Assembly: GCA_051530055.1 (NCBI GenBank)
Contig: JBMGUZ010000013.1
Location: 1 to 58,880, forward strand
DNA from: Neoechinorhynchus agilis
Lineage: Eukaryota > Animalia > Acanthocephala
Direction of reading: 5' to 3'
Length of the DNA stretch: 58,880 nucleotides
Shown: positions 1-58,880 of the stretch, in pieces
How positions within the stretch are numbered: the first letter of the stretch is position 1
How the letters are laid out: each line of letters begins with the position of its first letter
Notes under the pieces: generated by a model
Seen by the model: only the letters and a program-made list of their open reading frames with translations
Told to the model about the DNA's origin: nothing
The model's database searches: none
Made by a program: the position numbers and the translations under genes

Positions 1-377
1 GATCGCAGGATTCGAAACAGCGGCTATTCTCATGGCCGTGTTTCATTTTCTATCCCAAGGACGACTCCGGATCTTGTGGCTGCAAGTTTCTTCTGTCTTT
101 GGACAAATCTCTTGTAAGTGTCGCCTACTATTGTAAATATTCTTGATCTTTGTCTTAAGTGACCTATCAACAAGTGGGAATCGGATCGTTTGTTTTCTAC
201 GTCAAAGAGAAGGACCATCGATTTTGCTATCCATTTTATTTGGGGATTGCAAGATGCCTTTTTTCGATCTTATCCTTTATATTTTCTCAAACAGCGACAT
301 TTATTCTCGGCACCGAGGTAAAGAAAATATCAGAAGAGTTTTCTGAAACGCTTGTTCCTCCACTGAAATATTTCCTA

Positions 378-1993
378 GATGAAGAAGCCTTCCAAGTTAA
401 TGAATTAGGCTACCATTCTGGTACAATTGAGACGGATTCTTTTCAGTCGGAGAGGTTGATAGATCCGACAAAATCAGGCATAGGCGATCAACTGTTATAT
501 GATAGAATGTGGTTTTGGAGAAAATTCTCAACTTTCGGACGAATTGACGTCATTGAAACCATATCGATTATATAACGTTATGTGTTTTGATGTTTCGTGC
601 GTGCGCGATATATATTAAAAAAACCTAGATATTCATGTAACCTCAAAAACGTTCCTTTTTCGATCCCTACGTTGTCTGGGATAAGCGTGATCATCATACC
701 CACGCCTTTGCCGCATTAGTCAATTCTCTTATCTCGCAAAACCGCTCTACCATCTTTGGCCCGACCCCTCGATTGCAATGGGCTCTTTGTTAAATCTAAT
801 AGAATTTGCGATGAAGGCCTCCATGGTTCTCGCCTCTTCTATGAAGAAGCCTTCCAAGTTAATGAATTAGGCTACCATTCTGGTACAATTGAGACGGATT
901 CTTATCAGTCGGAGAGGTTGATAGATCCGACAAAATCAGGCATAGGCGATCCACTGTTATATGATAGAATGTGGTTTTGGAGAAAATTCTAAACTTTCGG
1001 ACGAATTGACGTCATTGAAACCATATCGATTATATAACGTTATGTTTTTTGATGTTTCGTGCGTGCGCGATATATATTAAAAAATTCTTGTCAGGAAGCC
1101 AAAGCATGACAGATAGAATGTGGTTTTGGAGAAAATTCTCAACTTTCGCTATCTCCTAATTAACCAAAATTAATTCTAGGAATTTGATCCGCACAACAAG
1201 AATATAAAAATATAAGCCAAAATGTTGCATACAGCCGATAGTTTTGACAAATTTTGATCGAATTCATGAAGATTCGCGTGTGATAACGCTGGAATCATCC
1301 TCGTAGAGAAATAAATTTTATGGACCAACTAGAAATAATCAATTCATTGGGCAAATAAAACCTAATGAGTTCTATAGACCAGCCGATGAGCAGCATTTTG
1401 GATTTAAAGAGGTTAAGGACAACCGCTTATAACATATCAGCCGTGATAAATGGCCAGACGCTACGAGGTTGTTTACACTTCTACGAGCTGATCGAACTCT
1501 AACAGGAGATGAAAATTTATGCACTGATGGTTTTACAGCCTATATATTCTATGCAGGATTCTCACATATCATTAAGAATTTAGTTCAAAGCCCAGAATGT
1601 GACTGAGCGTTATTGGAAGTACATACTGTATACAATAACCTTGGATTTTACAGAATCCCAATTCCATCAATATTCAATGACTGGTTTTCAGCAATTGGAA
1701 CCTTTACAGGCAAGAATAATGGAAGGATTTACCGCCCAGCCATCCCATTAATACCAACCGAAGGGCCACACTTTTCGAACTACTTTTATAGTCAAGAAAC
1801 AGCGCCCATCTTTCCAAACTTCAGAGCGTTATTTGCAAAAGCCGTTCTACTTTCAAGCGATACGACTTTTACGTTTACAGCAGCGCACCGAAGCAATGCG
1901 AGCCGTCGTCCCGGTATTTGCATCATTAGCAGCAGCTGTCCTCAACAGAGCAGCATTCCCTGCCTGTCAATAACTGAGAAGATATTTACAATT
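378..1993 (+). repeat. Left copy of a duplicated block (internal ~460-bp 'A' units plus ~850-bp 'B' segment); decayed coding sequence of unknown, possibly viral, origin
   Basis: gaagaagccttccaagttaatg recurs at 381, 844, 5094 and 5552. 1109-1993 matches 5669-6414 at about 99%, apart from a 138-bp in-frame indel (~1722-1859 present only on the left). Confidence 0.9.
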
Positions 1994-2069
1994 TCATATA
2001 TCATTGTCTTCGGGGTGAATTTGATTGTGCGTTGGCGAATCCTGCCCCCGGTGCTTTCGTTACTCATTT

Positions 2070-2116
2070 ATATTCGAAATATTTCACAAGGTTTTCCTTG
2101 CCTCTTCAGTCGATAT
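2070..2116 (-). ncRNA. Hammerhead copy in the inverted pLTR (intact core)
   Basis: Exact reverse complement of 4794-4840. Confidence 0.7.
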
Positions 2117-2165
2117 CTAAAATGGAGGATATGGACATCATGCACAGCCGGTCACGTCTGGGTGT

Positions 2166-2321
2166 CGCGGATCTGAGCTACACCCAGACGTGACCGGCTG
2201 TGCATGATGTCCATATCCTCCATTTTAGATATCGACTGAAGAGGCAAGGAAAACCTTGTGAAGTATTTCGAATATAAATGAGTAACGAAAGCACCGGGGG
2301 CAGGATTCGCCAACGCACAAT
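2166..2321 (+). repeat. 5' pseudo-LTR of PLE-1
   Basis: Identical to 4731-4886 except A>G at 2263; contains the ORF start ATG at 2278. Confidence 0.93.
2229..2275 (+). ncRNA. Hammerhead copy in the 5' pLTR with core mutation GAAA>GAAG
   Basis: Same motif as 4794-4840 but G at 2263 replaces A15.1. Confidence 0.6.
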
Positions 2322-4758
2322 CAAATTCACCCCGAAGACAATGATATATGACATTAAAAAACAGTATGGCGATAACTGTACGAAGGGCATTAGCCACCTG
2401 TTAAAAATGGAGATTAGGCTTCTTAGCATCAAGCAAGGCCTTAAATTCATGCAGACATGTAGGGACGAGAACTTAACACCGATGTGTGTCCGACTAAAAT
2501 CAGGCATAATTGGATTCCATGGATCATCACTGCAGCGCTCCTTTGAAAGACAATTATTGAACTTCGCCATTGTAGAGATGAGGAAACGAATATGTCACAT
2601 TAAGAACGATTCCATGAGCACATGGGAATATCTTACACGCACTCTTGACTATGACGATATTATGTGGCTAAATGGATACGTTAATGAGCGAATAAATGCC
2701 CAAACACTGGAGATTAAGAAACGACATAGCAAGAAGTTGGATCGACTGCGACCAAACATCCCTAAGGTAGATACATATTTTCTCAACAAGTCCAAACGAA
2801 TTTTTACGGAAGAGGAAGATGCCTTATTGAGCAAAGGTCCTGATTACATTGTTAAACGGCGAATATGTGAAACCCAGATTAGATGTGACACCGAGCTACT
2901 CATACATACCGCTCCAAACGTAACCTGTGAAGCAGCAGAATATGATATGATCGCGAGGGCCGGGAACAAGGGTATCTGTAATCCGGAATGCACAGTAATC
3001 AAACAACTTAAGAATGACCAGACAGTTACAATCCTTAAATCTGACAAAGGACGTGCCCTAGTTGCAGTAGATACTGAAGAGTATAAAGATGCGGCCCACA
3101 GTCTGCTGGACTCTGGCAAGTTCGTCAAACTCAGTGCCAATCCAACAGAAAAACGGGAGACACAACTAAATGCATTATTGAGGACTCTACGGAAAAATAA
3201 CTCGATCACTGAGCACTTTTACCAACAGACGAGGTCTTCCACAGCCAGGGCTTCCTTCTTGTATCTTTCCCCAAAAATACACAAACCAACGATACAATAC
3301 CGACCAATAATAGCCAGTTACAATGCCTTCAATCATCGTTTGGCCCGAAAAATCAATGCACTAATAAGAAGCGTCATGCCGAACACTCCGTCCTACATAG
3401 CTGACGGTCCTTCCTTTGCAACTCGAATGCGACTGGAAAAGTATGAACAGTGCAAATTCTTCACGGCCGACGTAACGTCCTTATTTACCAACATCCCACT
3501 TCAGGAGACAATTTCCATAGCAGCTGAACTTCTACACAATCAATGCGAAGAACCGCGCCTGGATAATAAAACGTGGACAACTCTACTGCAGTGGTGCACA
3601 TGCAAGACCGTTTTTGAATTCGATCAAGTTTTCTATGAACAACGCGACGGAGTTGCAATGGGTTCACCTCTGACACCCACTCTAGCTGATCTCTACATGA
3701 GAAGATGGGAAAACAACTTCATGAAGAAGCAACCCAACATCAAAAAGTGGTATCGCTATGTTGACGACGTGTTCATAGTCACTGATGATGAAACGAGCAT
3801 GAGAGACCTAAGCATTCCACTCAACATGCAGGATCCAAACATCCAGTGGTCAATGACTCAGGAAGATGAAGAGGGGGCTATCTCCTTTTTGGACGTAATG
3901 ATAAAACACGATGATAAAGGCAACATCAAAACACAGCTCTACCGCAAGCCAGGTATACCATGGGGTCCACCTCACTGGTCGAGCCACCAACCGTTCCACT
4001 ATAAAATAACAGCGGCAACGTCCTACTTCAAGAGGGCCAGGATGATTTCTTCAGAAAGCAGGGATTGGGAAGAAGAAAAACAAAGTATCACAAAAGTTCT
4101 CAGATCACGAGGCTTCCCTGAATATGCCATCAAAATCAGCCTGAAAAAGGCAACACATAGCGGGCATCGCAAGAAGAAGGATACCGCAAACATCTCCCCC
4201 AAATACGCTGGCTTCAACCACATAAGTGACAATGCGACCGGAAAACTGAGGCGCCTGAACTACCTCGTTCCAAATCTCTTTATCTACAACAAACGGGGCG
4301 CATCCATTGCGGGCATTCTCAAGAGGAAACCCAGTCAAGAGGCAAAATCAGGGATATACAAAATCCCATGTGCAGAATGCCCAAAGGTCTACATTGGACA
4401 AACCATGCAAGGGATCGGAAAGCGGATCTCGCAGCACAAACAAGCATGCAGGACATTCGACAAATCCTCTGCCATATCGAACCACCAGCAAACAATCCAG
4501 CACAGGGTAGATTTCGAAAAGGCGGCATTCCTAACCAGGGAACCGAATCTGAGGAGAAGACTGATTCTGGAGGCCATTCACATCCGAGGAAATTCGACGA
4601 TGGAAGGCAACAAATCTAACCATACGCTGGTGCTACCAATGTTGCGTAGCATGACGGGCAAATTAGTCGGCAACAAACCGCAAGAGGTGTGCGCGGATGG
4701 AACTCCCCACACTTCGGGTATTAGCAAACCCGCGGATCTGAGCTACACCCAGACGTGA
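2278..4758 (+). CDS. Penelope-like reverse transcriptase + GIY-YIG endonuclease (826 aa)
   Basis: RT motifs LYLSPKIHK..YRPII, ADVTSLFTNIP, GVAMGSPLTPTLADLYM, WYRYVDDVF, ISFLDV, LYRKP; GIY-YIG motifs GIYKIPCAECPKVYIGQT, RISQHK, LEAIHI..N. Confidence 0.96.
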   Translation: MSNESTGGRIRQRTIKFTPKTMIYDIKKQYGDNCTKGISHLLKMEIRLLSIKQGLKFMQTCRDENLTPMCVRLKSGIIGFHGSSLQRSFERQLLNFAIVEMRKRICHIKNDSMSTWEYLTRTLDYDDIMWLNGYVNERINAQTLEIKKRHSKKLDRLRPNIPKVDTYFLNKSKRIFTEEEDALLSKGPDYIVKRRICETQIRCDTELLIHTAPNVTCEAAEYDMIARAGNKGICNPECTVIKQLKNDQTVTILKSDKGRALVAVDTEEYKDAAHSLLDSGKFVKLSANPTEKRETQLNALLRTLRKNNSITEHFYQQTRSSTARASFLYLSPKIHKPTIQYRPIIASYNAFNHRLARKINALIRSVMPNTPSYIADGPSFATRMRLEKYEQCKFFTADVTSLFTNIPLQETISIAAELLHNQCEEPRLDNKTWTTLLQWCTCKTVFEFDQVFYEQRDGVAMGSPLTPTLADLYMRRWENNFMKKQPNIKKWYRYVDDVFIVTDDETSMRDLSIPLNMQDPNIQWSMTQEDEEGAISFLDVMIKHDDKGNIKTQLYRKPGIPWGPPHWSSHQPFHYKITAATSYFKRARMISSESRDWEEEKQSITKVLRSRGFPEYAIKISLKKATHSGHRKKKDTANISPKYAGFNHISDNATGKLRRLNYLVPNLFIYNKRGASIAGILKRKPSQEAKSGIYKIPCAECPKVYIGQTMQGIGKRISQHKQACRTFDKSSAISNHQQTIQHRVDFEKAAFLTREPNLRRRLILEAIHIRGNSTMEGNKSNHTLVLPMLRSMTGKLVGNKPQEVCADGTPHTSGISKPADLSYTQT

Positions 4759-4886
4759 CCGGCTGTGCATGATGTCCATATCCTCCATTTTAGATATCGA
4801 CTGAAGAGGCAAGGAAAACCTTGTGAAATATTTCGAATATAAATGAGTAACGAAAGCACCGGGGGCAGGATTCGCCAACGCACAAT
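4731..4886 (+). repeat. 3' pseudo-LTR of PLE-1
   Basis: Direct repeat of 2166-2321; contains the ORF stop at 4756-4758. Confidence 0.93.
4794..4840 (+). ncRNA. Minimal type I hammerhead ribozyme in the PLE-1 3' pLTR
   Basis: ATATCGA-CTGAAGA-G-GCAAGG-AAAA-CCTTGT-GAAA-TA-TT-TCGAATAT: CUGANGA core, stem II hairpin, GAAA, palindromic AUAU in place of stem III, stem I ATA-TCGA/TCGA-A-TAT. Predicted cleavage between 4832 and 4833. Confidence 0.75.
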
Positions 4887-6414
4887 GTAACCTCAAAAAC
4901 GTTCCTTTTTCGATCCCTACGTTGTCTGGGATAAGCGTGATCATCATACCCACGCCTTTGCCGCATGTGTCAATTCTCCTATCGCGCAAAACCGCTCTAC
5001 CATCTTTGGCCCGACCCCTCGATTGCAATGGGCTATTTGTTAAATCTAATAGAATTTGCGATGAAGGCCTCCATGGTTCTCGCCTCTTCTATGAAGAAGC
5101 CTTCCAAGTTAATGAATTAGGCTACCATTCTGGTACAATTGAGACGGATTCTTTTCAGTCAGAGAGGTTGATAGATCCGACAAAATCAGGCATAGGCGAT
5201 CCACTGTAATATGATAGAATGTGGTTTTGGAGAAAATTCTCAACTTTCGGACGAATTGACGTCATTGAAACCATATCGATTATATAACGTTATGTTTTTT
5301 GATGTTTCGTGCGCGTTATATATTAAAAAACCTAGATATTCATGTAACCTCAAAAACGTTCCTTTTTCGATCCCTACGTTGTCTGGGATAAGCGTGATCA
5401 TCATACCCACACGCCTTTGCCGCATGTGTCAATTCTCTTATCGCGCAAAACCGCTCTACCATCTTTGGCCCGACCCCTCGGTTGCAATGGGCTCTTTGTT
5501 AAATCTAATAGAATTTGCGATGAAGGCCTCCATGGTTCTCGCCTCTTCTATGAAGAAGCCTTCCAAGTTAATGAATTAGACTACCATTCTGGTACAATTG
5601 AGACGGATTCTTTTCAGTCGGAGAGGTTGATAGATCCGACAAAATCAGGCATAGGCGATCCACTGTTATATGATAGAATGTGGTTTTGGAGAAAATTCTC
5701 AACTTTCGCTATCTCCTAATTAACCAAAATTAATTCTAGGAATTTGATCCGCACAACAAGAATATAATAATATAAGCCAAAATGTTGCATACAGCCGATA
5801 GTTTTGACAAATTTTGATCGAATTCATGAAGATTCGCGTGTGGTAACGCTGGAATCATCCTCGTAGAGAAATAAATTTTATGGACCAACTAGAAATAATC
5901 AATTCATTGGGCAAATAAAACCTAATGAGTTCTATAGACCAGCCGATGAGCAGCATTTCGGATTTAAAGAGGTTAAGGACAACCGCTTATAACATATCAG
6001 CCGTGATAAAAGGCCAGACGCTACGAGGTTGTTTACACTTCTACGAGCTGATCGAACTCTAACAGGAGATGAAAATTTATGCACTGATGGTTTTACAGCC
6101 TATATATTCTATGCAGGATTCTCACATATCATTAAGAATTTAGTTCAAAGCCCAGAATGTGACTGAGCGTTATTGGAAGTACATACTGTATTCAATAACC
6201 TTGGATTTTACAGAATCCCAATTCCATCAATATTCAATGACTGGTTTTCAGCAATTGGAACCTTTACAAGCAAGAATAATGATACGACTTTTACGTTTAC
6301 AGCAGCGCACCGAAGCAATGCGAGCCGTCGTCCCGGTATTTGCATCATTAGCAGCAGCTGTCCTCAACAGAGCAGCATTCTCTGCCTGTCAATAACTGAG
6401 AAGATATTTACAAT
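4887..6414 (+). repeat. Right copy of the duplicated A/B block
   Basis: Starts at gtaacctcaaaaacg (equals 637) right after the 3' pLTR; ends at gatatttacaatt (equals 1981-1993), the point where the left copy meets the element. Confidence 0.9.
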
Positions 6415-6489
6415 TGGATATCAACTTGTTGACCTTTCTACTCGAAGTCACCCATCATTCGCCGAATGGATCATTTTAATTTCCATATA

Positions 6490-8030
6490 AAATCGATTTT
6501 ATACGCAAAAAGCTGAATGCAAGAAAACGAGAAGTTCTGGTATAAAATAGACGACAAAGTTCCGAGCCCTGAGAATCGAGCTTTGTATTAAAAGATGCAA
6601 ACGAACGTGTTTCGGTGATTATTCCCAAATATCAAAACAGTGATAAATAGCTTTCAGCATAGAAAAGTGTATGGCTTCCTGTGTATCCGAATGCTTTAAA
6701 TGGCTAAAAAAAGACGACAACTTCACTATTCAGCAAAATGGTCAATACTAAAGAAATGCCCTTTAATTACAGAAGTTTTGATATATTTCCAAGTAAACTT
6801 TTAGCAGTCCTTAGTATGATTTTTGTTAAGACCATAGACAATCATCGCTGATAATCGATTAATGAATTAACAATCAAACGCTGCAAAAGTTGTCACCAAA
6901 GCATTTCTTGATCTTATACGGAAATTATGAAATGAAACTAAAACTCTTCCTTACGAAAATATATTCCTAGAAAGTAGCATTAATAACGAAATTTTACCAG
7001 TAGACACTTCACGGAATAACACCACCATGGCCAAGAGATTTACGAAGGTTTCGAAAAACTATAATTTGTATATTATGAACGATTGGAGTTATTCGTTCGA
7101 TGACAAATGTTACGGAATGCGCCGTGTTCAATTCAACAAAGTCGAAGAGTTACATAGCAAAAGGACGAAGTTCAGAGAGTTAAATTTTATCTGTAATGAG
7201 GGCCTTGCAATACGGCTCTGGTTTAGAAACCATAATCTAAGGAAAAGAGGTGACGGCTGGGCAGAAAGTGTATTTCGAAAACTTACCAACCTCTATCGTG
7301 ATGGATTTGTTAATAGGAGATCGAAGACCAGTTAGAAATTCGAGCTGAACAAGGCCCGGGCAATCTATGGGACAAGGTCCGTAGATTCTTTGATAATGGT
7401 CTATGTTATCCATTAGTTAGAGCGAAATCTTGATAAGTTGAGTTGGGTCCAACATGTGAATTCTCCGCCTCCCTCCGAGCAAAGGCACTATGACAGATTA
7501 CAGGCAACAACGGACGGATTGACATTTGGGCTAATGCTCGACTACTCCGATTTCAATGTCCAGCATACGATAGAGAAATCCAAGCTCAAGTCACTTTAAC
7601 TATTGCCACTGTAGCGAAACTCTATTATGGTTGGGCCAAACATATTGGAAATGATGGCTGTGGGCATTACGTTCAAAAACTCCAGAAACTCCTGATGCTC
7701 TAGAGTGGATACTCAATTAAAGAAGACGTGGAATAGATAGAAAATTGCATCGGCAACTGTCTTCTGAGCGATGGAAGCTTTGAGACCAGTGCAAATGAAG
7801 GATGTCATGATCATCAAAGTGCCCATTACGGAAACGATCTCCATCTGATTGGCTACTCTCGCAACCAATCACAGAAGCGCGTTTGATCGCTATCTTTTAA
7901 TGGTTGACGATTTATTAATGATAGCAATGTTGATCGGTCATCGACTTACAGTCAATTTCCGTAACTCCCTGCAACTCTTTAACATTCCAGAGGTGAAATC
8001 GAGACAAAGAACGATGATCATTCAACTTTA
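6490..8030 (+). pseudogene. Endogenous viral element: decayed RNA-dependent RNA polymerase of a toti-like (Ghabrivirales-type) dsRNA virus
   Basis: Reading through stops gives SKTS*KFELNKARAIYG (7321-7371) and MLDYSDFNVQHT (7534-7569); after a frameshift near 7573, GNCLLS (motif B-like) and AHYGNDLHLIG (7821-7853, GDD-like). Order and spacing match totivirus motifs such as TKYEWGKQRAIYG, DF.DFNSQH, G.L.SG and HNGDD. Confidence 0.8.
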
Positions 8031-8604
8031 AATGCCACTCACCTAAAGGTTGAGGAATCAATACAGTATTTAAAGTAGGAGTTAGATTACTATCATCACT
8101 CTTTGAACAGCACAGTTCAAGTTTCGGGAAACTTGACTACAATTTCAACCTCAATCTAATGTCTCAGGACATAAAACAATTCTTGAATTTTGTGACAGCC
8201 AAGCATTGTTTTCTGGGTGGCGAGAAACTGTGTTTTTAGGTTGGAGAAACAACGTTTCCAACAATTTCAAGAAAAATTACATACATTGAGGCGCAGAGAA
8301 GTCCGTGCTCGATACGAACGTAGTAGAAATCAAGTATCCGCTCCAAAATCGCTCAATTGATCAGAGAACAAAAAAGAACGACGCAAGGAACACGAGCGCG
8401 ACATCCACAGAAAACGGACGGCGATTTGGAAAGTACGAAAAAACCAGGCGAATTCTGACTAAAACTGGACATCATGAAACGCCGGAAACACGTCCAAGAG
8501 TTTTATTCCTCCAGATCTACCATTCTTTCGTGTCTGCTCTCATTGTGTACGCTCGCTGCTTTACTTGAAGTGTGCGAACACCCTCACAAAACAAGAATTG
8601 ATGG

Positions 8605-8976
8605 CTAGTCAGGTTGTAACCACTGGTGGCGGTGGTGGGATGCTCGACAAAATAATTCTTGTCGTTTCTGGCTAAGCTTCTTCAATAAATTAACGCGTTC
8701 TTCTTTGAGGCCACAAAGATCTTTTCCCATTTCTTGGAGATCATCAACAAAACTTGCAACTTTATTTTCATGAATCTTTATAAGATTTAAAACGGGACTT
8801 ATTAAATTTTTCGATAAGTTGTTTTTATAGGATTTGTCTTCGAAAGATGACATTAATTTCTCTTCTTCTTCGGAATAAATCTCTTTCATTATTTTGTTCC
8901 TCTCCTCGAATTCCTTCAATTTCTTTTCTTGTGCCTTAAATCGCTCGTCTATTTTCGTCCTATCGTCATTATCCAC
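8605..8976 (-). pseudogene. Partial duplicate of the coiled-coil protein exon at 9921-10469
   Basis: ~550-bp segment 8651-9200 is about 90-95% identical to 10081-10635; the ORF diverges into unrelated sequence after RQELF. Confidence 0.6.
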
Positions 8977-9562
8977 TCGCTTCTCAAATCGATTCGGGAA
9001 TCTTGGTTATGTTCTGTAAAAATCTTTCTCAGTCAGCATCTAAAATTAAAATGACAAATTTTGTGATCTATAATTTTCACAACACGTTTCTTTGTTGGAA
9101 TAGAAGAAGTTCGTGACTTTAAGACATGAATGAAATTATTATTTCAACATTGCAGTGGCACGTTTCACATTTCTATATGAATTTGGCAGCAATCAAAAAA
9201 AATTGACCTCCTTGGAATAGGGTTAGAAGCGACAAAAATATCTGGAACTCTTGGGCTATCTCTGGCCTTGTGTTCTATTCCAGAGGGAGACCGCCTGAAC
9301 AACGCCTGAAATTCCAAAGTACCTTTCTCAACGCCCTAGCCAAGCTACCTTACCCTTGTGGAAAGTTCCCTCACTGGGCCGCGGAAAAAATGAACAAATG
9401 AATCGACATTTCCAAGGACGACTTAGGCTGTACGTCCTAACAATCTCCACAGTTCATTATGCTACGTGGTTCGTTTTCGAATAAATCGATTATTATTATT
9501 ATCTGCATTTCGAACAATTTATTATCCTATCGTTAAACGGAATTAAATGTTTTTCTACATCT

Positions 9563-10469
9563 TTATTCGAAGTGATACTTCAATAAGCAATTTCTTTCCC
9601 TTAAGACTTCAATCTTTCGACTGTATCTTTCGATTTGTTGATCATAAATTTCATTAATCCGCTCGATCTCATTGGAAATTGCAGTATTGGCGTAATTTTG
9701 ATACTTGCTAATCTCTGATCTATAAACTTTGTGTGCGTCTTCTTCTGATTTTTTCATTTTCTCCGTCAAACTTTTCTTTAGCTCATTTTGTTCTTTGAGA
9801 AGTCTTTGTTGAGTAACTTGCTGATCAACACACTGTCGTTTCATATCTTCGAGACTGTCATTTTCCCGAGCGATGGCGGCTTTATATTCATTTAGTTTTA
9901 AGAGCATCAGCTGACAATTTCTAAAATCGGAAAAATCTTTCTATAAAAGGAAATTCGAAAAAGATTTTTCGAATACGAATTTTCTCTAATTTGGATTTAT
10001 TGTGCTGATTTTCCTCTTCAAGAAGTTTCTGATCAACAAATTGATCTTGCTTTATTGAAAAATTTGAAGTATCATTCGTAAATAATTCTTGTCGTTTCTG
10101 GCTAAGCTTCTTCAATAAATTATCGCGTTCGTCGTTGAGGCCACAAAGATCTTTTCCCTTTTCTTGGAGATCATCAACAAAACATGCAACTTTATTTTCA
10201 TGAATCTTTATAAGATTTAAAACGGGACTTAGGAAATTTTTCGATAAGTTGTTTTTATAGGATTTGTCTTCAAAAGATGACATTAATTTCTCTTCTACTT
10301 CGGAATAAATCTCTTTCATTATTTTGTTCCTCTCCTCGAATTCCTTCAGTTTCTTTTCTAGTGCTATAAATCGCTCGTCTATTTTCGTCCTATCGTCATT
10401 ATCCACTCGCTTCTCAAATCGATTCGAGAATCTTCGCGATGTTCTGTGGAAGTCGTTCTCAGTCAGCAT
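9563..10469 (-). CDS. Coiled-coil protein of unknown function (at least 2 exons; splice phase not resolved)
   Basis: Two adjacent E/K-rich heptad-like ORFs (9921-10469 and 9563-9907); acceptor-like ttttag directly before the ATG. Confidence 0.45.
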
Positions 10470-10974
10470 CTAAAATTAAAATGGTAAATTTTGTTATCTA
10501 TAATTTTTACAACACGTTTCTTTGATGGAATAGAAGAAGTTCGTGACTTTAAGACAGCAACGAAATTATTATTTCAACATTGCAGTGGCACGTTTCGCAT
10601 TTCTATATGAATTTTGCACCAATCGAAAAAAATTTGACCTTAAAAATTAATTTGGTTTGTGGAACAAGTGAATTTTTGTTGTCCAATTTTTTTTGTTCAA
10701 TTTTACCGGAAATTGTTTCCAAAAATAGAAATAACTCTTATTTAGGCGGATTTCTTGTAATATTCAAAAATTCGAAGCCTGGAGTTTTTTCATATAACTT
10801 TTGTACTATTTTTTATTTTTACTTTTCTTTTGGGTTTTTTTCGCTGAACCTGCTCATTTCGATAAAATTGTTTATTTGGAACCAGCGATATGCGAGCAGT
10901 TGAAAATTATTTAAAAGGCTTTTAATGCTCAATTTTTTATTATGCTAAGAGAAAATGAAGATAAAAGTGAAATC

Positions 10975-12790
10975 GGCGGTACGAGAAATTTTGTTCGTGA
11001 TAATATGAACAGAGCGTCGTGTCGCGCGATGTGCAAGAGCCTGGAGGCCGTGAGCCGCAATTGATCGATGGCTTTTGAAAGGAACGTTTTCAGGTTAGAC
11101 AGGTTACCGATTGGAGACCCGAGAATGTCAGCTGAGTCGGTTGCAGTTGTCTTTGCTCCGGAGATTACGGTGAGCAGTTTAGATGCATCCTCTTGGTCGT
11201 CCGAAATGATTTCGCATTTGTCCGTTCTCAGGAATAGTCCGATATCGGCATTGATTTCGGAGATGCTGTTGATGTCGCGGATGAGCTGGTCGATCGCTGG
11301 CGGACAACCTCTGTCATCGCGGAGCGGCATATTGAATTGAACGCGTTCTCCATGTCAAGATTGACCACAGCCGTTCCCTTATTGATACCATTTCGACTAT
11401 ACGCTTGTGCTGAGTGTACGGCCGCCTCGGCTCCAGCAGGAACTCCGACTCCTAATTGAACCGGCAAGAGTTGGTCGATCAATCGATCGGTGACGAACTG
11501 ACACGCGGCTTTGGATGCCAATCGACGGAAGGTACAAACAACGGCAATGGGACGAACCCTTCCACCTTTTTTTGTGAAAGCGATCAGCTTGGTACCACAG
11601 AGTAGACGCGCGACTGGAGGAGGTACGGAACCGCGGACGATTACGCGTGTGAGCTCGGTGATTGCGTTCAGCAATCGCGTACCTTGAGCTCCAGAAGAGA
11701 AGCAGGTCAAATCCCGTAAGTGTCGAGGGCTTAAACCATCATGCCCTCCAGCTGACGATGGCGGAAAGGACATCAGAGCGTAAGTGACGGTGGAGACTGT
11801 AATAGGTATGAGGGGATCGCGGTCGGACTCTGTGAACGACGGATCATAATTTGGCTTGAAGCAACTCCGTCTGCGTGGAGGATGCTTCAATTTTAAGGAG
11901 TCGAGGGTGTCCTTGTTCGGCGCGAGTAGGCGGTCCGTTCCGCTTACAAGTCAAACGGCACCCCTTAGGTCGCCGTCCTCCAGCTTCTCGGAGCATTTCG
12001 CACGTAGTTGAGATTCCGAGTCGTGAGGAGCATTACGGCGATGGCTCTGCCATCCAAGATGCTCGACTTGTTCAAAGGACTCGAAAGCGTCGGACCGCTT
12101 GCGAATCTTTTGACTGAGCGATTTATTCTCGTTGGCTTCAGCAGTTTGTGTGGGAACACGTAAGACGGCTTTGGGAAACACGTGGAGGTTGAACCAGTCA
12201 GATGGTACGGTTAGATCTCGTATGATACGCTCGATCAGGCATGCTAATTTGGAAGCTACAGAGGACCTGGCGCCTTGCGGGATTCGTCCAATCATGCGGG
12301 TACCGTGTGAAAGCATCTCGATCAGTGGTGGAGGTGGGGCATTCGTGTCTGTGTCCACAGTTGTGAGTTCGGTTAAATTGGATGGATTGGATGGATTGGA
12401 TGAAGACGGAGAAGCAGGCTGAGTTGGAGGTTTTCTGGATCCAGGGCAATGCGAACCATGTTGACCGTGGGAGCGGACGAGACCACTGAGAGTCGGTTTG
12501 AAGACACGAAGACAAACACTGCATTTGACGGATTTGCATTGGAGACTGGGTACCCCTTCGCCAGCAAGCGAAACAGCCGTCGCTGCGGACGTTGTTGCGG
12601 CATGCAAACTGCCTCCCTCGATAGAGGCCGCACTCGCACTGAGGTTTGAACTATCGGAATGCAATCTTTCCGGTGTTCCTCTGTTTACCATTGCGGGAAT
12701 GTTTTCGAAGAGCACATGGGTTTCTCCTCGCCGGCGAGCGACGCAAGCCGGTGCGGCGGACGTTGTTGCAGTGGTACTCAATTATCCTTA
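10975..12790 (-). mobile_element. CRE-clade-like non-LTR retrotransposon, 5' half (zinc finger + RT), frameshifted and 3'-truncated
   Basis: CSVC..(H)..HG zinc finger; RT motifs SAGGHDGLSPRHL, LIAFTKKGG.VRPIAV, QLGVGVPAGAEAAVH, NLDMENAFNSI, then DD and IGLFLRTDKCEI; the QGDP region appears deleted. Confidence 0.8.
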
Positions 12791-13021
12791 AACGTTTTTT
12801 ATATTGTTAAGCAAATCGAAGTGTTGATCATCAATCAATTTGTAAATATGCGCAAAGATAGTGAGCGGCCTGTATTCCCTTAAATGAAGAATCGACGTTG
12901 CTCAAATCATTATACCAAAGCGAGGACATTAATCTTGAGAATCTTAAATCTAAACTTCACAACTCGACTACTAATGTAGTTCAATCAAAGTCCACATAAC
13001 AACATTAAGCAAAAAAGCCTG

Positions 13022-13285
13022 GTGGAACTTGGCATCGAGCTCCGAAATATGATCAATATTGGCATCAATAATGCCAATTGGATGTACGCGCGAGCAAATA
13101 TCGGAGAGTTTATGAGGCGGCCAATAACTGCCAATGAAATTCGTGAATCGGGTATTTTAGAAATAATTGATGAAATGATGAATGAAAAAGGCAGCGAAAA
13201 GATTATTCTGTCCCTTAAAAAAATCAAGTACAGATTGCAGGTAATTCTCAAAAAGTTGACCCTCAAATCGAAGCGGAAAAGATGA
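13022..13285 (+). pseudogene. Short ORF weakly resembling a TFIIS N-terminal (LW) domain
   Basis: ITANEIRESGILEII...SEKIILSLKKIK loosely resembles the helical pattern; upstream frame is broken. Confidence 0.25.
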
Positions 13286-13393
13286 AATTAGGAAATAAGA
13301 TTACTAAGCGCTGCTTGGTTGTTCAGCCGCCTGTTTTATCTGGTGATGATTGTTTGATAGACAATCCGACTGAAAGAGAGAGATTTTATTCAA

Positions 13394-13432
13394 ACACCGA
13401 GCTTTCGCCGTCCAACGGCTTCTTCAGGGTGT
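13394..13432 (-). ncRNA. Minimal type I hammerhead ribozyme at the 3' end of PLE-2
   Basis: Minus strand ACACC-CTGAAGA-A-GCCG-TTGGA-CGGC-GAAA-GC-TC-GGTGT: perfect 5-bp stem I, 4-bp stem II, palindromic AGCU stem III, CUC cleavage triplet. Confidence 0.82.
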
Positions 13433-14890
13433 AATCTGCAATGCGAGTGGAGGTTCACATGAGATTCATGACGGCAGACAACTCATCCTTCTGGTTAATG
13501 AGTGTCCTACCGACCGATGCCCGCTAGAGTCCTCACGATCCCGGGTCTCTCGGGATATGATCAGCGCTTCCGCTATCGACAGTTCGACGGGATCCTGCGC
13601 TTTGTACATTATGCGCGTGGACAGCTGAACTGTTCCATCCGGGTGGACTCGCGAATAATGTTTCGCCCACGGTGTCGTCACATACGATTGCGCACTTGGG
13701 TTCAACGAGTTTCGTACATGCTCGGTTACTCTTTGGCGAAGTGGCCTTTCTGTTTTGCCCACGTACGTGACCAAGTGGCCACGGTCAATCCGACACCGTT
13801 CACACCGGATCTCGTAGACCACACTGCTCTGATCGCACATCTTCCAGTCACGATCAATGGCTTGCTGACGCTCCTCGTCCATCCTCGCACCTGCTGCGTA
13901 TCTGCACATTAGGCACGACCGAGGGCATTCCTGATGATCCTCATGATGCCTCGTTCTCGTCAGCATCCTCCGCAGCGTTCTACACCCTCTGTGCACAATA
14001 CGCACATTCAACCCTGCTTGCCTGGGCAGTACTTTAACTCTCTTCGTGAATATTTCACTCACGTACGGAATTCGTAGGATCGGCCTATCGTCCTTTCGTT
14101 CCCTCATGGGTCCAGCGTCTCGTCTAATTCTATTTTCCACTTCTCGCTGGAATCCTTCGATCTCCTCTGTCGAATATCCGTTGTCCGCGAAGATCTTGTT
14201 TACTGCTTCGACCGCTCCACGCTTCGCGTCCCACGACGATGAGCAGGTGGTTGCCGATTTATGCATACCAGCGTATATCGCCGCTTTCATCGCCCAAGGA
14301 TGGTGAGAATCTCGGTGCATCACAATCGACTTCCTGCATGGCTTTCGATACCAATTGAAGTTGGACACATCGTCGGATTTGAAGCGGAGATTGAGGAATG
14401 GCAGATAGTCCGAAGGTTGGTCTCTCGTAACCCGAATCCTCCTATTCGAGTCCATTGAATTTAATAGTGATTCAATGGTATCGACCTCATCATCCTCGGT
14501 GAAGTTCAGCAACACATCGTCCACATAGCGGAGGTAAACTTGACTCGACGCTAAATGTGGATAGATGTGCAGTCTTTCCAGGTCCTCGAGGTAGAGGATG
14601 GCCAATACCGGAGCTAAACTATTTCCCATTGCGAGACCACGAACTTGCTTATATAGCTGGTTTCGATAACGAAAAAGGGTTGCACTTCAGTACCAATCGA
14701 GTCAGACCAATAACATCGTCTGGAAGTAGACCGAAGAGGTCATGAGGATCGAGCGGTAATCCATATGACGATCCGTCAAGTTTTCTATGCCCTCTCGCAA
14801 CAACAATTTTCTCTCTGTGTGGTCATCATCTCGCGAGGCACGACCGAGGGCATTCCTGATGATCCTCATGATGCCTCGTTCTCGTCGTCG
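13394..14890 (-). mobile_element. Second Penelope-like element (different family), 5'-truncated and rearranged; RT C-terminus + GIY-YIG
   Basis: YKQVRGLAMGNSLAPVLAILYL, YLRYVDDV, LPFLNL, WYRKP, YVGKTERPLRQRVTEH, IAEALII; hammerhead and AATAAA downstream of the ORF. Confidence 0.88.
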
Positions 14891-14959
14891 ATCTCGGTCT
14901 CTTCAGACCTGGTGCTGAGAATCATCCAACCACACACTCGAATAGAGTCGCACCCACCA

Positions 14960-15800
14960 CCTGAACTGATTGAAATGCACGCTCAATGGACATCAGTGTT
15001 CGGGCAGGTCGTTCCAACGGAAACAAACTCCCAAAAATGTAGGACTGCCTTGCTCCACACTGCGTATTATCAGCAGCTTCTTAACTCATGCTCGTCTCCC
15101 AACGATAGAGCTCGTCTCTTGGCAGTCTCAGCTCCACACTCCAGCGACTTCTTGAAGGCTTTCCCAATCACATCTGTTGGCACGATGCTGGATGATCAGG
15201 CCATCACCGTCGCTGTGGGACTTCGGTTGGGCATCGAATTCTCAGGCTCATATACATGTCGGTGCGGTGAGACAGTGAACGGATCGGGAACTCACGGCCT
15301 TGACTGCAAGCGATCAATTGCTCGCCACGCACGGCACTCAGCAGTCAACCGCATAATCAAGGAAGCCCTCTCAACGGCCGGGTTTCCAGCTCGACTCGAA
15401 CCAGTTGGACTCTCCCAGAACGACGGTAAACGCCCTGATGGAGCGACTCTCCTCCAATGGTGCTCCGGGAAAATACTGGTTTGGGATTTTACCTGCCCCA
15501 ACACGGGTATGCCACCTCAAAGGCGGGAGCATTCGCCAGCTTCAGCGAGGAAAAGAAGCGGCAGAAGTACTCCTCGCTCGATGGGCATCAATATATTTTC
15601 ATTCCGATTGCGGTGGAAACACTGGGATGTCTCGGAAAAGAAGCCGATTATTTCCTCTCACGACTGGGAGGGATGCTAAAACATGCCACCGGCGATATGC
15701 GATCCAGCAGCTTCCTGTTGCAGCGAATCAGCGCGGCGATCCAACTCGGCAATGCCGCGGCCATCAAGGAAGCTGCCGAACAAACATAACATTTGAAGAC
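14960..15800 (+). mobile_element. CRE-clade-like non-LTR retrotransposon 3' fragment (CCHC finger + restriction-like endonuclease), frameshifted
   Basis: CRCG..HGLDC..RH.AVN, RLEP.GL..DGKRPDGATL..W..GK.LVWDFTC, FIPIAVETLG, QRISAAIQLGNAA. Confidence 0.85.
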
Positions 15801-16614
15801 AACAAATTGAGTAATTCATGGATAAGCGGTTTCGACGCTTGTCAGCCTACATTTAGTAATATCACGCAATTTGTGTTGCAAATAAGTTTTATTTGCTGTA
15901 TTTTACATTGCTTTGGATCTGATTCCTCTTTGTTTTTCATTTTTGTCCTCTGGATTAAAATTATGATTGCTATGTTTTTTCTTGGGATGTCTTTAGAAAG
16001 TACAATTTATCCAAATTTATTGCTTCAAAAAAGAGAATATTTAAACTTTAATATAATTAATAACCCCGGGGATCGCGTGAAGGGAATTCGAGGATTGAGC
16101 TGCAAGCACATTACTTGAGCAGATTTTATTGAACCTCAAGCGCTGTGGCTATTATAAAGCTATAAAGTTGGGAAAATACTGATCGGAATCGTCGGAAATC
16201 TGCACTAAAATCTTTTATATTGCACACAAATTGTTGGATGTGAGAGGTTGAACAATAAAGAAACTCCTTAAGAGGGTTCGAAATACATTTTATCTTTGCG
16301 AACACATTCACAAGTGGCCATTGGGATTATTAATCTCGACATTAAATCTTTATTAATAATTAAACGGGCGACTTTAACCTTTTTGCTTCATATTTTTCGT
16401 GTACCGTTTCGAATACTACAAAATATTTTTATTCTTTTAAATGACTAGAACTCGGTCTCAGTTCGCAAAGAATATTGACTGAGTAAAATTCTGATCACAT
16501 TTTATTCCTTGAACTCTTTCCGCTAAACAAAAAAGGCATCAATATTCAACAACACCTTTGGTCAATACTCCAAAAACATCATTTCTTGATAATATATTAA
16601 AAATATTTATTCTA

Positions 16615-19557
16615 TTAACAAAAGTACAAGAGACCACTCAGGCGATCGCTGAGTGAAAGAATAAGAAACTTCAATTTCTTCTCTGTAGGTTTCACTTCGT
16701 GGCTCACCTTTTCATCTCCATTTTTGACAACCAAGTCATCTTCATAAAAATAATCTCGGACTGTTGGATCGCAGAGCTGCAAAAATTCTACATAATGTCT
16801 CGCCCGGAAAGCGACGTGATGGGCATAATAACAAGGTGCCGGGATTGAGACTGAACGAAAGCATTTAGCATACAAATGGCACAAATTAAAAGTTACTTGC
16901 ATAAGATTATTCTCATTAAATCCAATGGAATCATAGATTAATCTGTACCGCGTTGGTCTCGATGTTCCTTGGATTCCCGCGTGGCTCACCAGAAATGCAT
17001 CGACTATGGAATCCATGCAGACTTCTGGGGAATATACGGTTCCGGGAAGTGGATTTCCGTTGCGATCGCCGTCTCTTCGATCAGAAGGGAACATTCGGAG
17101 ATGATGCCGCTTCTGGACGACAACGACGCTGAGTTTAATCTCGTCCCCCATTCCTTCTTTTCGACAGGCTTCTATTATGCCATTGACTTCGAATCGATTG
17201 ACTAAGTCGAGTTGAGTATCGGAAACGCCATCTCGGTACAAAAGGATTCGGTCCGGCAAACATTTGTTTCGCTCTCGATACTTTCCCAGTATCCTTCGCA
17301 TTATTGTTTCTAAGTTATAAACAATTTCTATACTTGACTTTGAAGCTTGAGGATTTTTCTGAAGGGAAATCTCGGTAACATAGGAATGAGGAACAAAGTC
17401 AACCGAAGCTACAACGGCGGCTATCGAAACTCGGCTAAGGTGTCCTTGACTATTCAGAACCCGATGGGTAACATCGAGACCGACAAACATGGTCCTTCCG
17501 TAATTTCCAATTTGTGGATTAAACTTAAATGGCACTGGATTTCGTGTTAGACTCACGTTAACACCGCCGAGCTTTGCACAAAGTTTGTTACAAATATTTG
17601 CGATAACCTGACCGTCCGGATTACCGCTCCTATCTCGTCTTTTTATCGCTTTGTCAGTGATGAACTGAGTAATCGATCCGCTGACTAGTTCCGCAGCAGC
17701 CTTAACTGCTGAATATTGGTAGTTGTTCCGTCTTGCAAAAAAGAATGTCACTTTTGTAGTATTTCCTGATAAGATATATCGAGGAAATTGAACGTTGAAT
17801 TCGTCTCGATGCCACATATGACGATGTCCATTTTCAGTCAGATCGATTCCATATCTTCGTGCCGTTTCAATCAGCCTCTTTAAGAATTGCTGGACGCTAT
17901 CCTCGTCTATTGACAGATTATCCGGAAAAATGTAATAAGACCATGTCAAGTCTTTTCCAACTCCTTTAAAGAATGAAAATTCTTTACCGGCATTCCAGGC
18001 TCCATGATGCCTCTGATATGTTATTTGACCTTGAGAATGATAAATCATTGGTATCGGTAAAAGACCGGCATCGACTACAGCCATACGATCGGATACTTCG
18101 AGTCTCCATTCTTTAAAATATTTCGCACACTCGTTGTTCTTGTTTGATTGCAAATACATTAATTTCGAATCAATATTAAACTTCCTCTGAGTCGGAGAAA
18201 GTGTTGTTCTTTTAATAACATCCGCCATTTGATTCTTAAGTTCTTCGTTCTGTACCTTTCGTGCTGCGAGATATACAAGTTCCAATGGAACTACGGCATT
18301 TCCTCTTTTACCCGTCGCAACGGTCACAAAATGAGGCAAACAATCATGGCCGTAATGTTGTTTGAAAAATTGACCAACGCTAATATTCGAGTGACCATCG
18401 TCATTGTTTAAAACGAATTTGTATTCAAAAGGTGATTCCATCTTAAAGGAATTAAAGGTGGCGTACCGCTTATGCTTCCCTTCCGAATCATATTTTACAA
18501 TGATCTTTGTTCGGTCCTTCAAAAGTTCACTAACCGATTGTAATAATTGAGGATTAGTTTTGCTGGCGGTTAAATCGTCTTCCGATATTCCTTTTTTCCG
18601 GAGGAAATCAAGCAACGATATTTCGGGTGCGATAACTGCATTTGCGACATCGACATTCAATGCTAAAGCGTCGAATGCAATCACGGCACTGGCGAAGATT
18701 CCGTTAAAGAGTCCTTTGAATGAATCGAGTCGATGAGCAGGTGGATCATTTAAAGGAAAAAAAGATCTCCCAAAGTTAATTAGAAGATTCGATAGTGCGA
18801 ATTTAAAGACAATATCGATTATTGCCATCTGCGGACGGAGTGCAACAGATTTTCCGATCATGTTTCTTATCAATGCAATGTCCTGCTCCATATCGATTTC
18901 ATTGGTTTTCTTAAATATAACCAAATACTTTTCAGAGACGAGTATTGAACACTCATCGCTGCCTGTTGCGAAATCGCTTAGTGAGTAAACCACACGACCA
19001 CCGTTGTATACAGTTCGGTACTTGAATTCAGATTCACGATCATTTGCCATTTTCAATATCGCTTTTTTAATTATAATTCGCTGTTTTAATGAAGATAAGA
19101 CGTTTTCTCCGTTTGGGTTATTGACAACCAAACCTATATCTTTATCTTCAATCTTCACATCGTACTGCTTTACTCTGAAAGGAGTTGAATTGGTCAGTGG
19201 AAAATAATTGATCATCATTTTCATCGACTTATTTAATTTAATTTTTGTACAGTAAACATTTTTTGGACGTGTTTCCACGCTGCATTCTTGTCGCAGCGTA
19301 TTTATTTCAAAACATTCAAAATCATTAGGTTTAAAAGTATGGATCGACATCACTTCTTTTGCAATCAAGCCTATGAATTTATGGGATTCATCTATCGACA
19401 TATTAATTATTTTGCTTTCTTCATTATATTGTCTTTGTGGTTCTGCATCGTTTCCCCTTTGACCTTGATTTCTCTGGTACCGTCCACGGTTTGGCCATCT
19501 CCCACCTCGATATCTTCGGTTGCTTCCATTGTACCGATTGTTGTTATTGCTGGACAT
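16615..19557 (-). CDS. Argonaute (AGO-clade, divergent), single exon, 980 aa; PAZ-MID-PIWI with predicted catalytic DEDH tetrad
   Basis: PAZ (ISVGQFFKQHY..VVPLEL), MID (YSAVKAAAE..GSITQFI, NICNKLCAKLGGVN), PIWI (GLDVTH, SIEIV, LLYRDGVSD, QKRHHLR, FLVSHAGIQGTSRPTRY, SVSIPAPCYYAHHVA, terminal LYFC); RG-rich N-terminus. Confidence 0.96.
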   Translation of the reverse strand: MSSNNNNRYNGSNRRYRGGRWPNRGRYQRNQGQRGNDAEPQRQYNEESKIINMSIDESHKFIGLIAKEVMSIHTFKPNDFECFEINTLRQECSVETRPKNVYCTKIKLNKSMKMMINYFPLTNSTPFRVKQYDVKIEDKDIGLVVNNPNGENVLSSLKQRIIIKKAILKMANDRESEFKYRTVYNGGRVVYSLSDFATGSDECSILVSEKYLVIFKKTNEIDMEQDIALIRNMIGKSVALRPQMAIIDIVFKFALSNLLINFGRSFFPLNDPPAHRLDSFKGLFNGIFASAVIAFDALALNVDVANAVIAPEISLLDFLRKKGISEDDLTASKTNPQLLQSVSELLKDRTKIIVKYDSEGKHKRYATFNSFKMESPFEYKFVLNNDDGHSNISVGQFFKQHYGHDCLPHFVTVATGKRGNAVVPLELVYLAARKVQNEELKNQMADVIKRTTLSPTQRKFNIDSKLMYLQSNKNNECAKYFKEWRLEVSDRMAVVDAGLLPIPMIYHSQGQITYQRHHGAWNAGKEFSFFKGVGKDLTWSYYIFPDNLSIDEDSVQQFLKRLIETARRYGIDLTENGHRHMWHRDEFNVQFPRYILSGNTTKVTFFFARRNNYQYSAVKAAAELVSGSITQFITDKAIKRRDRSGNPDGQVIANICNKLCAKLGGVNVSLTRNPVPFKFNPQIGNYGRTMFVGLDVTHRVLNSQGHLSRVSIAAVVASVDFVPHSYVTEISLQKNPQASKSSIEIVYNLETIMRRILGKYRERNKCLPDRILLYRDGVSDTQLDLVNRFEVNGIIEACRKEGMGDEIKLSVVVVQKRHHLRMFPSDRRDGDRNGNPLPGTVYSPEVCMDSIVDAFLVSHAGIQGTSRPTRYRLIYDSIGFNENNLMQVTFNLCHLYAKCFRSVSIPAPCYYAHHVAFRARHYVEFLQLCDPTVRDYFYEDDLVVKNGDEKVSHEVKPTEKKLKFLILSLSDRLSGLLYFC

Positions 19558-21163
19558 CTCTAAATAAACTTTATTAGTGGAGAGTAATCAATCGACAGTT
19601 TGAGCTAACGAGAAACGTTCTTGAATGAAAAAATTGATCTATTCAATTTTGTCAGAGTGCAAATGTAGAGAACGCAAAGAGATCAGGATCGATATTCGAT
19701 CATTCGGTAAAATGGCTAAATACCTCTAATAGATTGTTTTTCCGTTATAAAGTGCGAAACGCAAATCTGAAGAAAACTGTACTCTCTATGGGTGCGTTTA
19801 TTATTTACGATTAAAAAAATAATTTGCTCTTCATACCAATCACGATTAATAAACATATTTTTCAATATGGATTATCTTTAATTAAAGGTATTATTTAATA
19901 TTATCAAATACAATTTATCGAACGAAATTTTTACATGTTCGTAAAGTTAGAAAATCGGTTATTGCCCAAAATTAGATTGAACGCAAATCTGATCTATGAC
20001 CTTGATGAAATTATAAAGACAATAAATCTGTTGCAAATGAGAATCCCTTCGCTGTGGGATTTTGCATGCTTTTTTCGTAGGCCTAAAGTCCCAGAAATAA
20101 ATAATTACTCCTAAGAAGAGTTTTCTTCAATAGCGTTTACATTTAAAAATGCTATTTTAGGTTTTGAATAAACGTCTTTACATTCAAGTTTTCAAACGAA
20201 TTGAGTTCTATTTCAAAACTGTATGCAGTATCAAATCCAAAGGAATTAAATTAAAGTGATTTAAAATTATCCGTTAATAGATAATTTATTGGCTGGATAG
20301 CTCTCTATTTCGACGCAGCCAATAACAGGCCAAGTTTTAAACAATAAATGAATATGCGATGGCTGTGGGAATTCTTGAATTTTTCGTAATATCTAATTTC
20401 TATGATGTAAAATTTTTGCAGAAGCGAACTTTGTATTTTATTTTGCTTCAAAGAAAAAGCTAAAACATTAAGACAAGTTGGATTTATTGTGCTGATGTAA
20501 ATTTTACTTTCGATCAGACATGCCGTTATCAACTGATCTAATTCGCTTACTTCATCGATTTCTTTTATTTAGAACTATATTTCGAAAAGAAATCGACCGT
20601 ACCATATAAATGCACGAGTTCGTTTGCATCCCAATGGTCAAGTTTTAAACGTCTGTCATTGTTGATAAGAAATCGGAATTGATAGAGAAATTCATTGCCA
20701 CTTGAATAACTATTTATTCAATTAAAATAATTTGCTCAAAAATAGCGATGACTCACGTTGATAAAGTTTTACTCAATTTCTGTGAAGTTTCATCTATCGC
20801 ATTTTTGCTAAGTTTACTATTTGGATTCTCTTTGTCATTATTTCATCTTCTTGTTTCAAAGTTTTCATTGAACGTAATTTTTTTATCAGATTTTACCTTC
20901 TTTATTCGACCAAACTTTGCTTCTTGTTCGACTGAGTTAGGGAATTTAACCATTTACCGGTGGACTTTTTAATACCCGAGATAACTTCTACAAACTGATT
21001 GAGAGAAAAATTTCAAGTTCAATTCAATATGGTACTCATTTTAAGATGTTGCGATTTAAATATTGACACTTACGCCTTTTCTAACCGATTTGTTTTAATG
21101 CTGTTTCGGAAAAACTTATTAAATTGTATATCTTCCAAAAACAAAAATATTTTCACTTAATTA

Positions 21164-21581
21164 TTAACTTACATTTTTGGTGTTTTGCTGATTTTCCCGT
21201 ATTTGCGAATAAAGATCTGACTGTGATTCAAGAAGTCTTGAATGCTCGTTCAATAACAAAGACTTGAGTGCTTTTAACCCGCCGCCAATTTCTGTGCTTT
21301 TCAATATTCCAAGATTATAAATTCTAAAACTGCAAATCCAAGTTCGCCATTTGTAAAATATCCTCCATTTACCATTCACAATTGAGAGCATACCAATGTC
21401 TAACAAAACAACTGGGAAGTCTCATCCTCGTATGGAATAAACATTCAATCGCGCCGTCACTCACGTTCATTGCCGTGAGAACTTTCAATGCTCGTTGCTT
21501 TGTTATTTCTAAGTTTTGACAAGCGGCAGATTGTTGTGTAAAGTCGAAATCCGACTTGATCTCTATCTCCATATTATTCAT
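21164..21581 (-). CDS. Possible small spliced gene or pseudogene of unknown function
   Basis: Two ORFs joinable by a ~41-nt GT-AG intron; ends at a gtaagt donor; no recognisable domain. Confidence 0.25.
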
Positions 21582-21989
21582 GGATTTTAAAATGTTATCA
21601 GAATCGATGTCGTTGCTTTGTGAATGGATTTGAACATTCGAATTGAAAGTTTCTTCGCTAACTTCTATAAGGAAGTGTTAACAAAAGCGCTGAACAGATC
21701 CAAAATCAATTGGAATTTCGATGATAAAAAGTTGATCCTTTTGTAAAAGTGTAGTGGAGAAATCAAACGCATAAATGCGAATTGTCCGAAATGGACACTC
21801 AATTTAAAATGAAGATATCTTGAGTTGTATTTTAAATACTACTGATGGCTAAAAACCAAATTTTCCCTTTTTTGTTAACTTTTATTTCTTCGAGTAAGCA
21901 GCGATAACGTGAAACTTCGCAGAAAACCGAAGAACTCTAACAAAAATCTAAAGGTTCTAAAAAGCCGACTTAATCTCTAGCGATTTTGA

Positions 21990-23220
21990 ATCGATCACCC
22001 TTAAACAGCTCACACTCCTCGGGAGCTGCGTTCTTGCTTAGAATGTTGCGAAGGACCTGCGCGCACAAATCCCGAAAATGGAGTTGCTCTGCGGCCGAAC
22101 TTCTGAGCTTTCGGCTGATGAGGGTCTCTTCTTGATCAAGAATTGCCTCTATATGCCGAAATTGCTTCATAAGCTAAGAGCAGCTCCATGTTTCGGAGAA
22201 GACAAATTGTTAGGAGAGCTCGACGGGGTAATTCGTAAGCAGCTGGGACATATATTGATTGTCAAATTTTCTGACACAGGTTGGCGACAGGCTACTTTTC
22301 CAACGGCTTATGGTGGTTTGGGAGTTCGCACCACTTCAGACGTCGCTTTACCTGCCTTCCTCTCCTCTTGCCGGGCAGTGGGATCTTTGAAACAGGATTA
22401 TCTCAATGGCATCAATTGACAGGCATCAACCAGCTCCCCGCAAATGAGTGCAAACAGTCGTCTCGGGACATTCCTCTTGTTCAGAAGATTCACAACTCTT
22501 TCAAAGATCTTCTGGATGATTTGTCTCAGGTCCGGCTGGTAGCCTGTTCCACGAAGGAGTCGGGAGCGTGGTTGAATGCTCTCCCTGTAGGGAAACTTGG
22601 AAATCTCCTTGTTGACTCAGTCGTCAGGATCGCAGTATCCTTGATATTAGGTCTGCCGATTTGCATCCCGCATCGCTGCCGCTGCGGCACTATAGTGGAC
22701 GCTCCGGGGAGACACGGCCTCATATGCAAGACGTCAGCGATTTCCAAGGCATGCTGAAATCAATGCCATTCTGAGTAGGACCCTAAAAACTCTTTTCCTC
22801 TCAAACGTTCTAGAACCCACTAATCTTTGTAGATTAGATGGATTTCTTGGCGGGAGGGAAAATGTTTTTGCAAACTCCAACATCAGCCACTCGAAAAAAG
22901 TCCAGGAGGAGCGCCGACGGCGGCAGAGGAGCTGAAATGCTCGAAATACAGGGAGCTAATCCGAAATTACCATTTTGTTCACTTCGGTGTGGAAACGTAC
23001 CTTGGGAGGGTCGGCACTGGCCCTGCTGAAGGACCGGGGGAAACGAATCAACGCGGCGACTGGAGAGCCAAGATCGACTTCGTTCTTGGCGCAAAAAATA
23101 AGCATTGCGGTGCAACGGGGCAATGCGGCCAACATTTTGGCCAGCGCCGATGAATAGGAGCGGAGAGGTTGTAAACAATGCATAGATAAATTGTATACAA
23201 ATAAAGTTTCTTAGAAAACA
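21990..23220 (+). mobile_element. CRE-clade-like non-LTR retrotransposon fragment (RT thumb + RLE), 5'-truncated and frameshifted
   Basis: LTLLGS, MPKLLHKLRAAPC, WRQATFPTAYGGLGVR, ESGAWLNALP, RIAVSLILG..CRCG, QKISIAVQRGNAA. Confidence 0.85.
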
Positions 23221-23820
23221 TGTATAGAAAAACGCAAAAAAAGGAAGGAGAAATGTAAAATTTTGGCGATTGTTTTAGATCAAAAGGAGAGACATTTTTA
23301 AAAGATTTAAAATATTGTGCATACCGAATAGAGCGTTATATGAATTGGACTCCAAAGACGAATTATCATAATTTCGACTGCATCGTATCTATTTTGCGTC
23401 TCAGTTTCTAAATCTATGGATACCAATGACTCACAGATTGTTGATCGCATCTTTTGTTTTGAGTTCGCTCCTTATAAATACCAGAAATCGATGAGCATCG
23501 TTTAAAATTGAGCTTCTCAGCGTTGAATTTAAATCGGGACTCAGAAAGGTCTTCTCCGATTGATCCAAATTGCCAACTTCTCCTAAATGTTATTGATTTT
23601 TTATAGGCTTTTCGTGGTCGCTTTTCGACTTCAACTTACAACATTCCTCTTCAATTCTTAAAAAAGTCTTTAAAAACATTTAATCAAATTTAACTCACTT
23701 TATCAGAAGAAAAAGTATGTGACTGTCCTCAAACTTGAGAGTGAGTCTTGTACGACACTTTAATTCTGAAAACCGACAGGTCTTTCTAAGAAAGCAAAAG
23801 TAGCGAATCTCGAAATTTCT

Positions 23821-24318
23821 GACTGTCTCCTTAGTAAAGATTATCGATTTTCCAGAATAGCGATCAGGTTTCAGAACAAGTTCAGCGATGTGTTGATGGC
23901 AAATAAATGGATATCCTGAAAGTGGAATGATTTTATTCTAGATTTTCAGGCGAAAATTCGATGCATTCATGTTTTTCATTTTAAGCAAAGAACACGCTGT
24001 CGACCTCGAGAATTACGAGACTTTGGACTGTCTTCTTAGTAAAGATTATCGATTTTCCAGACTTGTGATCAGGTTTCAGAACAAGTTCAGCGATGTGTTG
24101 ATGACAAATAAATGGATATCCTGTAAGCGGGATGATTTTATTCTAGATTTTCAGACCAAAATTCGATGCATTCATGTTTTTCATTTTAAGCAAAGAAGTT
24201 CATGCTGTCGACCTCGAGAATTACGAGACTTTGGACTGTCTTCTTAGTAAAGATTACCGATTTTTCAGACTAGTGATCAGGTTTCAGAACAAGTTCGGCG
24301 ATGTGTTGATGGCAAGTA
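23821..24318. repeat. Tandem repeat, ~205-208 bp unit, ~2.4 copies
   Basis: gactgtc(t/c)..cttagtaaagatta recurs at ~23821, 24026 and 24234. Confidence 0.85.
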
Positions 24319-25091
24319 AACGGCGTAGAGGATGCAATATTAACAAAATTAAATCATTTTTCTTTATTTTTGTGTGACCAAAAGAATATTAAACTGCCGC
24401 ATTCGATTATATTAGAAGGCACTTCGGTTTCCGCCAATGAGAGAAACGGAGAACCATAAATAGCATCGTGCATTGGGCAGCGAAGAGCATGTAAGAAATT
24501 TAAACCATCTTGGATAAAATGGAAGCTTAATCGGTATTTGTTTTAGAGTAATCTTCGAAATGATTTAAAGTTTATGAGTGCTGTGAACTCGAGTTGTAGG
24601 CAAAAAATCTGTTCTTGATTCGTTACAAAATCAGTAATAAAAATTTGAATAATAATCGAAATGCCGCAGCGCTCAGAGATATCCGAGAAGGGCCATCCGA
24701 AGAAGTTGTTGATAAAGAGCAAGGATTTTATGAACAATGTTACAATGTTTTTCACAAAAAGGCGTTCCCATTCTATGAAACAATCGACTATATGCGGGAT
24801 TTTTGCAATATAATTGGAATTCAAGCCAGAAAAACTTTCCTGATTTCAAGGAAACACTCGACGAATTGTTGCGGCGAAAGTGTGATTGTTAATGCGATTT
24901 AGAAACAATTGAAACGGGGAAAACAAGGGAGCAAACTTATATGAGCTTTTATATTTACATTCAAGCGATAGGAAGACCAAATCTGTGTTTATAAGTAAAA
25001 ATTAGATGTTTCAAAGAATCTAAAAATAAATGTATAAGCATTTTGTATCGAAAATAGACAAGTCTTGATTTTCAAACGCTACGAGGTTAAG

Positions 25092-25237
25092 AAAAAATTA
25101 ACTGGACGGAACATGGATTTGTAACGAACAAATTTAAACAAGGCATTGCAATCGCTTTAATCGGTGTCGCCGAAACGTGATTTCTGTCTGGTGCTCTGAA
25201 TGTTAAAGTGAAGAAACTCATTGAGGCGCAAGGAAAC
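25092..25237 (+). repeat. ~145-bp dispersed direct repeat, copy 1 (copy 2 at 27433-27574)
   Basis: aaaattaactggacg...ggtgtcgccgaaacgtgatttctgtctggtgctctgaatgttaaagtgaagaaactcattga is shared at about 90%. Confidence 0.85.
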
Positions 25238-25686
25238 GACGGACGTAATTATGAATTTCTCAGCAGCTTTGCGATATGGTCATGCTCTCCCTAAAAATTC
25301 CTTTCTGTGATGGGACCCTTCAATCAAATCCTCAACGAGAGAATAAGCGAAATTTTCAAAATGCTTGGTTTGTACTTTTGGTAAAATTCAACGTTTTTAA
25401 ATGTTCATACAAATTTCATCGTCGCACTCTAATTTTTTAATCATTTTAAAGATTTCAAACTCTCTGAAATAATCTGCCTGTTGATTATCAAGAACATAAT
25501 AATCGAAATTATAGCAGCGATTTTATATTTATGAGGCGCTAAAACGAAATAAAAACATGCAATTAAAGCCAGAACTCGATAATCCAACTTTAACGTAAGA
25601 CTCAAAACTGTGTAATAATTTTATTTACAGAAAACCCAGAAAGTCTTGCAGCGTTTTAGGCTGCATTAAAACTCGAACGAACTCGC

Positions 25687-26859
25687 CTAGTTGTTCAGTT
25701 GCGAGTCGTCCATTGTATTGGCGTCTTCGCCATTTTGTTCATTCGTTGTATCCACTGATTCTTCGTTTGATTTATCAAATACCAACAAATGCGATAAAGA
25801 TTTTTCCAATGGTTTCAATCCATACGACTTTTTAATCGATAGCTTCACCATAAATGATTGTCGCGAAACGTCGTAGCCGATAATCTTTGCGATTAATCGT
25901 TCCTTTTGTGCGAATCGGGTGTCCATTTGCCGAAACCGATACTCTAACGGTCCTTGAGCCATTTCTTTAGTTGAACACCCATCCAAATGACACTTAAAAA
26001 TCGTCTTTCGAATAGCGAGTATCGATGGAGAAGCAACGTAGCATATTAATTTAGAAACAAACCGTATCTTTCCGGAATCTACTTCTTCGACAAGAAATCT
26101 ATGACCCTGGTCCTCCAGGATCTTTACTCTTTTGAATGATTTATCGGAATCTTTGACGAGACAATAATGGCCAGGATAAAGTTCTCTCGATACCTCCTCA
26201 GCGTGACGTCCATTTGAATTAATTAATTCTCGATTCAGATAAGTTCGCCATTCCTGTACAAATTGGGTTATAAAAATATTTTCAATGTTGCAGAAGTGCA
26301 CCAGCTTATAAATAATTTCGATATTAATCAAATATTTGCCGTCCTCGTCCTTTCTTATAAAATCACAAAAGACATTCCCTTCAAATGCTGCCTCGGGAAC
26401 TTGTGAGTGGTTTTGATTTACAAATACGGAATTGCCATGTTGGTTTTCCAATTTTAGTTTACATGGAAGGGCCAGCCTCGGAATGGAGTTGAAAATTCTT
26501 TTAACCGGTCGTAGATTTACCAATGGAAGCCACTCTTGGTGACCGTAATCAATGTAAAAGACTTTGAATGAAGATGTCAGAATATTCACTTCTGTAATTT
26601 GACCTCGGTACCACTTTCCGTCCACAAGGGACTTGCCAATACATTTGGAATTAAGACCATACACAAGAAATTGATTGAAACGAAGAGATTCATAAACATT
26701 TCGTAGACCGATCTCAAGATCCAATCGATTTTTGAAGATTAAATTTGGTAGAAGGTAAATATTTTGAGGATTATCCATGTAACTGACTTGACAGTAGACA
26801 GAATCTTGTAGAGAAACTATAAACTGCGGGTAATCCGCTGGAGGTACAAAAGTGCTCAT
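25687..26859 (-). CDS. Tandem extended-Tudor domain protein (TDRD-like, small-RNA pathway type)
   Basis: Tudor 1: VSYMDNPQNIY..DGKWYRGQI..KVFYIDYGHQE..LRP..IPRLALPCKL. Tudor 2 is degenerate: GHYCLVK..FKRVKI..FLVEEVDSG..FKCHL. Confidence 0.88.
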   Translation of the reverse strand: MSTFVPPADYPQFIVSLQDSVYCQVSYMDNPQNIYLLPNLIFKNRLDLEIGLRNVYESLRFNQFLVYGLNSKCIGKSLVDGKWYRGQITEVNILTSSFKVFYIDYGHQEWLPLVNLRPVKRIFNSIPRLALPCKLKLENQHGNSVFVNQNHSQVPEAAFEGNVFCDFIRKDEDGKYLINIEIIYKLVHFCNIENIFITQFVQEWRTYLNRELINSNGRHAEEVSRELYPGHYCLVKDSDKSFKRVKILEDQGHRFLVEEVDSGKIRFVSKLICYVASPSILAIRKTIFKCHLDGCSTKEMAQGPLEYRFRQMDTRFAQKERLIAKIIGYDVSRQSFMVKLSIKKSYGLKPLEKSLSHLLVFDKSNEESVDTTNEQNGEDANTMDDSQLNN

Positions 26860-27432
26860 TATTGATGATTTTCTGTAAGAATAATTTTAGTCAAGAAGCC
26901 GATCTAACTGTATACTTTCAAAGATAGAAGCAATATAAAGCTTTTGAGTGAAAAGAATTAGGGGGGTACTCTATCTTGCTAAGCGTTATAAAATTTCAGC
27001 CAATCAGCGTGTGCATAACAGCGGGGCACCGGTATAAAATAGGAAATAAACCCTAAAAATAATTAATCATCACGTGCCGCTTTTTTTAACCGTGTAATGG
27101 ACGCTTTATCTTTGAATTTAATTATATATTTTGTTTGAATTACTAATTTGTTTTACACCCTTTGGATTTTTATATCATCACCAGGTTGTTATTTTAAGCG
27201 ATTTCTGTAGAAGTTATTTAAATTATCATTTTATTTAATTATTTGCTCAAATGGTGCATATAAATTGCTTTCTTTATTTTTAAGGGTAAGTATCAATTTC
27301 AATAGTGAGAATAAATGGCATGAGACTCTTATCTTAAATGTGTGATTTTGTTTCTCATTCTTAAAACGGTCTCCAGCTGTGAATTGCATGCTGATTGGCT
27401 TAATTTTCAATATGGCAAGCAATAATCCTCAA

Positions 27433-27574
27433 AAAAAATTAACTGGACGAAACATGGATTTGTAACGAACAAATTTAAAAGCATTGCGATAGCTTTAATC
27501 GGTGTCGCCGAAACGTGATTTCTGTCTGGTGCTCTGAATGTTAAAGTGAAGAAACTCATTGAAACGTAAGGAAA
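27433..27574 (+). repeat. ~145-bp dispersed direct repeat, copy 2
   Basis: Matches 25092-25237. Confidence 0.85.
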
Positions 27575-27907
27575 TGATGCTGCTCCGAGACTTAGACTTT
27601 CAAGGAAGATAAAAGAAGTCTCGCTAAATTACGACAGTTCAAACTCACGAAAAAATAAAGAAACTCAACGTCGCAATGTGCGGAATAAAGAGAAGACTTT
27701 ATATAAATGATTATTACGTTTGATGAAGTTCAAATCAAAGAGATTTTGGAAACTTTTTAACGCTGAAAAACTTTGTGAGTGAATTTCGATGCTTTCGCCG
27801 CAATAAAACAGAAAAAGTGACTAACAGCTTTAAGCCGAAGACAGCGATTAAGTTCGTTACAAATCGCGCAGGTTGATGGCCATAACATTCAATAAACACT
27901 GTGAGCT

Positions 27908-29062
27908 TTAGTATTTATTTCGCAAAACCGCCGGAACAGTGAGTTGTTCGCCCGCTAACAAATCTCGAACGGTGAAAAGAGCCATTGCTTGTCTGTCTGT
28001 TCCATTAGATTTAAAGTGAACCTTCTGAATGAGCAAATTGGCATTGCTCTGAGAGCGATGAAAAAGATGAGACACGTTGGTGATTGGCGCTACGTTTCCA
28101 TTTCTCTCCTTATCGCTGTCCAGCTGACAAACAAAATAACCCTTTGGAAGATCGTGGTTCACACGGACACCCAATCTTTTAGTTCTATGAACAAATACCT
28201 CCAAATAAGCTCGAATTCCTTGGCTGACCAATGTGTTTGGACAGTGCCCTGGACATTTACACGCATCGCCACATTCTTGAACTCCTCGTGGAATTCCACC
28301 TTCGGGCAATCTCAAATATTCGTAAGTATTTTGCTTCGAAGTCAGTGTGTTTTCTAAACTAAAATGCTCGCAAACCGGAGAAATGTAATGTAAATGAAGC
28401 ATACGAAAAACTCGAATATGGATCTGTGAATTTAAGATTTAAATAATCAATCTTTACGATTGCTTTACGTAGATCCTTTTTTAGTTTAGGTAAAATATCT
28501 TAGATTCTACGATAAAAAAACGAATTTCATTCTTAAACAGATCTGTAAATTTTCTGAAGGTATCAATTATTGCATTTTAGTATCCGGCAATTCTTCAAAA
28601 TTAACGTAGAATTCAATGGGAAGTTTAATCCATGGTGCGAATTGCATTTGTTTAGACTAAACGCCACTCTTTTAAACTCGCCTAACGCCAACATTTGAGA
28701 GCATTTCTAGGTATCAAATTTGGCGAAACTTGCGAGGATCCTGGTAGACGATAGAAAACATTCACATCAAAATGACAACGATGCTCATTGCAGAGTGGAA
28801 TTTCTTTTCTTTCCAGACCATTCGAAATATCTTTATCCACGACATTTTTCCCGCTTCCAGCGTACTCATAATCGATGTCCACATTTTCTTGGAAAGTAAA
28901 TAAATCGATCGATAAATGTGACCTTGTCGTTTCCAACTGTTCGAAAACTTGACGGATTTTGTAGAATGATCGAAAACAAGGCGATACGTAAAACACTTTT
29001 TTGGTCGTCCCGGTTCGATTTATCATGCGTTTCCAACCGTAGATTAAAAATATTTCAGGCAA
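27908..29062 (-). CDS. SETDB1/2 (Eggless)-like MBD + pre-SET + SET protein, divergent; 5' end not located
   Basis: MBD: LIYGWKR..VFYVSPC.RS....QVFEQL...LSIDLFTF; DISNGLERKEIPLCN; pre-SET: YEYLRL..GVQECGDACKCPGHCPNTLVSQG; SET: LEVF..LGVR..DLPKGYFVC..NVSHLFHRS..NLLIQKV..GEQLT. Confidence 0.75.
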
Positions 29063-31894
29063 AGAAAACCTTGTGAAATATTTCAGGCAGGGAAAACCTT
29101 GTGAAATATTTCAGGTAAAGAAAACCGTGTGAAATATTTCAGGCAAGGAAAACCTTGTAAAATATTTCAGGCAGGGAAAACCTTGTGAAATATTTCAGGT
29201 AAAGAAAACCTTGTGAAATATTTCAGGCAGGGAAAACCTTGTGAAATATTTCAGGCAGGGAAAACCTTGTGAAATATTTCAGGTAAAGAAAACCGTGTGA
29301 AATATTTCAGGCAGGGAAAGCCTTGTGAAATATTTCAGGCAGGGAAAGCCTTGTGAAATATTTCAGGCAGGGAAAACCGTGTGAAATATTTCAGGCAGGG
29401 AAAGCCTTGTGAAATATTTCAGGCAAGGAAAACCGTGTGAAATATTTCAGGCAAGGAAAACCTTGTGAAATATTTCAGGCAGGGAAAACCTTGTGAAATA
29501 TTTCAGGTAAAGAAAACCTTGTGAAATATTTCAGGCAGGGAAAACCTTGTGAAATATTTCAGGCAGGGAAAACCTTGTGAAATATTTCAGGCAGGGAAAA
29601 CCTTGTGAAATATTTCAGGCAAGGAAAGCCTTGTGAAATATTTCAGGCAGGGAAAACCTTGTGAAATATTTCAGGCAGGGAAAACCTTGTGAAATATTTC
29701 AGGCAGGGAAAACCTTGTGAAATATTTCAGGCAAGGAAAACCGTGTGAAATATTTCAGGCAGGGAAAACCTTGTGAAATATTTCAGGCAGGGAAAACCTT
29801 GTGAAATATTTCAGGCAAGGAAAGCCTTGTGAAATATTTCAGGCAGGGAAAACCTTGTGAAATATTTCAGGCAGGGAAAACCTTGTGAAATATTTCAGGC
29901 AGGGAAAACCTTGTGAAATATTTCAGGCAGGGAAAACCTTGTGAAATATTTCAGGCAGGGAAAACCTTGTGAAATATTTCAGGCAGGGAAAACCTTGTGA
30001 AATATTTCAGGCAGGAAAACCTTGTGAAATATTTCAGGCAGGGAAAACCTTGTGAAATATTTCAGGCAGGGAAAACCTTGTGAAATATTTCAGGCAGGGA
30101 AAACCTTGTGAAATATTTCAGGCAGGGAAAACCTTGTGAAATATTTCAGGCAAGGAAAACCTTGTGAAATATTTCAGGCAGGGAAAACCTTGTGAAATAT
30201 TTCAGGCAGGGAAAACCTTGTGAAATATTTCAGGCAGGGAAAACCTTGTGAAATATTTCAGGCAGGGAAAACCGTGTGAAATATTTCAGGCAGGGAAAAC
30301 CTTGTGAAATATTTCAGGCAGGGAAAACCTTGTGAAATATTTCAGGCAGGGAAAGCCTTGTGAAATATTTCAGGCAGGGAAAACCTTGTGAAATATTTCA
30401 GGCAGGGAAAACCGTGTGAAATATTTCAGGCAGGGAAAACCTTGTGAAATATTTCAGGCAGGGAAAACCTTGTGAAATATTTCAGGCAGGGAAAACCTTG
30501 TGAAATATTTCAGGCAAGGAAAACCTTGTGAAATATTTCAGGCAGGGAAAACCTTGTGAAATATTTCAGGCAGGGAAAGCCTTGTGAAATATTTCAGGCA
30601 GGGAAAACCTTGTGAAATATTTCAGGCAGGGAAAACCTTGTGAAATATTTCAGGCAGGGAAAACCTTGTGAAATATTTCAGGCGGGAAAACCTTGTGAAA
30701 TATTTCAGGCAGGGAAAACCTTGTGAAATATTTCAGGCAGGAAAACCTTGTGAAATATTTCAGGCAGGGAAAACCGTGTGAAATATTTCAGGCAGGGAAA
30801 GCCTTGTGAAATATTTCAGGCAGGGAAAACCTTGTGAAATATTTCAGGCAGGGAAAACCTTGTGAAATATTTCAGGCAGGGAAAACCTTGTGAAATATTT
30901 CAGGCAGGGAAAACCTTGTGAAATATTTCAGGCAGGGAAAACCTTGTGAAATATTTCAGGCAAGGAAAACCTTGTGAAATATTTCAGGCAGGGAAAGCCT
31001 TGTGAAATATTTCAGGCAGGGAAAACCTTGTGAAATATTTCAGGCAGGGAAAACCTTGTGAAATATTTCAGGCAGGGAAAACCTTGTGAAATATTTCAGG
31101 CAGGGAAAACCTTGTGAAATATTTCAGGCAGGGAAAACCTTGTGAAATATTTCAGGCAGGGAAAACCTTGTGAAATATTTCAGGCAGGGAAACCTTGTGA
31201 AATATTTCAGGCAGGGAAAACCTTGTGAAATATTTCAGGCAGGGAAAACCTTGTGAAATATTTCAGGCAGGGAAAACCTTGTGAAATATTTCAGGCAGGG
31301 AAAACCTTGTGAAATATTTCAGGCAGGGAAAACCTTGTGAAATATTTCAGGCAGGGAAAACCTTGTGAAATATTTCAGGCAGGGAAAACCTTGTGAAATA
31401 TTTCAGGCAAGGAAAACCTTGTGAAATATTTCAGGCAGGGAAAACCTTGTGAAATATTTCAGGCAGGGAAAACCTTGTGAAATATTTCAGGCAAGGAAAA
31501 CCTTGTGAAATATTTCAGGCAGGGAAACCTTGTGAAATATTTCAGGCAGGGAAAACCTTGTGAAATATTTCAGGCAGGAAAACCTTGTGAAATATTTCAG
31601 GCAGGGAAAACCTTGTGAAATATTTCAGGCAGGGAAAACCTTGTGAAATATTTCAGGCAGGGAAAACCTTGTGAAATATTTCAGGCAAGGAAAGCCTTGT
31701 GAAATATTTCAGGCAGGGAAAACCTTGTGAAATATTTCAGGCAGGGAAAACCTTGTGAAATATTTCAGGCAAGGAAAACCTTGTGAAATATTTCAGGCAG
31801 GGAAAACCTTGTGAAATATTTCAGGCAGGGAAAGCCTTGTGAAATATTTCAGGCAGGGAAAACCTTGTGAAATATTTCAGGCAGGGAAAACCTT
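29048..31894 (+). repeat. Tandem array of a 28-bp unit AGGCA(G/A)GGAAAACCTTGTGAAATATTTC, ~100 copies
   Basis: 2847 bp / 28 is about 102. Each unit contains a stem-loop (gcaRgg-aaaa-ccttgt), and the array carries the 12-bp palindrome TGAAATATTTCA once per period. The unit at 29449-29476 is identical to PLE-1 4807-4834. Confidence 0.98.
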
Positions 31895-32449
31895 TACTTT
31901 TTATTGCGAATTATCAAATGATTTATTTATTTGATAATTTTCGGCCTTCGCTTAGGCTTTTTTCGGTCCATACAATTTATTGATTTCCATATTTCGGCAG
32001 CCAATGAAACACTAACAATCGTACCGAAATATCGGACCCAATTAATTTTGCTTCAAATTTTCCGCCATATAAAAACACAATTCAATTTAACAAAATTGAT
32101 GACTTTCGGATCAAAACGCAAAATAAAAGCGAAATGAACGAGCAATAATTTTTATTGATCGATTATTGATTGCGTCAATGGGTTCGTATTTCCATAATGA
32201 GTACAAAGTGTTTAGACTAAAGTCTTGTAACTTTTCCTCTTTTTTTAAATTTTTCGATGTTGCTTATTGAACCGACTCAAAAAATCGGAAATCGTGACTA
32301 TATCGTCGGTTTCAGTGAATTTCAATTTTAAATAGCCATTGTTTCGCAGAAGGATTTTAATTTTTAGTAGTGATCGGAAATGCAACAAAATCTTCTCATC
32401 AAACGATACTTTTCTCTCTAAAAACTTCATTATTGAAATCAAACGGGAT

Positions 32450-33727
32450 TTATTGCTGAAATCTTTTTTTTACTGCCATTAATTGAACTTTAAGCTTCCA
32501 AACTTGCTCGCTTTCCAACTTTTTGGTTACTTTTAACACATTTCCGTCGATGGTAACATCAGGATCCTTTTCGTTCAAGAATGAATAACTATAATCCACA
32601 TCGTGCTTGTCTGAGGATTCCTTATATCGATATTCCCAAGTTCTATGTCTTAGATTCGTTATTTCGATTTCAATATCCGTAGTTATAACTCGTCCACTTT
32701 CTTTAAAATTATCCACCTTTCTTCTAATGAGTCCGCTTGAATCTTCACCGATTCTTATTTCTCGCTTTGCTCCTGCTGGTAATTGATCGAGCCGAACATT
32801 TGCAATAATACGTCCTTGTTCTCTAATAGACATTTTCCCAGTTGGTAGAAATTCGTTACTTGTAATTTCATAAATTCTACTAAACTTCAACTCTTCTCTT
32901 TTCTCATTTATTGTTTCATATGAAGACCAAAAATGTGGCGTTATTTTAGCGTCCAGAAACTCTTCATAGAGGTCACTACGAGCACTTAGCTTAAAGGGTT
33001 TACTAATCGTGTATTGGAAAAGCCCTCCGATTTCCTTATGATCGCCAATATCGATCGAAGGAGGCGGTGCTGCGTCGGTCATTGATGCGTAGGCTATCGT
33101 CCGTCTCACGTGACTTGCTCTTTTTGGAATTGGATGTGGAATGCTGGCAACATCTCCTCCAAATAATTCAGCGCTATTGACTTTGTATGAATGAGTACTC
33201 GGATTAGAAATGACCGCATAGCATTTTATCGTGGCATTCTGGTCTTTTTCCTCAACGTCCAATCGATATATCGGTCTCCATTTTATTTGTCGATCTAAAT
33301 AACTGAGAATTGCCGTCTTTACGCTGGGATCATGGATGTGAAATCTAACGGAAACCACGTTTTTCATCGGAGCTGATTTAAATTCGAACTGTGATCGATT
33401 AGCGTAATAGAACCTTTTTGTCTCAATGTCCTGAACAAGACTGTTATCATCGTCAATAAAAATGGCTCCTTTGCATTCCCCCGTTTTCTCGGTTCTTACG
33501 AAAATCTCTTCTCCTTCAAGACTGTGATTCTGGGTTGTAACAGTCGTCGAAACTCTTCCATTTGGGACTTCCAAATCAATACTGTCCGGTACGATATGGC
33601 AAAAATCCGATTGATGAAATCGAACAGTCGCCTTTGCCTCTTCTAATATGTCGATGTTTTCCCTAATTTCCGAGAATTGATCGTATATTCTTAGGTCAAT
33701 CGAACTTTCTTCATTGCTCAATGACAT
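32450..33727 (-). CDS. Intronless 425-aa protein, DUF4139-like
   Basis: LSYLDRQIKWRPIYRLDV, AVISNPS...ELFGG, FQYTISKPFKL and FLPTGKMSIREQGRII resemble DUF4139 family blocks (recognition from memory only). Confidence 0.5.
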   Translation of the reverse strand: MSLSNEESSIDLRIYDQFSEIRENIDILEEAKATVRFHQSDFCHIVPDSIDLEVPNGRVSTTVTTQNHSLEGEEIFVRTEKTGECKGAIFIDDDNSLVQDIETKRFYYANRSQFEFKSAPMKNVVSVRFHIHDPSVKTAILSYLDRQIKWRPIYRLDVEEKDQNATIKCYAVISNPSTHSYKVNSAELFGGDVASIPHPIPKRASHVRRTIAYASMTDAAPPPSIDIGDHKEIGGLFQYTISKPFKLSARSDLYEEFLDAKITPHFWSSYETINEKREELKFSRIYEITSNEFLPTGKMSIREQGRIIANVRLDQLPAGAKREIRIGEDSSGLIRRKVDNFKESGRVITTDIEIEITNLRHRTWEYRYKESSDKHDVDYSYSFLNEKDPDVTIDGNVLKVTKKLESEQVWKLKVQLMAVKKRFQQ

Positions 33728-34319
33728 TCTGGTCTGAAGATCTATAAGCGATGAAAGCGAACACTTATAGAAAATGTGGCGAAACTCACTGAGTCACTCT
33801 TTTCATCATCGACAACTACACACCGTGAGTTTTATGTGGTCGTAAACAGTAGTTGCCCAAAACAATTTATTTACTCGTAGCAACCTATTGTAAAATGATT
33901 TAATCGTTATTGGAATGTTAAATGCAACCTTCATGATCTAGTTGAGGACGTTCTCAGGTGATTTTGAAATGGTGTAAAAAAGAGCGGTTCGGTAAGTTTA
34001 TGAACTAGAAGGGCATTAGTAAAAAGATGGGAAGCCGATGAGAGCTTAGACATCAACGTTCTCCCTTTGCTGAGTGCGTATGTGTGTAGCCATTTCAAGT
34101 TTGAACTTTCCTGATGTCCGTGGGCTCTTAGCTCTCATTGTCTCGAGAGTTTTATCTGAAAATATCGGATCACATTTGTCGATTTCTACCATTTTATTCC
34201 CAAACCAACTGAGACTAAACGAATCAACAAGCCCTCGGATTATTTAAGACCGGCGTCAATAAAATTCAAGGATAATTTTGGGCGAAATCGACGTGGCCCG
34301 TCCTCCTCAACCTCCCTCT

Positions 34320-34880
34320 ACATCCTGTACTTTTTCCATACTGACAAATCTTCTCTCGGATATCAAGACCCGAATTGAACCCGAGGAAAGATTCAAACTT
34401 CCCAAACTCTCCTTCGTACGATAACCACCAACTTTCCCACTCCAAAATCAACAGCCACATTCATTTAACCTATCGTTTCATCGAAGTGTTCACGAGGACT
34501 CAGATTTAGATGGTTCCTCCACTTTGAACAATATATCTTATTATAATCCCAATTCATTTCATCTGCCCTCAACCTCCACTCCTTTTTCCATACTGCCAAA
34601 TCCTCTCGGATATCGAAATGATCCCGAGGAAAGTTCCTATCCTTACAAACTCTTCTACAAACAATAACCACCAACTTTCACATTCGTTTAATCTATCGTT
34701 TCATTCAAGTGTTCACGAGGACTCAGATTTAGATGGTTCCTCCACTTTGAACAATAAAACTTATTATAATCCCAATTTATTTCATCTGCCCTCAACCTCC
34801 ACTCTTTTTTCCATACTGCCAAATCTTCTTTGGGATATCGAAATGAACCTGAGGAAAGATTCAAACCTCACAAACTGACC
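34320..34880. repeat. Degenerate tandem repeat, ~230-250 bp unit, ~2.3 copies
   Basis: ccatactg.caaatc..ggatatc and gtgttcacgaggactcagatttagatggttcctccactttgaacaa are repeated. Confidence 0.8.
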
Positions 34881-35010
34881 GAACCCGTAATTGACTCCAA
34901 AATCAGCAGCCACATTAATTTATCCTGTGAGAAGTCAATTTTTTATGAGGACTTAATGTTCATTCTTTTAAAGATCTCATTCTTACACGCTCGTATTTAA
35001 ATTTTTCTAG

Positions 35011-35552
35011 ATGGAATCAAGTATTCGGTCGGTTCGATACACCACTCAATACATTCTAGCCACACCGCCGGATCCAAATCGGACGTTTCCGATTCGTCCT
35101 CAATATTGTGAAGGTTTCATTGTCGAATATACTCATAAAAATGCCTGCAATTGTCTTTAGACTGTGATATTCCCACTGACTTATGCCAATATGGACCTAA
35201 TGCGAATTTTTGCCAAAGAATCACCATTGCGCCAGAAGGTGAAGCAGTAGCTCCTTTAGTTCGTGCCGGAAGGGGCAAAAACAAGAAGACGGTTCAATCA
35301 AGTCCTGATCCAATTCATGTTCGATGCGAAAAGCGGAAAGGAAACAAGCATGTGACTGTTTTGAAAAATCTGAGTGCTCATGGAATTGACATTGATGCAG
35401 CCAGAAAGTATTTTGCCCAACACTTATCTTGTGGCTGTTCTAAAGGTTCTGACGATGAGATAATTATTCAGGGTGATTTCTGCAAAAAAATCGTTGGGAT
35501 CATCGTTGCAAAATGGAATCAAATCGAAGAAAGCATGGTAAATGTTGGCTGA
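35011..35552 (+). CDS. DENR: Density-regulated protein (translation re-initiation factor, SUI1 domain); exons 35011-35020, 35060-35113, 35161-35552
   Basis: Spliced product MESTTPPDPNRTFPIRPQYCEDCDIPTDLCQY...KKTVQ..HVTVLKNL..IDIDAARKYFAQHLSCGCS..DEIIIQGDF..IVAKW; introns of 39 and 47 nt, GT-AG. Confidence 0.88.
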
Positions 35553-35688
35553 TAACTCCCTCCCCTAACTAATTTAGAAAAATAAACCTAAGAAGTTTTT
35601 TAATTTCATTTGAGATTCTTCAAAGCTCTGGTTAGTAGTTAAAATAAACATAGGAAGAAAAAAAGGTGAATCATGATAAGAACACTAT

Positions 35689-37720
35689 ATGCTCTCGGAG
35701 TTTTTCACCATGTCGAGAAATATGTTGACTTTAGCTTGTCTTTTTCTTTCCCTCGCTGCCGTGTGCCCATTCAATGTACACTTTCGAAAATCATTTGATC
35801 CAATGTCCAATCAATATCCACCTAATCTTCTTCTTGTCTCATTTGATGGATTTCGAGCATCGTACCTAAAGCAACACTCACTTCCAGCGTTCGAAGCACT
35901 CATCAAAGATGGAATTTTCGTTAAAACTAAACCTGGATTCTCTTCTTTAACTTTTCCCAATCATTTTACAATGACAACGGGACTAGCACCGGTACGCCAT
36001 GGAATCATTGACAATTACATGTACGACAAGTTCCTACAGTCCAAATTTATGCCTAGAATTGCTTAATTTTTTATTAACGTCTTAGAATCTTGTGGTTTCA
36101 TGTTTAAATTAAAACAAATGCGACTTTTTTATCTTAATTTTAATAAGATAATTTTGTTGGGCACAGAACTTCCATGCGGTTCCCCGATTTATAATAAAAT
36201 AAGTGGAAATTTCAAAAAAATGCCAATAACATTTATAAAGAAATGCGACTTTTTTGATTTTAATTTTCATAGCAAGTGCGGTGCCAAGATGGACTACGGA
36301 CTCGATTGGTCCAAATCGGACCGGACGGCGCATCACCAGTTTCTCCTTGATAGTTTACCAGCCCGAATACGATTACTAAGAGAAAGTTGTCCCTTTCGGT
36401 TTCAGGAGCAGTCGGTGAAATGGCAAAAAAGAGGATTTGTCTCACTCTACATTATAAAAATAGCTATCGCTATTGAGACAATTAGTGTTGTCGGACCAAA
36501 TGGTTGATAGCCGAAGATAAAGATGTTTCTTGGTTCAATTTGGATTATTATCTTCAACGGGTTAAAAGAAACTTTCTTTTTCTTAGTAGTCGCTTATTTA
36601 TTTCACCTCTCTTATAATCCCCGGATGTTTAATTGATGGGGTTTTTTTAAGCGATTTAAATTCCTTTTTTTTAAGTATTATTCAATCCTAGACGACACAA
36701 TGTCTTGTTGTGACAGGGACGATCGTTGGTGGGCGCAGAATCCTCACACGCTTCCCATTTACATTTATAATAAAATCAATGGAAATGGACGAAACAGTGG
36801 AGCGATCAATTTCCTCGGATCCTTATCTTCGTATTGGGGTCATTCAATGACCGACGTGAATTCCTACGACAGTAAACTCGAATGGGAGCATATTGTAAAC
36901 AACATTACACTCATGTTTCTTAGAAGAGAAAATCCAATCAATCTTGGTCTCATTTATAAAAACGAGCCTGATAGTACTGGACATCGATTCGGTCCTGAAT
37001 CAAGAGAAATGGGCGATACGTTGATGAAAGTTAATAGCTATTTAGAATATTTGATCTCACATTTACAAAGCGTCGATCTTTGGAACGATATGAATGTTAT
37101 TGTCACTACGGACCATGGAATGACTGATACTCATAAAAGCGATGCTTTGGTCTTAGAAAACTATATTGATTTGGCGAGTATAAATCTCACAAATGCACTT
37201 ACTATTGCCCATATCTTTACAAAAACAAGTAAGACTTCTCGTCGTGATCAATGATGATCTACAGGTTTTTTAAAGGCCAAGAAGCTATCGCCGTGAAGAA
37301 CAAACTGTCGAATATACCGAACTTTGGAGTATATCTAAGGGAAGAAGTTCCAGAAGTTCTTGAATTTAGCCGTAATATCAGAATAGGTGATGTGGTGATT
37401 TTACCAAACAAGGGATATCTAATATTCCAAGATCAAGCGTCTCTTGAATCCAATACTATGAGTAATTTTACTAGATACTTTTTATCTCCATTAATCTTTC
37501 TTTTTTTTCATTAGGGGGCAGCCATGGATATGACAACAATGATGAAGACATGCATGGAATATTCATTGCGAGAGGACCCGCCATTAATAAAGGAGCCTCT
37601 GTAGAAGGTGGAATCATTAATCTTCATGATGTGTATCCGTTTATGACTCACGTTTTACGACTGCCTCAAAGGCAAACGGATGGACAGTTCGATAAAGTCA
37701 AGGCGTTGTTAAAGTTTTGA
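35689..37720 (+). CDS. ENPP: Ectonucleotide pyrophosphatase/phosphodiesterase (ENPP4/5-like), about 4 exons, signal peptide
   Basis: LLLVSFDGFRASYL, SLTFPNHFTMTTGL..HGIIDN, NEPDSTGHRFGP, VIVTTDHGMT, HGYDN..MHGIFIARGP. Confidence 0.9.
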
Positions 37721-39024
37721 AACACTTGTAACACTTGAAAATTGAACTTTAATTGAGAAAATTTAACAAAATGATGTTTAGTTATTGCTAAATTCATAAC
37801 CGGGAGAGTGTAGAAATTCGTTCAAATTTACAATGAGGCTATTAAAATATTGTAAAGAAATTATTCATTATAATTTCAGTTTCAATTAGCGATGTTTGAT
37901 TTAGAAATAGATTTATTCCATCCAATTGGTCCTTCGAGTAGATGTGTATTCTCAATGGCGAATTGTAACATAATCGAGTTTTATTGAAATCTTTGTTGCG
38001 AATTTTCAAGGCCTCCGCATCCTTCTACCAACTTAAGGAAATAAATTTATATTTAAAATTTTCGGCTTTTCCGTTTTATTTCTTCGATCAATTGTTTCGC
38101 AAGTGTGACTGTAGAAGGCCAACGAAAAGGCCGAAAATTTTCAATATAAATCTATTTCTGAACCAAACATCGCTAATTGATATTAAAATATTTTGGAATT
38201 TACGAATATTTTATGATTCGGTGCTCGATACCTTCTTTTTATTCTTATCTTACTATTTATAAGGAAATTCAATGAAAAATCAGTTTTTTGTCGATTCTAT
38301 TAAATGTTTTTAGAACATCCCTTCATCATATTCTTTTTTAGGCATACAGCCAAACTGATCTCTTGAGAAATGATTGAATCACTTTGACTCTCAAAAACAT
38401 ACGGTAGCGAGTTTTTAAAAATCCATCCGGATCCTCTTCCTAGGAGGATGCGGGACTCATCAGTGGTCTCCTGATCGCAATCCGCGCCAAATTTCGAGGC
38501 ATTTCCTTTGATTAGTTTTAAAGGACAATTCAACGAGATTTAACCATCACTCTATGTACAAAAAAGGTATTTCAAAAAAGAGTCCGTAAATTTAATGTCC
38601 AATTTTCAAAAAATAAAATTTATCATAGCCACAATAAAAAAAGAATTTAGTCTTAATAAAATAGTGGCATAAACTGATGAGTTCCGCCTCAGGGATTCGT
38701 ACAAACTCTTCAATTAAGTTTGATTTTATGCGCTTCCCTGACCAATGAGTCGATTGGCTCAGCCGTGAAAAAAAAGTCACACATCCCGACTTGAACGGAA
38801 TTAAAGATTCTATTAAACTTTACTTGTTCCATTTCACAATTTTTATAACTTAGTTATGATAGATTCGGTCGGGGAAAACCTTAAACTCGAAATGGTTTTA
38901 TGAAATCTTCTAATGCGAGATATATTTATTAACCTGGACGGCAATCGCGATTCAATCTTTAAAAAAAGTAATATTTCAATTCCAATCAGGGCTATTTAGT
39001 TGCTGCATTGAAACAACAGTCAGA

Positions 39025-42000
39025 TCATTGAACTGAAAACATTTTCCCTAATCGGCTATCTTTGTCCAAGTTCAGCATGTTTCTAATCTCAAACAACGAC
39101 AGGCCACTTGCTAGAAGTTTTGTCCTCACAATCGTGAGTAGAGACGGAGTATTAGAAAGATGAGCGGCGAGTTCATTTAGCTGATGTTCCGTTTTAAGAG
39201 GGAAATTGTTTGTTTCTTCAGTAAAAAAGGATGTACTTAGATAACTGACTGTTCTCTTAAAAGGAAAACAGACGCATATCTGATAAAGAAGAAGAATAAA
39301 ATTCGAAACAATACTTCCAGTGTACGGGGCAGTTGACTTCATCTCGTTGTATTTCAAGATTAATAGATCGTCTTCAGGTTGTCTATCGTTACTATTGGCC
39401 GAACTAAGATGTTCCTGGAGTTTGGTAAGTTGGTTGGTATGCAACACTTCGTATTCGTATTTAATGTAGTCCAACACTGCAACAACGAATCGCTTTGAGT
39501 CAAACATTTCGGTCGATGGCACGAATAACCTAAACATGGTTTTTCCGATTTAACAGGTTTCAACGAATATTTCTTAAGAAAAACAGCTACAAAACGTTTT
39601 TCTTTGCACAAAATACAGGAGACATCTAGCTGATATTTCCAAATCCTTTTTTTTCGGATTTGTGATATCTGTCATAGTTCTTGAGTTATACGTCTTTCAA
39701 TTTTTACACAAACCAACTTGATTATCTATATCAAAACATCAATTTATCGAAGCAAACCCGATTGATCAGTTCAAATTTCTCTTTTCATACTTCGTACCGT
39801 CTTTCACGATGCACGTAATTTCAAAAGGAAGAAATATAAAGTCTGAATTCAAACGGAAACATTATTTTCATTAAATTTTAGTCTATCCCTTTCTTGTCCG
39901 GCGTATTTTTAGGCATAAACCCAAACAAATTACACCAGAGAAGTGATATAACCACATAGTCTCCAATGCACGGTTAAAAGTTTGTACATTCCTCCGGATC
40001 CTCAGATACCTCCAGGAGGCGGGACTCATCACTGAGTTTCCTCCCACCAACGAGATATTTCGTCTGCTTTGGCTGTGCGTCATTGGCGGTAACGGATTCG
40101 AACCGTTATATCACTTCTCTGATGTAATTGGTTTGGCTTTATGCCTAAAAATAAGCCGAACAAGAAGGGACAAACTAAAACCTAATCATGATAACAAAAC
40201 CGGCTTGCCAGTAAAAACTTAAAATTGAAACATTGTTTGAATCTCTTAAATCGTTAGCGATTATTTAAGACAGAAACTTCATCTATAAATGGAAAATCAA
40301 CGTGTTATGATCTCCTTAGTTTTGAAGTTGACAATTGGGAGAGGGCTGTTGTAATGACAAAAAGAAAATCTTTATTTCCGAGAGTTTTCTCCGTCTTAAG
40401 GCTTCTTCAGGAATTGTTAAAGTGTTTTATGAGTGCGGACAAAATACTTTAACAATTCCTCAAGAAGCCGTAAGACGGCGAAAGATCTCGGAAATAAGGA
40501 TTCAATTTATCATTACAAGAGTTCAAGCAAATGACGATATGTGAGGTACCCGGGGAATGTGATTATTGGAATTATTGTTTAGAAGTCTTCATTCGCGGTG
40601 AATGATTTCTTTTCGATTAAAAAGACGTTCTGTGTACCTTGTCGGATTACCGGGTGTAGACCTAAACAATAATTCCAAGAAATGACGATATGTGAGGTAC
40701 CGGGGGAATGTGATTATTGGAATTATTGTTTAGAAGTCTTCATTCGCGGCAAATGATTTCTTTTCGATTAAAAAGGCGTTCTGTGGACCTCGTCGGATTA
40801 CCGGTTTCAAGAGTTCAAGTTTTCCATTTTCGAAAACAGACTTAGGTCCCATCGTAAGGAAAGTCGCTCACCTGCTAGGAGAATAATTACTCAATATCGT
40901 CCATAAAGCACTCATGTACCTATTAAGTAAGTGCCTTCCACCACAGAGCCCGCCTGATAACAGATTGTCGATACATGAGAATTGAAAGCCATGATCTATC
41001 AATTGATGCATAATATTTAGTTTAGTATCATCCGAGTGAACGGCCAATTTAAATGCGGCATCCATTAGAGTGCCACGGATACGGTATTGCCGTAACTCCT
41101 TCATTTGATCTTTGCTAATAGAATCCAAGATGGCATCGAATGCGTTAACGTAGCTGTGTTTTATACATTTCAAAAGAACCATAAACAATTGATCACTTGA
41201 ATGGGTAGATTTGTTAATCAGAAGTCGACAAATGTATGCGTTGTTATTGGAAGCTGCAATATGGAGCGGAAGCTTAAATTGCCCAAATCCTTGATGAACG
41301 TTGCGATGGTGGCTTAGGTAGAGCTCGCGATAGTTTAAGAATAATGATTGCCATCGAATGAATTAAATTTGGCCATTTTTTGTGAAAATAATTTTCTCAA
41401 CTTCTTGATTAAAACACAAACTGTTGATTATAGGCACCAATAACCTTTCAAGGTACTTACAAATGTTATTTAGAAGTCTTCACCCTTCATCATTTTTAGA
41501 ACTGTAAAGTCTCTAGTACAAAAATTATTTACGGGTTGAATATTTCTAAATAATATCGATATTTCAACGCGCCTGCCATTTCATTATGACGGAAAAATTG
41601 AAGGAATTTACTGAATTCGATATTTCAGCACAATGGTGTGAATTTATAAGTGTTGTAAATTTATTTTAATCAAACAGATCTAACTCGAGGATTTACTTTT
41701 AAATTCAATTGATCACCGAGATTTAATTAAGATTTAACGAATAAACCTAACGTTTTAAGGGATTTAGATACTCGAAAAACCTGAGCGTTGCTGTTAATCT
41801 GTGAGCCTGAGTTTGTAAAGGAAGTCAGAAGCTATGATCGTGTATTTTAAACTTTTGACAATAAAAAGTTCCAAAGCAATTTCTCTACATCATATAGATT
41901 TTACCGATCTGTGTTAGGGAAGCGAATGTATCACTCCTCAAATACGTCCTTGGGTGGGGAATATAAGTGAATTTCCTTCAGCGGTATTTCGTCCTCTTTT

Positions 42001-42790
42001 AAATTGAACCCTTTGACCCTTAAAATTGGATTAGGAGCACTGGACTACCACAACACAGCTAAGGAATGTGCAAACTCTGCCAGTTTTTAGCCGGGGGTAT
42101 TTAAATCGCAAATCTTGAAAATATATTTTAATATTAAATACTTTTATGGCGGAAAAAATTGAAGGAATTTATCATTTCTAGAAACTCATGTAGCTACAAA
42201 ACAAAAATTAAATACTTTAACAAACTTTTCTTTATAAATAATGTAATTTCTCTAAATGATTGCGAGCCTTTGAATACCTTTGATGGTTTAGAAGCTCCCC
42301 TAAAGTAGTCTCACGATAGCAATCATTACCATGCAGCACAATCAGGACTTGAGAAATACTTATCAGTTGCCGAAGCAGCATCCGTAGTACAAACGTCCAC
42401 ATGTTCCAGGCTGAGTAGATACTCAACTTGTCGATTTAGATTCAAAAATACTGCTAGACATAGTGCACCAAGTCCCCATGGTTTACATTTATTTAGCGAG
42501 AGGTTAGGATTAATCTGCAGCAATAACTTGATTTGCTCCGGAGAACCCGATTGAACGGCGTAGAAGAGAGGACAACGAAGATCGAACAAATGCTCGAAAT
42601 TTGGTTCATCTTCTGTATTGCGAATACCTTGTTGAAGAGATGATTTATCGGTTATAAGAAGAGCTCTTTCCGTCAAGAGACGATCTTCCTTCATATAATT
42701 TAAGGTTTTATCATTTACACAAGAAAAGAGAAGGCGATTACAAAGCTCCTTTAACCTTGGATTGTCGTCCATTTCAACCATTGTGAGCAT
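39025..42790 (-). CDS. Ankyrin-repeat protein with C-terminal SOCS-box-like motif (ASB-like), multi-exon; may be frameshifted
   Basis: Ankyrin motifs PLFYAVQSGSPEQIKLLL, GALCLAV..QVEYLL, LPLHIAASNNNAYICRLLI (~41220-41280); C-terminal PSLLTIVRTKLL. Confidence 0.6.
39876..40180. mobile_element. MITE/foldback-like element: ~77-bp inverted arms with a 152-bp spacer
   Basis: 39876-39952 is about 88% identical to the reverse complement of 40105-40180; no clear TSD. Confidence 0.55.
40367..40502. repeat. Long near-perfect hairpin (~62-bp arms, 12-nt loop)
   Basis: aatctttatttccgaga...aggaattgttaaagtgtttt pairs with aaaatactttaacaattcct...tctcggaaataaggatt. Confidence 0.85.
40526..40803. repeat. 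Tandem duplication, ~151-bp period, 2 copies
   Basis: aaatgacgatatgtgaggtacc at ~40529 and ~40680; related sequence at ~57400-57430. Confidence 0.8.
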
Positions 42791-43039
42791 CTTAAAAATA
42801 AAGAACCGGTAAGAGGCGACGATATAAGAGAATTTCCTTTATCTAGAAGACGTCGCATCGTCTGCAGCGTTCATCAACAACTATATGTACGCCATTAAAA
42901 GAAGCACTGGGAGAGAGAAAATGAACCTTGTAACAACAATTGTGCCTATTAGAATACCGCAACTATATTTTTAGAATTAAAGTGAACAGTTAAGTCTGAT
43001 TGAATTTTTTTTCATTCAATCTTCATTTCTCGGCAATTA

Positions 43040-43330
43040 ACACACTCACCACCTCCCGCCGAATTCCAGCTTTTGTCCTTCCTCGACCGTCGTCATCACG
43101 ATGGCAGCAATGCCCCGTTGTACTGCTAGCGAGATATTTTGTCGAAGGAATACGCCTGCTCTTGAGTCTCCGGTTGCCTCTCTCAATTTCTTCGAGAGAT
43201 CCTGGAGCAGAGAGAGTGCCGAGCGCTCCATACGTCTCTACCCCAAAGGGAGTAAAGTTAAACAAACTTTTCCGGGGATCAAAAATGATTGTCTGTGAAT
43301 GAGAAAAAAGATGCTTTACTTTCAATAACT
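43040..43330 (-). mobile_element. CRE-like non-LTR 3'-end fragment
   Basis: FTPFGVETYG, LSKKLREATGDSRAGVFLRQNISLAVQRG. Confidence 0.75.
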
Positions 43331-43599
43331 AAATTAAAGTCGCTTAGACGACTTTAAGATCGGACGATGGATTTGTTCGCCATAACAATCGTAACTTTTC
43401 CACTCATTGTAATGTTAAATGAAAGCAAAAATTCTCGCTTTTATGAGATATTCGAAGTAAAGCAACTGATTTTCTAATGTCCGGTTGAAATTTAGAACTT
43501 TTAAAGTGTCAGTTTTAGGTAAACATCCAAAAATGTTGATAATGATCGTTTTTAACCTTTAAAACCAGAATGAAATCTATCACCGCTTTTCTGGATCAC

Positions 43600-43855
43600 T
43601 CTGGAGCCGTCCTGGTGTAACGGTCGAAAGGACGGATGCAGCGTTCCCTCGTTGCACAGCTAGACTAGTGTTTTGCAGAAGGAATACTACTGATCTCGGA
43701 TCGCCAGTGATTCATCTCAATCTCTTAGACAATTGTTTGACCAGGTCCTGCGCCGCGGTACCAAACGATCCGAATGCCTCGGCACCAAAAGGAACAAAAT
43801 AATGATTTCGACCCATGTCAAAGTATTTTGTCTTTTGCACACGTGAACGAGCTTA
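43600..43855 (-). mobile_element. Second CRE-like 3'-end fragment
   Basis: Manual translation KTKYFDMGRNHYFVPFGAEAFG..LSKRL*ITGDPRSVVFLLQNTSLAVQRGNAASV. Confidence 0.75.
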
Positions 43856-44492
43856 AGGAACAAATTGAGATATTTCTGCGACCTAACGGAATATCTCGTT
43901 TCAATAAAATACGTTTTCTATCCGACGGATGATTAGGATCACCACACATCTCGAGCATTAATCCCGAATAGAAAATGTATTTTATTGAGATATTTCGAAA
44001 GCGTGATCAATAATTGTTTGAAGGCTGGGATTTCGCTTGATTTTAAAATACAATATAGTTCAAAATCGCAAAATCAATTAGCGATCGTGAATATTTGATC
44101 GTTCGCAATGAAAATTACGACAAAGAGAATTTATGCAATAGTCAGATTTAAACAAATTGTAATATTGAACAAATACTTTGTCCTCGTTCATGTTCGATTC
44201 AGTACCGTTCGATTAGATTTAAGAGGGTCATAACAATACGCAATTTCGAGTAGGAAAAGTGAATTAAGCGAAATATCGATTTCCGAGCTAACCTCTTTCC
44301 AACTGAATTTCTAATATCTTAATTATTGACAAAAAACAACGGACACTATAAAGACGTTAACCAATTTTAAACTATGAAAAAATAAGGTGTTGACGAATTT
44401 AGAAATTCTATTAAAAATTTTTTGGATAAAACAATATGCCAACTTCAACAAACCTAATAACACACACTCGCATATTATTCTTTCCTATAATT

Positions 44493-46417
44493 TCATCGGC
44501 TATCTTCAATCGAACTCGAAGAAGTACTTGGCGATCTTTTCTTCTTCTTTTTATCCTTCTTATGTTTCTTAGAACTCTTATGCTTGTGTTTCCGTTTACT
44601 GGACTTCTTATGGCCCTTCGATTTATCCTTTTTCTTTTTCTTCTCACGGTCATGCCGTTTCCTTTCACTGCCATTTCTGTTGTCTGATGTAGGCGGAGAT
44701 CTTTTCAAATCTCTACTCACATTGTCATCCACCTTCTTGATCTTCACTTTACGATCCACCGATTCCCGCTTTCGTGGCGTCGATGAACGCCGTCTAAAGT
44801 GTTCAAATCAGCAAAAAGGAAAGAAAATCATGAGACTTTAAAACAAATAAAGTCAGCCTCAGACTCCTGCGCAAATATACATCATGTTTGAACTTACCTT
44901 GCACGAGGTTTAGACTTTCTGGAATCATCAGATCGACTTTTGTCTCGTTTGTGTGAACGCCTTGGTGGCGAATGCTCGATTCGTCTTTCTTCTTCTACTA
45001 CCCGATTACGGTCATCATATCTCCTCGGTGGATAATACCGAGCCGGAGGAGATCTATAATGGAAAAGACTTTACTATTTCTCCCTCGAAGAAGAAAACAA
45101 TACCTTGAATCTCGGCTGTTTGAACGGTATCTTCTTCTTCTTGGAGGCGATCTTCTATACGGTGAAAATCGCCGTTCGTAATATCGATTACGGAAATGAG
45201 GTCGATAAGGTCGATATTGTTGTTGTTGTTGCTGCTGCTGCTGAGGACTCCGTCTATACACAGGCGAACGTGATCGTCTTCGAGGTGTCCGTGACCTACG
45301 ACGACTACTAGTAGCACTCTTTACCGGTGGTGATCGTTGCCAATTGAGTATTTTGAGATCTCGTTCAGTCAATAAAGATGCTGATTTAAAAATCGGGGCT
45401 TCAGCGTGATACACACGCAGCTCGTGGTCCAACAATCGAAATCCATTGAGGCAAAGGGCATTCGCGATTGTGGCAATCTCCGTGAACTCAACATAAACGG
45501 CTCTATAATCGCGATCGGTTGCATCCCGCATGAACCGAACTTCACCTACTTGACTCAAAAAATCACAAAATATCTCCAATGATATGTGAGCTGGTACGTT
45601 TTCAATATACAATGTCCTTCTTCATCTACCGTTCATAATCCGGAAACTCGAGAAAGGAAGAGAAAGAGACTCTCTAAGACGACGAAAATAATGGATTAGT
45701 TCTTTAAAATCACCTGATTTTCCTAAAACTACAATACTCACAATGTTTGTATCAGTAGCAGCTCGCAACCTCTATAGAAATGCGCAATAATTTGTTGAGC
45801 TTAAAAATTCATGTCTACCATCTCCTTCTTTTTTTATAGTCCATTCCAATTCATATCTTTAACGTAGAACAAATTGACTCTAAACGACAGACTTAAAACA
45901 CCAGTGAGAAGGAGAGATTATGAACGGCAAATCTAGTTTCCTCTGCTTTTGTGTAATCCAAAGATCCAGGTAGTTCAGGAAACGCAGGCAAACCTCGTTC
46001 TTCCAACAATGGCCAAATAGTCCTTATTTTGGCTTTAACCCCTTGACCAACGACTTTGTTCAACATTGTTGAATCCCACGTGACTCCACCTGCAATAAAG
46101 GTTACGTTAAGATCCAAAGGTGCACAATATAGCATAGCTTCAGCTTCCAAAGGAATCCGATTAGACAATACACAAGTAACGATCAGTGCCTTCTCAAGAA
46201 ACATTGTATTGGTCAAATGAACTGCCATACGGGCACAATCGGAATACTTGAATCGAATGTATCCAACTCGAGCAGCGACTGAAGCACATCGCTCCTCTGT
46301 AGTTGGATACAATACATACTCCTCAATGGGACCTACACTCGAGAATAAAGTGTAGAATTGATCATTACTTGAATTGAGCGATATGTTAGCTATCTGGACT
46401 ACATGGACCGCATTCAT
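44493..46417 (-). CDS. SREK1: SR-related splicing factor SREK1/SRSF11 (Srp54)-like: two RRMs + RS and K-rich tail, at least 4 exons
   Basis: RRM1 VVQIANIS..FSSVGPIEEYVLYP..RVGYIRF..HLTNTMFLEKALIVT; RRM2 RTLYIENV..QVGEVRFMR..VYVEF..ALCLNG; RS repeats; GT-AG introns near 45054-45100 and 44790-44895. Confidence 0.8.
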
Positions 46418-46459
46418 CTGAAGCATATAAACATTTTGACCTTGAAAATGTGGAAAAGG

Positions 46460-47130
46460 AGTTTAAAGAAGAAATCGTAGGTTTTGAAAACGAATCGGAA
46501 AAACACAAGAAGGCTAAGAAATATGTTCAAGAATAAACAGATTAAGCGAGACAAAATAAAGGAGAGAAATTTAAAGAAGAAATCGTAGGTTTCTTTTAAA
46601 CAAAAAAGGGAAAAACAAGAATGCTAAGAAATATGTTCAAGAATAAACAGATTAAGCGAGACAAAATAAAGGAGAGAAATTTAAAGAAGAAATCGTAGGT
46701 TTCTTTTAAACAAAAAAGGGAAAATAACAAGAATGCTAAGAAATATGTTCAAGATTAAACAGATTAAGCGAGACAAAATAAAGGAGAGAAATTTAAAGAA
46801 GAAATCGTAGGTTTCTTTTTGAAAACGAATCGGAAAAACACAAGAAGGCTAAGAAATATGTTCAAGAATAAACAGATTAAGCGAGACAAAATAAAGGAGA
46901 GAAATTTAAAGAAGAAATCGTAGGTTTCTTTTAAACAAAAAAGGGAAAAACAAGAATGCTAAGAAATATGTTCAAGAATAAACAGATTAAGCGAGACAAA
47001 ATAAAGGAGAGAAATTTAAAGAAGAAATCGTAGGTTTCTTTTAAAAAACGAATCGAAAAAACAAGAATGCGAAGAAATTTGTTCAAAACTAAACAGACCA
47101 AGCGAGACAAAATGAAAAAAGTAAAGATTT
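46460..47130. repeat. Tandem repeat, ~110-bp unit, ~6 copies, upstream of the SREK1-like ATG
   Basis: gaagaaatcgtagg recurs every 110-114 bp. Confidence 0.92.
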
Positions 47131-48024
47131 CTTTAGGAAAACAAGCGGCGAGAAACACGACTGTTCAAAAAAAGAATACCTTTTTTTAATTGTAATTTCC
47201 TTAAGTTCAAGACTAAAAATTTTGACTAAAGGGGACAAAATTAGAAAAAATAAACGAGAAAATAAGATTAAGAAGAATTTCTCTAGACGAAGTTCAATTT
47301 GCGCGGATGAGTATTTGGGCACAACCCAGAAAAACATAGATTCTTTCTTATCAAAACGTATCACAAAAGATTAGAAAATCATTTTAGAACACATTTCCTT
47401 TCGGACCAACGAACACGTATCAAATTCCTTAAGATCATCTTCATCCTTTGAAATCGACTTATTCACGGATGACGTTTTGTTTTGGCAAAAATTAAAAACC
47501 AAGGTATATCCACGCAAATTTGATTGATTTTTAAATTTTCTAGTTCTAAAACTATAAAGATTAGCCGAAGATGCGGGAATCATCTTTTTCTCAATATTAA
47601 GAACGACGCTGGTTTATTTGTATGCGCGCGTCAAAGTCGGAAAGAATTCTAAAACAAAAACACTGCTTCCTTTTATTTCCCTTATTGAATGGTAACGATG
47701 TGTTCTGGTGATTGTTTGATGTTGTTAATTTGTAGATTACCATTATTGGTTTTCTTAATATTCTTAGACGTAAACATAGTTTTGAAGTCTTGTTTAATCG
47801 CTCATTTACAAGAGCTTTTGATGACGTCGTTTTTTTAGAATGCGTTCCTTTTTTAGCTCTTAAAATATTCAGTGAGAATATCTTCGTTTTTCGTGTGCTT
47901 GATTGTTCTTTTAGACTTGTTGGATTCTTCCGTGGTTTTATTAGGAATAACACGCATTTTCATTGTATGTTTGACACGAATCGCTCGTTTCACCAATGAG
48001 GACCTCTCGATCCTTTCCAGAAAG

Positions 48025-50504
<2,480 letters not shown>

Positions 50505-50760
50505 TATTGGTTGTCAGCAGCAGCAGCAGAGCAGCTTCGTTGTACGTGTGATGCGGATTATAGTAAAACTGTGCGGGCGGCGACATCAACATGAGTTGGG
50601 GGGAGTTTATTGTGGCACAATTGTATTATCAGTGAGTGTAAGTTCATACGCTTGTTTGATTGCTTCTGAAATGTTGGCCGTCGACATTGTTGTGGACTTT
50701 AGAGATAACTAAAAAGACGATAGTGAATTCGCTGGAGCGATGTTACTGTTCGAGTAAACA

Positions 50761-53700
50761 CGGTAACCTCTATCCAGCGAGAAACTAAAATACTACAAGT
50801 GAGCGAAGTTTTAGAGGCTTGAAAGCACAAAACTCGCTCACTTGTAAGAAATTCTCGATCGGTGATCATTTACTTTTAACATTATCGCTGGATGGAGGTT
50901 ATTGTTCGAGTTTGTAATAAAAAGTCACACACTCGAACGTTCGGTAACCTTTCTCCAGCGAGAAACTAAAATACTACAAGTGAGCGAGGTTTTAGATGCT
51001 TAAAAGCACAAAACTCGCTCACTTGTAAGAAATTCTCAATCGGTGATCGTTTACTTTTAACATTATCGCTGGATGGAGGTTATTGTTCGAATTTGTGATA
51101 AAAAGTCACACACTCGAACGTTCGGTAACCTCTATCCAGCGAAAAACTAAAATACTACAAGTGAGCGAGGTTTTAGAAGCTTAAAAGCACAAAACTCGCT
51201 CACTTGTAAGAAATTCTCGATCGGTGATCGTTTACTTTTAACATTATCGCTGGATGGAGGTTATTGTTCGAGTTTGTAATAAAAAGTCACACACTCGAAC
51301 GTTCGGTAACCTCTATCCAGCGAAAAACTAAAATACTACAAGTGAGCGAGGTTTTAGAAGCTTAAAACCACAAAACTCGCTCACTTGTAAGAAATTTTCG
51401 ATTGGTGATCGTTTACTTTTAACATTATCGCTGGATGGAGGTTATTGTTCGAGTTTGTAATAAAAAGTCACACACTCGAACGTTCGGTAACCTTTCTCCA
51501 GCGAAAAACTAAAATACTACAAGTGAGCGAGGTTTTAGAGGCTTAAAACCACAAAACTCGCTCACTTGTAAGAAATTCTCGATCGGTGATCGTTTACTTT
51601 TAAAATTATCGCTGGATGGAGGTTATTGTTCGAATTTGTGATAAAAAGTCACACGCTCGAACGTTCGGTAACCTTTCTCCAGCGAAAAACTAAAATACTA
51701 CAAGTGAGCGAGGTTTTAGAGGCTTAAAAGCACAAAACTCGCTCACTTGTAAGAAATTCTCGATCGGTGATCGTTTACTTTTAACATTATCGCTGGATGG
51801 AGGTTATTGTTCGAGTTTGTAATAAAAAGTCACACACTCGAACGTTCGGTAACCTTTCTCCAGCGAGAAACTAAAATACTACAAGTGAGCGAGGTTTTAG
51901 AAGCTTAAAAGCACAAAACTCGCTCACTTGTAAGAAATTTTCGATCGGTGATCGTTTACTTTTAACATTATCGCTGGATGGAGGTTATTGTTCGAATTTG
52001 TGATAAAAAGTCACACACTCGAACGTTCGGTAACCTTTCTCCAGCGAAAAACTAAAATACTACAAGTGAGCGAGGTTTTAGAAGCTTAAAAGCACAAAAC
52101 TCGCTCACTTGTAAGAAATTCTCGATCGGTGATCGTTTACTTTTAACATTATCGCTGGATGGAGGTTATTGTTCGAGTTTGTAATAAAAAGTCACACACT
52201 CGAACGTTCGGTAACCTTTCTCCAGCGAAAAACTAAAATACTACAAGTGAGCGAGGTTTTAGAGGCTTAAAAGCACAAAACTCGCTCACTTGTAAGAAAT
52301 TCTCGATCGGTGATCGTTTACTTTTAACATTATCGCTGGATGGAGGTTATTGTTCGAGTTTGTAATAAAAAGTCACACACTCGAACGTTCGGTAACCTTT
52401 CTCCAGCGAAAAACTAAAATACTACAAGTGAGCGAGGTTTTAGAAGCTTAAAACCACAAAACTCGCTCACTTGTAAGAAATTCTCGATCGGTGATCGTTT
52501 ACTTTTAAAATTATCGCTGGATGGAGGTTATTGTTCGAATTTGTGATAAAAAGTCACACACTCGAACGTTCGGTAACCTTTCTCCAGCGAAAAACTAAAA
52601 TACTACAAGTGAGCGAGGTTTTAGAGGCTTAAAAGCACAAAACTTGCTCACTTGTAAAAAATTCTCAATCGGTGATCGTTTACTTTTAACATTATCGCTG
52701 GATGGAGGTTATTGTTCGAGTTTGTAATAAAAAGTCACACACTCGAACGTTCGGTAACCTTTCTCCAGCGAGAAACTAAAATACTACAAGTGAGCGAGGT
52801 TTTAGAAGCTTAAAAGCACAAAACTCGCTCACTTGTAAGAAATTTTCGATTGGTGATCGTTTACTTTTAACATTATCGCTGGATGGAGGTTATTGTTCGA
52901 ATTTGTGATAAAAAGTCACACGCTCGAACGTTCGGTAACCTTTCTCCAGCTAAAAACTAAAATACTACAATTGAGCGAGGTTTTAGAAGCTTAAAACCAC
53001 AAAACTCGCTCACTTGTAAGAAATTATCGATCGGTGATCGTTTACTTTTAACATTATCGCTGGATGGAGGTTATTGTTCGAGTTTGTGATAAAAGTCACA
53101 CACTCGAACGTTCGGTAACCTTTCTCCAGCGAGAAACTAAAATACTACAAGTGAGCGAGGTTTTAGAGGCTTAAAAGCACAAAACTCGCTCACTTGTAAG
53201 AAATTTTCGATTGGTGATCGTTTACTTTTAACATTATCGCTGGATGGAGGTTATTGTTCGAGTTTGTAATAAAAAGTCACACACTCGAACGTTCGGTAAC
53301 CTTTCTCCAGCGAGAAACTAAAATACTACAAGTGAGCGAGGTTTTAGATGCTTAAAAGCACAAAACTCGCTCACTTGTAAGAAATTTTCGATTGGTGATC
53401 GTTTACTTTTAACATTATCGCTGGATGGAGGTTATTGTTCGAGTTTGTGATAAAAAGTCACACACTCGAACGTTCGGTAACCTTTCTCCAGCGAGAAACT
53501 AAAATACTACAAGTGAGCGAGGTTTTAGATGCTTAAAAGCACAAAACTCGCTCACTTGTAAGAAATTCTCGATCGGTGATCGTTTACATTTAAAATTGTC
53601 GCTGGATGGAGGTTATTGTTCGAATTTGTGATAAAAAGTCACACACTCGAACGTTCGGTAACCTCTATCCAGCGAAAAACTAAAATACTACAAGTGAGCG

Positions 53701-54588
53701 AGGTTTTAGAGGCTTAAAAGCACAAAACTTGCTCACTTGTAAAAAATTCTCAATCGGTGATCGTTTACTTTTAACATTATCGCTGGTTGGAGGTTATTGT
53801 TCGAGTTTGTAATAAAAAGTCACACACTCGAACGTTCGGTAACCTTTCTCCAGCGAGAAACTAAAATACTACAAGTGAGCGAGGTTTTAGAAGCTTAAAA
53901 GCACAAAACTCGCTCACTTGTAAGAAATTTTCGATTGGTGATCGTTTACTTTTAACATTATCGCTGGATGGAGGTTATTGTTCGAATTTGTGATAAAAGT
54001 CACACACTCGAACGTTCGGTAACCTTTCTCCAGCGAGAAACTAAAATACTACAAGTGAGCGAGGTTTTAGAGGCTTAAAAGCACAAAACTCGCTCACTTG
54101 TAAGAAATTTTCGATTGGTGATCGTTTACTTTTAACATTATCGCTGGATGGAGGTTATTGTTCGAGTTTGTAATAAAAAGTCACACACTCGAACGTTCGG
54201 TAACCTTTCTCCAGCGAGAAACTAAAATACTACAAGTGAGCGAGGTTTTAGATGCTTAAAAGCACAAAACTCGCTCACTTGTAAGAAATTTTCGATTGGT
54301 GATCGTTTACTTTTAACATTATCGCTGGATGGAGGTTATTGTTCGAGTTTGTGATAAAAAGTCACACACTCGAACGTTCGGTAACCTTTCTCCAGCGAGA
54401 AACTAAAATACTACAAGTGAGCGTGGTTTTAGATGCTGAAAAGCACAAAACTCGCTCACTTGTAAGAAATTCTCGATCGGTGATCGTTTACTTTTAACAT
54501 TATCGCTGGATGGAGGTTATTGTTCGAGTTTGTGATAAAAAGTCACACACTCGAACGTTTGGTAACCTCTATCCAGCGAGAAACTAAA
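50761..54588. repeat. Satellite array, 181-bp unit, ~21 copies, internally palindromic
   Basis: cggtaacc at 50761, 50942, 51123, 51304, 51485 and onward; nested inverted repeats within each unit. Confidence 0.98.
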
Positions 54589-57500
54589 GTGAACGAATTT
54601 TTGAACGCGCGGAGACCTTAAATTCGAAAGGGGTACTGCGTGGTTTCCTCTACTTTTATAAGCAATAACGATAAAAAAGTGGAAATTAATAGTTATGCAC
54701 GAGATTAGAATACGTTTCAAAATTTCTTCAGATGACTGATTTTTTAAAATGTAGCTAATTTTTTTGCATACCTTTAAAACAGTCTTTGTGTTTTGATCAG
54801 TTGAAAATCTGATTTCTCCAAGTATAAGTGTATCTTGCATAAGATTTTGTCCAAAAACATACTTTCCGCATTGATAAATCAGCTGAACGCCATCAACAAC
54901 AACGGGTGAACCGACACCATGCAGATTACAGGCATTAAGCTTGTCCACAATTTCTCGAACGGATAATGCTGTCGGTAGTAAAAGTGTGAATGTATGTTCA
55001 GACGTCAGCGCTTTCCATTGACCAATAAAATCGTTTTCTACCATTTTCCAGTTTGGATCAAACAAAAAATTAACCGGCACATTAATTTTGAAGTAATTAA
55101 TTACGGCTTCTTCAGTGTTTGGAGCACACTTAAAAGCTATTTGTAACTCGTTGAGTGGTTGTTTAACGAGTGGTTCATTGAAAGTGCTATTTACTAAAGG
55201 AATCGAAAGATTGTGAACTGTGTCTGACGGCTTCAGGTCAGGGATGTTTGTTAGTGATCCTGAGACACCTAACCAATTCTGACGATTGATTTGCAAAACG
55301 AGAGATGAAAACGTTTTGTCTACTGTTGTGTTCCGCAGTTCGATGTCGACAACGAGACTTCCAACTTTGCTTTGTTTAATATTACCCCAAACCTCAACGC
55401 CTTGTATTCGGTCTGTTCCTGAAAACCATTTAATATTTGAACTGCTCGATGTCGATAAAAAATCGAAGAGTTCATCAATGTGCACATCGGATTCGTGAAT
55501 TGGTGGGCCCAGTACTGATTCTAGTTCACTTTCAAGAAGGTCGACGGATGTCGGAGCAACAGTGGTTGGGAATGTATCGTCATCGAGATCCAGGAGATTA
55601 GATGAGAATTCTGTAGACGATTGTTGTGCTGATGGTGGAATGTCTGGTTCAATCGTTAGAGTGGATATTGGTTCGGATGTCGGTAATCGGTAGCCGGTAT
55701 TGAGTCCTTCTAGAAATGCACTTGGAGGTTTACCACACTGTTTCCCGGCAGTTGTTTTGAAACGTGGTCCGTGGAATCGCTTATCGCGTACAATTTGTCT
55801 ACAAAACTAGCCTAATGGAGAATTTTCGGGGTAAACGTTAGCACAACGTCTTCCTAATCTCGTAATCGTCAAGGTTTTCGTAAGCGGACCTGCAGTTTTG
55901 AAGAACAACTTAAGTAGACGGCCACCCGCAGAGATGTCGGAGGCACAACAAAAAACGATGGAACAACGCAAAACACCGGGGAACAGTGCGTTTTGGTAGA
56001 TGGAAGCCAACGTACCGATTTGACTTAGAAGGGTGTCGAGAAGCGATGGCTCAATAATGTCGGTTTCTTCACTAATAAGTGGCTTTGGAGCGAGAATAGC
56101 ATCTCGAGCAGCCTGTGGATCTGCAGACAGCAATCTCCAATAAATATAACCACGATCACGAATATCCGGATTATCGGACTCTTGACTAGCAAGCTGCAAC
56201 ACTCTCGTAACAAGGTGTTGCGCTTCATTTGGTTTCTTCAAAAATAGTTTAACTATCGCAGTTAAAAGCTGCAACTGAACTTGATGACTGCTTTCGTCTT
56301 GCCAAGTATCAAGAAAATCTTCTAAAAGTTGGGTTGCATTCTCGATTCGTTCAGCGTATTCACCAATGATCCAAACCATTGAAGCTCGTGCTTCTGGTTC
56401 GTCAAGGGAATCAAGATTCTCACATAGGGCGCTGATTATTCCTTCGTACTTGTTTGGATATTTACGGAAAATGTCCTTAATGACAATGACGGCTTCTTGA
56501 ACTACATAATTAACTTTGGTTTTGACAAGGTCCAACAGCGTGGAAACGCATTTCTCGGCGTATTTATCGATTTTGATAGCGCATCGTCCAATAGCGCGTA
56601 CGGATTTGCGAACAAAATCCACGTCGGCTTCAGCTGCGTATTCTTTAAGTTCGGAAAGGACTTGTCCAATGTTAGTAGTATTGGTGAGTCGTATCATGAT
56701 ATCAAGTTTTTCTAGCTTCACATAGATTGGATCATTGTATTTGACAAAAAAGACACGTAGGTCGTTTCGAAGAATATCTGGTTTTTTCTGCAAAATCAAG
56801 TTGATGTTTCTTAGAGCCACATATTGGATTTCTGGTTCAGCTGAGAGAAGAGTTACCAAAGGTGGTGCGAGTTTCCGGTGAGTAGCCACAACAAATTCAC
56901 TTTTGCTATCGATGAAATCAAGAAATTTCACAAGCACTTTGACGGATGAAAGGACGACTGCAGCGTTCGCATGGGCCAGTCTGGATGTAACTCGTTCGCA
57001 AATGCTAAACATTAGTAGTGAATTTTTATTAAGATCACGACTTATTCCTTACCTCTGGGCTTCCTTTTCGTCCTTGGGACTATATGTGGCTATTGCGTCC
57101 AGTATAAACACTTGGCCCCATTCGTTGCATTCGTTGAGTGCCGTTAGTAGTTTGTTGGTCAGATTTGAATTTAAATCGAACAAGTGAGGTTTTGTGCTTG
57201 TTTGGGCGATTTCACTCAATGCTGCCACTGCGTTCGATATCACCTAGACGCAAAAAAGGTGGGGTCTTAATTTTAACCTTTTGACTTTTACAATAAACGC
57301 GAAAAAATACCGATCCATAATTTTGATCAGTATTCCCAATACAACAAATAAAATTTGAATCAATAATCCTAATAAACAAGAATGTCAATGGGATTATTAT
57401 TGTTTAGGAGTATTCATTCGCGGTAAATAATTTTTTCGCGCTTCCATGATCAGTTTCTTATTAAAAGACGCTTACAACAAACTGATGATGAACTCGGCGA

Positions 57501-58880
57501 GATTCGCAGAACGTCTTTAATCGAAAAAATTATAACCCTGATAGCCAGGAACTTTCTTTTTCTTAATTGATCCACTTGGCAGCAATTACTATTTTTAAGC
57601 GTTTATTCCGGGAGTTTCAAGTATTAAAAAAGCCACTAAACTTACATTTCGGGGGGAATTGGATTACTTCTCAAACCAAAATCTTCTTCGGTGCTTTTTA
57701 AGCGTTTATTCCGGGATTTTCAAGTACTAAAAAGCCACTAAACTTACATTTCGGGGGGAATTGGGTTACTTCTCAAACCAAAATCTTCTTCGGTGCTTTT
57801 TAAGCGTTTATTCCGGGATTTTCAAGTATTAAAAAGCCACTAAACTTACATTTCGGGGGGAATTGGGTTACTTCTCAAACCAAAATCTTCTTCGGTGCCT
57901 TTTAAGCATTTTTGGCATATAAAGACATTGGATTTTAACAATGCAAAATCATTTTCGGTGACATCACGATAAGGAAATCTAATTTTTCCAATCTTTCGCC
58001 TTTTAATAAAGATTAGGAAATGCTAATAAATTTTTAGATAATTTCGTCATTTATAGAATGTTTTTGGATGCCTAAATGTGAGATTTGGAAATACAGTCTC
58101 GGTTTTGGTTAATCGGGAAGCGATCGTTTTCATTGGAGAACATTAGACAAAAAATAGGTATTGTATTTTTTCAATTTATTTTAAAGACTCAATAGAATCA
58201 AATCGATTGCGTCCCAATTTTTGTCTACTTAACCGAATTTTTAATCTTATGAATATTTGTTCGATACATGACCGATTCGAATAAAATGGGGAACTTTAAA
58301 GATTTGTTTTTACTTACCATTGGATTTGAATCGGTAAGAAGTTCCTTCAGAATGTCCAAGAATCCTTGCTCCTCAACGAGTTGAGCGTTGATATCGTGAA
58401 GTTTTGCAACACAAACGGCAGCCGTTTTTCTCACGTATGGATCTTCATCCCTGAGACTTTTCCTCAAAGGTTCGCACAAATACTCAGTGATTTTATCCAC
58501 TCGGATACATCCCATGGTTCTGACGGCTAAAGCTCGAATCATTGGATTATGATCCTCACAGTCCTTGACAAAAGTGTTGACGGCCAAAATGGCAAGATCC
58601 GGCTGACTTTTTGCATAATTCATCAGGTAAAGATAGACAAGTTTTTTGAGTTCAATATTGTCCGTTTGCATGCAATTGACGACGTCAGTGAATAAAGCGC
58701 TGACGTCTTTTCCAATTGTCATCGATGCTATGATTTTCTTCACTGCTTCCTTCCTTCTTTCCTTTTTGTCACTATTGAGCTCCATGCGAAGTTCATAGAT
58801 TTCACCTGTAGGGAAAAATAGTCGAGAAACTTGCAATCAACGGTGCTTACCTTTCTTTGTTGTATTAAAATACTTGGAAT
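54517..58880 (-). CDS. AP2B1: AP-1/AP-2 adaptor complex beta subunit; start codon just outside the window, 3' end uncertain
   Basis: [102 protein letters not shown], appendage domains; introns ~58806-58850, 57244-58317, 57005-57052. Confidence 0.95.
55733..55993. mobile_element. 261-bp insertion with imperfect terminal inverted repeats inside the AP-beta coding sequence (candidate MITE-derived intron)
   Basis: Splits the conserved LASIY(H)KPP motif; ends ccacactgtttcccgg ... ccggggaacagtgcgttttgg; in-frame stop at 55807-55809. Confidence 0.7.
57593..57908. repeat. Tandem repeat, ~102-bp unit, 3 copies, in an AP-beta intron
   Basis: tttttaagcgtttattccggg at ~57593, 57695 and 57797. Confidence 0.9.

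Follow-up and report, generated by a model that had tools for sequence, protein, structure and literature searches.

A duplicated Argonaute-Tudor locus with a SETDB1-like relic and neighbouring TE and EVE fragments in Neoechinorhynchus agilis

Do silencing genes and their potential targets, when found side by side in an acanthocephalan genome, form a genome-defence locus, or are they neighbours by history? The question is raised by an unplaced 58.9-kb contig of Neoechinorhynchus agilis (the whole contig is referred to here as the window), in which the original prediction had placed a slicer Argonaute (AGO), a Tudor gene and an MBD-SET gene beside an EVE, two Penelope-like elements (PLEs), retroelement fragments and a PLE-derived array. 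All of these features were found where they had been placed, and the three genes do lie on one strand, all minus, inside 12.4 kb (16615-29047). The explanation of the whole that we favour, as probable though well short of certain, is a segmental duplicate carrying an AGO and a Tudor gene that are predicted to work, a dead SETDB-like relic, and TE, EVE and array sequences that became neighbours later. The gene segment and its border are composed as follows.

16615-19557, minus strand: AGO-clade Argonaute, a single 980-aa ORF (Pfam, alignment, dN/dS)
Parts of this ORF: RG/RGG N-terminus 19450-19557; ArgoN 18883-19227; L1 18634-18771; PAZ 18238-18510; MID 17791-18006; PIWI 16789-17745
19558-21972, minus strand: AGO upstream region, ~92% shared with a chromosomal paralogue
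21973-23219, plus strand: retroelement fragment, an insertion that separates Tudor from AGO and is antisense to both genes
23805-24323, no strand assigned: 205-bp tandem repeat, 2.4 copies in the window, the chromosomal paralogue having 13 or more
25687-26859, minus strand: Tudor gene, 390 aa; domain 1, TDRD/SND1-type, 26452-26799; degenerate domain 2, ~25978-26220
25092-25239 (downstream) and 27433-27577 (upstream), no strand assigned: ~148-bp direct repeats bracketing the Tudor segment, 92.6% identical
27911-29047, minus strand: SETDB1/Eggless-derived remnant; MBD 28685-29047, a probable intron, then partial pre-SET and degenerate SET 27911-28438
29048-31897, plus strand: minisatellite array, 28-bp unit in ~102 copies with 96% matches, from the terminal repeat of the element PLE1

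The AGO ORF matched the Pfam Piwi profile strongly (E 1.5e-76) and the ArgoN, L1, PAZ and Mid profiles more weakly; the N, L1, PAZ, MID and PIWI domains occur in the expected order, three of them under the curated Pfam cut-offs. The best solved structures were human AGO3/AGO2 at E ~1e-68 (AGO1-4 span 1e-65 to 1e-68), in contrast to PIWI-protein structures, which reached only E ~1e-35 or weaker, and the named database matches were argonaute-2-like or AGO2. By these sequence matches the Argonaute is of the AGO clade, not the PIWI clade. Alignment to human AGO3, covering residues 236-923, revealed an intact DEDH tetrad (D695, E744, D776 and H913) and a preserved MID 5'-phosphate pocket (Y-K-Q-K; Y615, K619, Q631 and K662). 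The description of this protein as a slicer is thus borne out at the level of prediction: the conserved residues suggest that it would bind 5'-phosphorylated guides and could slice. The supposed RG-rich N-terminus stood in part, as RG/RGG motifs are present at the extreme N-terminus but are modest in number (3 RG and 2 GR in the first 36 residues); an intact AGO paralogue (P0002; 60% identical, with no Tudor gene nearby) is richer, with 10 RG and 5 GR within its first 70 residues. The dN/dS of 0.25 over 937 codons indicates purifying selection, which is seen in both intact AGO copies, that of the window and that of the chromosome. The family is lineage-specific and fast-evolving, with its nearest non-self relatives ~30% identical. 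The NCBI gene model for this AGO is evidently imperfect.

The Tudor gene is an intact ORF with one full domain (PF00567, E 1.5e-19, profile positions 7-120 of 121), whose best solved-structure matches were SND1, Drosophila Tudor, TDRD1 and TDRKH. Evidence for the second domain is weaker and consists of a Pfam TUDOR match at E 0.035 (14.6 bits against a cut-off of 23) and a five-strand beta-barrel island in the AlphaFold model (residues 225-276, pLDDT 68-84, within a poor whole model of mean 41.6); the Tudor paralogue P0006 has two TUDOR stretches. When compared with the cage of SND1, the first position has Leu for an aromatic residue, three Tyr are kept and Asn is replaced by His, the His being invariant among the N. 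agilis Tudor paralogues. With a dN/dS of 0.16 this gene too is under purifying selection, and the presence of a Tudor gene is upheld. Because AGO and Tudor are both intact and constrained in the window, they are probably working small-RNA pathway genes, as judged from intact ORFs and dN/dS. The RG/RGG N-terminus of the AGO may be arginine-methylated and would then be read by the Tudor domain.

The MBD-SET gene fares differently as a proposed silencing effector. Its MBD scored 28.5 bits in Pfam, over the cut-off of 21, the SET domain reached 21.4 bits, just under its cut-off, and the Pre-SET match was weak. The order MBD, pre-SET, SET is collinear with proteins named eggless, SETDB1 and met-2; about 75 of the best 150 SET matches also match MBD, and eggless, SETDB1-like and met-2-like proteins are among the ten SET+MBD relatives checked by name. 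SETDB2 was the sole solved-structure match for the MBD. The catalytic motifs are absent, with NHSC reading HRSQ and the Tyr of ELxFDY lost in QLTVPA; the ORF ends without a post-SET cysteine cluster, there is no bifurcating insert, and reading of the ORFs leaves ~6 of the 9 pre-SET cysteines. The C-terminal SET half is unalignable to H3K9 methyltransferases, scoring below zero. There is no start codon upstream of the MBD, and since the gene is truncated at the array, N-terminal Tudor domains are missing from the window copy; the chromosomal copy retains an N-terminal Tudor-like exon (weak Tudor_5 match). The dN/dS of the SET region, 0.72, is nearly neutral. The ORF is nevertheless open with the same stop in the window and chromosomal copies, and may have a non-catalytic function. 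The real SETDB1/Eggless orthologue (P0215) is located on another scaffold, with Tudor_4, MBD, Pre-SET, SET and post-SET domains and intact motifs. Judged by its motifs, the window piece is a 5'-truncated, catalytically dead relic, and its proposed role as a silencing effector is not supported.

A comparison across the genome reveals that positions 16530-29047 form a ~12.5-kb segmental duplicate, at ~91% identity, of a locus at 11.70-11.73 Mb of CM121342.1, a 16.4-Mb chromosome scaffold of the same species. Homology stops exactly at the edge of the array (29048) and, at the other end, 85 bp beyond the AGO stop codon (16530). This chromosomal paralogue (L006) contains the SETDB-like remnant and an intact AGO, collinear with the window; alignment to the window showed that it contains neither the Tudor gene, the inter-gene retroelement fragment, the array nor the downstream TE/EVE block. 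Where the window has two ~148-bp repeats around Tudor, the chromosome has a single, chimeric-looking one, and the empty site of the retroelement fragment is preserved. Whether Tudor was lost on the chromosome or gained in the window is a matter of direction that hangs on 3-4 informative sites only.

The recurrence of the gene order in paralogous copies answers the concern that the adjacency is chance in this one contig. As the SETDB-like gene and AGO are collinear on the chromosome and Tudor adjoins AGO in two further copies (L003 and L004), the linkage of all three is, on the evidence of sequence comparison, ancestral rather than due to chance. The ancestral locus would have held a SETDB1/Eggless paralogue that was already degenerate, a TDRD-type gene with a putative second Tudor domain and an AGO-clade Argonaute specific to the lineage, head-to-tail on one strand. 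A reading without biological meaning would take the adjacency for chance, or for an assembly artefact of a repeat-rich contig holding non-functional duplicates; it can draw on the unplaced status of the contig, a near-identical contig (L009, 99.2%), the imperfect NCBI model and the dead SETDB-like piece. We regard it as very unlikely, given that the same order stands on a 16.4-Mb chromosome scaffold, that both the AGO ORF and the Tudor ORF are full length, their dN/dS being 0.16-0.25, and that ordinary genes with introns are found in the right half of the contig.

In total the genome contains at least seven AGO copies, four of which are decayed (L003, L004, L008 and L009). Tudor coding sequence lies beside AGO in two of these decayed copies, L003 and L004, and a Tudor 3'-flank junction is common to L004, L008 and L009; AGO and Tudor are truly linked and have been duplicated together several times. 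In L003 the Tudor-AGO insert splits a coiled-coil gene and the AGO is truncated. L009 and the window agree at 99.2% identity along 11 kb, the AGO-proximal TE block included, and the first ~660 bp downstream of AGO are common to the window, L004 and L008. Since L009, L004 and L008 share parts of the flank, the window is not alone in carrying some of the TE block; among the small contigs, some may represent haplotigs or repeats that were collapsed. Two repeats and the coiled-coil gene also recur near these copies:

1-376, no strand assigned: repeat Y, the same 376 bp (97%) between Tudor and the truncated AGO in L003, also in L008
12809-13300, no strand assigned: ~490-bp repeat, also next to AGO copies in L003, L004 and L008
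9227-10976 (complete) and 8512-9209 (partial duplicate), minus strand: coiled-coil gene of no assigned function, from ORFs; the same gene as in L003

Such a pattern could be produced by a mobile or recombinogenic element spreading an AGO cassette, with or without Tudor, in which case the copies would reflect capture and not host function. The number of copies (at least seven), an identical 5' junction in three decayed copies, the L003 segment inside the coiled-coil gene, the PLE-derived array placed exactly at the border of the duplicated segment, and the recurrence of repeats Y and 12809-13300 beside several copies would all suit it. It nonetheless strikes us as quite improbable: a cassette is not delimited by terminal repeats, target-site duplications or transposase/RT genes, extent and breakpoints vary from copy to copy, both intact copies are under purifying selection, and ordinary segmental duplication followed by decay fits the pattern.

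Under the favoured reading of a segmental duplicate, what remains to be placed is the mobile and viral material of the window, together with the next host ORF beyond the array.

1985-4886, plus strand: PLE1; inverted 5'-truncated arm 1985-2168, ORF of 826 aa 2278-4758, terminal repeat 4742-4886 equal to 2177-2360
379-1984 (upstream) and 4885-6400 (downstream), plus strand: direct repeat of ~1.3-1.6 kb flanking PLE1, from ORF comparison; the upstream copy has internal ~460-bp repeats
6931-8028, plus strand: EVE, a toti-like RdRp fragment; Pfam-supported core 7309-7582, extent outside the core inferred
10929-12781, minus strand: retroelement fragment with an N-terminal Cys/His region and the RT start; weak RVT_1 match (E 0.005), GC 52%
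13466-14629, minus strand: PLE2, 5'-truncated, with the C-terminal part of RT and a weak GIY-YIG match
14765-16118, plus strand: retroelement C-terminal fragment with a Cys-His motif region
32450-33727, minus strand: host ORF of 425 aa, weak DUF4139 match, outside the duplicated segment and with no link to silencing

Both PLEs proposed were recovered. PLE1 is intact as one ORF (RVT_1 E 3e-11, GIY-YIG E 6e-4), its inverted arm measures 184 nt and its terminus is repeated as a pseudo-LTR; no hammerhead ribozyme was matched in Rfam at the gathering threshold, nor at E up to 10 over 1900-5200. The direct repeat around it could belong to the host or could represent a partial tandem of pseudo-LTR type. 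PLE2 is 27% identical to PLE1 and so belongs to a different family. The EVE matches RdRP_4 (PF02123) at 30.2 bits against a cut-off of 22 and is present as claimed, in non-functional form: 8 in-frame stops interrupt 366 codons, both ends are truncated, and only a partial polymerase, with no capsid part, was found. Its upstream part, 6915-7280 (366 bp), is found again, within duplicated DNA, in L008 and L009. The fragments first labelled CRE are mutually homologous retroelement pieces (31% identity, E 1e-15, between 14765-16118 and that at 22.0-23.2 kb), which gave no informative Pfam or solved-structure matches beyond the weak RVT_1, and the CRE clade label is putative. The array unit matches the PLE1 terminal-repeat 28-mer in three places with 1-2 mismatches, where zero matches are expected by chance, and one common array variant appears identical to that 28-mer by sequence comparison. 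The array has the orientation of PLE1 and runs antisense to the host genes, in agreement with the derivation and orientation first proposed, and sits exactly at the segmental-duplication breakpoint.

As the array, the inter-gene retroelement and the TE/EVE block are absent from the chromosomal copy, their co-location with the effectors is secondary and not conserved. They look like secondary arrivals that would have come after, or along with, the duplication, in a region apparently prone to breakage, duplication and insertion; the chromosomal copy could instead have lost the TE/EVE block. The idea that block and array are a conserved part of the effector locus is not supported, given their absence from the intact chromosomal copy, and these elements are best seen as neighbours by history, not demonstrated components of a defence device.

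A self-contained genome-defence island would work by minus-strand read-through from host genes across PLE1, the EVE, the plus-strand retroelement fragments and the array, the antisense guides being loaded into the adjacent AGO while Tudor holds AGO as a scaffold via methylated RG motifs and the SETDB-like reader supplies a chromatin link. Of the seven TE/EVE-derived pieces, five (PLE1, the EVE, the array and two of the retroelement fragments) do run antisense to the host genes, although a 5:2 split is not significant. The array starts ~550 bp downstream of the DUF4139 gene, which is on the minus strand like the host genes. AGO and Tudor are intact and constrained, there are precedents within the AGO clade for Tudor binding to an RG-rich N-terminus (PMC6381116, PMC2877743, PMC8270938), and N. 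agilis, for which small-RNA-seq has been published, has piRNAs that cluster in the genome, with a ping-pong signature (PMC12256650). Yet the intact chromosomal AGO copy has no array, TE/EVE block or Tudor gene; the SETDB-like member is truncated and catalytically dead, the Argonaute is not PIWI-clade and the Tudor cage is non-canonical. RNA-dependent RNA polymerase is also reported to be missing in Pararotatorians. On balance we consider such an island unlikely. A narrower proposal, in which AGO and Tudor are a co-inherited pair of reader and RG-tailed client and read-through is antisense to PLE, EVE fragment and the 28-nt-period array, so that effectors and guides share one locus, is likewise doubtful and merits rather little weight; we know of no description of an animal locus encoding an effector module with its own guides. 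If the TE/EVE block and array did feed the window AGO, the locus would be much more interesting.

Within-genome paralogues have thus dismantled a plausible 'defence island', one effector being a dead relic and the supposed targets later insertions. To our knowledge, acanthocephalan small-RNA biology is almost undescribed beyond PIWI proteins and piRNAs, and an AGO family with a co-travelling Tudor gene offers specific candidates for a defence arm of siRNA type in this parasite lineage, which is reported to be without DNA methyltransferases and RNA-dependent RNA polymerase.

Among known systems, the remnant resembles SETDB1/Eggless/MET-2 in its collinear MBD, pre-SET and SET, and differs in having no N-terminal Tudor domains, NHSC, catalytic Tyr, post-SET or bifurcating insert. 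PLE1 is similar to canonical endonuclease-positive PLEs in its partial tandem (pseudo-LTR) and adjacent inverted 5'-truncated copy (PMC8557442), and another acanthocephalan, Pomphorhynchus laevis, has abundant PLEs (PMC8557442); unlike in canonical PLEs, the terminal repeat of PLE1 has no Rfam-detectable hammerhead ribozyme, and a 28-bp piece of that repeat was amplified at another site into a minisatellite of 2.85 kb. The EVE fragment shares with toti-like EVEs its match to the RdRP_4 family and its decay by stop codons. The window shares its three protein families with piRNA modules (PIWI, TDRD and SETDB1/Eggless), and its TE/EVE fragments are mostly antisense to local transcription, as in uni-strand clusters such as flamenco, which are defined by small-RNA output while the window was compared by sequence; unlike in those modules, the Argonaute is not PIWI and the SETDB-like gene is a dead paralogue with the real orthologue elsewhere. 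In the piRNA systems known to us, effector genes are not encoded inside clusters.

Interaction between RG motifs and Tudor domains is precedented for AGO-clade proteins (PMC6381116, PMC2877743), and the closer comparison is with RG-tailed AGOs and their Tudor-SN readers: Arabidopsis AGO2/AGO1 with PRMT5 and TSN, Toxoplasma Ago with Tudor-SN, and C. elegans CSR-1A. The literature found on such pairs, in a search not aimed at linkage, described no physical gene linkage of this kind. The window differs in its short RG tract (3 RG, 2 GR), in a Tudor protein without staphylococcal-nuclease domains and in a cage with Leu for the aromatic residue and His for Asn; binding is putative. It agrees with these systems in an AGO-clade Argonaute with RG/RGG at the extreme N-terminus and in a Tudor domain that, among solved structures, is closest to that of SND1.

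The left half of the window carries a duplicated AGO-Tudor pair from a lineage-specific Argonaute family, set in a duplication-prone, TE-invaded region beside what reads as a SETDB1-derived pseudogene. All of the features that the original prediction listed for this half are present at their window coordinates, and those on which the argument turns are the following.

16615-19557, minus strand: AGO gene, a single unbroken ORF of 980 aa
25687-26859, minus strand: Tudor gene, with one full PF00567 domain (E 1.5e-19)
27911-28438, minus strand: SET ORF, scoring just under the Pfam cut-off
28685-29047, minus strand: MBD ORF, scoring above the Pfam cut-off
29048-31897, plus strand: minisatellite array, a 28-bp unit repeated about 102 times (96%)

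The AGO ORF gave a strong match to Pfam Piwi (E 1.5e-76), accompanied by weaker matches to ArgoN, L1, PAZ and Mid in the correct order. Its nearest solved structures are human AGO3 and AGO2 (E about 1e-68), with PIWI proteins far behind (1e-35). The slicer tetrad (D695, E744, D776 and H913) and the MID pocket residues (Y615, K619, Q631 and K662) are all kept, and from these conserved residues we infer that the protein binds guides and can slice. In NCBI the gene is represented by a 940-aa protein (ACOME3_010471), from which ORF residues 887-926 (40 codons), spanning the SIPAP..YYAH motif and the catalytic His, have been spliced out as an intron. This is probably an annotation error, as the model for the chromosomal paralogue (ACOME3_007400) is unspliced and encodes 980 aa. 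The predicted AGO with an RG-rich N-terminus is thus intact, but its RG tract is reduced: residues 1-36 hold 3 RG and 2 GR, compared with 10 RG and 5 GR within residues 1-70 of P0002, an intact, 60% identical AGO paralogue that has no Tudor gene nearby (locus L002). Given the far richer N-terminus of P0002, an RG-rich N-terminus is a trait of this AGO family that has been reduced in the window copy. A homologue search using residues 236-927 as the query returned 105 matches, while the full-length query returned three proteins, perhaps because its low-complexity N-terminus took over the word index. Outside N. agilis, no relative of either AGO or Tudor above approximately 30% identity was found in the collections searched.

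Domain 1 of the Tudor protein most resembles domains of SND1, Drosophila Tudor, TDRD1 and TDRKH. Derivation of the gene from the SETDB1 Tudor domains was rejected, as it belongs to the PF00567 family and not to Tudor_4 or Tudor_5. A second Tudor domain is weakly supported, by a Pfam E of 0.035 and by a barrel island within a poor AlphaFold model (3-sequence alignment, mean pLDDT 41.6), of which the two confident islands alone were used. The methylarginine cage is non-canonical, with Leu at one aromatic position and a His, invariant across the N. agilis Tudor paralogues, replacing the conserved Asn. By analogy, the Tudor domain may read methylated RG motifs of AGO, for which there is precedent in the AGO clade (PMC6381116, PMC2877743, PMC8270938); the non-canonical cage weakens this proposal. 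Two further Tudor paralogues, near-identical to each other and divergently oriented, occur at L005 8434-11716 (CM121342.1, 13.55 Mb); they share 40% identity with the Tudor of the window, and no Argonaute lies within 10 kb of them.

In the case of the SETDB-like gene, the predicted family origin holds up, but a working methyltransferase does not. About 75 of the 150 best SET ORF matches have a collinear match to the MBD ORF as well, and the ten proteins with the best MBD match include, by name, eggless, SETDB1-like and met-2-like proteins. Judged by its sequence, the piece is a descendant of the SETDB1/Eggless/MET-2 family. Alignment with H3K9 methyltransferases covers only the end of the pre-SET and the N-terminal part of the SET, with HRSQ in place of NHSC and QLTVPA in place of the catalytic-Tyr motif. 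Both a post-SET and a start codon upstream of the MBD are absent, and the MBD reading frame runs straight into the array. The true SETDB1/Eggless orthologue of N. agilis (P0215, ACOME3_002463) is located on another scaffold of 19.4 Mb, and comprises Tudor_4, MBD, Pre-SET, bifurcated SET and post-SET with every motif kept. The window piece is, on these motifs, a SETDB1-derived pseudogene that would yield no working methyltransferase. The SET decay predates the duplication, as the protein from the chromosomal copy (P0109) carries identical degenerate motifs.

This chromosomal copy (L006/L007; CM121342.1, 11.70-11.73 Mb) aligns collinearly, with about 91% identity, to window 29048 to 16530. Its SETDB-like gene starts with an exon, missing in the window, that weakly matches a SETDB-type Tudor and forms the N-terminus; the MBD of this copy is split across three reading frames. 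The AGO (P0260) is an intact 980-aa protein with 94% identity to that of the window. At one end, homology stops exactly at 29048 and the array is absent; at the other, it stops 85 bp beyond the AGO stop and the TE/EVE block is wholly absent. An allelic relationship, with the window as a haplotig of this locus, was rejected on the basis of these completely different flanks: with both flanks unrelated, the two are paralogues and not alleles. The retroelement fragment at 21973-23219 is likewise absent from the chromosomal copy, where the empty site is preserved. The Tudor segment is also absent. The window contains two direct repeats of 148 bp, at 27433-27577 and 25092-25239, where the chromosomal copy has a single repeat, its left part resembling the upstream window copy and its right part the downstream copy; the few sites available hint at Tudor loss by recombination. 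A 205-bp tandem repeat between Tudor and AGO is present in 2.4 copies in the window (23805-24323) and in at least 13 in L006 (11506-15042).

Further copies are found elsewhere in the genome. L003 (contig 28) consists of a 5'-truncated Tudor gene (98% protein identity), 376 bp corresponding to window 1-376 and a broken, truncated AGO, the segment being inserted within a coiled-coil gene whose intact copy lies at window 9227-10976. This uncharacterised coiled-coil gene is partly duplicated in the window (8512-10976); its L003 parts, split by the Tudor-AGO segment, are at 2507-3567 and 8159-8876, and the partial copy in the window has the L003 breakpoint sequence. AGO is broken across several frames at L004 (chromosome, 7.31 Mb), where the C-terminal half of a Tudor gene precedes it, and at L008. 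L009 (contig 57) is 99.2% identical to window 19511-8444, its AGO containing one frameshift. An identical junction (Tudor 3' flank, linker of approximately 100 bp, AGO from codon 17) is common to L004, L008 and L009, which therefore descend from one rearranged copy. L004 and L008 share the TE block as far as 15867, and L009 as far as 8444. Since part of the block thus recurs in decayed copies, its absence from the chromosomal copy could be a loss. Pieces equal to window 1-623 and 6915-7280 (the latter being the upstream part of the EVE ORF) are found at L008 3743-5011 and L009 250-614, reordered and upstream of the decayed AGO copies, and suggest a tandem or permuted duplication of the EVE-containing block at both loci.

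Nei-Gojobori dN/dS estimates were 0.25 for AGO (window versus chromosomal copy; 937 codons, dS 0.10), 0.16 for Tudor (window versus L003) and 0.72 for SET (window versus chromosomal copy), with 0.53-0.64 for AGO when compared with the decayed L003 copy. Both the AGO and the Tudor gene of the window look functional.

Most likely, an ancestral head-to-tail trio (dead SETDB-like paralogue, Tudor gene and AGO) was duplicated segmentally. The window would be a derived copy, in which the SETDB-like gene was cut at the MBD by the upstream breakpoint; a minisatellite, presumably expanded from a short fragment of a Penelope-like element (PLE), now occupies this breakpoint. The retroelement fragment between Tudor and AGO would be a later insertion. 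In keeping with the prediction of a PLE-derived array antisense to the host genes, the unit corresponds to a 28-mer of the PLE1 terminal repeat with 1-2 mismatches (2242-2269 and 4807-4834 on the plus strand, 2076-2103 on the minus strand), where zero matches are expected by chance. One common array variant appears identical to this 28-mer when the sequences are compared. The array itself runs sense relative to PLE1 and antisense to the host genes, without further PLE sequence on either side. Neither the PLE terminal repeat nor the array gave an Rfam match to a hammerhead ribozyme; a CUGAAGA...GAAA stretch is suggestive by eye but lacks the canonical core fold. The PLE1 5' end (1985-2360) contains a 184-nt inverted repeat, 97% complementary with an 8-nt spacer, that would form a long hairpin if transcribed; it accounts for a spurious mir-549 match in Rfam (46.9 bits versus a gathering score of 93).

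PLE2 is 5'-truncated and from a PLE family other than that of PLE1. The endogenous viral element (EVE) is a plus-strand fragment of a toti-like RNA-dependent RNA polymerase (Pfam RdRP_4, 30.2 bits versus a cut-off of 22), its ORF broken by 8 in-frame stops in 366 codons. The pieces termed CRE are mutually homologous, GC-rich retroelement fragments; Pfam and solved-structure searches with the retroelement ORFs gave nothing usable for assignment to the CRE clade. The retroelement and PLE2 fragments (10929-16118, 21973-23219) are richer in GC (48-52%) than the host genes and the remainder of the contig (36-40%). From 34 to 58.9 kb, in its right half, the window holds ordinary genes, which encode beta-adaptin, an RRM protein, an ENPP-type phosphodiesterase, an ankyrin protein and a DEAD-box helicase. 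The helicase exons (47872-50712, plus strand; Pfam DEAD E 2.7e-27) are separated from the silencing genes by about 18 kb and show no evident link to them. A tandem array at 50761-54588 (181-bp unit, about 21 copies, 96% identity, an inverted repeat of approximately 17 bp per unit) adjoins the beta-adaptin C-terminal ORF (54517-55485).

The proposal of a clustered defence locus survives in part: the AGO-Tudor pair is duplicated and appears functional, but its SETDB-like neighbour is a pseudogene. That the locus brings effectors and guide sources together as a defence island is unlikely. AGO-Tudor linkage across the copies goes back to one ancestral arrangement whose two genes were duplicated together, and is no independent evidence of selection for clustering. 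Supplementary data of the transcriptome and small-RNA papers on N. agilis yielded no entry for these genes. The piRNAs of N. agilis are clustered and have a ping-pong signature, and the species is reported to be without Dnmt1/3 and RNA-dependent RNA polymerase (PMC12256650); as these piRNA data exist, the guide-source idea is directly testable. PLE1 itself has the textbook PLE arrangement (PMC8557442): its intact ORF of 826 aa encodes RT and GIY-YIG, its terminus is repeated, and an inverted, 5'-truncated arm of 184 nt is present.

What the first reader, a model, noticed from the sequence alone, without database searches (positions are those of the whole stretch)
6490..8030. Endogenised toti-like dsRNA virus RdRp not visible in the ORF track
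Seen: conceptual read-through gives KFELNKARAIYG, MLDYSDFNVQHT, GNCLLS and HYGND in order, broken by several stops and a frameshift near 7573. Known: these correspond to conserved totivirus RdRp motifs (F, A, B, C). Non-retroviral RNA virus EVEs need a retroelement RT to integrate, and in arthropods they accumulate in piRNA clusters. Inference: a fossil infection by a toti-like virus. Upstream sequence (1-6490) may be more of the same virus (RdRp N-terminus or capsid).
Basis: partly seen in the sequence, partly recalled or inferred. Interest (0 to 1): 0.8.

Follow-up and report, generated by a model that had tools for sequence, protein, structure and literature searches.

The report
Toti-like virus fossil in thorny-headed worm
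A broken piece, about 400-450 bases long, of the copying-enzyme gene of a toti-like double-stranded RNA virus lies in the DNA of a thorny-headed worm; it likely records an old infection by a virus lineage whose only named relatives also sit in thorny-headed worm genomes.

Summary
The endogenous viral element (EVE) is real but smaller than reported. RdRp homology is firm at 7321-7575 (Pfam RdRP_4 above cut-off; motifs F and A) and continues upstream across a missed frameshift to about 7169; it may reach 7616. That is about 15% of the RdRp gene, with four stops. "GNCLLS" is not supported as motif B; "HYGND" is only weakly supported as motif C. Upstream DNA is not detectably viral: it is an intact Penelope-like retroelement inside a duplicated flank, probably younger than the EVE. 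The host is the acanthocephalan Neoechinorhynchus agilis, inferred from a named gene model. Raw WGS and Hi-C reads cover the fragment, probably at three or more copies per genome, so it is integrated DNA. It groups (100/99 support) with five Pomphorhynchus laevis genome-encoded RdRp pieces and three unnamed 6.3-6.4 kb contigs with intact RdRps. Toti-like EVEs are known in nematodes and sea lice; I found none reported for Acanthocephala. It is an ordinary kind of fossil, valuable mainly as a host marker for an undescribed virus lineage. A piRNA role is untested.

The parts
7321..7575 (+). Toti-like RdRp fragment, frame +1, motifs F (7336-7371) and A (7534-7569); stops at 7333 and 7414
   Evidence: Pfam RdRP_4 E 1.4e-7; 48-54% identity to P0004/P0006/P0007; stops listed
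7169..7312 (+). RdRp fragment upstream of motif F, frame +2; stops at 7181 and 7238; frameshift near 7305-7320
   Evidence: tblastn 38-50% identity; frameshift-aware alignment, 0 of 40 shuffles for each of 5 references
7578..7616 (+). Tentative continuation after motif A, frame +3
   Evidence: Extends the alignment for P0004 and P0006; alone 16 of 150 shuffles reach it
7617..8030 (+). Unassigned sequence holding GNCLLS and HYGND; not shown to be RdRp
   Evidence: No profile hit; not above shuffles; weak C-like and D-like pieces in the wrong order; copia RT not supported
6763..7092 (+). Broken copy of a host-repeated sequence, 60% identical to an N. agilis hypothetical protein (P0005); not RdRp
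   Evidence: no Pfam or Atlas hit; raised read depth
6669..7894 (.). 1226-bp block, containing the EVE, that is absent from another allele or paralogue
   Evidence: Joint 6668 to 7895 in X8 (27 reads), X6 (66 reads) and contigs of X1, X2, X3, X5
1990..4886 (+). Neighbouring intact Penelope-like element: ORF 2278-4758 (RT + GIY-YIG), terminal repeats 2166-2321 and 4731-4886, inverted repeat 1990-2168; context, not part of the EVE
   Evidence: Pfam RVT_1 E 3.2e-11, GIY-YIG E 6.4e-4 below its cut-off; repeats 99.4% identical
4885..6421 (+). Flank duplicated at 379-1999 (97-99% identical, mosaic); no viral homology found

Best explanation
This is a non-coding fossil of a toti-like dsRNA virus polymerase gene in the DNA of a thorny-headed worm: a piece of viral RNA was likely copied into DNA by a host retroelement reverse transcriptase, likely inserted in the germ line within repetitive DNA, likely multiplied with its flanks, and has since gathered stops and frameshifts. 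Shown: RdRp homology at 7169-7575, four stops, at least one frameshift, presence in raw genomic reads, variant forms. Inferred: the reverse-transcription route (established knowledge for non-retroviral RNA virus EVEs, recalled), three or more copies per genome, and that the source virus infected acanthocephalans. The adjacent Penelope-like copy is inferred to be a later arrival, not the agent.
For: Pfam RdRP_4 above cut-off. 43 hits at E<=1e-3; the best RdRp hits are 48-53% identical. Careful tree: window + 5 P. laevis proteins + 3 Logan RdRps form one side of a branch at 100/99; quick tree 99 for 8 rows. The P. laevis proteins lie on 62-198 kb contigs. WGS run X8 and Hi-C run X6 (one sample) cover the piece, and contigs bridge both ends by more than 31 bases (X2 6915-7280 and 7251-7906). 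X8 depth is about 108 over 7304-7520, against at most about 33 expected from 1523 Mb read on a 46.2 Mb genome. Variant bases at about 40-65% of reads and alternative joints lie inside or beside the fragment. The Penelope ORF is intact, its repeats are 99.4% identical, and it ends 2.3 kb upstream.
Against: No integration footprint was seen (no target-site duplication, poly(A) tail or retroelement junction), so the route is not shown. Only 83-85 residues of the window enter the trees (28% of columns). The host of the three Logan contigs is unknown. Copy number assumes that 'organism A' is N. agilis and that the assembly size is right. The 3' sequence 7617-8030 is unexplained. The published caveat that P. 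laevis contigs might come from other organisms in the sample (PMC12548735) applies to those five relatives.
Confidence: 0.85

Rival explanations
1. Same origin, but the fragment is kept and multiplied because it lies in a piRNA-producing region and supplies antisense small RNAs against the virus (compatible with the best explanation).
For: N. agilis has piRNAs with ping-pong and clustering (PMC12256650 passages). Sea-louse EVEs make piRNAs (PMC10287012 passages). The contig is rich in retroelements and satellites. Contigs of runs guessed to be RNA hold the piece at low depth.
Against: No small-RNA data were examined. Neighbouring elements lie on both strands. The nearby Argonaute is AGO-type. 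At about 50% protein identity to the nearest known intact RdRps, nucleotide pairing to those viruses is unlikely. The RNA label of those runs is a guess.
Confidence: 0.2
2. One reading: one long EVE at 6490-8030 with the whole F-A-B-C core, eroded by deletions, and more viral genome upstream.
For: The C-like piece at 7818-7862 is reached by 2 of 150 shuffles. A paralogous read form keeps HYGND with silent changes (table 5c). Small deletions occur in the proven part.
Against: Motif B is not detected (69 of 150). A D-like piece lies upstream of the C-like one. Part of the C-like match overlaps a short palindromic repeat shared with unrelated contigs. No RdRp or capsid homology upstream.
Confidence: 0.12
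3. The neighbouring Penelope-like element reverse-transcribed and carried the viral piece in one event.
For: An intact RT + GIY-YIG ORF lies 2.3 kb upstream on the same strand.
Against: The EVE lies outside both terminal repeats and outside the duplicated flank, which ends at 6421. The element is intact while the EVE is heavily decayed. Many reads leave the element at 4886 into other sequence, so copies of it occur without this flank.
Confidence: 0.06
4. Contamination or mis-assembly: the sequence comes from a live virus or from DNA of a fish or crustacean host.
For: Worms are sampled from host intestine; this caveat is published for P. laevis.
Against: Stops and frameshifts exclude a live virus. 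Raw DNA reads of a separate 2026 sample cover it at flank-like depth. The same contig carries an N. agilis-labelled gene with paralogues only in that species.
Confidence: 0.03

Closest known systems
Ghabrivirales ('Totilivirus') RdRp and capsid EVEs of Trichinella nematodes (PMC13483474; passages and section 16 read)
   Same: Roughly 0.5 kb partial RdRp of a toti-like virus in a parasitic worm genome, near transposon-derived genes; presence/absence forms among genomes.
   Different: Different phylum. Those RdRp EVEs are recent and close to known live viruses; this one is decayed, probably multi-copy, and about 50% identical to its nearest intact relatives. Whether the virus clades are related was not tested.
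Toti-like EVEs of sea lice, Caligus rogercresseyi (PMC10287012 passages; P0009 and P0011 here)
   Same: Same broad group of animal-associated toti-like RdRps; Caligus genome proteins are among the 43 hits.
   Different: They fall outside the 9-row clade. piRNAs were shown for Caligus EVEs and are untested here.
Pomphorhynchus laevis RNA-virus EVEs (Brown and Firth 2025, PMC12548735; abstract, section 7 and passages read)
   Same: Non-retroviral RNA virus RdRp fossils on contigs of an acanthocephalan assembly.
   Different: Those 18 are Mononegavirales (cytorhabdovirus-like). The main text has no occurrence of 'Ghabrivirales' and does not mention N. agilis EVEs.
Unnamed Logan RdRps P0004, P0006, P0007 (1027-1040 aa, on 6.3-6.4 kb contigs)
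   Same: Nearest relatives, 48-54% identical over motifs F-A; same supported clade.
   Different: Intact ORFs, probably live viruses; host unknown.

Membership tests
Ghabrivirales-type (toti-like) RdRp | RdRP_4 (PF02123) match above the curated cut-off | tested here: met
   31.3 bits against 22, E 1.4e-7
Ghabrivirales-type (toti-like) RdRp | Motifs F and A in order and spacing | tested here: met
   Ungapped alignment to P0004, P0006, P0007 over 84-86 residues
Ghabrivirales-type (toti-like) RdRp | Motif B (SGxRxT..NT) and motif C (GDD) | tested here: inconclusive
   B not detected (69 of 150 shuffles); C-like piece weak (2 of 150) and it reads GND
Ghabrivirales-type (toti-like) RdRp | Phylogenetic placement among toti-like RdRps | tested here: met
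   named neighbours are Totiviridae sp., Hangzhou and Hameenlinna totiviruses. No non-Ghabrivirales outgroup was included.
A named ICTV family within Ghabrivirales, or the proposed Deltatotivirineae | Clustering with reference members | not tested
   No ICTV reference set was fetched
Non-retroviral endogenous viral element | Present in host genomic DNA, joined to host sequence | tested here: met
   WGS and Hi-C raw reads, bridging contigs; host genes on the same contig
Non-retroviral endogenous viral element | Fragmentary and decayed | tested here: met
   About 150 of 1027 residues; 4 stops; 1-2 frameshifts
Non-retroviral endogenous viral element | Integration footprint (target-site duplication, retroelement junction, clean empty site) | tested here: inconclusive
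   The 6668-7895 joint removes viral and non-viral DNA together, with no shared letters at the joint
piRNA-cluster EVE | Antisense 1U-biased piRNAs map to it | not testable with these tools
   No small-RNA run was offered
Ty1/copia RT (considered for 7617-8030) | RVT_2-type homology | tested here: not met
   No Pfam hit. Profile from 27 of 114 fetched loci: chunk scores <=3.8 bits against background 6.4; only a 9-residue VDD match, reached by 7 of 100 host pieces

The most novel reading that the evidence does not exclude
The fragment marks an undescribed, long-standing lineage of toti-like viruses specific to thorny-headed worms. It was endogenised independently in two classes (Eoacanthocephala and Palaeacanthocephala), the three intact 6.3-6.4 kb contigs are its living members, and the amplified copies may feed the worm's piRNA system. 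These would be the first dsRNA viruses assigned to the phylum.
Probability: 0.4. Interest if true: 0.65.

Novelty: new member of a known kind. Interest (0 to 1): 0.4.

Why it matters
Almost nothing is known about acanthocephalan RNA viruses (stated in PMC12548735). A DNA fossil ties a virus clade to the worm germ line rather than to the fish or crustacean it was sampled from. Finding the same clade in genomes of two classes gives a testable host for three unnamed intact virus-sized contigs. It also weakens the published contamination caveat for P. laevis EVEs. Small-RNA data for this species exist (PMC12256650), so the piRNA question is directly testable. As a mechanism it is ordinary.

Tried and rejected
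No whole genome was held, so paralogues could not be read. Word-index homologue search with the RdRp piece found nothing among longer proteins; PDB gave only chance hits. The coding-like stretch 1202-2170 (P0003), suspected from memory to be a capsid: no hit in Pfam, homologue search (37), viral contigs (41) or PDB (42); the single-sequence model had pLDDT 31.9, so no fold search was run. It stays unexplained and has no language-model look-alike search. P0005: no Pfam or Atlas hit. Copia RT reading of 7617-8030 rejected; the 27 profile sequences were chosen by motif and not confirmed by Pfam (one search failed on a frame slip). No relatives of P0002 in metagenome contigs. Rfam: 0 matches at gathering score. 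No RNA holder listed on record, so nothing is claimed on expression. Capsid profile from 8 ORFs of distant relatives: best 4.6 bits, outside the region. Trees: one search left out P0005, P0022 (non-RdRp), P0018, P0021 (motif filter) and L003, and is the quick tree; one search used 21 of the 43 hits, chosen by me. Names were looked up for 29 of 43 hits, including all 8 other clade members. Literature: 'acanthocephal' + 'totivir' 0 papers; searches listed no report of toti-like EVEs in Acanthocephala; one search listed four papers on Penelope and EVEs, none read. The Brown and Firth supplement search gave 0 hits even for 'Pomphorhynchus' and the zip is cut, so their tables may list these proteins unseen. 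Earlier scan notes: none for this genome or sequence.

Full report
Observation. The four peptide strings are in the window: KFELNKARAIYG (7336-7371) and MLDYSDFNVQHT (7534-7569) in frame +1, GNCLLS (7752-7769) and HYGND (7824-7838) in frame +3. With stops read as X, the frame +1 piece matches Pfam RdRP_4 at E 1.4e-7, 31.3 bits against a cut-off of 22; the frame +3 piece has no RdRp hit. A full HMMER search gave 43 proteins at E<=1e-3; the best RdRp hits, P0004, P0006 and P0007, are 48-53% identical over residues that map to 7321-7575. Three of them scanned as RdRP_4 at 120-144 bits.

True extent. In a frameshift-aware alignment this upstream piece beat all 40 shuffles for each of 5 references. 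On the broad profile alone it is weak: 11.6 bits, with 2 of 3872 background chunks higher. Downstream of 7575, 2 to 22 of 40 shuffles reached the observed score across 6 references. With a clade profile cut into five windows: post-A helix 7578-7616, 16 of 150 shuffles; motif B, 69 of 150 and GNCLLS not chosen; motif C-like 7818-7862, 2 of 150; motif D-like 7651-7689, 1 of 150; whole region, 6 of 150. C-like and D-like are in reversed order, so at most one fits a collinear fossil. The EVE is therefore about 7169-7575, possibly to 7616, about 150 of 1027 residues, with stops at 7181, 7238, 7333 and 7414. My own alternative for the 3' part, a copia RT, failed.

Surroundings. 2278-4758 is an intact 826-codon ORF with RVT_1 and a weak GIY-YIG match. 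It has direct terminal repeats at 2166-2321 and 4731-4886 (99.4% identical) and an inverted copy at 1990-2168; this is the layout of a Penelope-like element (recalled). The flanks 379-1999 and 4885-6421 are duplicates. None of this matches RdRp or capsid-side ORFs of related viruses; the capsid of this clade itself was not available. 6763-7092 is a broken copy of a sequence annotated as an N. agilis hypothetical protein on a 16 Mb scaffold. Because the Penelope copy is intact and ends 2.3 kb away while the EVE is decayed, I infer it inserted later.

Host. The Argonaute at 16615-19587 matches a gene model labelled Neoechinorhynchus agilis on a contig of the window's exact length; its only other strong hits are two paralogues in that species. 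It is closer to AGO (E about 1e-50) than to PIWI (about 1e-24) structures. N. agilis is an eoacanthocephalan and P. laevis a palaeacanthocephalan.

Integration and copies. Five runs hold 68-73% of the sampled words; none is on record as RNA. Raw WGS (X8) and Hi-C (X6) reads from one 2026 sample under the same species label cover every bin, and contigs bridge both ends of the RdRp piece. X1 may be the assembly's own source and is not independent. X8 depth over 7304-7520 is about 108, like the lowest flanking bins. 1523 Mb on a 46.2 Mb genome (PMC12690905 passage) gives at most about 33, so I infer three or more copies of the whole block, if the species and size are right. Variant bases at about 40-65% of reads and joints at 7285-7320, 7482-7544 and 7819-7890 agree with that. 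A form lacking 6669-7894 occurs in all six runs that had anything laid (X9 had none). It removes viral and non-viral DNA together, so it may be a deletion rather than an empty site.

Relatives. In a careful tree of 22 rows, the window groups at 100/99 with five P. laevis proteins from 62-198 kb contigs (P0008, P0010, P0021, P0040, P0041) and the three Logan RdRps from 6.3-6.4 kb contigs. The quick 43-row tree gave 99 for the same set without P0021. The P. laevis pieces are not one group (3 changes needed), which suggests several integrations. P0004 is 37-38% identical to P0006 and P0007 and 24-28% to the other full-length hits. The window contributes only 28% of columns and P0040 has a long branch. 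Outside the clade lie Caligus genome proteins and named arthropod-associated totiviruses.

Mechanism. Shown: a decayed RdRp fragment in genomic DNA with variant forms. Inferred: capture of viral RNA by a retroelement RT, germ-line insertion into repeat-rich DNA, duplication with the flanks, decay. It cannot encode a polymerase. No footprint identifies the retroelement. A role as a piRNA source is possible because the species has piRNA clusters and ping-pong (PMC12256650 passages), but it is untested.

Comparison and novelty. Toti-like EVEs of this size are published for Trichinella (PMC13483474) and sea lice (PMC10287012). For Acanthocephala I found only Mononegavirales EVEs in P. laevis (PMC12548735 and its preprint). 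Searches showed no toti-like report, but that paper's supplement was only partly visible and subscription journals are missing. The added value is the clade and its likely host.

Noticed in passing
window 28900-31900 and 4807-4834: A 28-bp satellite (about 103 copies) has a unit matching part of the Penelope terminal repeat. That part is the stem plus GAAA half of a hammerhead-like motif (CTGAAGAG...GAAA at 4800-4828; motif recalled, fold z -2.4; no Rfam hit). The satellite may derive from the element's ribozyme region.
   Followed up: partly
window 16615-19587 (-): AGO-type Argonaute in one long open frame, with paralogues on other short contigs of the species (27 and 34 kb); a Tudor-domain gene lies at 25687-26886 (-).
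   Followed up: partly
window 1202-2170 (+), copy at about 5760-6421: Coding-like stretch with few stops inside the duplicated flank; no homologue found.
   Followed up: yes
window 11228-15679: Other retroelement remnants: RT-like 11228-11950 (-), a second RT + GIY-YIG fragment 13466-14686 (-), unassigned ORF 14714-15679 (+) (all below cut-off).
   Followed up: no
window 7842-7884: Short palindromic repeat (TGATTGG...CCAATCA) shared with otherwise unlike contigs and missing from one paralogous form.
   Followed up: partly
window 50739-54656: 181-bp satellite, about 21 copies, each with an internal palindrome.
   Followed up: no
window 8650-9209 and 10080-10640: 561-bp direct duplication, 94% identical; a contig of run X2 at depth about 530 skips 9922-9973.
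   Followed up: no
proteins P0010 and P0040 (P. laevis): Gene models fusing viral RdRp pieces to other sequence; P0010 ends in an MRP-L28 match. Probably annotation artefacts over EVEs.
   Followed up: no

Follow-up and report, generated by a model that had tools for sequence, protein, structure and literature searches.

In the stretch of Neoechinorhynchus agilis (Acanthocephala) DNA analysed here (58,880 nt of contig JBMGUZ010000013.1; hereafter the window), a head-to-tail array of approximately 102 units of 28 bp was identified at positions 29047–31907. The unit is a contiguous piece of the pLTR of PLE-1, a Penelope-type element (PLE) on the same contig, and covers the core of its predicted minimal hammerhead ribozyme. 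The array is probably a transposon-derived minisatellite that was amplified at the DNA level.

Organization of the 28-bp array

TRF identified a single array (29048–31894, period 28, 101.9 copies, 96% matches), of which the exact copy number and the 27-nt length variants are not reliable, because the assembly is a MaSuRCA/Flye hybrid for which a pool of about 50 worms was sequenced with ONT R9.4 and Illumina and hardly any HiFi data (PMC12690905), and a single missing homopolymer base is all that sets the six 27-nt units apart, a deletion typical of ONT error. The array was parsed as follows:

29047–29056, + strand: left edge, a 10-nt partial unit AAAATATTTC corresponding to unit positions 19–28 with G19>A (parsing)
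29057–31878, + strand: array body, 101 head-to-tail 28-bp units, six of them 27 bp (TRF, pattern search and unit typing)
31879–31907, + strand: degenerate final unit, AGGCAGGGAAAACCTT followed by TACTTTT (replacing GTGAAA) and TATTGC (for TATTTC)
Array junction sequence: ATATTTCAGGCA

The majority unit AGGCAGGGAAAACCTTGTGAAATATTTC (A6G type) accounts for 65 units, while the exact PLE-1 28-mer AGGCAAGGAAAACCTTGTGAAATATTTC is present in seven, including 29449–29476. The remaining unit types carry A12G, T15G, or C4T together with G7A. Altogether, thirteen full-length unit types were found, arranged aperiodically and with a heterogeneous left end, and higher-order repeat structure within the array was not significant. 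Non-consensus units are commoner among the first 20 units (12/20 vs. 24/81, p = 0.018), and the edge units are degenerate at both ends. All 102 unit-to-unit junctions are identical (ATATTTC|AGG).

The unit is composed of AG, a 16-nt hairpin and a perfect 10-nt palindrome GAAATATTTC, and is almost wholly self-complementary. On the 3' side the unit stops where the palindrome stops, rather than at the predicted cleavage site. When three units were folded as single-stranded DNA, a z score of −3.4 was obtained, with adjacent palindromes pairing across one unit. The T15G and G7A variants disrupt hairpin pairs and are not compensated; since these variants do not preserve pairing, the hairpin is not maintained by selection. 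The array as a whole shows no sign of selection.

The array lies internally, between two ORFs with Pfam domains, one with a SET domain and the other with DUF4139, and no terminal position is evident.

PLE-1 and copies of the 28-mer

The parent element and the matches to the unit within it are listed below:

2278–4758, + strand: PLE-1 ORF, uninterrupted, encoding an 826-aa protein with Pfam domains RVT_1 and GIY-YIG; PLE-1 thus has an endonuclease
4807–4834, + strand: source 28-mer in the 3' pLTR of PLE-1, 28/28 identical to seven array units
2076–2103, − strand: exact copy of the 28-mer inside an inverted, 5'-truncated PLE-1 arm (1994–2165)
2242–2269, + strand: copy with one mismatch in the upstream pLTR, A14>G (GAAGT)

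The two pLTRs of PLE-1 (2166–2321 and 4731–4886) share 99.4% identity by self-BLAST, and the 3' end of the element in the window is at 4886–4888. A homologue search with the PLE-1 ORF returned 418 PLE-type homologues, the best with 32% identity, with no relative above that value and none from N. agilis; an exact-protein look-up did not find the ORF on other contigs. No match to the 28-mer is expected by chance (none in 100 shuffles), and BLAST matches between PLE-1 and the array never exceed 28 nt. The array therefore has the make-up of a minisatellite derived from a transposon, being head to tail with a unit that is one contiguous transposon piece (TRF, 28/28 identity). The ribozyme of the 2242–2269 copy is predicted to be inactive because A14 is an invariant core base, and this copy was not picked up by the minimal hammerhead descriptor described below.

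In PLE-1, the 28-mer is flanked by ctgaag and gaatat (ctgaag|...|gaatat). Two further contigs of N. agilis, reached via Argonaute paralogues, each form a mosaic of sequences recently duplicated from elsewhere in the window and do not include the array site; in the 36 kb examined, neither the 28-mer nor PLE-1 was found. The 27-mer had 0 matches in JGI metagenomes.

Predicted minimal hammerhead motifs in PLE-1 and elsewhere

Two predicted motifs in the window are relevant here:

4797–4836, + strand: predicted PLE-type minimal hammerhead in the 3' pLTR of PLE-1, with the CUGAAGA box beginning 43 nt past the ORF stop codon (ORF end 4758)
13399–13427, − strand: minimal hammerhead of PLE-2, CUGAAGA a GCCGU ugg ACGGC GAAAGCUC|GGUG, with architecture as in PLE-1

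The conserved boxes of the PLE-1 motif occur in type I order, with CUGAAGA (the CUGANGA box) at 4801–4807 and GAAA at 4825–4828. Helix II has the form given in PMC4209133, an unpaired G4808 followed by a 6-bp helix (4809–4814 with 4819–4824). UCGA at 4797–4800 pairs with UCGA at 4833–4836 to form a 4-bp helix I (4–5 bp in this ribozyme type) that closes the motif after H17, with the predicted cleavage site at 4832|4833. AUAU (4828–4831) lies within the 10-nt palindrome GAAAUAUUUC; cofolding pairs two such palindromes, as in a dimer, and no stable helix III is formed. The RNA minimum-free-energy fold corresponds to the expected stem I and stem II. In hammerhead numbering assigned by hand, the 28-mer comprises A9, the unpaired G, stem II with its AAAA loop, G12–A14 (4825–4827), AUAU, U17 (4832), and U1.1 and C1.2 (4833–4834), so that predicted cleavage falls 2 nt before the unit end at 4834.

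The minimal hammerheads of PLEs (Cervera and De la Pena 2014, PMC4209133) share with the PLE-1 motif a long helix II with an unpaired base between A9 and 10.1, a 4-bp helix I, a palindromic AUAU replacing helix III, and a location in both pLTRs beside the ORF. The PLE-1 motif differs from them in two respects. First, the usually conserved G10.1–C11.1 pair, which is present in the motifs of PLE-2 and of another N. agilis sequence (L002), is replaced by a G4809–U4824 wobble. Second, the predicted motif escapes the Rfam models. Rfam 15 gave no hammerhead over the whole window at the gathering score or in 1800–5100 at E ≤ 10. Rfam hammerhead models expect a helix III. The PLE-1 assignment is based on the hand fold and on a minimal hammerhead descriptor, which has 3 matches in the window, all beside PLE ORFs, against 0.1 expected (0 of 200 shuffles reach 3), and no match within the array. 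Among other Rfam matches, that to mir-549 (2131–2214) reflects the hairpin formed by the inverted repeat of PLE-1, and those to snoRNA and IRES models are noise.

PLE-2 is a second PLE remnant unrelated to PLE-1; tblastn of PLE-1 matches 14174–14701 (− strand) with 28% identity, and a homologue search with the PLE-2 ORF found nothing. In L002 (13385–13700), a 158-bp sequence occurs as a tandem of two units, each with a complete minimal hammerhead. N. agilis contains PLE-type minimal hammerheads of at least four sequence families. No array derived from the PLE-2 hammerhead was found.

The 28-bp array is predicted to have no ribozyme activity, because its units lack C3–G8 (the CUGANG box) and both strands of stem I. 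The halves of stem I (TCGA, a direct repeat 36 nt apart) were considered as a source of slippage; they would yield a 36-bp unit with the whole ribozyme, which is not what is seen.

The description of the array in an earlier note, made from the sequence alone, was reproduced throughout. The roughly 100 copies of a 28-bp unit were recovered by TRF and by our own parsing, and the complete identity of the unit at 29449–29476 to 4807–4834 by pattern search. The single A>G of the majority variant, said to keep a G–U pair, lies at unit position 6 with T15 as its partner. Hand numbering and the descriptor agree with a unit made of A9, stem II, GAAA and the predicted cleavage site plus 2 nt, to which the AUAU "helix III" can be added; the missing CUGANG, said to prevent a ribozyme from forming on its own, is accompanied by loss of stem I. 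The statement that the 28-mer has no flanking direct repeats in PLE-1 was likewise correct.

Flanking sequences of the array

One side of the array continues into PLE-1-like sequence:

31908–31921, + strand: right-flank continuation, GAATTATCAAATGA compared with PLE-1 4835–4846 GAATATAAATGA, 12/12 matching with two 1-nt insertions

The likeness begins exactly where PLE-1 departs from the unit and is in register with it. In local alignment, 5 of 2000 dinucleotide shuffles reach the observed score (80 × 120 search space). Among the 30-mers of the window, the empirical fraction scoring as high is 0.001 when the entire 20-nt match counts and 0.008 when its non-unit part is taken by itself; these values come from a post hoc test of a short flank (14 nt past the unit). 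Significance applies to local, in-register tests only, since the free-end global alignment is not significant (0.097) because the 7 nt adjoining the array do not match. No PLE-1 likeness was found beyond 31921 on the right side. The PLE-like flank stops approximately 40 nt short of the PLE-1 3' end (4886–4888), and no PLE-1 3' terminus is recognisable in it. The in-register flank points to a direction from PLE to array, and suggests that the array may have grown in place from a short PLE-1-like fragment.

The left flank has no significant similarity to the sequence upstream in PLE-1 or to the unit. A left-flank resemblance noted by eye (CATG..CCA..TAGAT) and a 7-nt GATTTAT repeat considered as a target-site duplication were dropped, as the flank alignments were not significant, and no convincing target-site duplication was seen at the array. 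A reading of the right flank as a "tail-less" PLE 3' end was also rejected, because the PLE-1 tail, located by self-BLAST on the inverted arm, sits approximately 28 nt past 4888, not before it.

Origin of the array

We consider a transposon-derived minisatellite, amplified at the DNA level, the probable origin of the array. The seed would have been a short fragment of a PLE-1-family pLTR at an intergenic site, extending from A9 to approximately 14 nt past the 28-mer. Its first 28 bp may have been duplicated once by a non-homologous DNA event, such as a template switch during replication or the joining of broken ends, and this event would have created the junction TTTC|AGGC. The unit bearing this junction could then have been multiplied to approximately 100 copies by replication slippage or unequal sister-chromatid exchange, with rolling-circle replication of excised DNA circles as a further possibility, while units at the edges would have escaped homogenisation and decayed.

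Several observations agree with these steps. Because 102 of 102 junctions are identical, the junction is likely to have arisen once and then been copied. Degenerate edges and the enrichment of variants in the first 20 units are expected if the interior was homogenised. Once two copies existed, single strands could fold with neighbouring palindromes pairing across exactly one unit, and the near-complete self-complementarity of the unit would favour slippage. Six other tandem arrays (units of 102–205 bp), unrelated to any PLE, make up 15% of the contig, indicating that local tandem duplication is common here without a reverse transcriptase (RT). Satellite DNA is known to arise when parts of transposons, among them Penelope elements, become tandemly repeated (2025 review, PMC12692304). 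On the other hand, the left edge is a partial unit on non-PLE DNA, whereas pure duplication of 4807–4834 predicts AGGC directly after the original left flank, so that an additional deletion or rearrangement must be assumed. No microhomology explaining the first duplication was found, and the evidence on the array comes from one locus.

The polarity of the locus, with its 3' end in PLE sequence and its 5' end cut mid-unit, also fits a 5'-truncated reverse-transcribed copy. Accordingly, the tandem 28-mers might have arisen within the pLTR of a PLE-1-family master copy elsewhere, with the present locus being a 5'-truncated retrotransposed copy or a relocated fragment that may have expanded in place. 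This origin is unlikely, although it would predict the observed polarity, with PLE sequence at the right end and a left end cut mid-unit in non-PLE DNA. PLE families lengthened by internal tandem repeats are reported (PMC8557442), and PLE insertion in vitro does not need hammerhead cleavage (PMC11167929), so mobility would remain possible for an element whose ribozyme is disrupted. The protein of the anole element in PMC11167929 was obtained by purification from E. coli. However, the flank ends approximately 40 nt before the PLE-1 3' end with no recognisable terminus, which is not the end of a normal target-primed insertion. In addition, a convincing target-site duplication is wanting, and the internal tandem of the 28-mer that the earlier note proposed to look for in PLE copies was absent from the PLE-1 copy and the inverted arm in the window.

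The earlier note had instead proposed that the PLE RT built the array by repeated copying of a short pLTR or ribozyme RNA, followed by DNA-level exchange. Such copying could proceed by telomerase-like translocation, by template jumps, or by rolling circle on a 28-nt RNA circle. Some properties of PLEs would allow this: their RTs are the closest relatives of telomerase RT (PMC8557442) and start internally on their own RNA without primer homology (PMC11167929), and for whole elements, copying of circular PLE RNA beyond one unit has been suggested (PMC4209133). Right-to-left synthesis ending mid-unit is also compatible with the polarity seen here. We regard this proposal as very unlikely. Neither end of the unit (4807 or 4834) corresponds to an end of the ribozyme: cleavage is predicted at 4832|4833, and no cut falls before A9. 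A 28-nt RNA carrying the array junction, whether linear or circular, therefore has no route of formation. We know of no chemistry that yields an RNA 5' end at A9. The array units themselves, lacking CUGA, cannot cleave, and the unit 3' edge coincides with the end of a DNA palindrome.

The lack of a direct repeat around the 28-mer had been taken as an argument against slippage only, and it does favour an RT origin to that extent. It applies equally to telomerase-type translocation, in which the 3' end of the product must re-pair with the template. The cDNA end (complement of AGGC) would have to pair 3' of C1.2, where the RNA reads GAAU, and the absence of homology there counts against a telomerase-like model as much as against slippage. 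A repeated alignment region bounding the template is absent (flanks CUGAAG and GAAUAU, with AGGC not repeated 3' of the unit). Independent template jumps usually give variable junctions, but those of the array are uniform. The known start sites of this element type are downstream, at an AC-rich stem-loop; the PLE-1 3' end at 4886–4888 fits this and the array flank does not. The array is not beside the PLE-1 reverse-transcription start, and a position at a chromosome end is not evident. Matching arrays for other PLE families, a further check suggested in the earlier note, were absent from the 95 kb examined. Overall, no evidence favours telomerase-like or rolling-circle reverse transcription. 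Slimmer still is the chance of one specific variant, in which the PLE-1 RT, acting on hammerhead-folded or dimerised pLTR RNA, would stall at the catalytic core (the A9/G8 boundary), switch back to where the GAAAUAUUUC palindrome ends on the partner RNA, and synthesise 28-nt repeats in a single insertion event.

Least probable of all is that the array is mostly an artefact of a hybrid assembler that inflated or mis-joined a short repeat: the pooled-worm ONT R9.4 and Illumina build with scant HiFi and the six units set apart by a 1-nt homopolymer deletion alone would suit it, but thirteen unit types in aperiodic order with a heterogeneous left end do not resemble a repeat that was collapsed or looped, the assembly used long reads (5 kb or more) that can span 2.8 kb, and unique flanks lie on both sides in the same contig.

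Relation to known repeats and significance

The units of retrozymes and hammerhead satellites are approximately 150–400 bp long. Classical hammerhead satellites include newt satellite 2, Schistosoma Sm-alpha and cave-cricket pDo500. The array resembles animal non-LTR retrozymes and hammerhead satellites (PMC7229834; bioRxiv 10.64898/2026.07.22.740005) in being a tandem repeat related to PLE pLTRs with type I hammerhead sequence, and the 158-bp tandem of L002 is a likeness within N. agilis itself. Animal retrozyme units contain a whole hammerhead, self-cleave and circularise (PMC7229834). Unlike them, the 28-bp unit has no complete hammerhead (no CUGANG box, no stem I) and is predicted to be unable to self-cleave or circularise.

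The array is closer to the satellites and minisatellites formed from transposon parts (PMC12692304). Like these, it consists of a short non-coding internal transposon piece, sequence-identical and repeated head to tail, with a homogenised interior, degenerate edges and a transposon fragment on site as the likely seed. It differs in its very short unit, a sub-fragment of a ribozyme, and in being known from one locus, so that calling it a "satellite" would not imply high abundance in the genome. The claim of the earlier note that no such satellite had been described was too strong, since satellites made of transposon parts, Penelope included, are listed in PMC12692304, and animal retrozymes are a known case of tandemly repeated hammerheads that descend from PLE pLTRs (PMC7229834; bioRxiv 10.64898/2026.07.22.740005).

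Telomerase and the telomere-associated, endonuclease-deficient PLEs (PMC8557442; Athena in PMC7943196) belong to a related enzyme family whose product would be a short-unit tandem array. The present case differs in that the PLE-1 template lacks an alignment repeat, the array is internal between genes, and PLE-1 has an endonuclease. Acanthocephalan genomes are rich in PLEs (PMC7943196). If the stall-and-switch variant were true, a telomerase-like activity of a retrotransposon enzyme would have been caught in a genome, and the ribozyme fold would be linked to the definition of the template boundary. The locus would bear on the mechanistic kinship of PLE and telomerase RTs only if the RT model were shown experimentally, and the present evidence points elsewhere. 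With the intact parent PLE-1 (99.4% identical pLTRs) on the same contig and an apparent original flank still visible, the locus represents a clean, datable case of a very short transposon fragment seeding a minisatellite.

Structure of the 28-bp array

A single array with a period of 28 bp was detected by TRF at 29048-31894 (101.9 copies, 96% matches). The array was parsed into units by cutting at the invariant ATATTTC.

Components of the 28-bp array
29047-29056: left partial unit of 10 nt, AAAATATTTC
29057-31878: 101 units
31879-31907: last unit, with a normal start, AGGCAGGGAAAACCTT, then degenerate (TACTTTT, then TATTGC)

The commonest unit type is AGGCAGGGAAAACCTTGTGAAATATTTC (n = 65), and AGGCAAGGAAAACCTTGTGAAATATTTC occurs seven times; the remaining types carry A12G, T15G, or C4T together with G7A. 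Six units of 27 nt are each one base short in a GGG or AAAA run, and these short units, like the copy number of the array, should not be trusted. All 102 junctions read ATATTTC/AGG. Non-consensus units are commoner among the first 20 (12/20 versus 24/81, p = 0.018), and no significant higher-order periodicity was found in the array. Each unit is composed of AG, a 16-nt hairpin and GAAATATTTC, a perfect 10-nt palindrome whose end forms the 3' boundary of the unit; this boundary, distinct from the cleavage site, is also the centre of TTC/GAA. When three units are folded as single-stranded DNA, z is -3.4 and adjacent palindromes pair across one unit. The hairpin-breaking variants T15G and G7A show no compensating change, and the G-U pair of the majority unit goes back to one event and should not be read as a sign of selection.

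The contig comes from a hybrid MaSuRCA assembly that combines Illumina with ONT R9.4 reads and uses very little HiFi data; about 50 worms were pooled for it (PMC12690905). The array itself is probably real, since its 13 full-length unit types occur in aperiodic order, its flanks are unique, and the assembly drew on long reads of 5 kb or more.

The parent element PLE-1

Outside the array, the 28-mer occurs exactly at 4807-4834 (+) and 2076-2103 (-), and with one mismatch at 2242-2269 (+), where none would be expected by chance. Similarity between the Penelope-like element PLE-1 and the array never exceeds 28 nt in BLAST. The array and its exact PLE-1 match, as reported in the earlier note, are thus confirmed.

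PLE-1 (1994-4888) has hundreds of relatives of PLE type, the best with 32% identity. Its direct terminal repeats, or pLTRs (2166-2321 and 4731-4886), are 99.4% identical and are preceded by an inverted, 5'-truncated arm at ~1994-2165, the usual PLE layout (PMC8557442). The arm extends ~28 nt past the point that corresponds to the 3' end of the direct copy, in agreement with the 30-40-nt PLE 'tail'. Judged from the uninterrupted 826-aa ORF and the near-identical pLTRs, PLE-1 looks young and possibly active. Both flanks of PLE-1 have further copies, 96-99% identical, in the first 6.5 kb of the window (635-750, 4885-5000 and 5342-5459; 1900-1993 and 6322-6415), so the element lies in a region of local duplication; a clean empty site was not found. 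An Rfam match to mir-549 at 2131-2214 (-) scores 46.9 bits, below the gathering score of 93, and is a false positive caused by the long perfect hairpin that the PLE-1 inverted arms form.

The hammerhead motif

No hammerhead was found with Rfam in the whole window at the gathering score, or in 1800-5100 at E ≤ 10. Published minimal hammerhead ribozymes (min-HHRs) of PLEs were defined by descriptor, not by Rfam models; their helix II is long, one base between A9 and 10.1 stays unpaired, helix I has 4-5 bp, and a palindrome takes the place of helix III, two copies acting as a dimer (PMC4209133). The PLE-1 sequence fits these features.

Predicted min-HHR of PLE-1 (+)
4797-4800 with 4833-4836: stem I, UCGA with UCGA
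4801-4807: CUGAAGA box
4808: unpaired G
4809-4814 with 4819-4824: stem II
4825-4827: G12-A14
4828-4831: AUAU
4832: U17
4832/4833: predicted cleavage

Folding 4789-4846 by minimum free energy yields stem I and stem II and nothing else. A descriptor written for the present analysis has three matches in the window, at 4801 (+), 2109 (-) and 13427 (-), all beside PLE ORFs; 0.1 are expected per dinucleotide shuffle, and none of 200 shuffles gave three. PLE-1 deviates from the published min-HHRs in its 10.1-11.1 pair, which is G-U and not G-C. The upstream pLTR copy (2242-2269) carries A14>G at an invariant core base and should be inactive. These coordinates agree with the earlier description of the unit, in which it covers A9, stem II, GAAA, the predicted cleavage site and 2 nt more but no CUGANG, and a PLE hammerhead is supported as the source of the 28-bp unit.

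A second, unrelated PLE remnant, PLE-2 (13399-14701, -), shows a weak GIY-YIG match in an ORF fragment, shares 28% identity with PLE-1 over 181 aa, and has its own min-HHR (13427-13399, -). No homologues of its 387-aa ORF were found at E ≤ 1e-10. Another N. agilis contig, JBMGUZ010000036.1, carries two further sequence families with the same min-HHR architecture. At 13385-13700, a 158-bp unit with a complete min-HHR stands in two tandem copies (99% identical), with an inverted partner ~650 bp away (14370-14400), and looks like a retrozyme or pLTR tandem. The fourth min-HHR family lies at ~14707 (-).

Neighbouring arrays and genes

The contig contains six further tandem arrays, whose units measure 102-205 bp and of which the largest is 181 bp x 21. 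These six and the 28-bp array account for ~15% of the contig; the six have no match to a PLE or to any other sequence in the 95 kb covered.

Further tandem arrays
23821-24320
40524-40804
46462-47113
48447-49068
50761-54588
57592-57911

An uninterrupted Argonaute/Piwi ORF of 980 aa (16615-19557, -), 96% identical to an N. agilis protein, lies side by side with a Tudor-domain ORF (25687-26859, -) and a Pre-SET/SET ORF (27908-28402, -), the last ~650 bp from the 28-bp array. Contig JBMGUZ010000028.1 is a rearranged mosaic with 93-98% identical copies of Argonaute, Tudor and other segments, indicating a recent duplication of this gene cluster. Two beta-adaptin ORFs (54517-55485, -, and 55807-57012, -) encode the appendage domain and Adaptin_N; at its 3' end, the appendage ORF is abutted by the 181-bp array, which overlaps it by ~70 nt.

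Origin of the array

The flank right of the degenerate last unit, GAATTATCAAATGA, resembles the PLE-1 sequence directly after the 28-mer, GAATATAAATGA, with 12/12 matches and two single-base insertions, in register from the start. The score of the full 20-nt match was reached by 5 of 2000 dinucleotide shuffles (80 x 120 search space) and, empirically, by 0.001 of the 30-mers in the window (0.008 for the non-unit part alone), and a global alignment penalising the 7 unmatched array-adjacent bases is not significant. No similarity to PLE-1 was found right of AAATGA or in the left flank. Because only the right flank continues like PLE-1, a short fragment resembling PLE-1 seems to bear the array on its 5' side; this fragment ends ~40 nt short of the intact copy's 3' end.

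The simplest account, and most likely the correct one, is duplication and amplification of a PLE-1-family fragment at the DNA level. The first 28 bp of a fragment present at the array site would have been doubled in one non-homologous DNA event; the junction-bearing unit would then have multiplied through slippage or unequal exchange, while the array edges decayed and the interior was homogenised. That all 102 junctions are identical shows a single origin of the junction, the instability is explained by the self-complementary unit, and the many unrelated arrays nearby show that tandem duplication happens often in this genome with no reverse transcriptase involved. The left edge is the weak point: a partial unit abuts non-PLE DNA, so one more deletion or rearrangement is needed. 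In a close variant, the repeat would have been born inside a master PLE-1 copy, from which the array locus would derive by truncation or relocation.

Reiterative (telomerase-like) or rolling-circle copying by the PLE reverse transcriptase, as the earlier note proposed, is improbable. The polarity of the array locus fits right-to-left synthesis, but nothing was found in favour of this mechanism: ribozyme cleavage would leave RNA ends at 4832/4833, whereas the unit ends at 4834 and 4807, and the array units themselves are predicted to be incapable of cleavage. We know of no reaction that cuts the RNA before A9, which also counts against it. In telomerase-like translocation the product end must re-pair 3' of the template, where the RNA reads GAAU and not AGGC; the missing flanking repeats therefore weigh equally against this model and against slippage. 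If each unit came from an independent template jump, the junctions should vary. The single PLE with in vitro data starts synthesis downstream of its ribozyme, in an AC-rich stem-loop, and does not need cleavage (PMC11167929). The PLE-1 3' end (4886-4888) lies within such an AC-rich stretch, but the array's flank stops short of it.

Relationship to known repeats

Satellite DNA arising from tandemised transposon parts is recognised, with Penelope elements among the sources (PMC12692304), and PMC8557442 reports PLE families that have grown longer through internal tandem repeats. Animal retrozymes are hammerhead-bearing tandem repeats related to PLE pLTRs (PMC7229834; a 2026 bioRxiv preprint); in contrast, the array unit is only a sub-fragment and is predicted to be non-catalytic. 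The array is best filed as a further member of the transposon-derived minisatellites, notable for its unusually well-preserved parent and its curious content.

Follow-up and report, generated by a model that had tools for sequence, protein, structure and literature searches.

A 28-nt minisatellite from the hammerhead region of a Penelope-like element adjoins a SETDB1-type gene fragment in Neoechinorhynchus agilis

The window, that is, the whole stretch of DNA that was analysed, comprises 58,880 nt of contig JBMGUZ010000013.1 of the acanthocephalan Neoechinorhynchus agilis. It contains an intact Penelope-like element (PLE), PLE-1, and a minisatellite array that lies between a SETDB1-type fragment and a DUF4139-like gene (Table 1). 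The array shares the plus orientation of PLE-1, while the flanking genes (DUF4139-like, SETDB1-type and Tudor) are all located on the minus strand, as an earlier sequence-only reading of this DNA had described. The neighbouring 'Piwi-domain' gene belongs to the AGO clade and not to the PIWI clade. An exact look-up of the 425-aa DUF4139-like ORF returned nothing on record. A recent duplicate of the Tudor-Ago pair is present on another contig (L003). Since the SETDB fragment was not duplicated there, this contig gives no empty-site comparison, and no array-free second copy of the locus was found.

Table 1. Positions of the features in the window.
Feature	Position	Strand	Description
PLE-1 (source family)	1990..4886	+	Intact Penelope-like element
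PLE-1 inverted partial copy	1990-2165		Element's 5' end
Second intact hammerhead motif	2074..2113	-	In the inverted partial 5' copy of PLE-1
PLE-1 pLTRs	2166-2321 and 4731-4886		99.4% identical
Hammerhead copy in the 5' pLTR	2232..2271	+	GAAA to GAAG (A15.1 to G); fails the descriptor
PLE-1 ORF	2278-4758		Intact, 826 aa, RT + GIY-YIG
Minimal type-I hammerhead motif, PLE-1 3' pLTR	4797..4836	+	Descriptor scan
Tudor gene	25687-26859	-	
End of pre-SET and degenerate, shortened SET ORF	27908..28402	-	NCBI: stand-alone 164-aa gene
MBD ORF and start of pre-SET, SETDB1-type	28682..29062	-	Pfam MBD 28.5 bits, E 1.2e-6
Minisatellite	29048..31894	+	Head-to-tail units of 28 nt, n = 102; consensus AAATATTTCAGGCAGGGAAAACCTTGTG
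Possible degenerate PLE continuation	31902..31921	+	TATTGCGAATTATCAAATGA vs PLE 4829-4846, 17/20, 2 gaps, expected offset
DUF4139-like gene	32450..33806	-	440 aa in the NCBI model; upstream neighbour, same strand as the SETDB fragment

The array is 2.85 kb long, and TRF described it with a period of 28, 101.9 copies, 96% matches, and a score of 5323. In the splitting that gave the 102 units, the intervals between unit starts were 28 nt in 95 cases and 27 nt in six. The array pattern yielded 94 matches, compared with 0 in shuffles. The consensus, which reads AGGCAGGGAAAACCTTGTGAAATATTTC in the ribozyme register, is shared without change by 65 of the 102 units, and six of the 28 unit positions are variable. 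Each unit has two self-complementary parts, namely the stem II hairpin and the GAAATATTTC palindrome, and the latter is unchanged across the 95 full units. The variant units cluster at the left edge and the core is homogeneous, a distribution that corresponds to the usual minisatellite pattern. Tandem arrays make up 15% of the contig, and a 181-bp array elsewhere on it also overlaps the end of an adaptin ORF; therefore, an array adjoining a gene is unremarkable here.

No further copies of the 28-nt unit or of the hammerhead were found in two other N. agilis contigs (L002 and L003; 35 kb). Two contigs of a metagenome scan were matched by a 22-mer common to the PLE and the array. In one of them, L005, the match has no PLE context and looks like a chance one. 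In the other, L004, the 22-mer match is found at nearly the same offset and strand as in L005.

An uninterrupted 28-nt stretch of the PLE terminal repeat (PLE 4807-4834) is the counterpart of the array unit, with 27 of its 28 positions matching the array consensus and all 28 matching the AGGCAAGG variant. The full 28/28 identity is found in seven units, all in the PLE sense (+). This agrees with the earlier proposal that the array comes from the ribozyme region of the PLE. Other matches of the unit in the element lie at 2242-2269 (+; 26/28) and, in the inverted copy, at 2076-2103. As the reverse complement matches at only 15 of the 28 positions, the orientation of the array is unambiguous. Transcription through the array had also been said to give ~100 tandem copies antisense to the hammerhead and ORF-start region. 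The copy number stood, with 102 units counted, but the extent did not, as the unit ends 8 nt before the PLE start codon. No relative of the PLE ORF was found above 32% identity.

The hammerhead motif in the 3' pLTR of PLE-1 reads tcga-CUGAAGA-g-gcaagg-aaaa-ccuugu-GAA-auauu^ucga, and 0.005 matches to the descriptor are expected by chance per window. The core boxes are present (C3-U4-G5-A6-N7-G8-A9, G12-A13-A14, A15.1-U16.1, and H17; CUGAAGA...GAA-A-ua-U-U^), together with an unpaired g followed by a 6-bp stem (gcaagg/ccuugu), a 4-bp helix I (ucga/ucga), and a palindromic AUAU. Helices I and II appear in the MFE fold. The minimal hammerhead of metazoan PLEs has a long helix II with an unpaired 5' nucleotide, a helix I of 4-5 bp, a minimal helix III, and a palindromic loop, and its site is in the pLTR (PMC4209133); the predicted architecture of PLE-1 4797-4836 fits this description. 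The ribozyme assignment relies on the published min-HHR descriptor and not on Rfam, which gave no hammerhead at the gathering threshold in the whole window or at E <= 10 in 1500-5500. The only strong Rfam match, 'mir-549' (2131-2214), was rejected as the inverted-repeat palindrome of the PLE.

The array unit spans A9 to C1.2, a segment comprising stem II, the GAAA box, and the cleavage site. CTGANGA is absent throughout 29048-31894. Lacking both the CUGANGA box and the helix I 5' strand, the units are unable to self-cleave. Their catalytic core is incomplete and, extending from A9 to C1.2 only, they are dead fragments of a ribozyme rather than hammerheads.

Scores equal to that of the possible PLE continuation at the right flank of the array (Table 1) were obtained in 14 of 2000 shuffles and 40 of 2000 random windows, and a collinear PLE remnant at this place is suggestive only. 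No PLE homology was found at the left flank. The PLE reverse transcriptase (RT) might itself have made the array by reiteratively copying a short pLTR RNA during the repair of a chromosome break. This enzyme is the closest relative of telomerase RT, the array is located at a gene breakpoint, and the 3' boundary of the unit lies at most 2 nt from the predicted self-cleavage site. In vitro, PLE RT initiates internally on its own RNA and acts at both DNA strands (PMC11167929). However, the cleavage site (U17/U1.1) lies inside the array unit. The template boundary therefore cannot have been an RNA end made by self-cleavage, and telomerase-like copying of such an end was discarded as unlikely. Moreover, A9 shows no sign of being an RNA 5' end, and neither the PLE body nor a tail (the first ~45 nt of the ORF) can be recognised beside the array. 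A variant edge with a homogeneous core is, in addition, the pattern of unequal exchange at the DNA level. Such an origin is rather improbable; it concerns only how the array arose and is compatible with an array that is inert now.

The order of domains beside the array, MBD followed by pre-SET and SET, is that of a SETDB1-type methyltransferase, and the MBD exon has its nearest relatives among SETDB1-type proteins. The Pfam cut-off for the MBD is 21 bits; the pre-SET and SET are below their Pfam cut-offs, with a match to EHMT1 at E 4e-9. When the SETDB-like sequence was used in a word-index protein search, only the window's own ORF came up. The SETDB1-type relatives have 350-630 residues with Tudor_5/Tudor_4 upstream of the MBD, and no coding sequence for Tudor_5/Tudor_4 was found across the 58.9-kb contig by tblastn (queries P0127 and P0133). 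Only two central blocks show homology to SETDB1, starting 6 nt from the array edge, at 29053. The SET domain has a 23-residue deletion, with HRSQ instead of NHSC and EQLTVPAV instead of the ELxxDY Tyr motif; its ORF ends before the post-SET, and the C-terminal half of the SET is missing. As had been noticed before, the MBD frame enters the first repeat, which contributes 15 nt of L-P-E-I-F. The frame is open up to 29110, 63 nt into the array, and contains no ATG before K-R-M. The gene is truncated at the array edge, and its upstream coding sequence is missing. What had been taken for a SETDB-like gene turned out to be a degenerate central fragment, probably a pseudogene or a partial duplicate, that lacks the N-terminal Tudor domains, the second half of the SET, and an ATG for its MBD exon. 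The NCBI model starts at 28402, omits the MBD exon, and calls nothing over the array. Repeats were masked ahead of gene prediction in the N. agilis annotation (PMC12690905), so little weight can be given to the lack of a gene model over the array.

The array had been proposed either to be a whole intron or to have displaced the N-terminus of the gene. In the first case, an intron in the 5'UTR or the coding part of a functional SETDB-like gene would extend from a gtaaag donor at 31897 to a cacaAG acceptor at 29070, within the first unit. Both motifs are indeed present on the minus strand (31897-31892 and cacaag 29075-29070), and, with no AG from 29069 to the MBD codons, the first one upstream of these codons falls inside the array. 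The open MBD frame in the first units is also in line with splicing, and in-frame GT..AG introns could join the MBD and SET ORFs. Nevertheless, the same AG and GT occur in every array unit, so these motifs are not specific. Against a whole intron, each of the three frames is interrupted by a stop in the 40 nt upstream of the donor, and the donor is not preceded by any ATG-initiated exon. The MBD frame without a start codon, the absence from the whole contig of the N-terminal 350+ residues with Tudor domains found in the relatives, the degenerate SET domain, and the annotated model that begins at 28402 also speak against an intron, and we consider it highly improbable. As the fragment is central only, its MBD exon has no ATG, and the homology ends at the array edge, a lost N-terminus is favoured instead, in agreement with the second proposal.

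Minus-strand transcription, 28-nt guides, and blocking of the ribozyme had been suggested as well, and for these the geometry of the locus would be the sole support from sequence. Minus-strand transcripts of the ~100 copies, produced, for instance, by read-through of the DUF4139-like gene or by a promoter at 31.9-32.4 kb, might be processed into piRNAs or siRNAs against the pLTR, which is present at both ends of PLE transcripts. The array is antisense to the transcription direction of the neighbouring genes, and the source PLE appears recently active. In other animals, satellite- and 3'UTR-derived piRNAs occur, and Zucchini is the nuclease behind phased piRNA production. N. agilis, for which small-RNA libraries are public, expresses small RNAs of at least 27 nt with a ping-pong signature, clustered loci, and PIWI orthologues, but no Zucchini homologue was found in this species (PMC12256650). 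Furthermore, five AATAAA motifs lie on the minus strand between the DUF4139-like stop codon and the array (plus-strand TTTATT starts at 31900, 31922, 31926, 31976, and 32151), and a sixth match, at 32449, overlaps the stop codon. Only 28 nt of the 2.9-kb element are represented, the orientation is one 50:50 observation, the adjacent Argonaute is of the AGO clade, and the 35 kb of other contigs hold no other copy. The equality of the unit length and the piRNA length, on which the sequence-only reading had drawn, is numerology that has no mechanistic content and carries no weight. On this evidence, a small-RNA source directed against the PLE is unlikely. It is quite improbable that the array acts as a host trap, whose read-through antisense RNA, small or long, would meet the PLE-1 hammerhead and lead to silencing or blocked self-processing; the region that would be targeted lies in both terminal repeats of every PLE-1 transcript.

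We conclude, with a probability of roughly two in three, that the array is a transposon-derived minisatellite without a function of its own at the breakpoint of a decayed SETDB1-type copy. It occupies non-coding DNA on the downstream side of the DUF4139-like gene and coincides exactly with the 5' breakpoint of this copy. A PLE fragment would have been inserted or captured at a break and amplified afterwards. The 28-nt pLTR piece from A9 to C1.2 would have been duplicated in tandem and expanded to ~100 copies, likely by replication slippage and unequal exchange, with the stem II hairpin and the GAAATATTTC palindrome possibly helping. Against an inert array, it should be noted that its homogeneity and its 96-100% identity to an intact PLE fit a recent origin but also maintenance. 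In addition, silencing-type genes are found nearby (the AGO-clade Argonaute, Tudor, and the SETDB fragment), and the prevailing direction of transcription would give antisense PLE RNA. As nothing more than a TE-derived minisatellite, the array would be a neat, ordinary example of satellite seeding from retrotransposon termini and would also mark the rearrangement that left the SETDB1 fragment. Were it a major antisense source against an active PLE ribozyme, a little-studied phylum would offer an unusual case of a silencing locus with a single target.

Like the H3K9 methyltransferases of the SETDB1/Eggless type (Tudor_5-Tudor_4-MBD-preSET-SET-postSET), the fragment beside the array has an MBD directly before the pre-SET and SET, but it lacks the N-terminal Tudor domains, the C-terminal half of the SET (NHSC, Tyr), and the post-SET. 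As in piRNA clusters and satellite piRNA loci, a TE-homologous array is antisense to local transcription in a species with piRNAs. However, piRNA clusters are defined by their small-RNA output and normally contain many TE families, whereas the array consists of 100 copies of one 28-mer.

Retrozyme monomers are some hundreds of nucleotides long. The array resembles non-LTR retrozymes and hammerhead repeats (bioRxiv 10.64898/2026.07.22.740005; Cervera and De la Pena, PMC4209133) in its descent from the hammerhead region of a PLE pLTR. Each non-LTR retrozyme monomer carries a complete type-I hammerhead and gives self-cleaved circular RNAs, while the 28-nt array monomer, without CUGANGA and the helix I 5' strand, has no such hammerhead. 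Satellites built from TE parts are documented, with Penelope elements among them (PMC12692304). The array differs from these satellites in its monomer of only 28 nt, taken from inside a ribozyme motif, and in being the one array known so far, with no genome-wide family as far as seen. Meanwhile, it shares with them the head-to-tail arrangement, a monomer homologous to a contiguous structural or terminal piece of a TE, and confinement to one local array whose core is homogenised and whose edges vary, which places it among the TE-derived minisatellites.

The array at 29048–31894 was resolved by Tandem Repeats Finder into 101.9 copies of period 28 with 96% matches (score 5323). Splitting on the unit start gave 102 units, in agreement with the ~100 copies of the sequence-only reading, at start-to-start intervals of 28 nt (95 cases) or 27 nt (six). 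Sixty-five units were identical to AAATATTTCAGGCAGGGAAAACCTTGTG; variants were concentrated in the leftmost ~20, on the MBD-ORF side, and the right two-thirds was almost uniform. Six of the 28 positions varied and the 10-nt palindrome GAAATATTTC was invariant. Such an anatomy is typical of minisatellites in which the edges are old and the core has been homogenised recently. The strong folding of array RNA from either strand results from the internal palindromes of the unit and is a sequence property, not a sign of function.

Coordinates of the features in and around the array
Feature	Position	Strand	Description
PLE-1 inverted partial copy	1990–2165		forms ~356-bp palindrome
PLE-1 pseudo-LTRs	2166–2321 and 4731–4886		mutual identity 99.4%
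PLE-1 ORF, intact	2278–4758	+	826 aa, RT and GIY-YIG domains
Second, broken Penelope-like element	11228–14629	−	weak RT and GIY-YIG matches, separate ORFs
Argonaute	16615–19557	−	NCBI model
Tudor gene	25687–26859	−	NCBI model
164-aa gene	27908–28402	−	NCBI model
MBD ORF	28682–29062	−	
DUF4139-like gene	32450–33806	−	NCBI model, 440 aa
Five further tandem arrays	23821–24320, 40524–40804, 46462–47113, 48447–49068, 57592–57911		

The Penelope-like element PLE-1 looks recently active, judging by its intact ORF and near-identical pseudo-LTRs (pLTRs); its 3′ end bears a ~45-nt ORF-start 'tail', and an Rfam 'mir-549' match (cmscan, 2131–2214) is merely its inverted-repeat palindrome. Read as AGGCAGGGAAAACCTTGTGAAATATTTC, the array unit matched PLE-1 4807–4834 at 27 of 28 positions, and the variant with AGGCAAGG (seven units) at all 28. 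The same stretch was found again in PLE-1 at 2242–2269 (26/28) and, inverted, at 2076–2103. Since the reverse complement reached 15/28 at best, the array lies in the PLE-sense (+) orientation, as had been claimed. No further PLE-1 sequence was found on the whole contig, the 58,880-bp JBMGUZ010000013.1 of the acanthocephalan Neoechinorhynchus agilis (GCA_051530055.1), to which the window corresponds in full. Two JGI metagenome contigs contain an exact 22-mer match to GGAAAACCTTGTGAAATATTTC, L005 at 574–595 and L004 at 576–597, at nearly the same offset and on the same strand; that in L005 was judged a chance match from its unrelated context (…GCTGAAGGAAAACCTTGTGAAATATTTCAGAATGAG…).

The metazoan PLE hammerhead is a minimal type-I motif with a long helix II that is preceded on its 5′ side by an unpaired nucleotide, a helix I of 4–5 bp and a helix III of 1–2 bp under a small palindromic loop, and it functions as dimers (Cervera and De la Pena, PMC4209133). 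Rfam returned no hammerhead at the gathering threshold or at E<=10. A descriptor modelled on the published architecture found exactly two sites in the whole window, both in PLE-1 pLTR sequence, at 4797–4836 (+) and 2113–2074 (−), the chance expectation being a mean of 0.005 sites per block-shuffled window. The motif reads tcga-CUGAAGA-g-gcaagg-aaaa-ccuugu-GAA-auauu^ucga, and in the minimum-free-energy fold of 4790–4845 (z = −2.8) precisely helices I and II form. On these grounds, the predicted hammerhead is well founded at the sequence level. The 5′ pLTR copy has GAAG for GAAA and does not satisfy the descriptor. The broken Penelope-like element, which sits in a region of 48–53% GC, contains no hammerhead by the descriptor.

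The array unit maps within the 4797–4836 motif, which supports the proposed ribozyme origin. It spans A9 to C1.2 and so includes stem II, the GAAA sequence and the predicted cleavage site, whereas the C3–G8 box is missing, as is the 5′ half of helix I; by this content each unit is a piece of a ribozyme and not a ribozyme itself. The source had been described as the hammerhead/ORF-start region; the first part of this label fits, and the second is merely approximate because the unit ends 8 nt short of the start codon of the PLE.

The left flank of the array showed no PLE similarity. Just to its right, 31902–31921 aligned to PLE 4829–4846 (17/20, two gaps) at the offset expected from the last unit running on into PLE sequence, with a score reached by only 14 shuffled sequences and 40 random windows, out of 2000 each. 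This alignment is suggestive, not proof, of expansion within a short PLE fragment. Past it, nothing similar to PLE tail or body was found. As to origin, generation of the array by the PLE reverse transcriptase is improbable.

The MBD ORF gave a Pfam MBD match above threshold (28.5 bits) and had 65 relatives in an exhaustive HMMER search. Among the eight of these scanned against Pfam were full SETDB1-type proteins (Tudor_5, Tudor_4, MBD, pre-SET, SET), with the MBD 350–630 residues from the N-terminus. The 164-aa ORF matched the last part of pre-SET and the first part of SET in EHMT1/SUV39-type enzymes (E 4e-9), with a 23-residue deletion, HRSQ replacing NHSC, and neither the catalytic Tyr motif nor post-SET. 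When two full SETDB1-type proteins were compared with the whole contig by tblastn, two blocks only were obtained, 29053–28787 and 28357–28127; the Tudor region and the C-terminal SET half were absent from it. Because only these central blocks matched, the 'SETDB-like gene' of the sequence-only reading is, by homology, only the middle portion of a gene of SETDB1 type: the MBD/pre-SET/SET homology stands, a complete gene does not. The homology starts 6 nt from the array edge.

The junction was as described earlier. The MBD frame runs into the array, reading L-P-E-I-F from 29062–29048 and staying open to 29110; the first AG reached upstream from the MBD codons falls inside the array (cacaAG, 29071/29070), and gtaaag is present at its far end (31897–31892). 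That the array is an intron of a working gene is nevertheless very improbable: the same AG|GT occurs in every unit, stop codons close all three frames in the 40 nt upstream of gtaaag, and no exon beginning with ATG ends at gtaaag 31897. The alternative put forward with it, a lost N-terminus, agrees with the missing Tudor region. The first ATG in the MBD frame lies at K-R-M, and a start there would cut into the domain. Past the stop codon of the DUF4139-like gene and ahead of the array, the minus strand has five AATAAA signals; a further, sixth match overlaps the stop codon. This interval looks like a gene 3′ end followed by non-coding DNA, not a first exon. NCBI models place the DUF4139-like, 164-aa SET-type and Tudor genes on the minus strand, as stated, and none crosses the array or the MBD ORF. 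Since repeats were masked ahead of gene prediction in this assembly (PMC12690905), that absence is weak evidence.

Tandem arrays of at least 250 bp, the 28-nt array included, make up 15% of the contig. The 28-nt array adjoining a gene resembles a 181-bp × 21 array (50761–54588) that overlaps the last ~24 codons of a beta-adaptin ORF (54517–55485), and its setting is ordinary. A recent Tudor–Ago duplicate on the small N. agilis contig JBMGUZ010000028.1 (4179–5252 and 6490–8554; Ago 87% identical, Tudor ORF nearly identical by eye from PNLIFKNRL on) carries neither the SETDB fragment nor the array, which indicates that the region is a mosaic of partial duplications. JBMGUZ010000036.1 carries a third paralogue (60%), and small contigs are the location of all three. 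By similarity (E 1e-68 to human AGO2/3 vs 1e-35 to PIWI proteins), the Argonaute in the window is assigned to the AGO clade; it is very divergent and lies next to the Tudor-domain gene. A ~145-bp dispersed repeat flanks the Tudor gene (25092–25236 and 27433–27574; 94% identical, same orientation), and its two copies share the same short ORF (MSFFTLTFRAPDRNH...). Either a small mobile element or the two ends of a segment that was duplicated may account for it.

We consider the array, with a probability of roughly 0.7, an inert minisatellite: a 28-nt piece of the PLE hammerhead region would have been amplified in tandem at the 5′ break of a decayed partial SETDB1 copy. That it serves instead as a source of small RNAs against PLE is unlikely. 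N. agilis possesses piRNA-type small RNAs (at least 27 nt long, from clustered loci and showing a ping-pong signature) and PIWI orthologues, which makes such a source biologically possible; Zucchini, Dnmt1/3 and RdRP were not found in this species (PMC12256650). Its sole sequence support is the array orientation, a single binary observation, and the fact that the 28-nt unit is as long as a piRNA, a point offered earlier as support, carries no evidential weight. The observations of the sequence-only reading are confirmed; of its interpretation, the descriptive part is partly supported and the mechanistic part unsupported; the array would gain interest only if small-RNA data showed strong antisense output.

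The array does not belong to the non-LTR retrozymes, which are hammerhead-bearing tandem repeats, because its units lack a complete hammerhead. There is good documentation of satellites that arose from parts of transposable elements, among them Penelope elements (PMC12692304).
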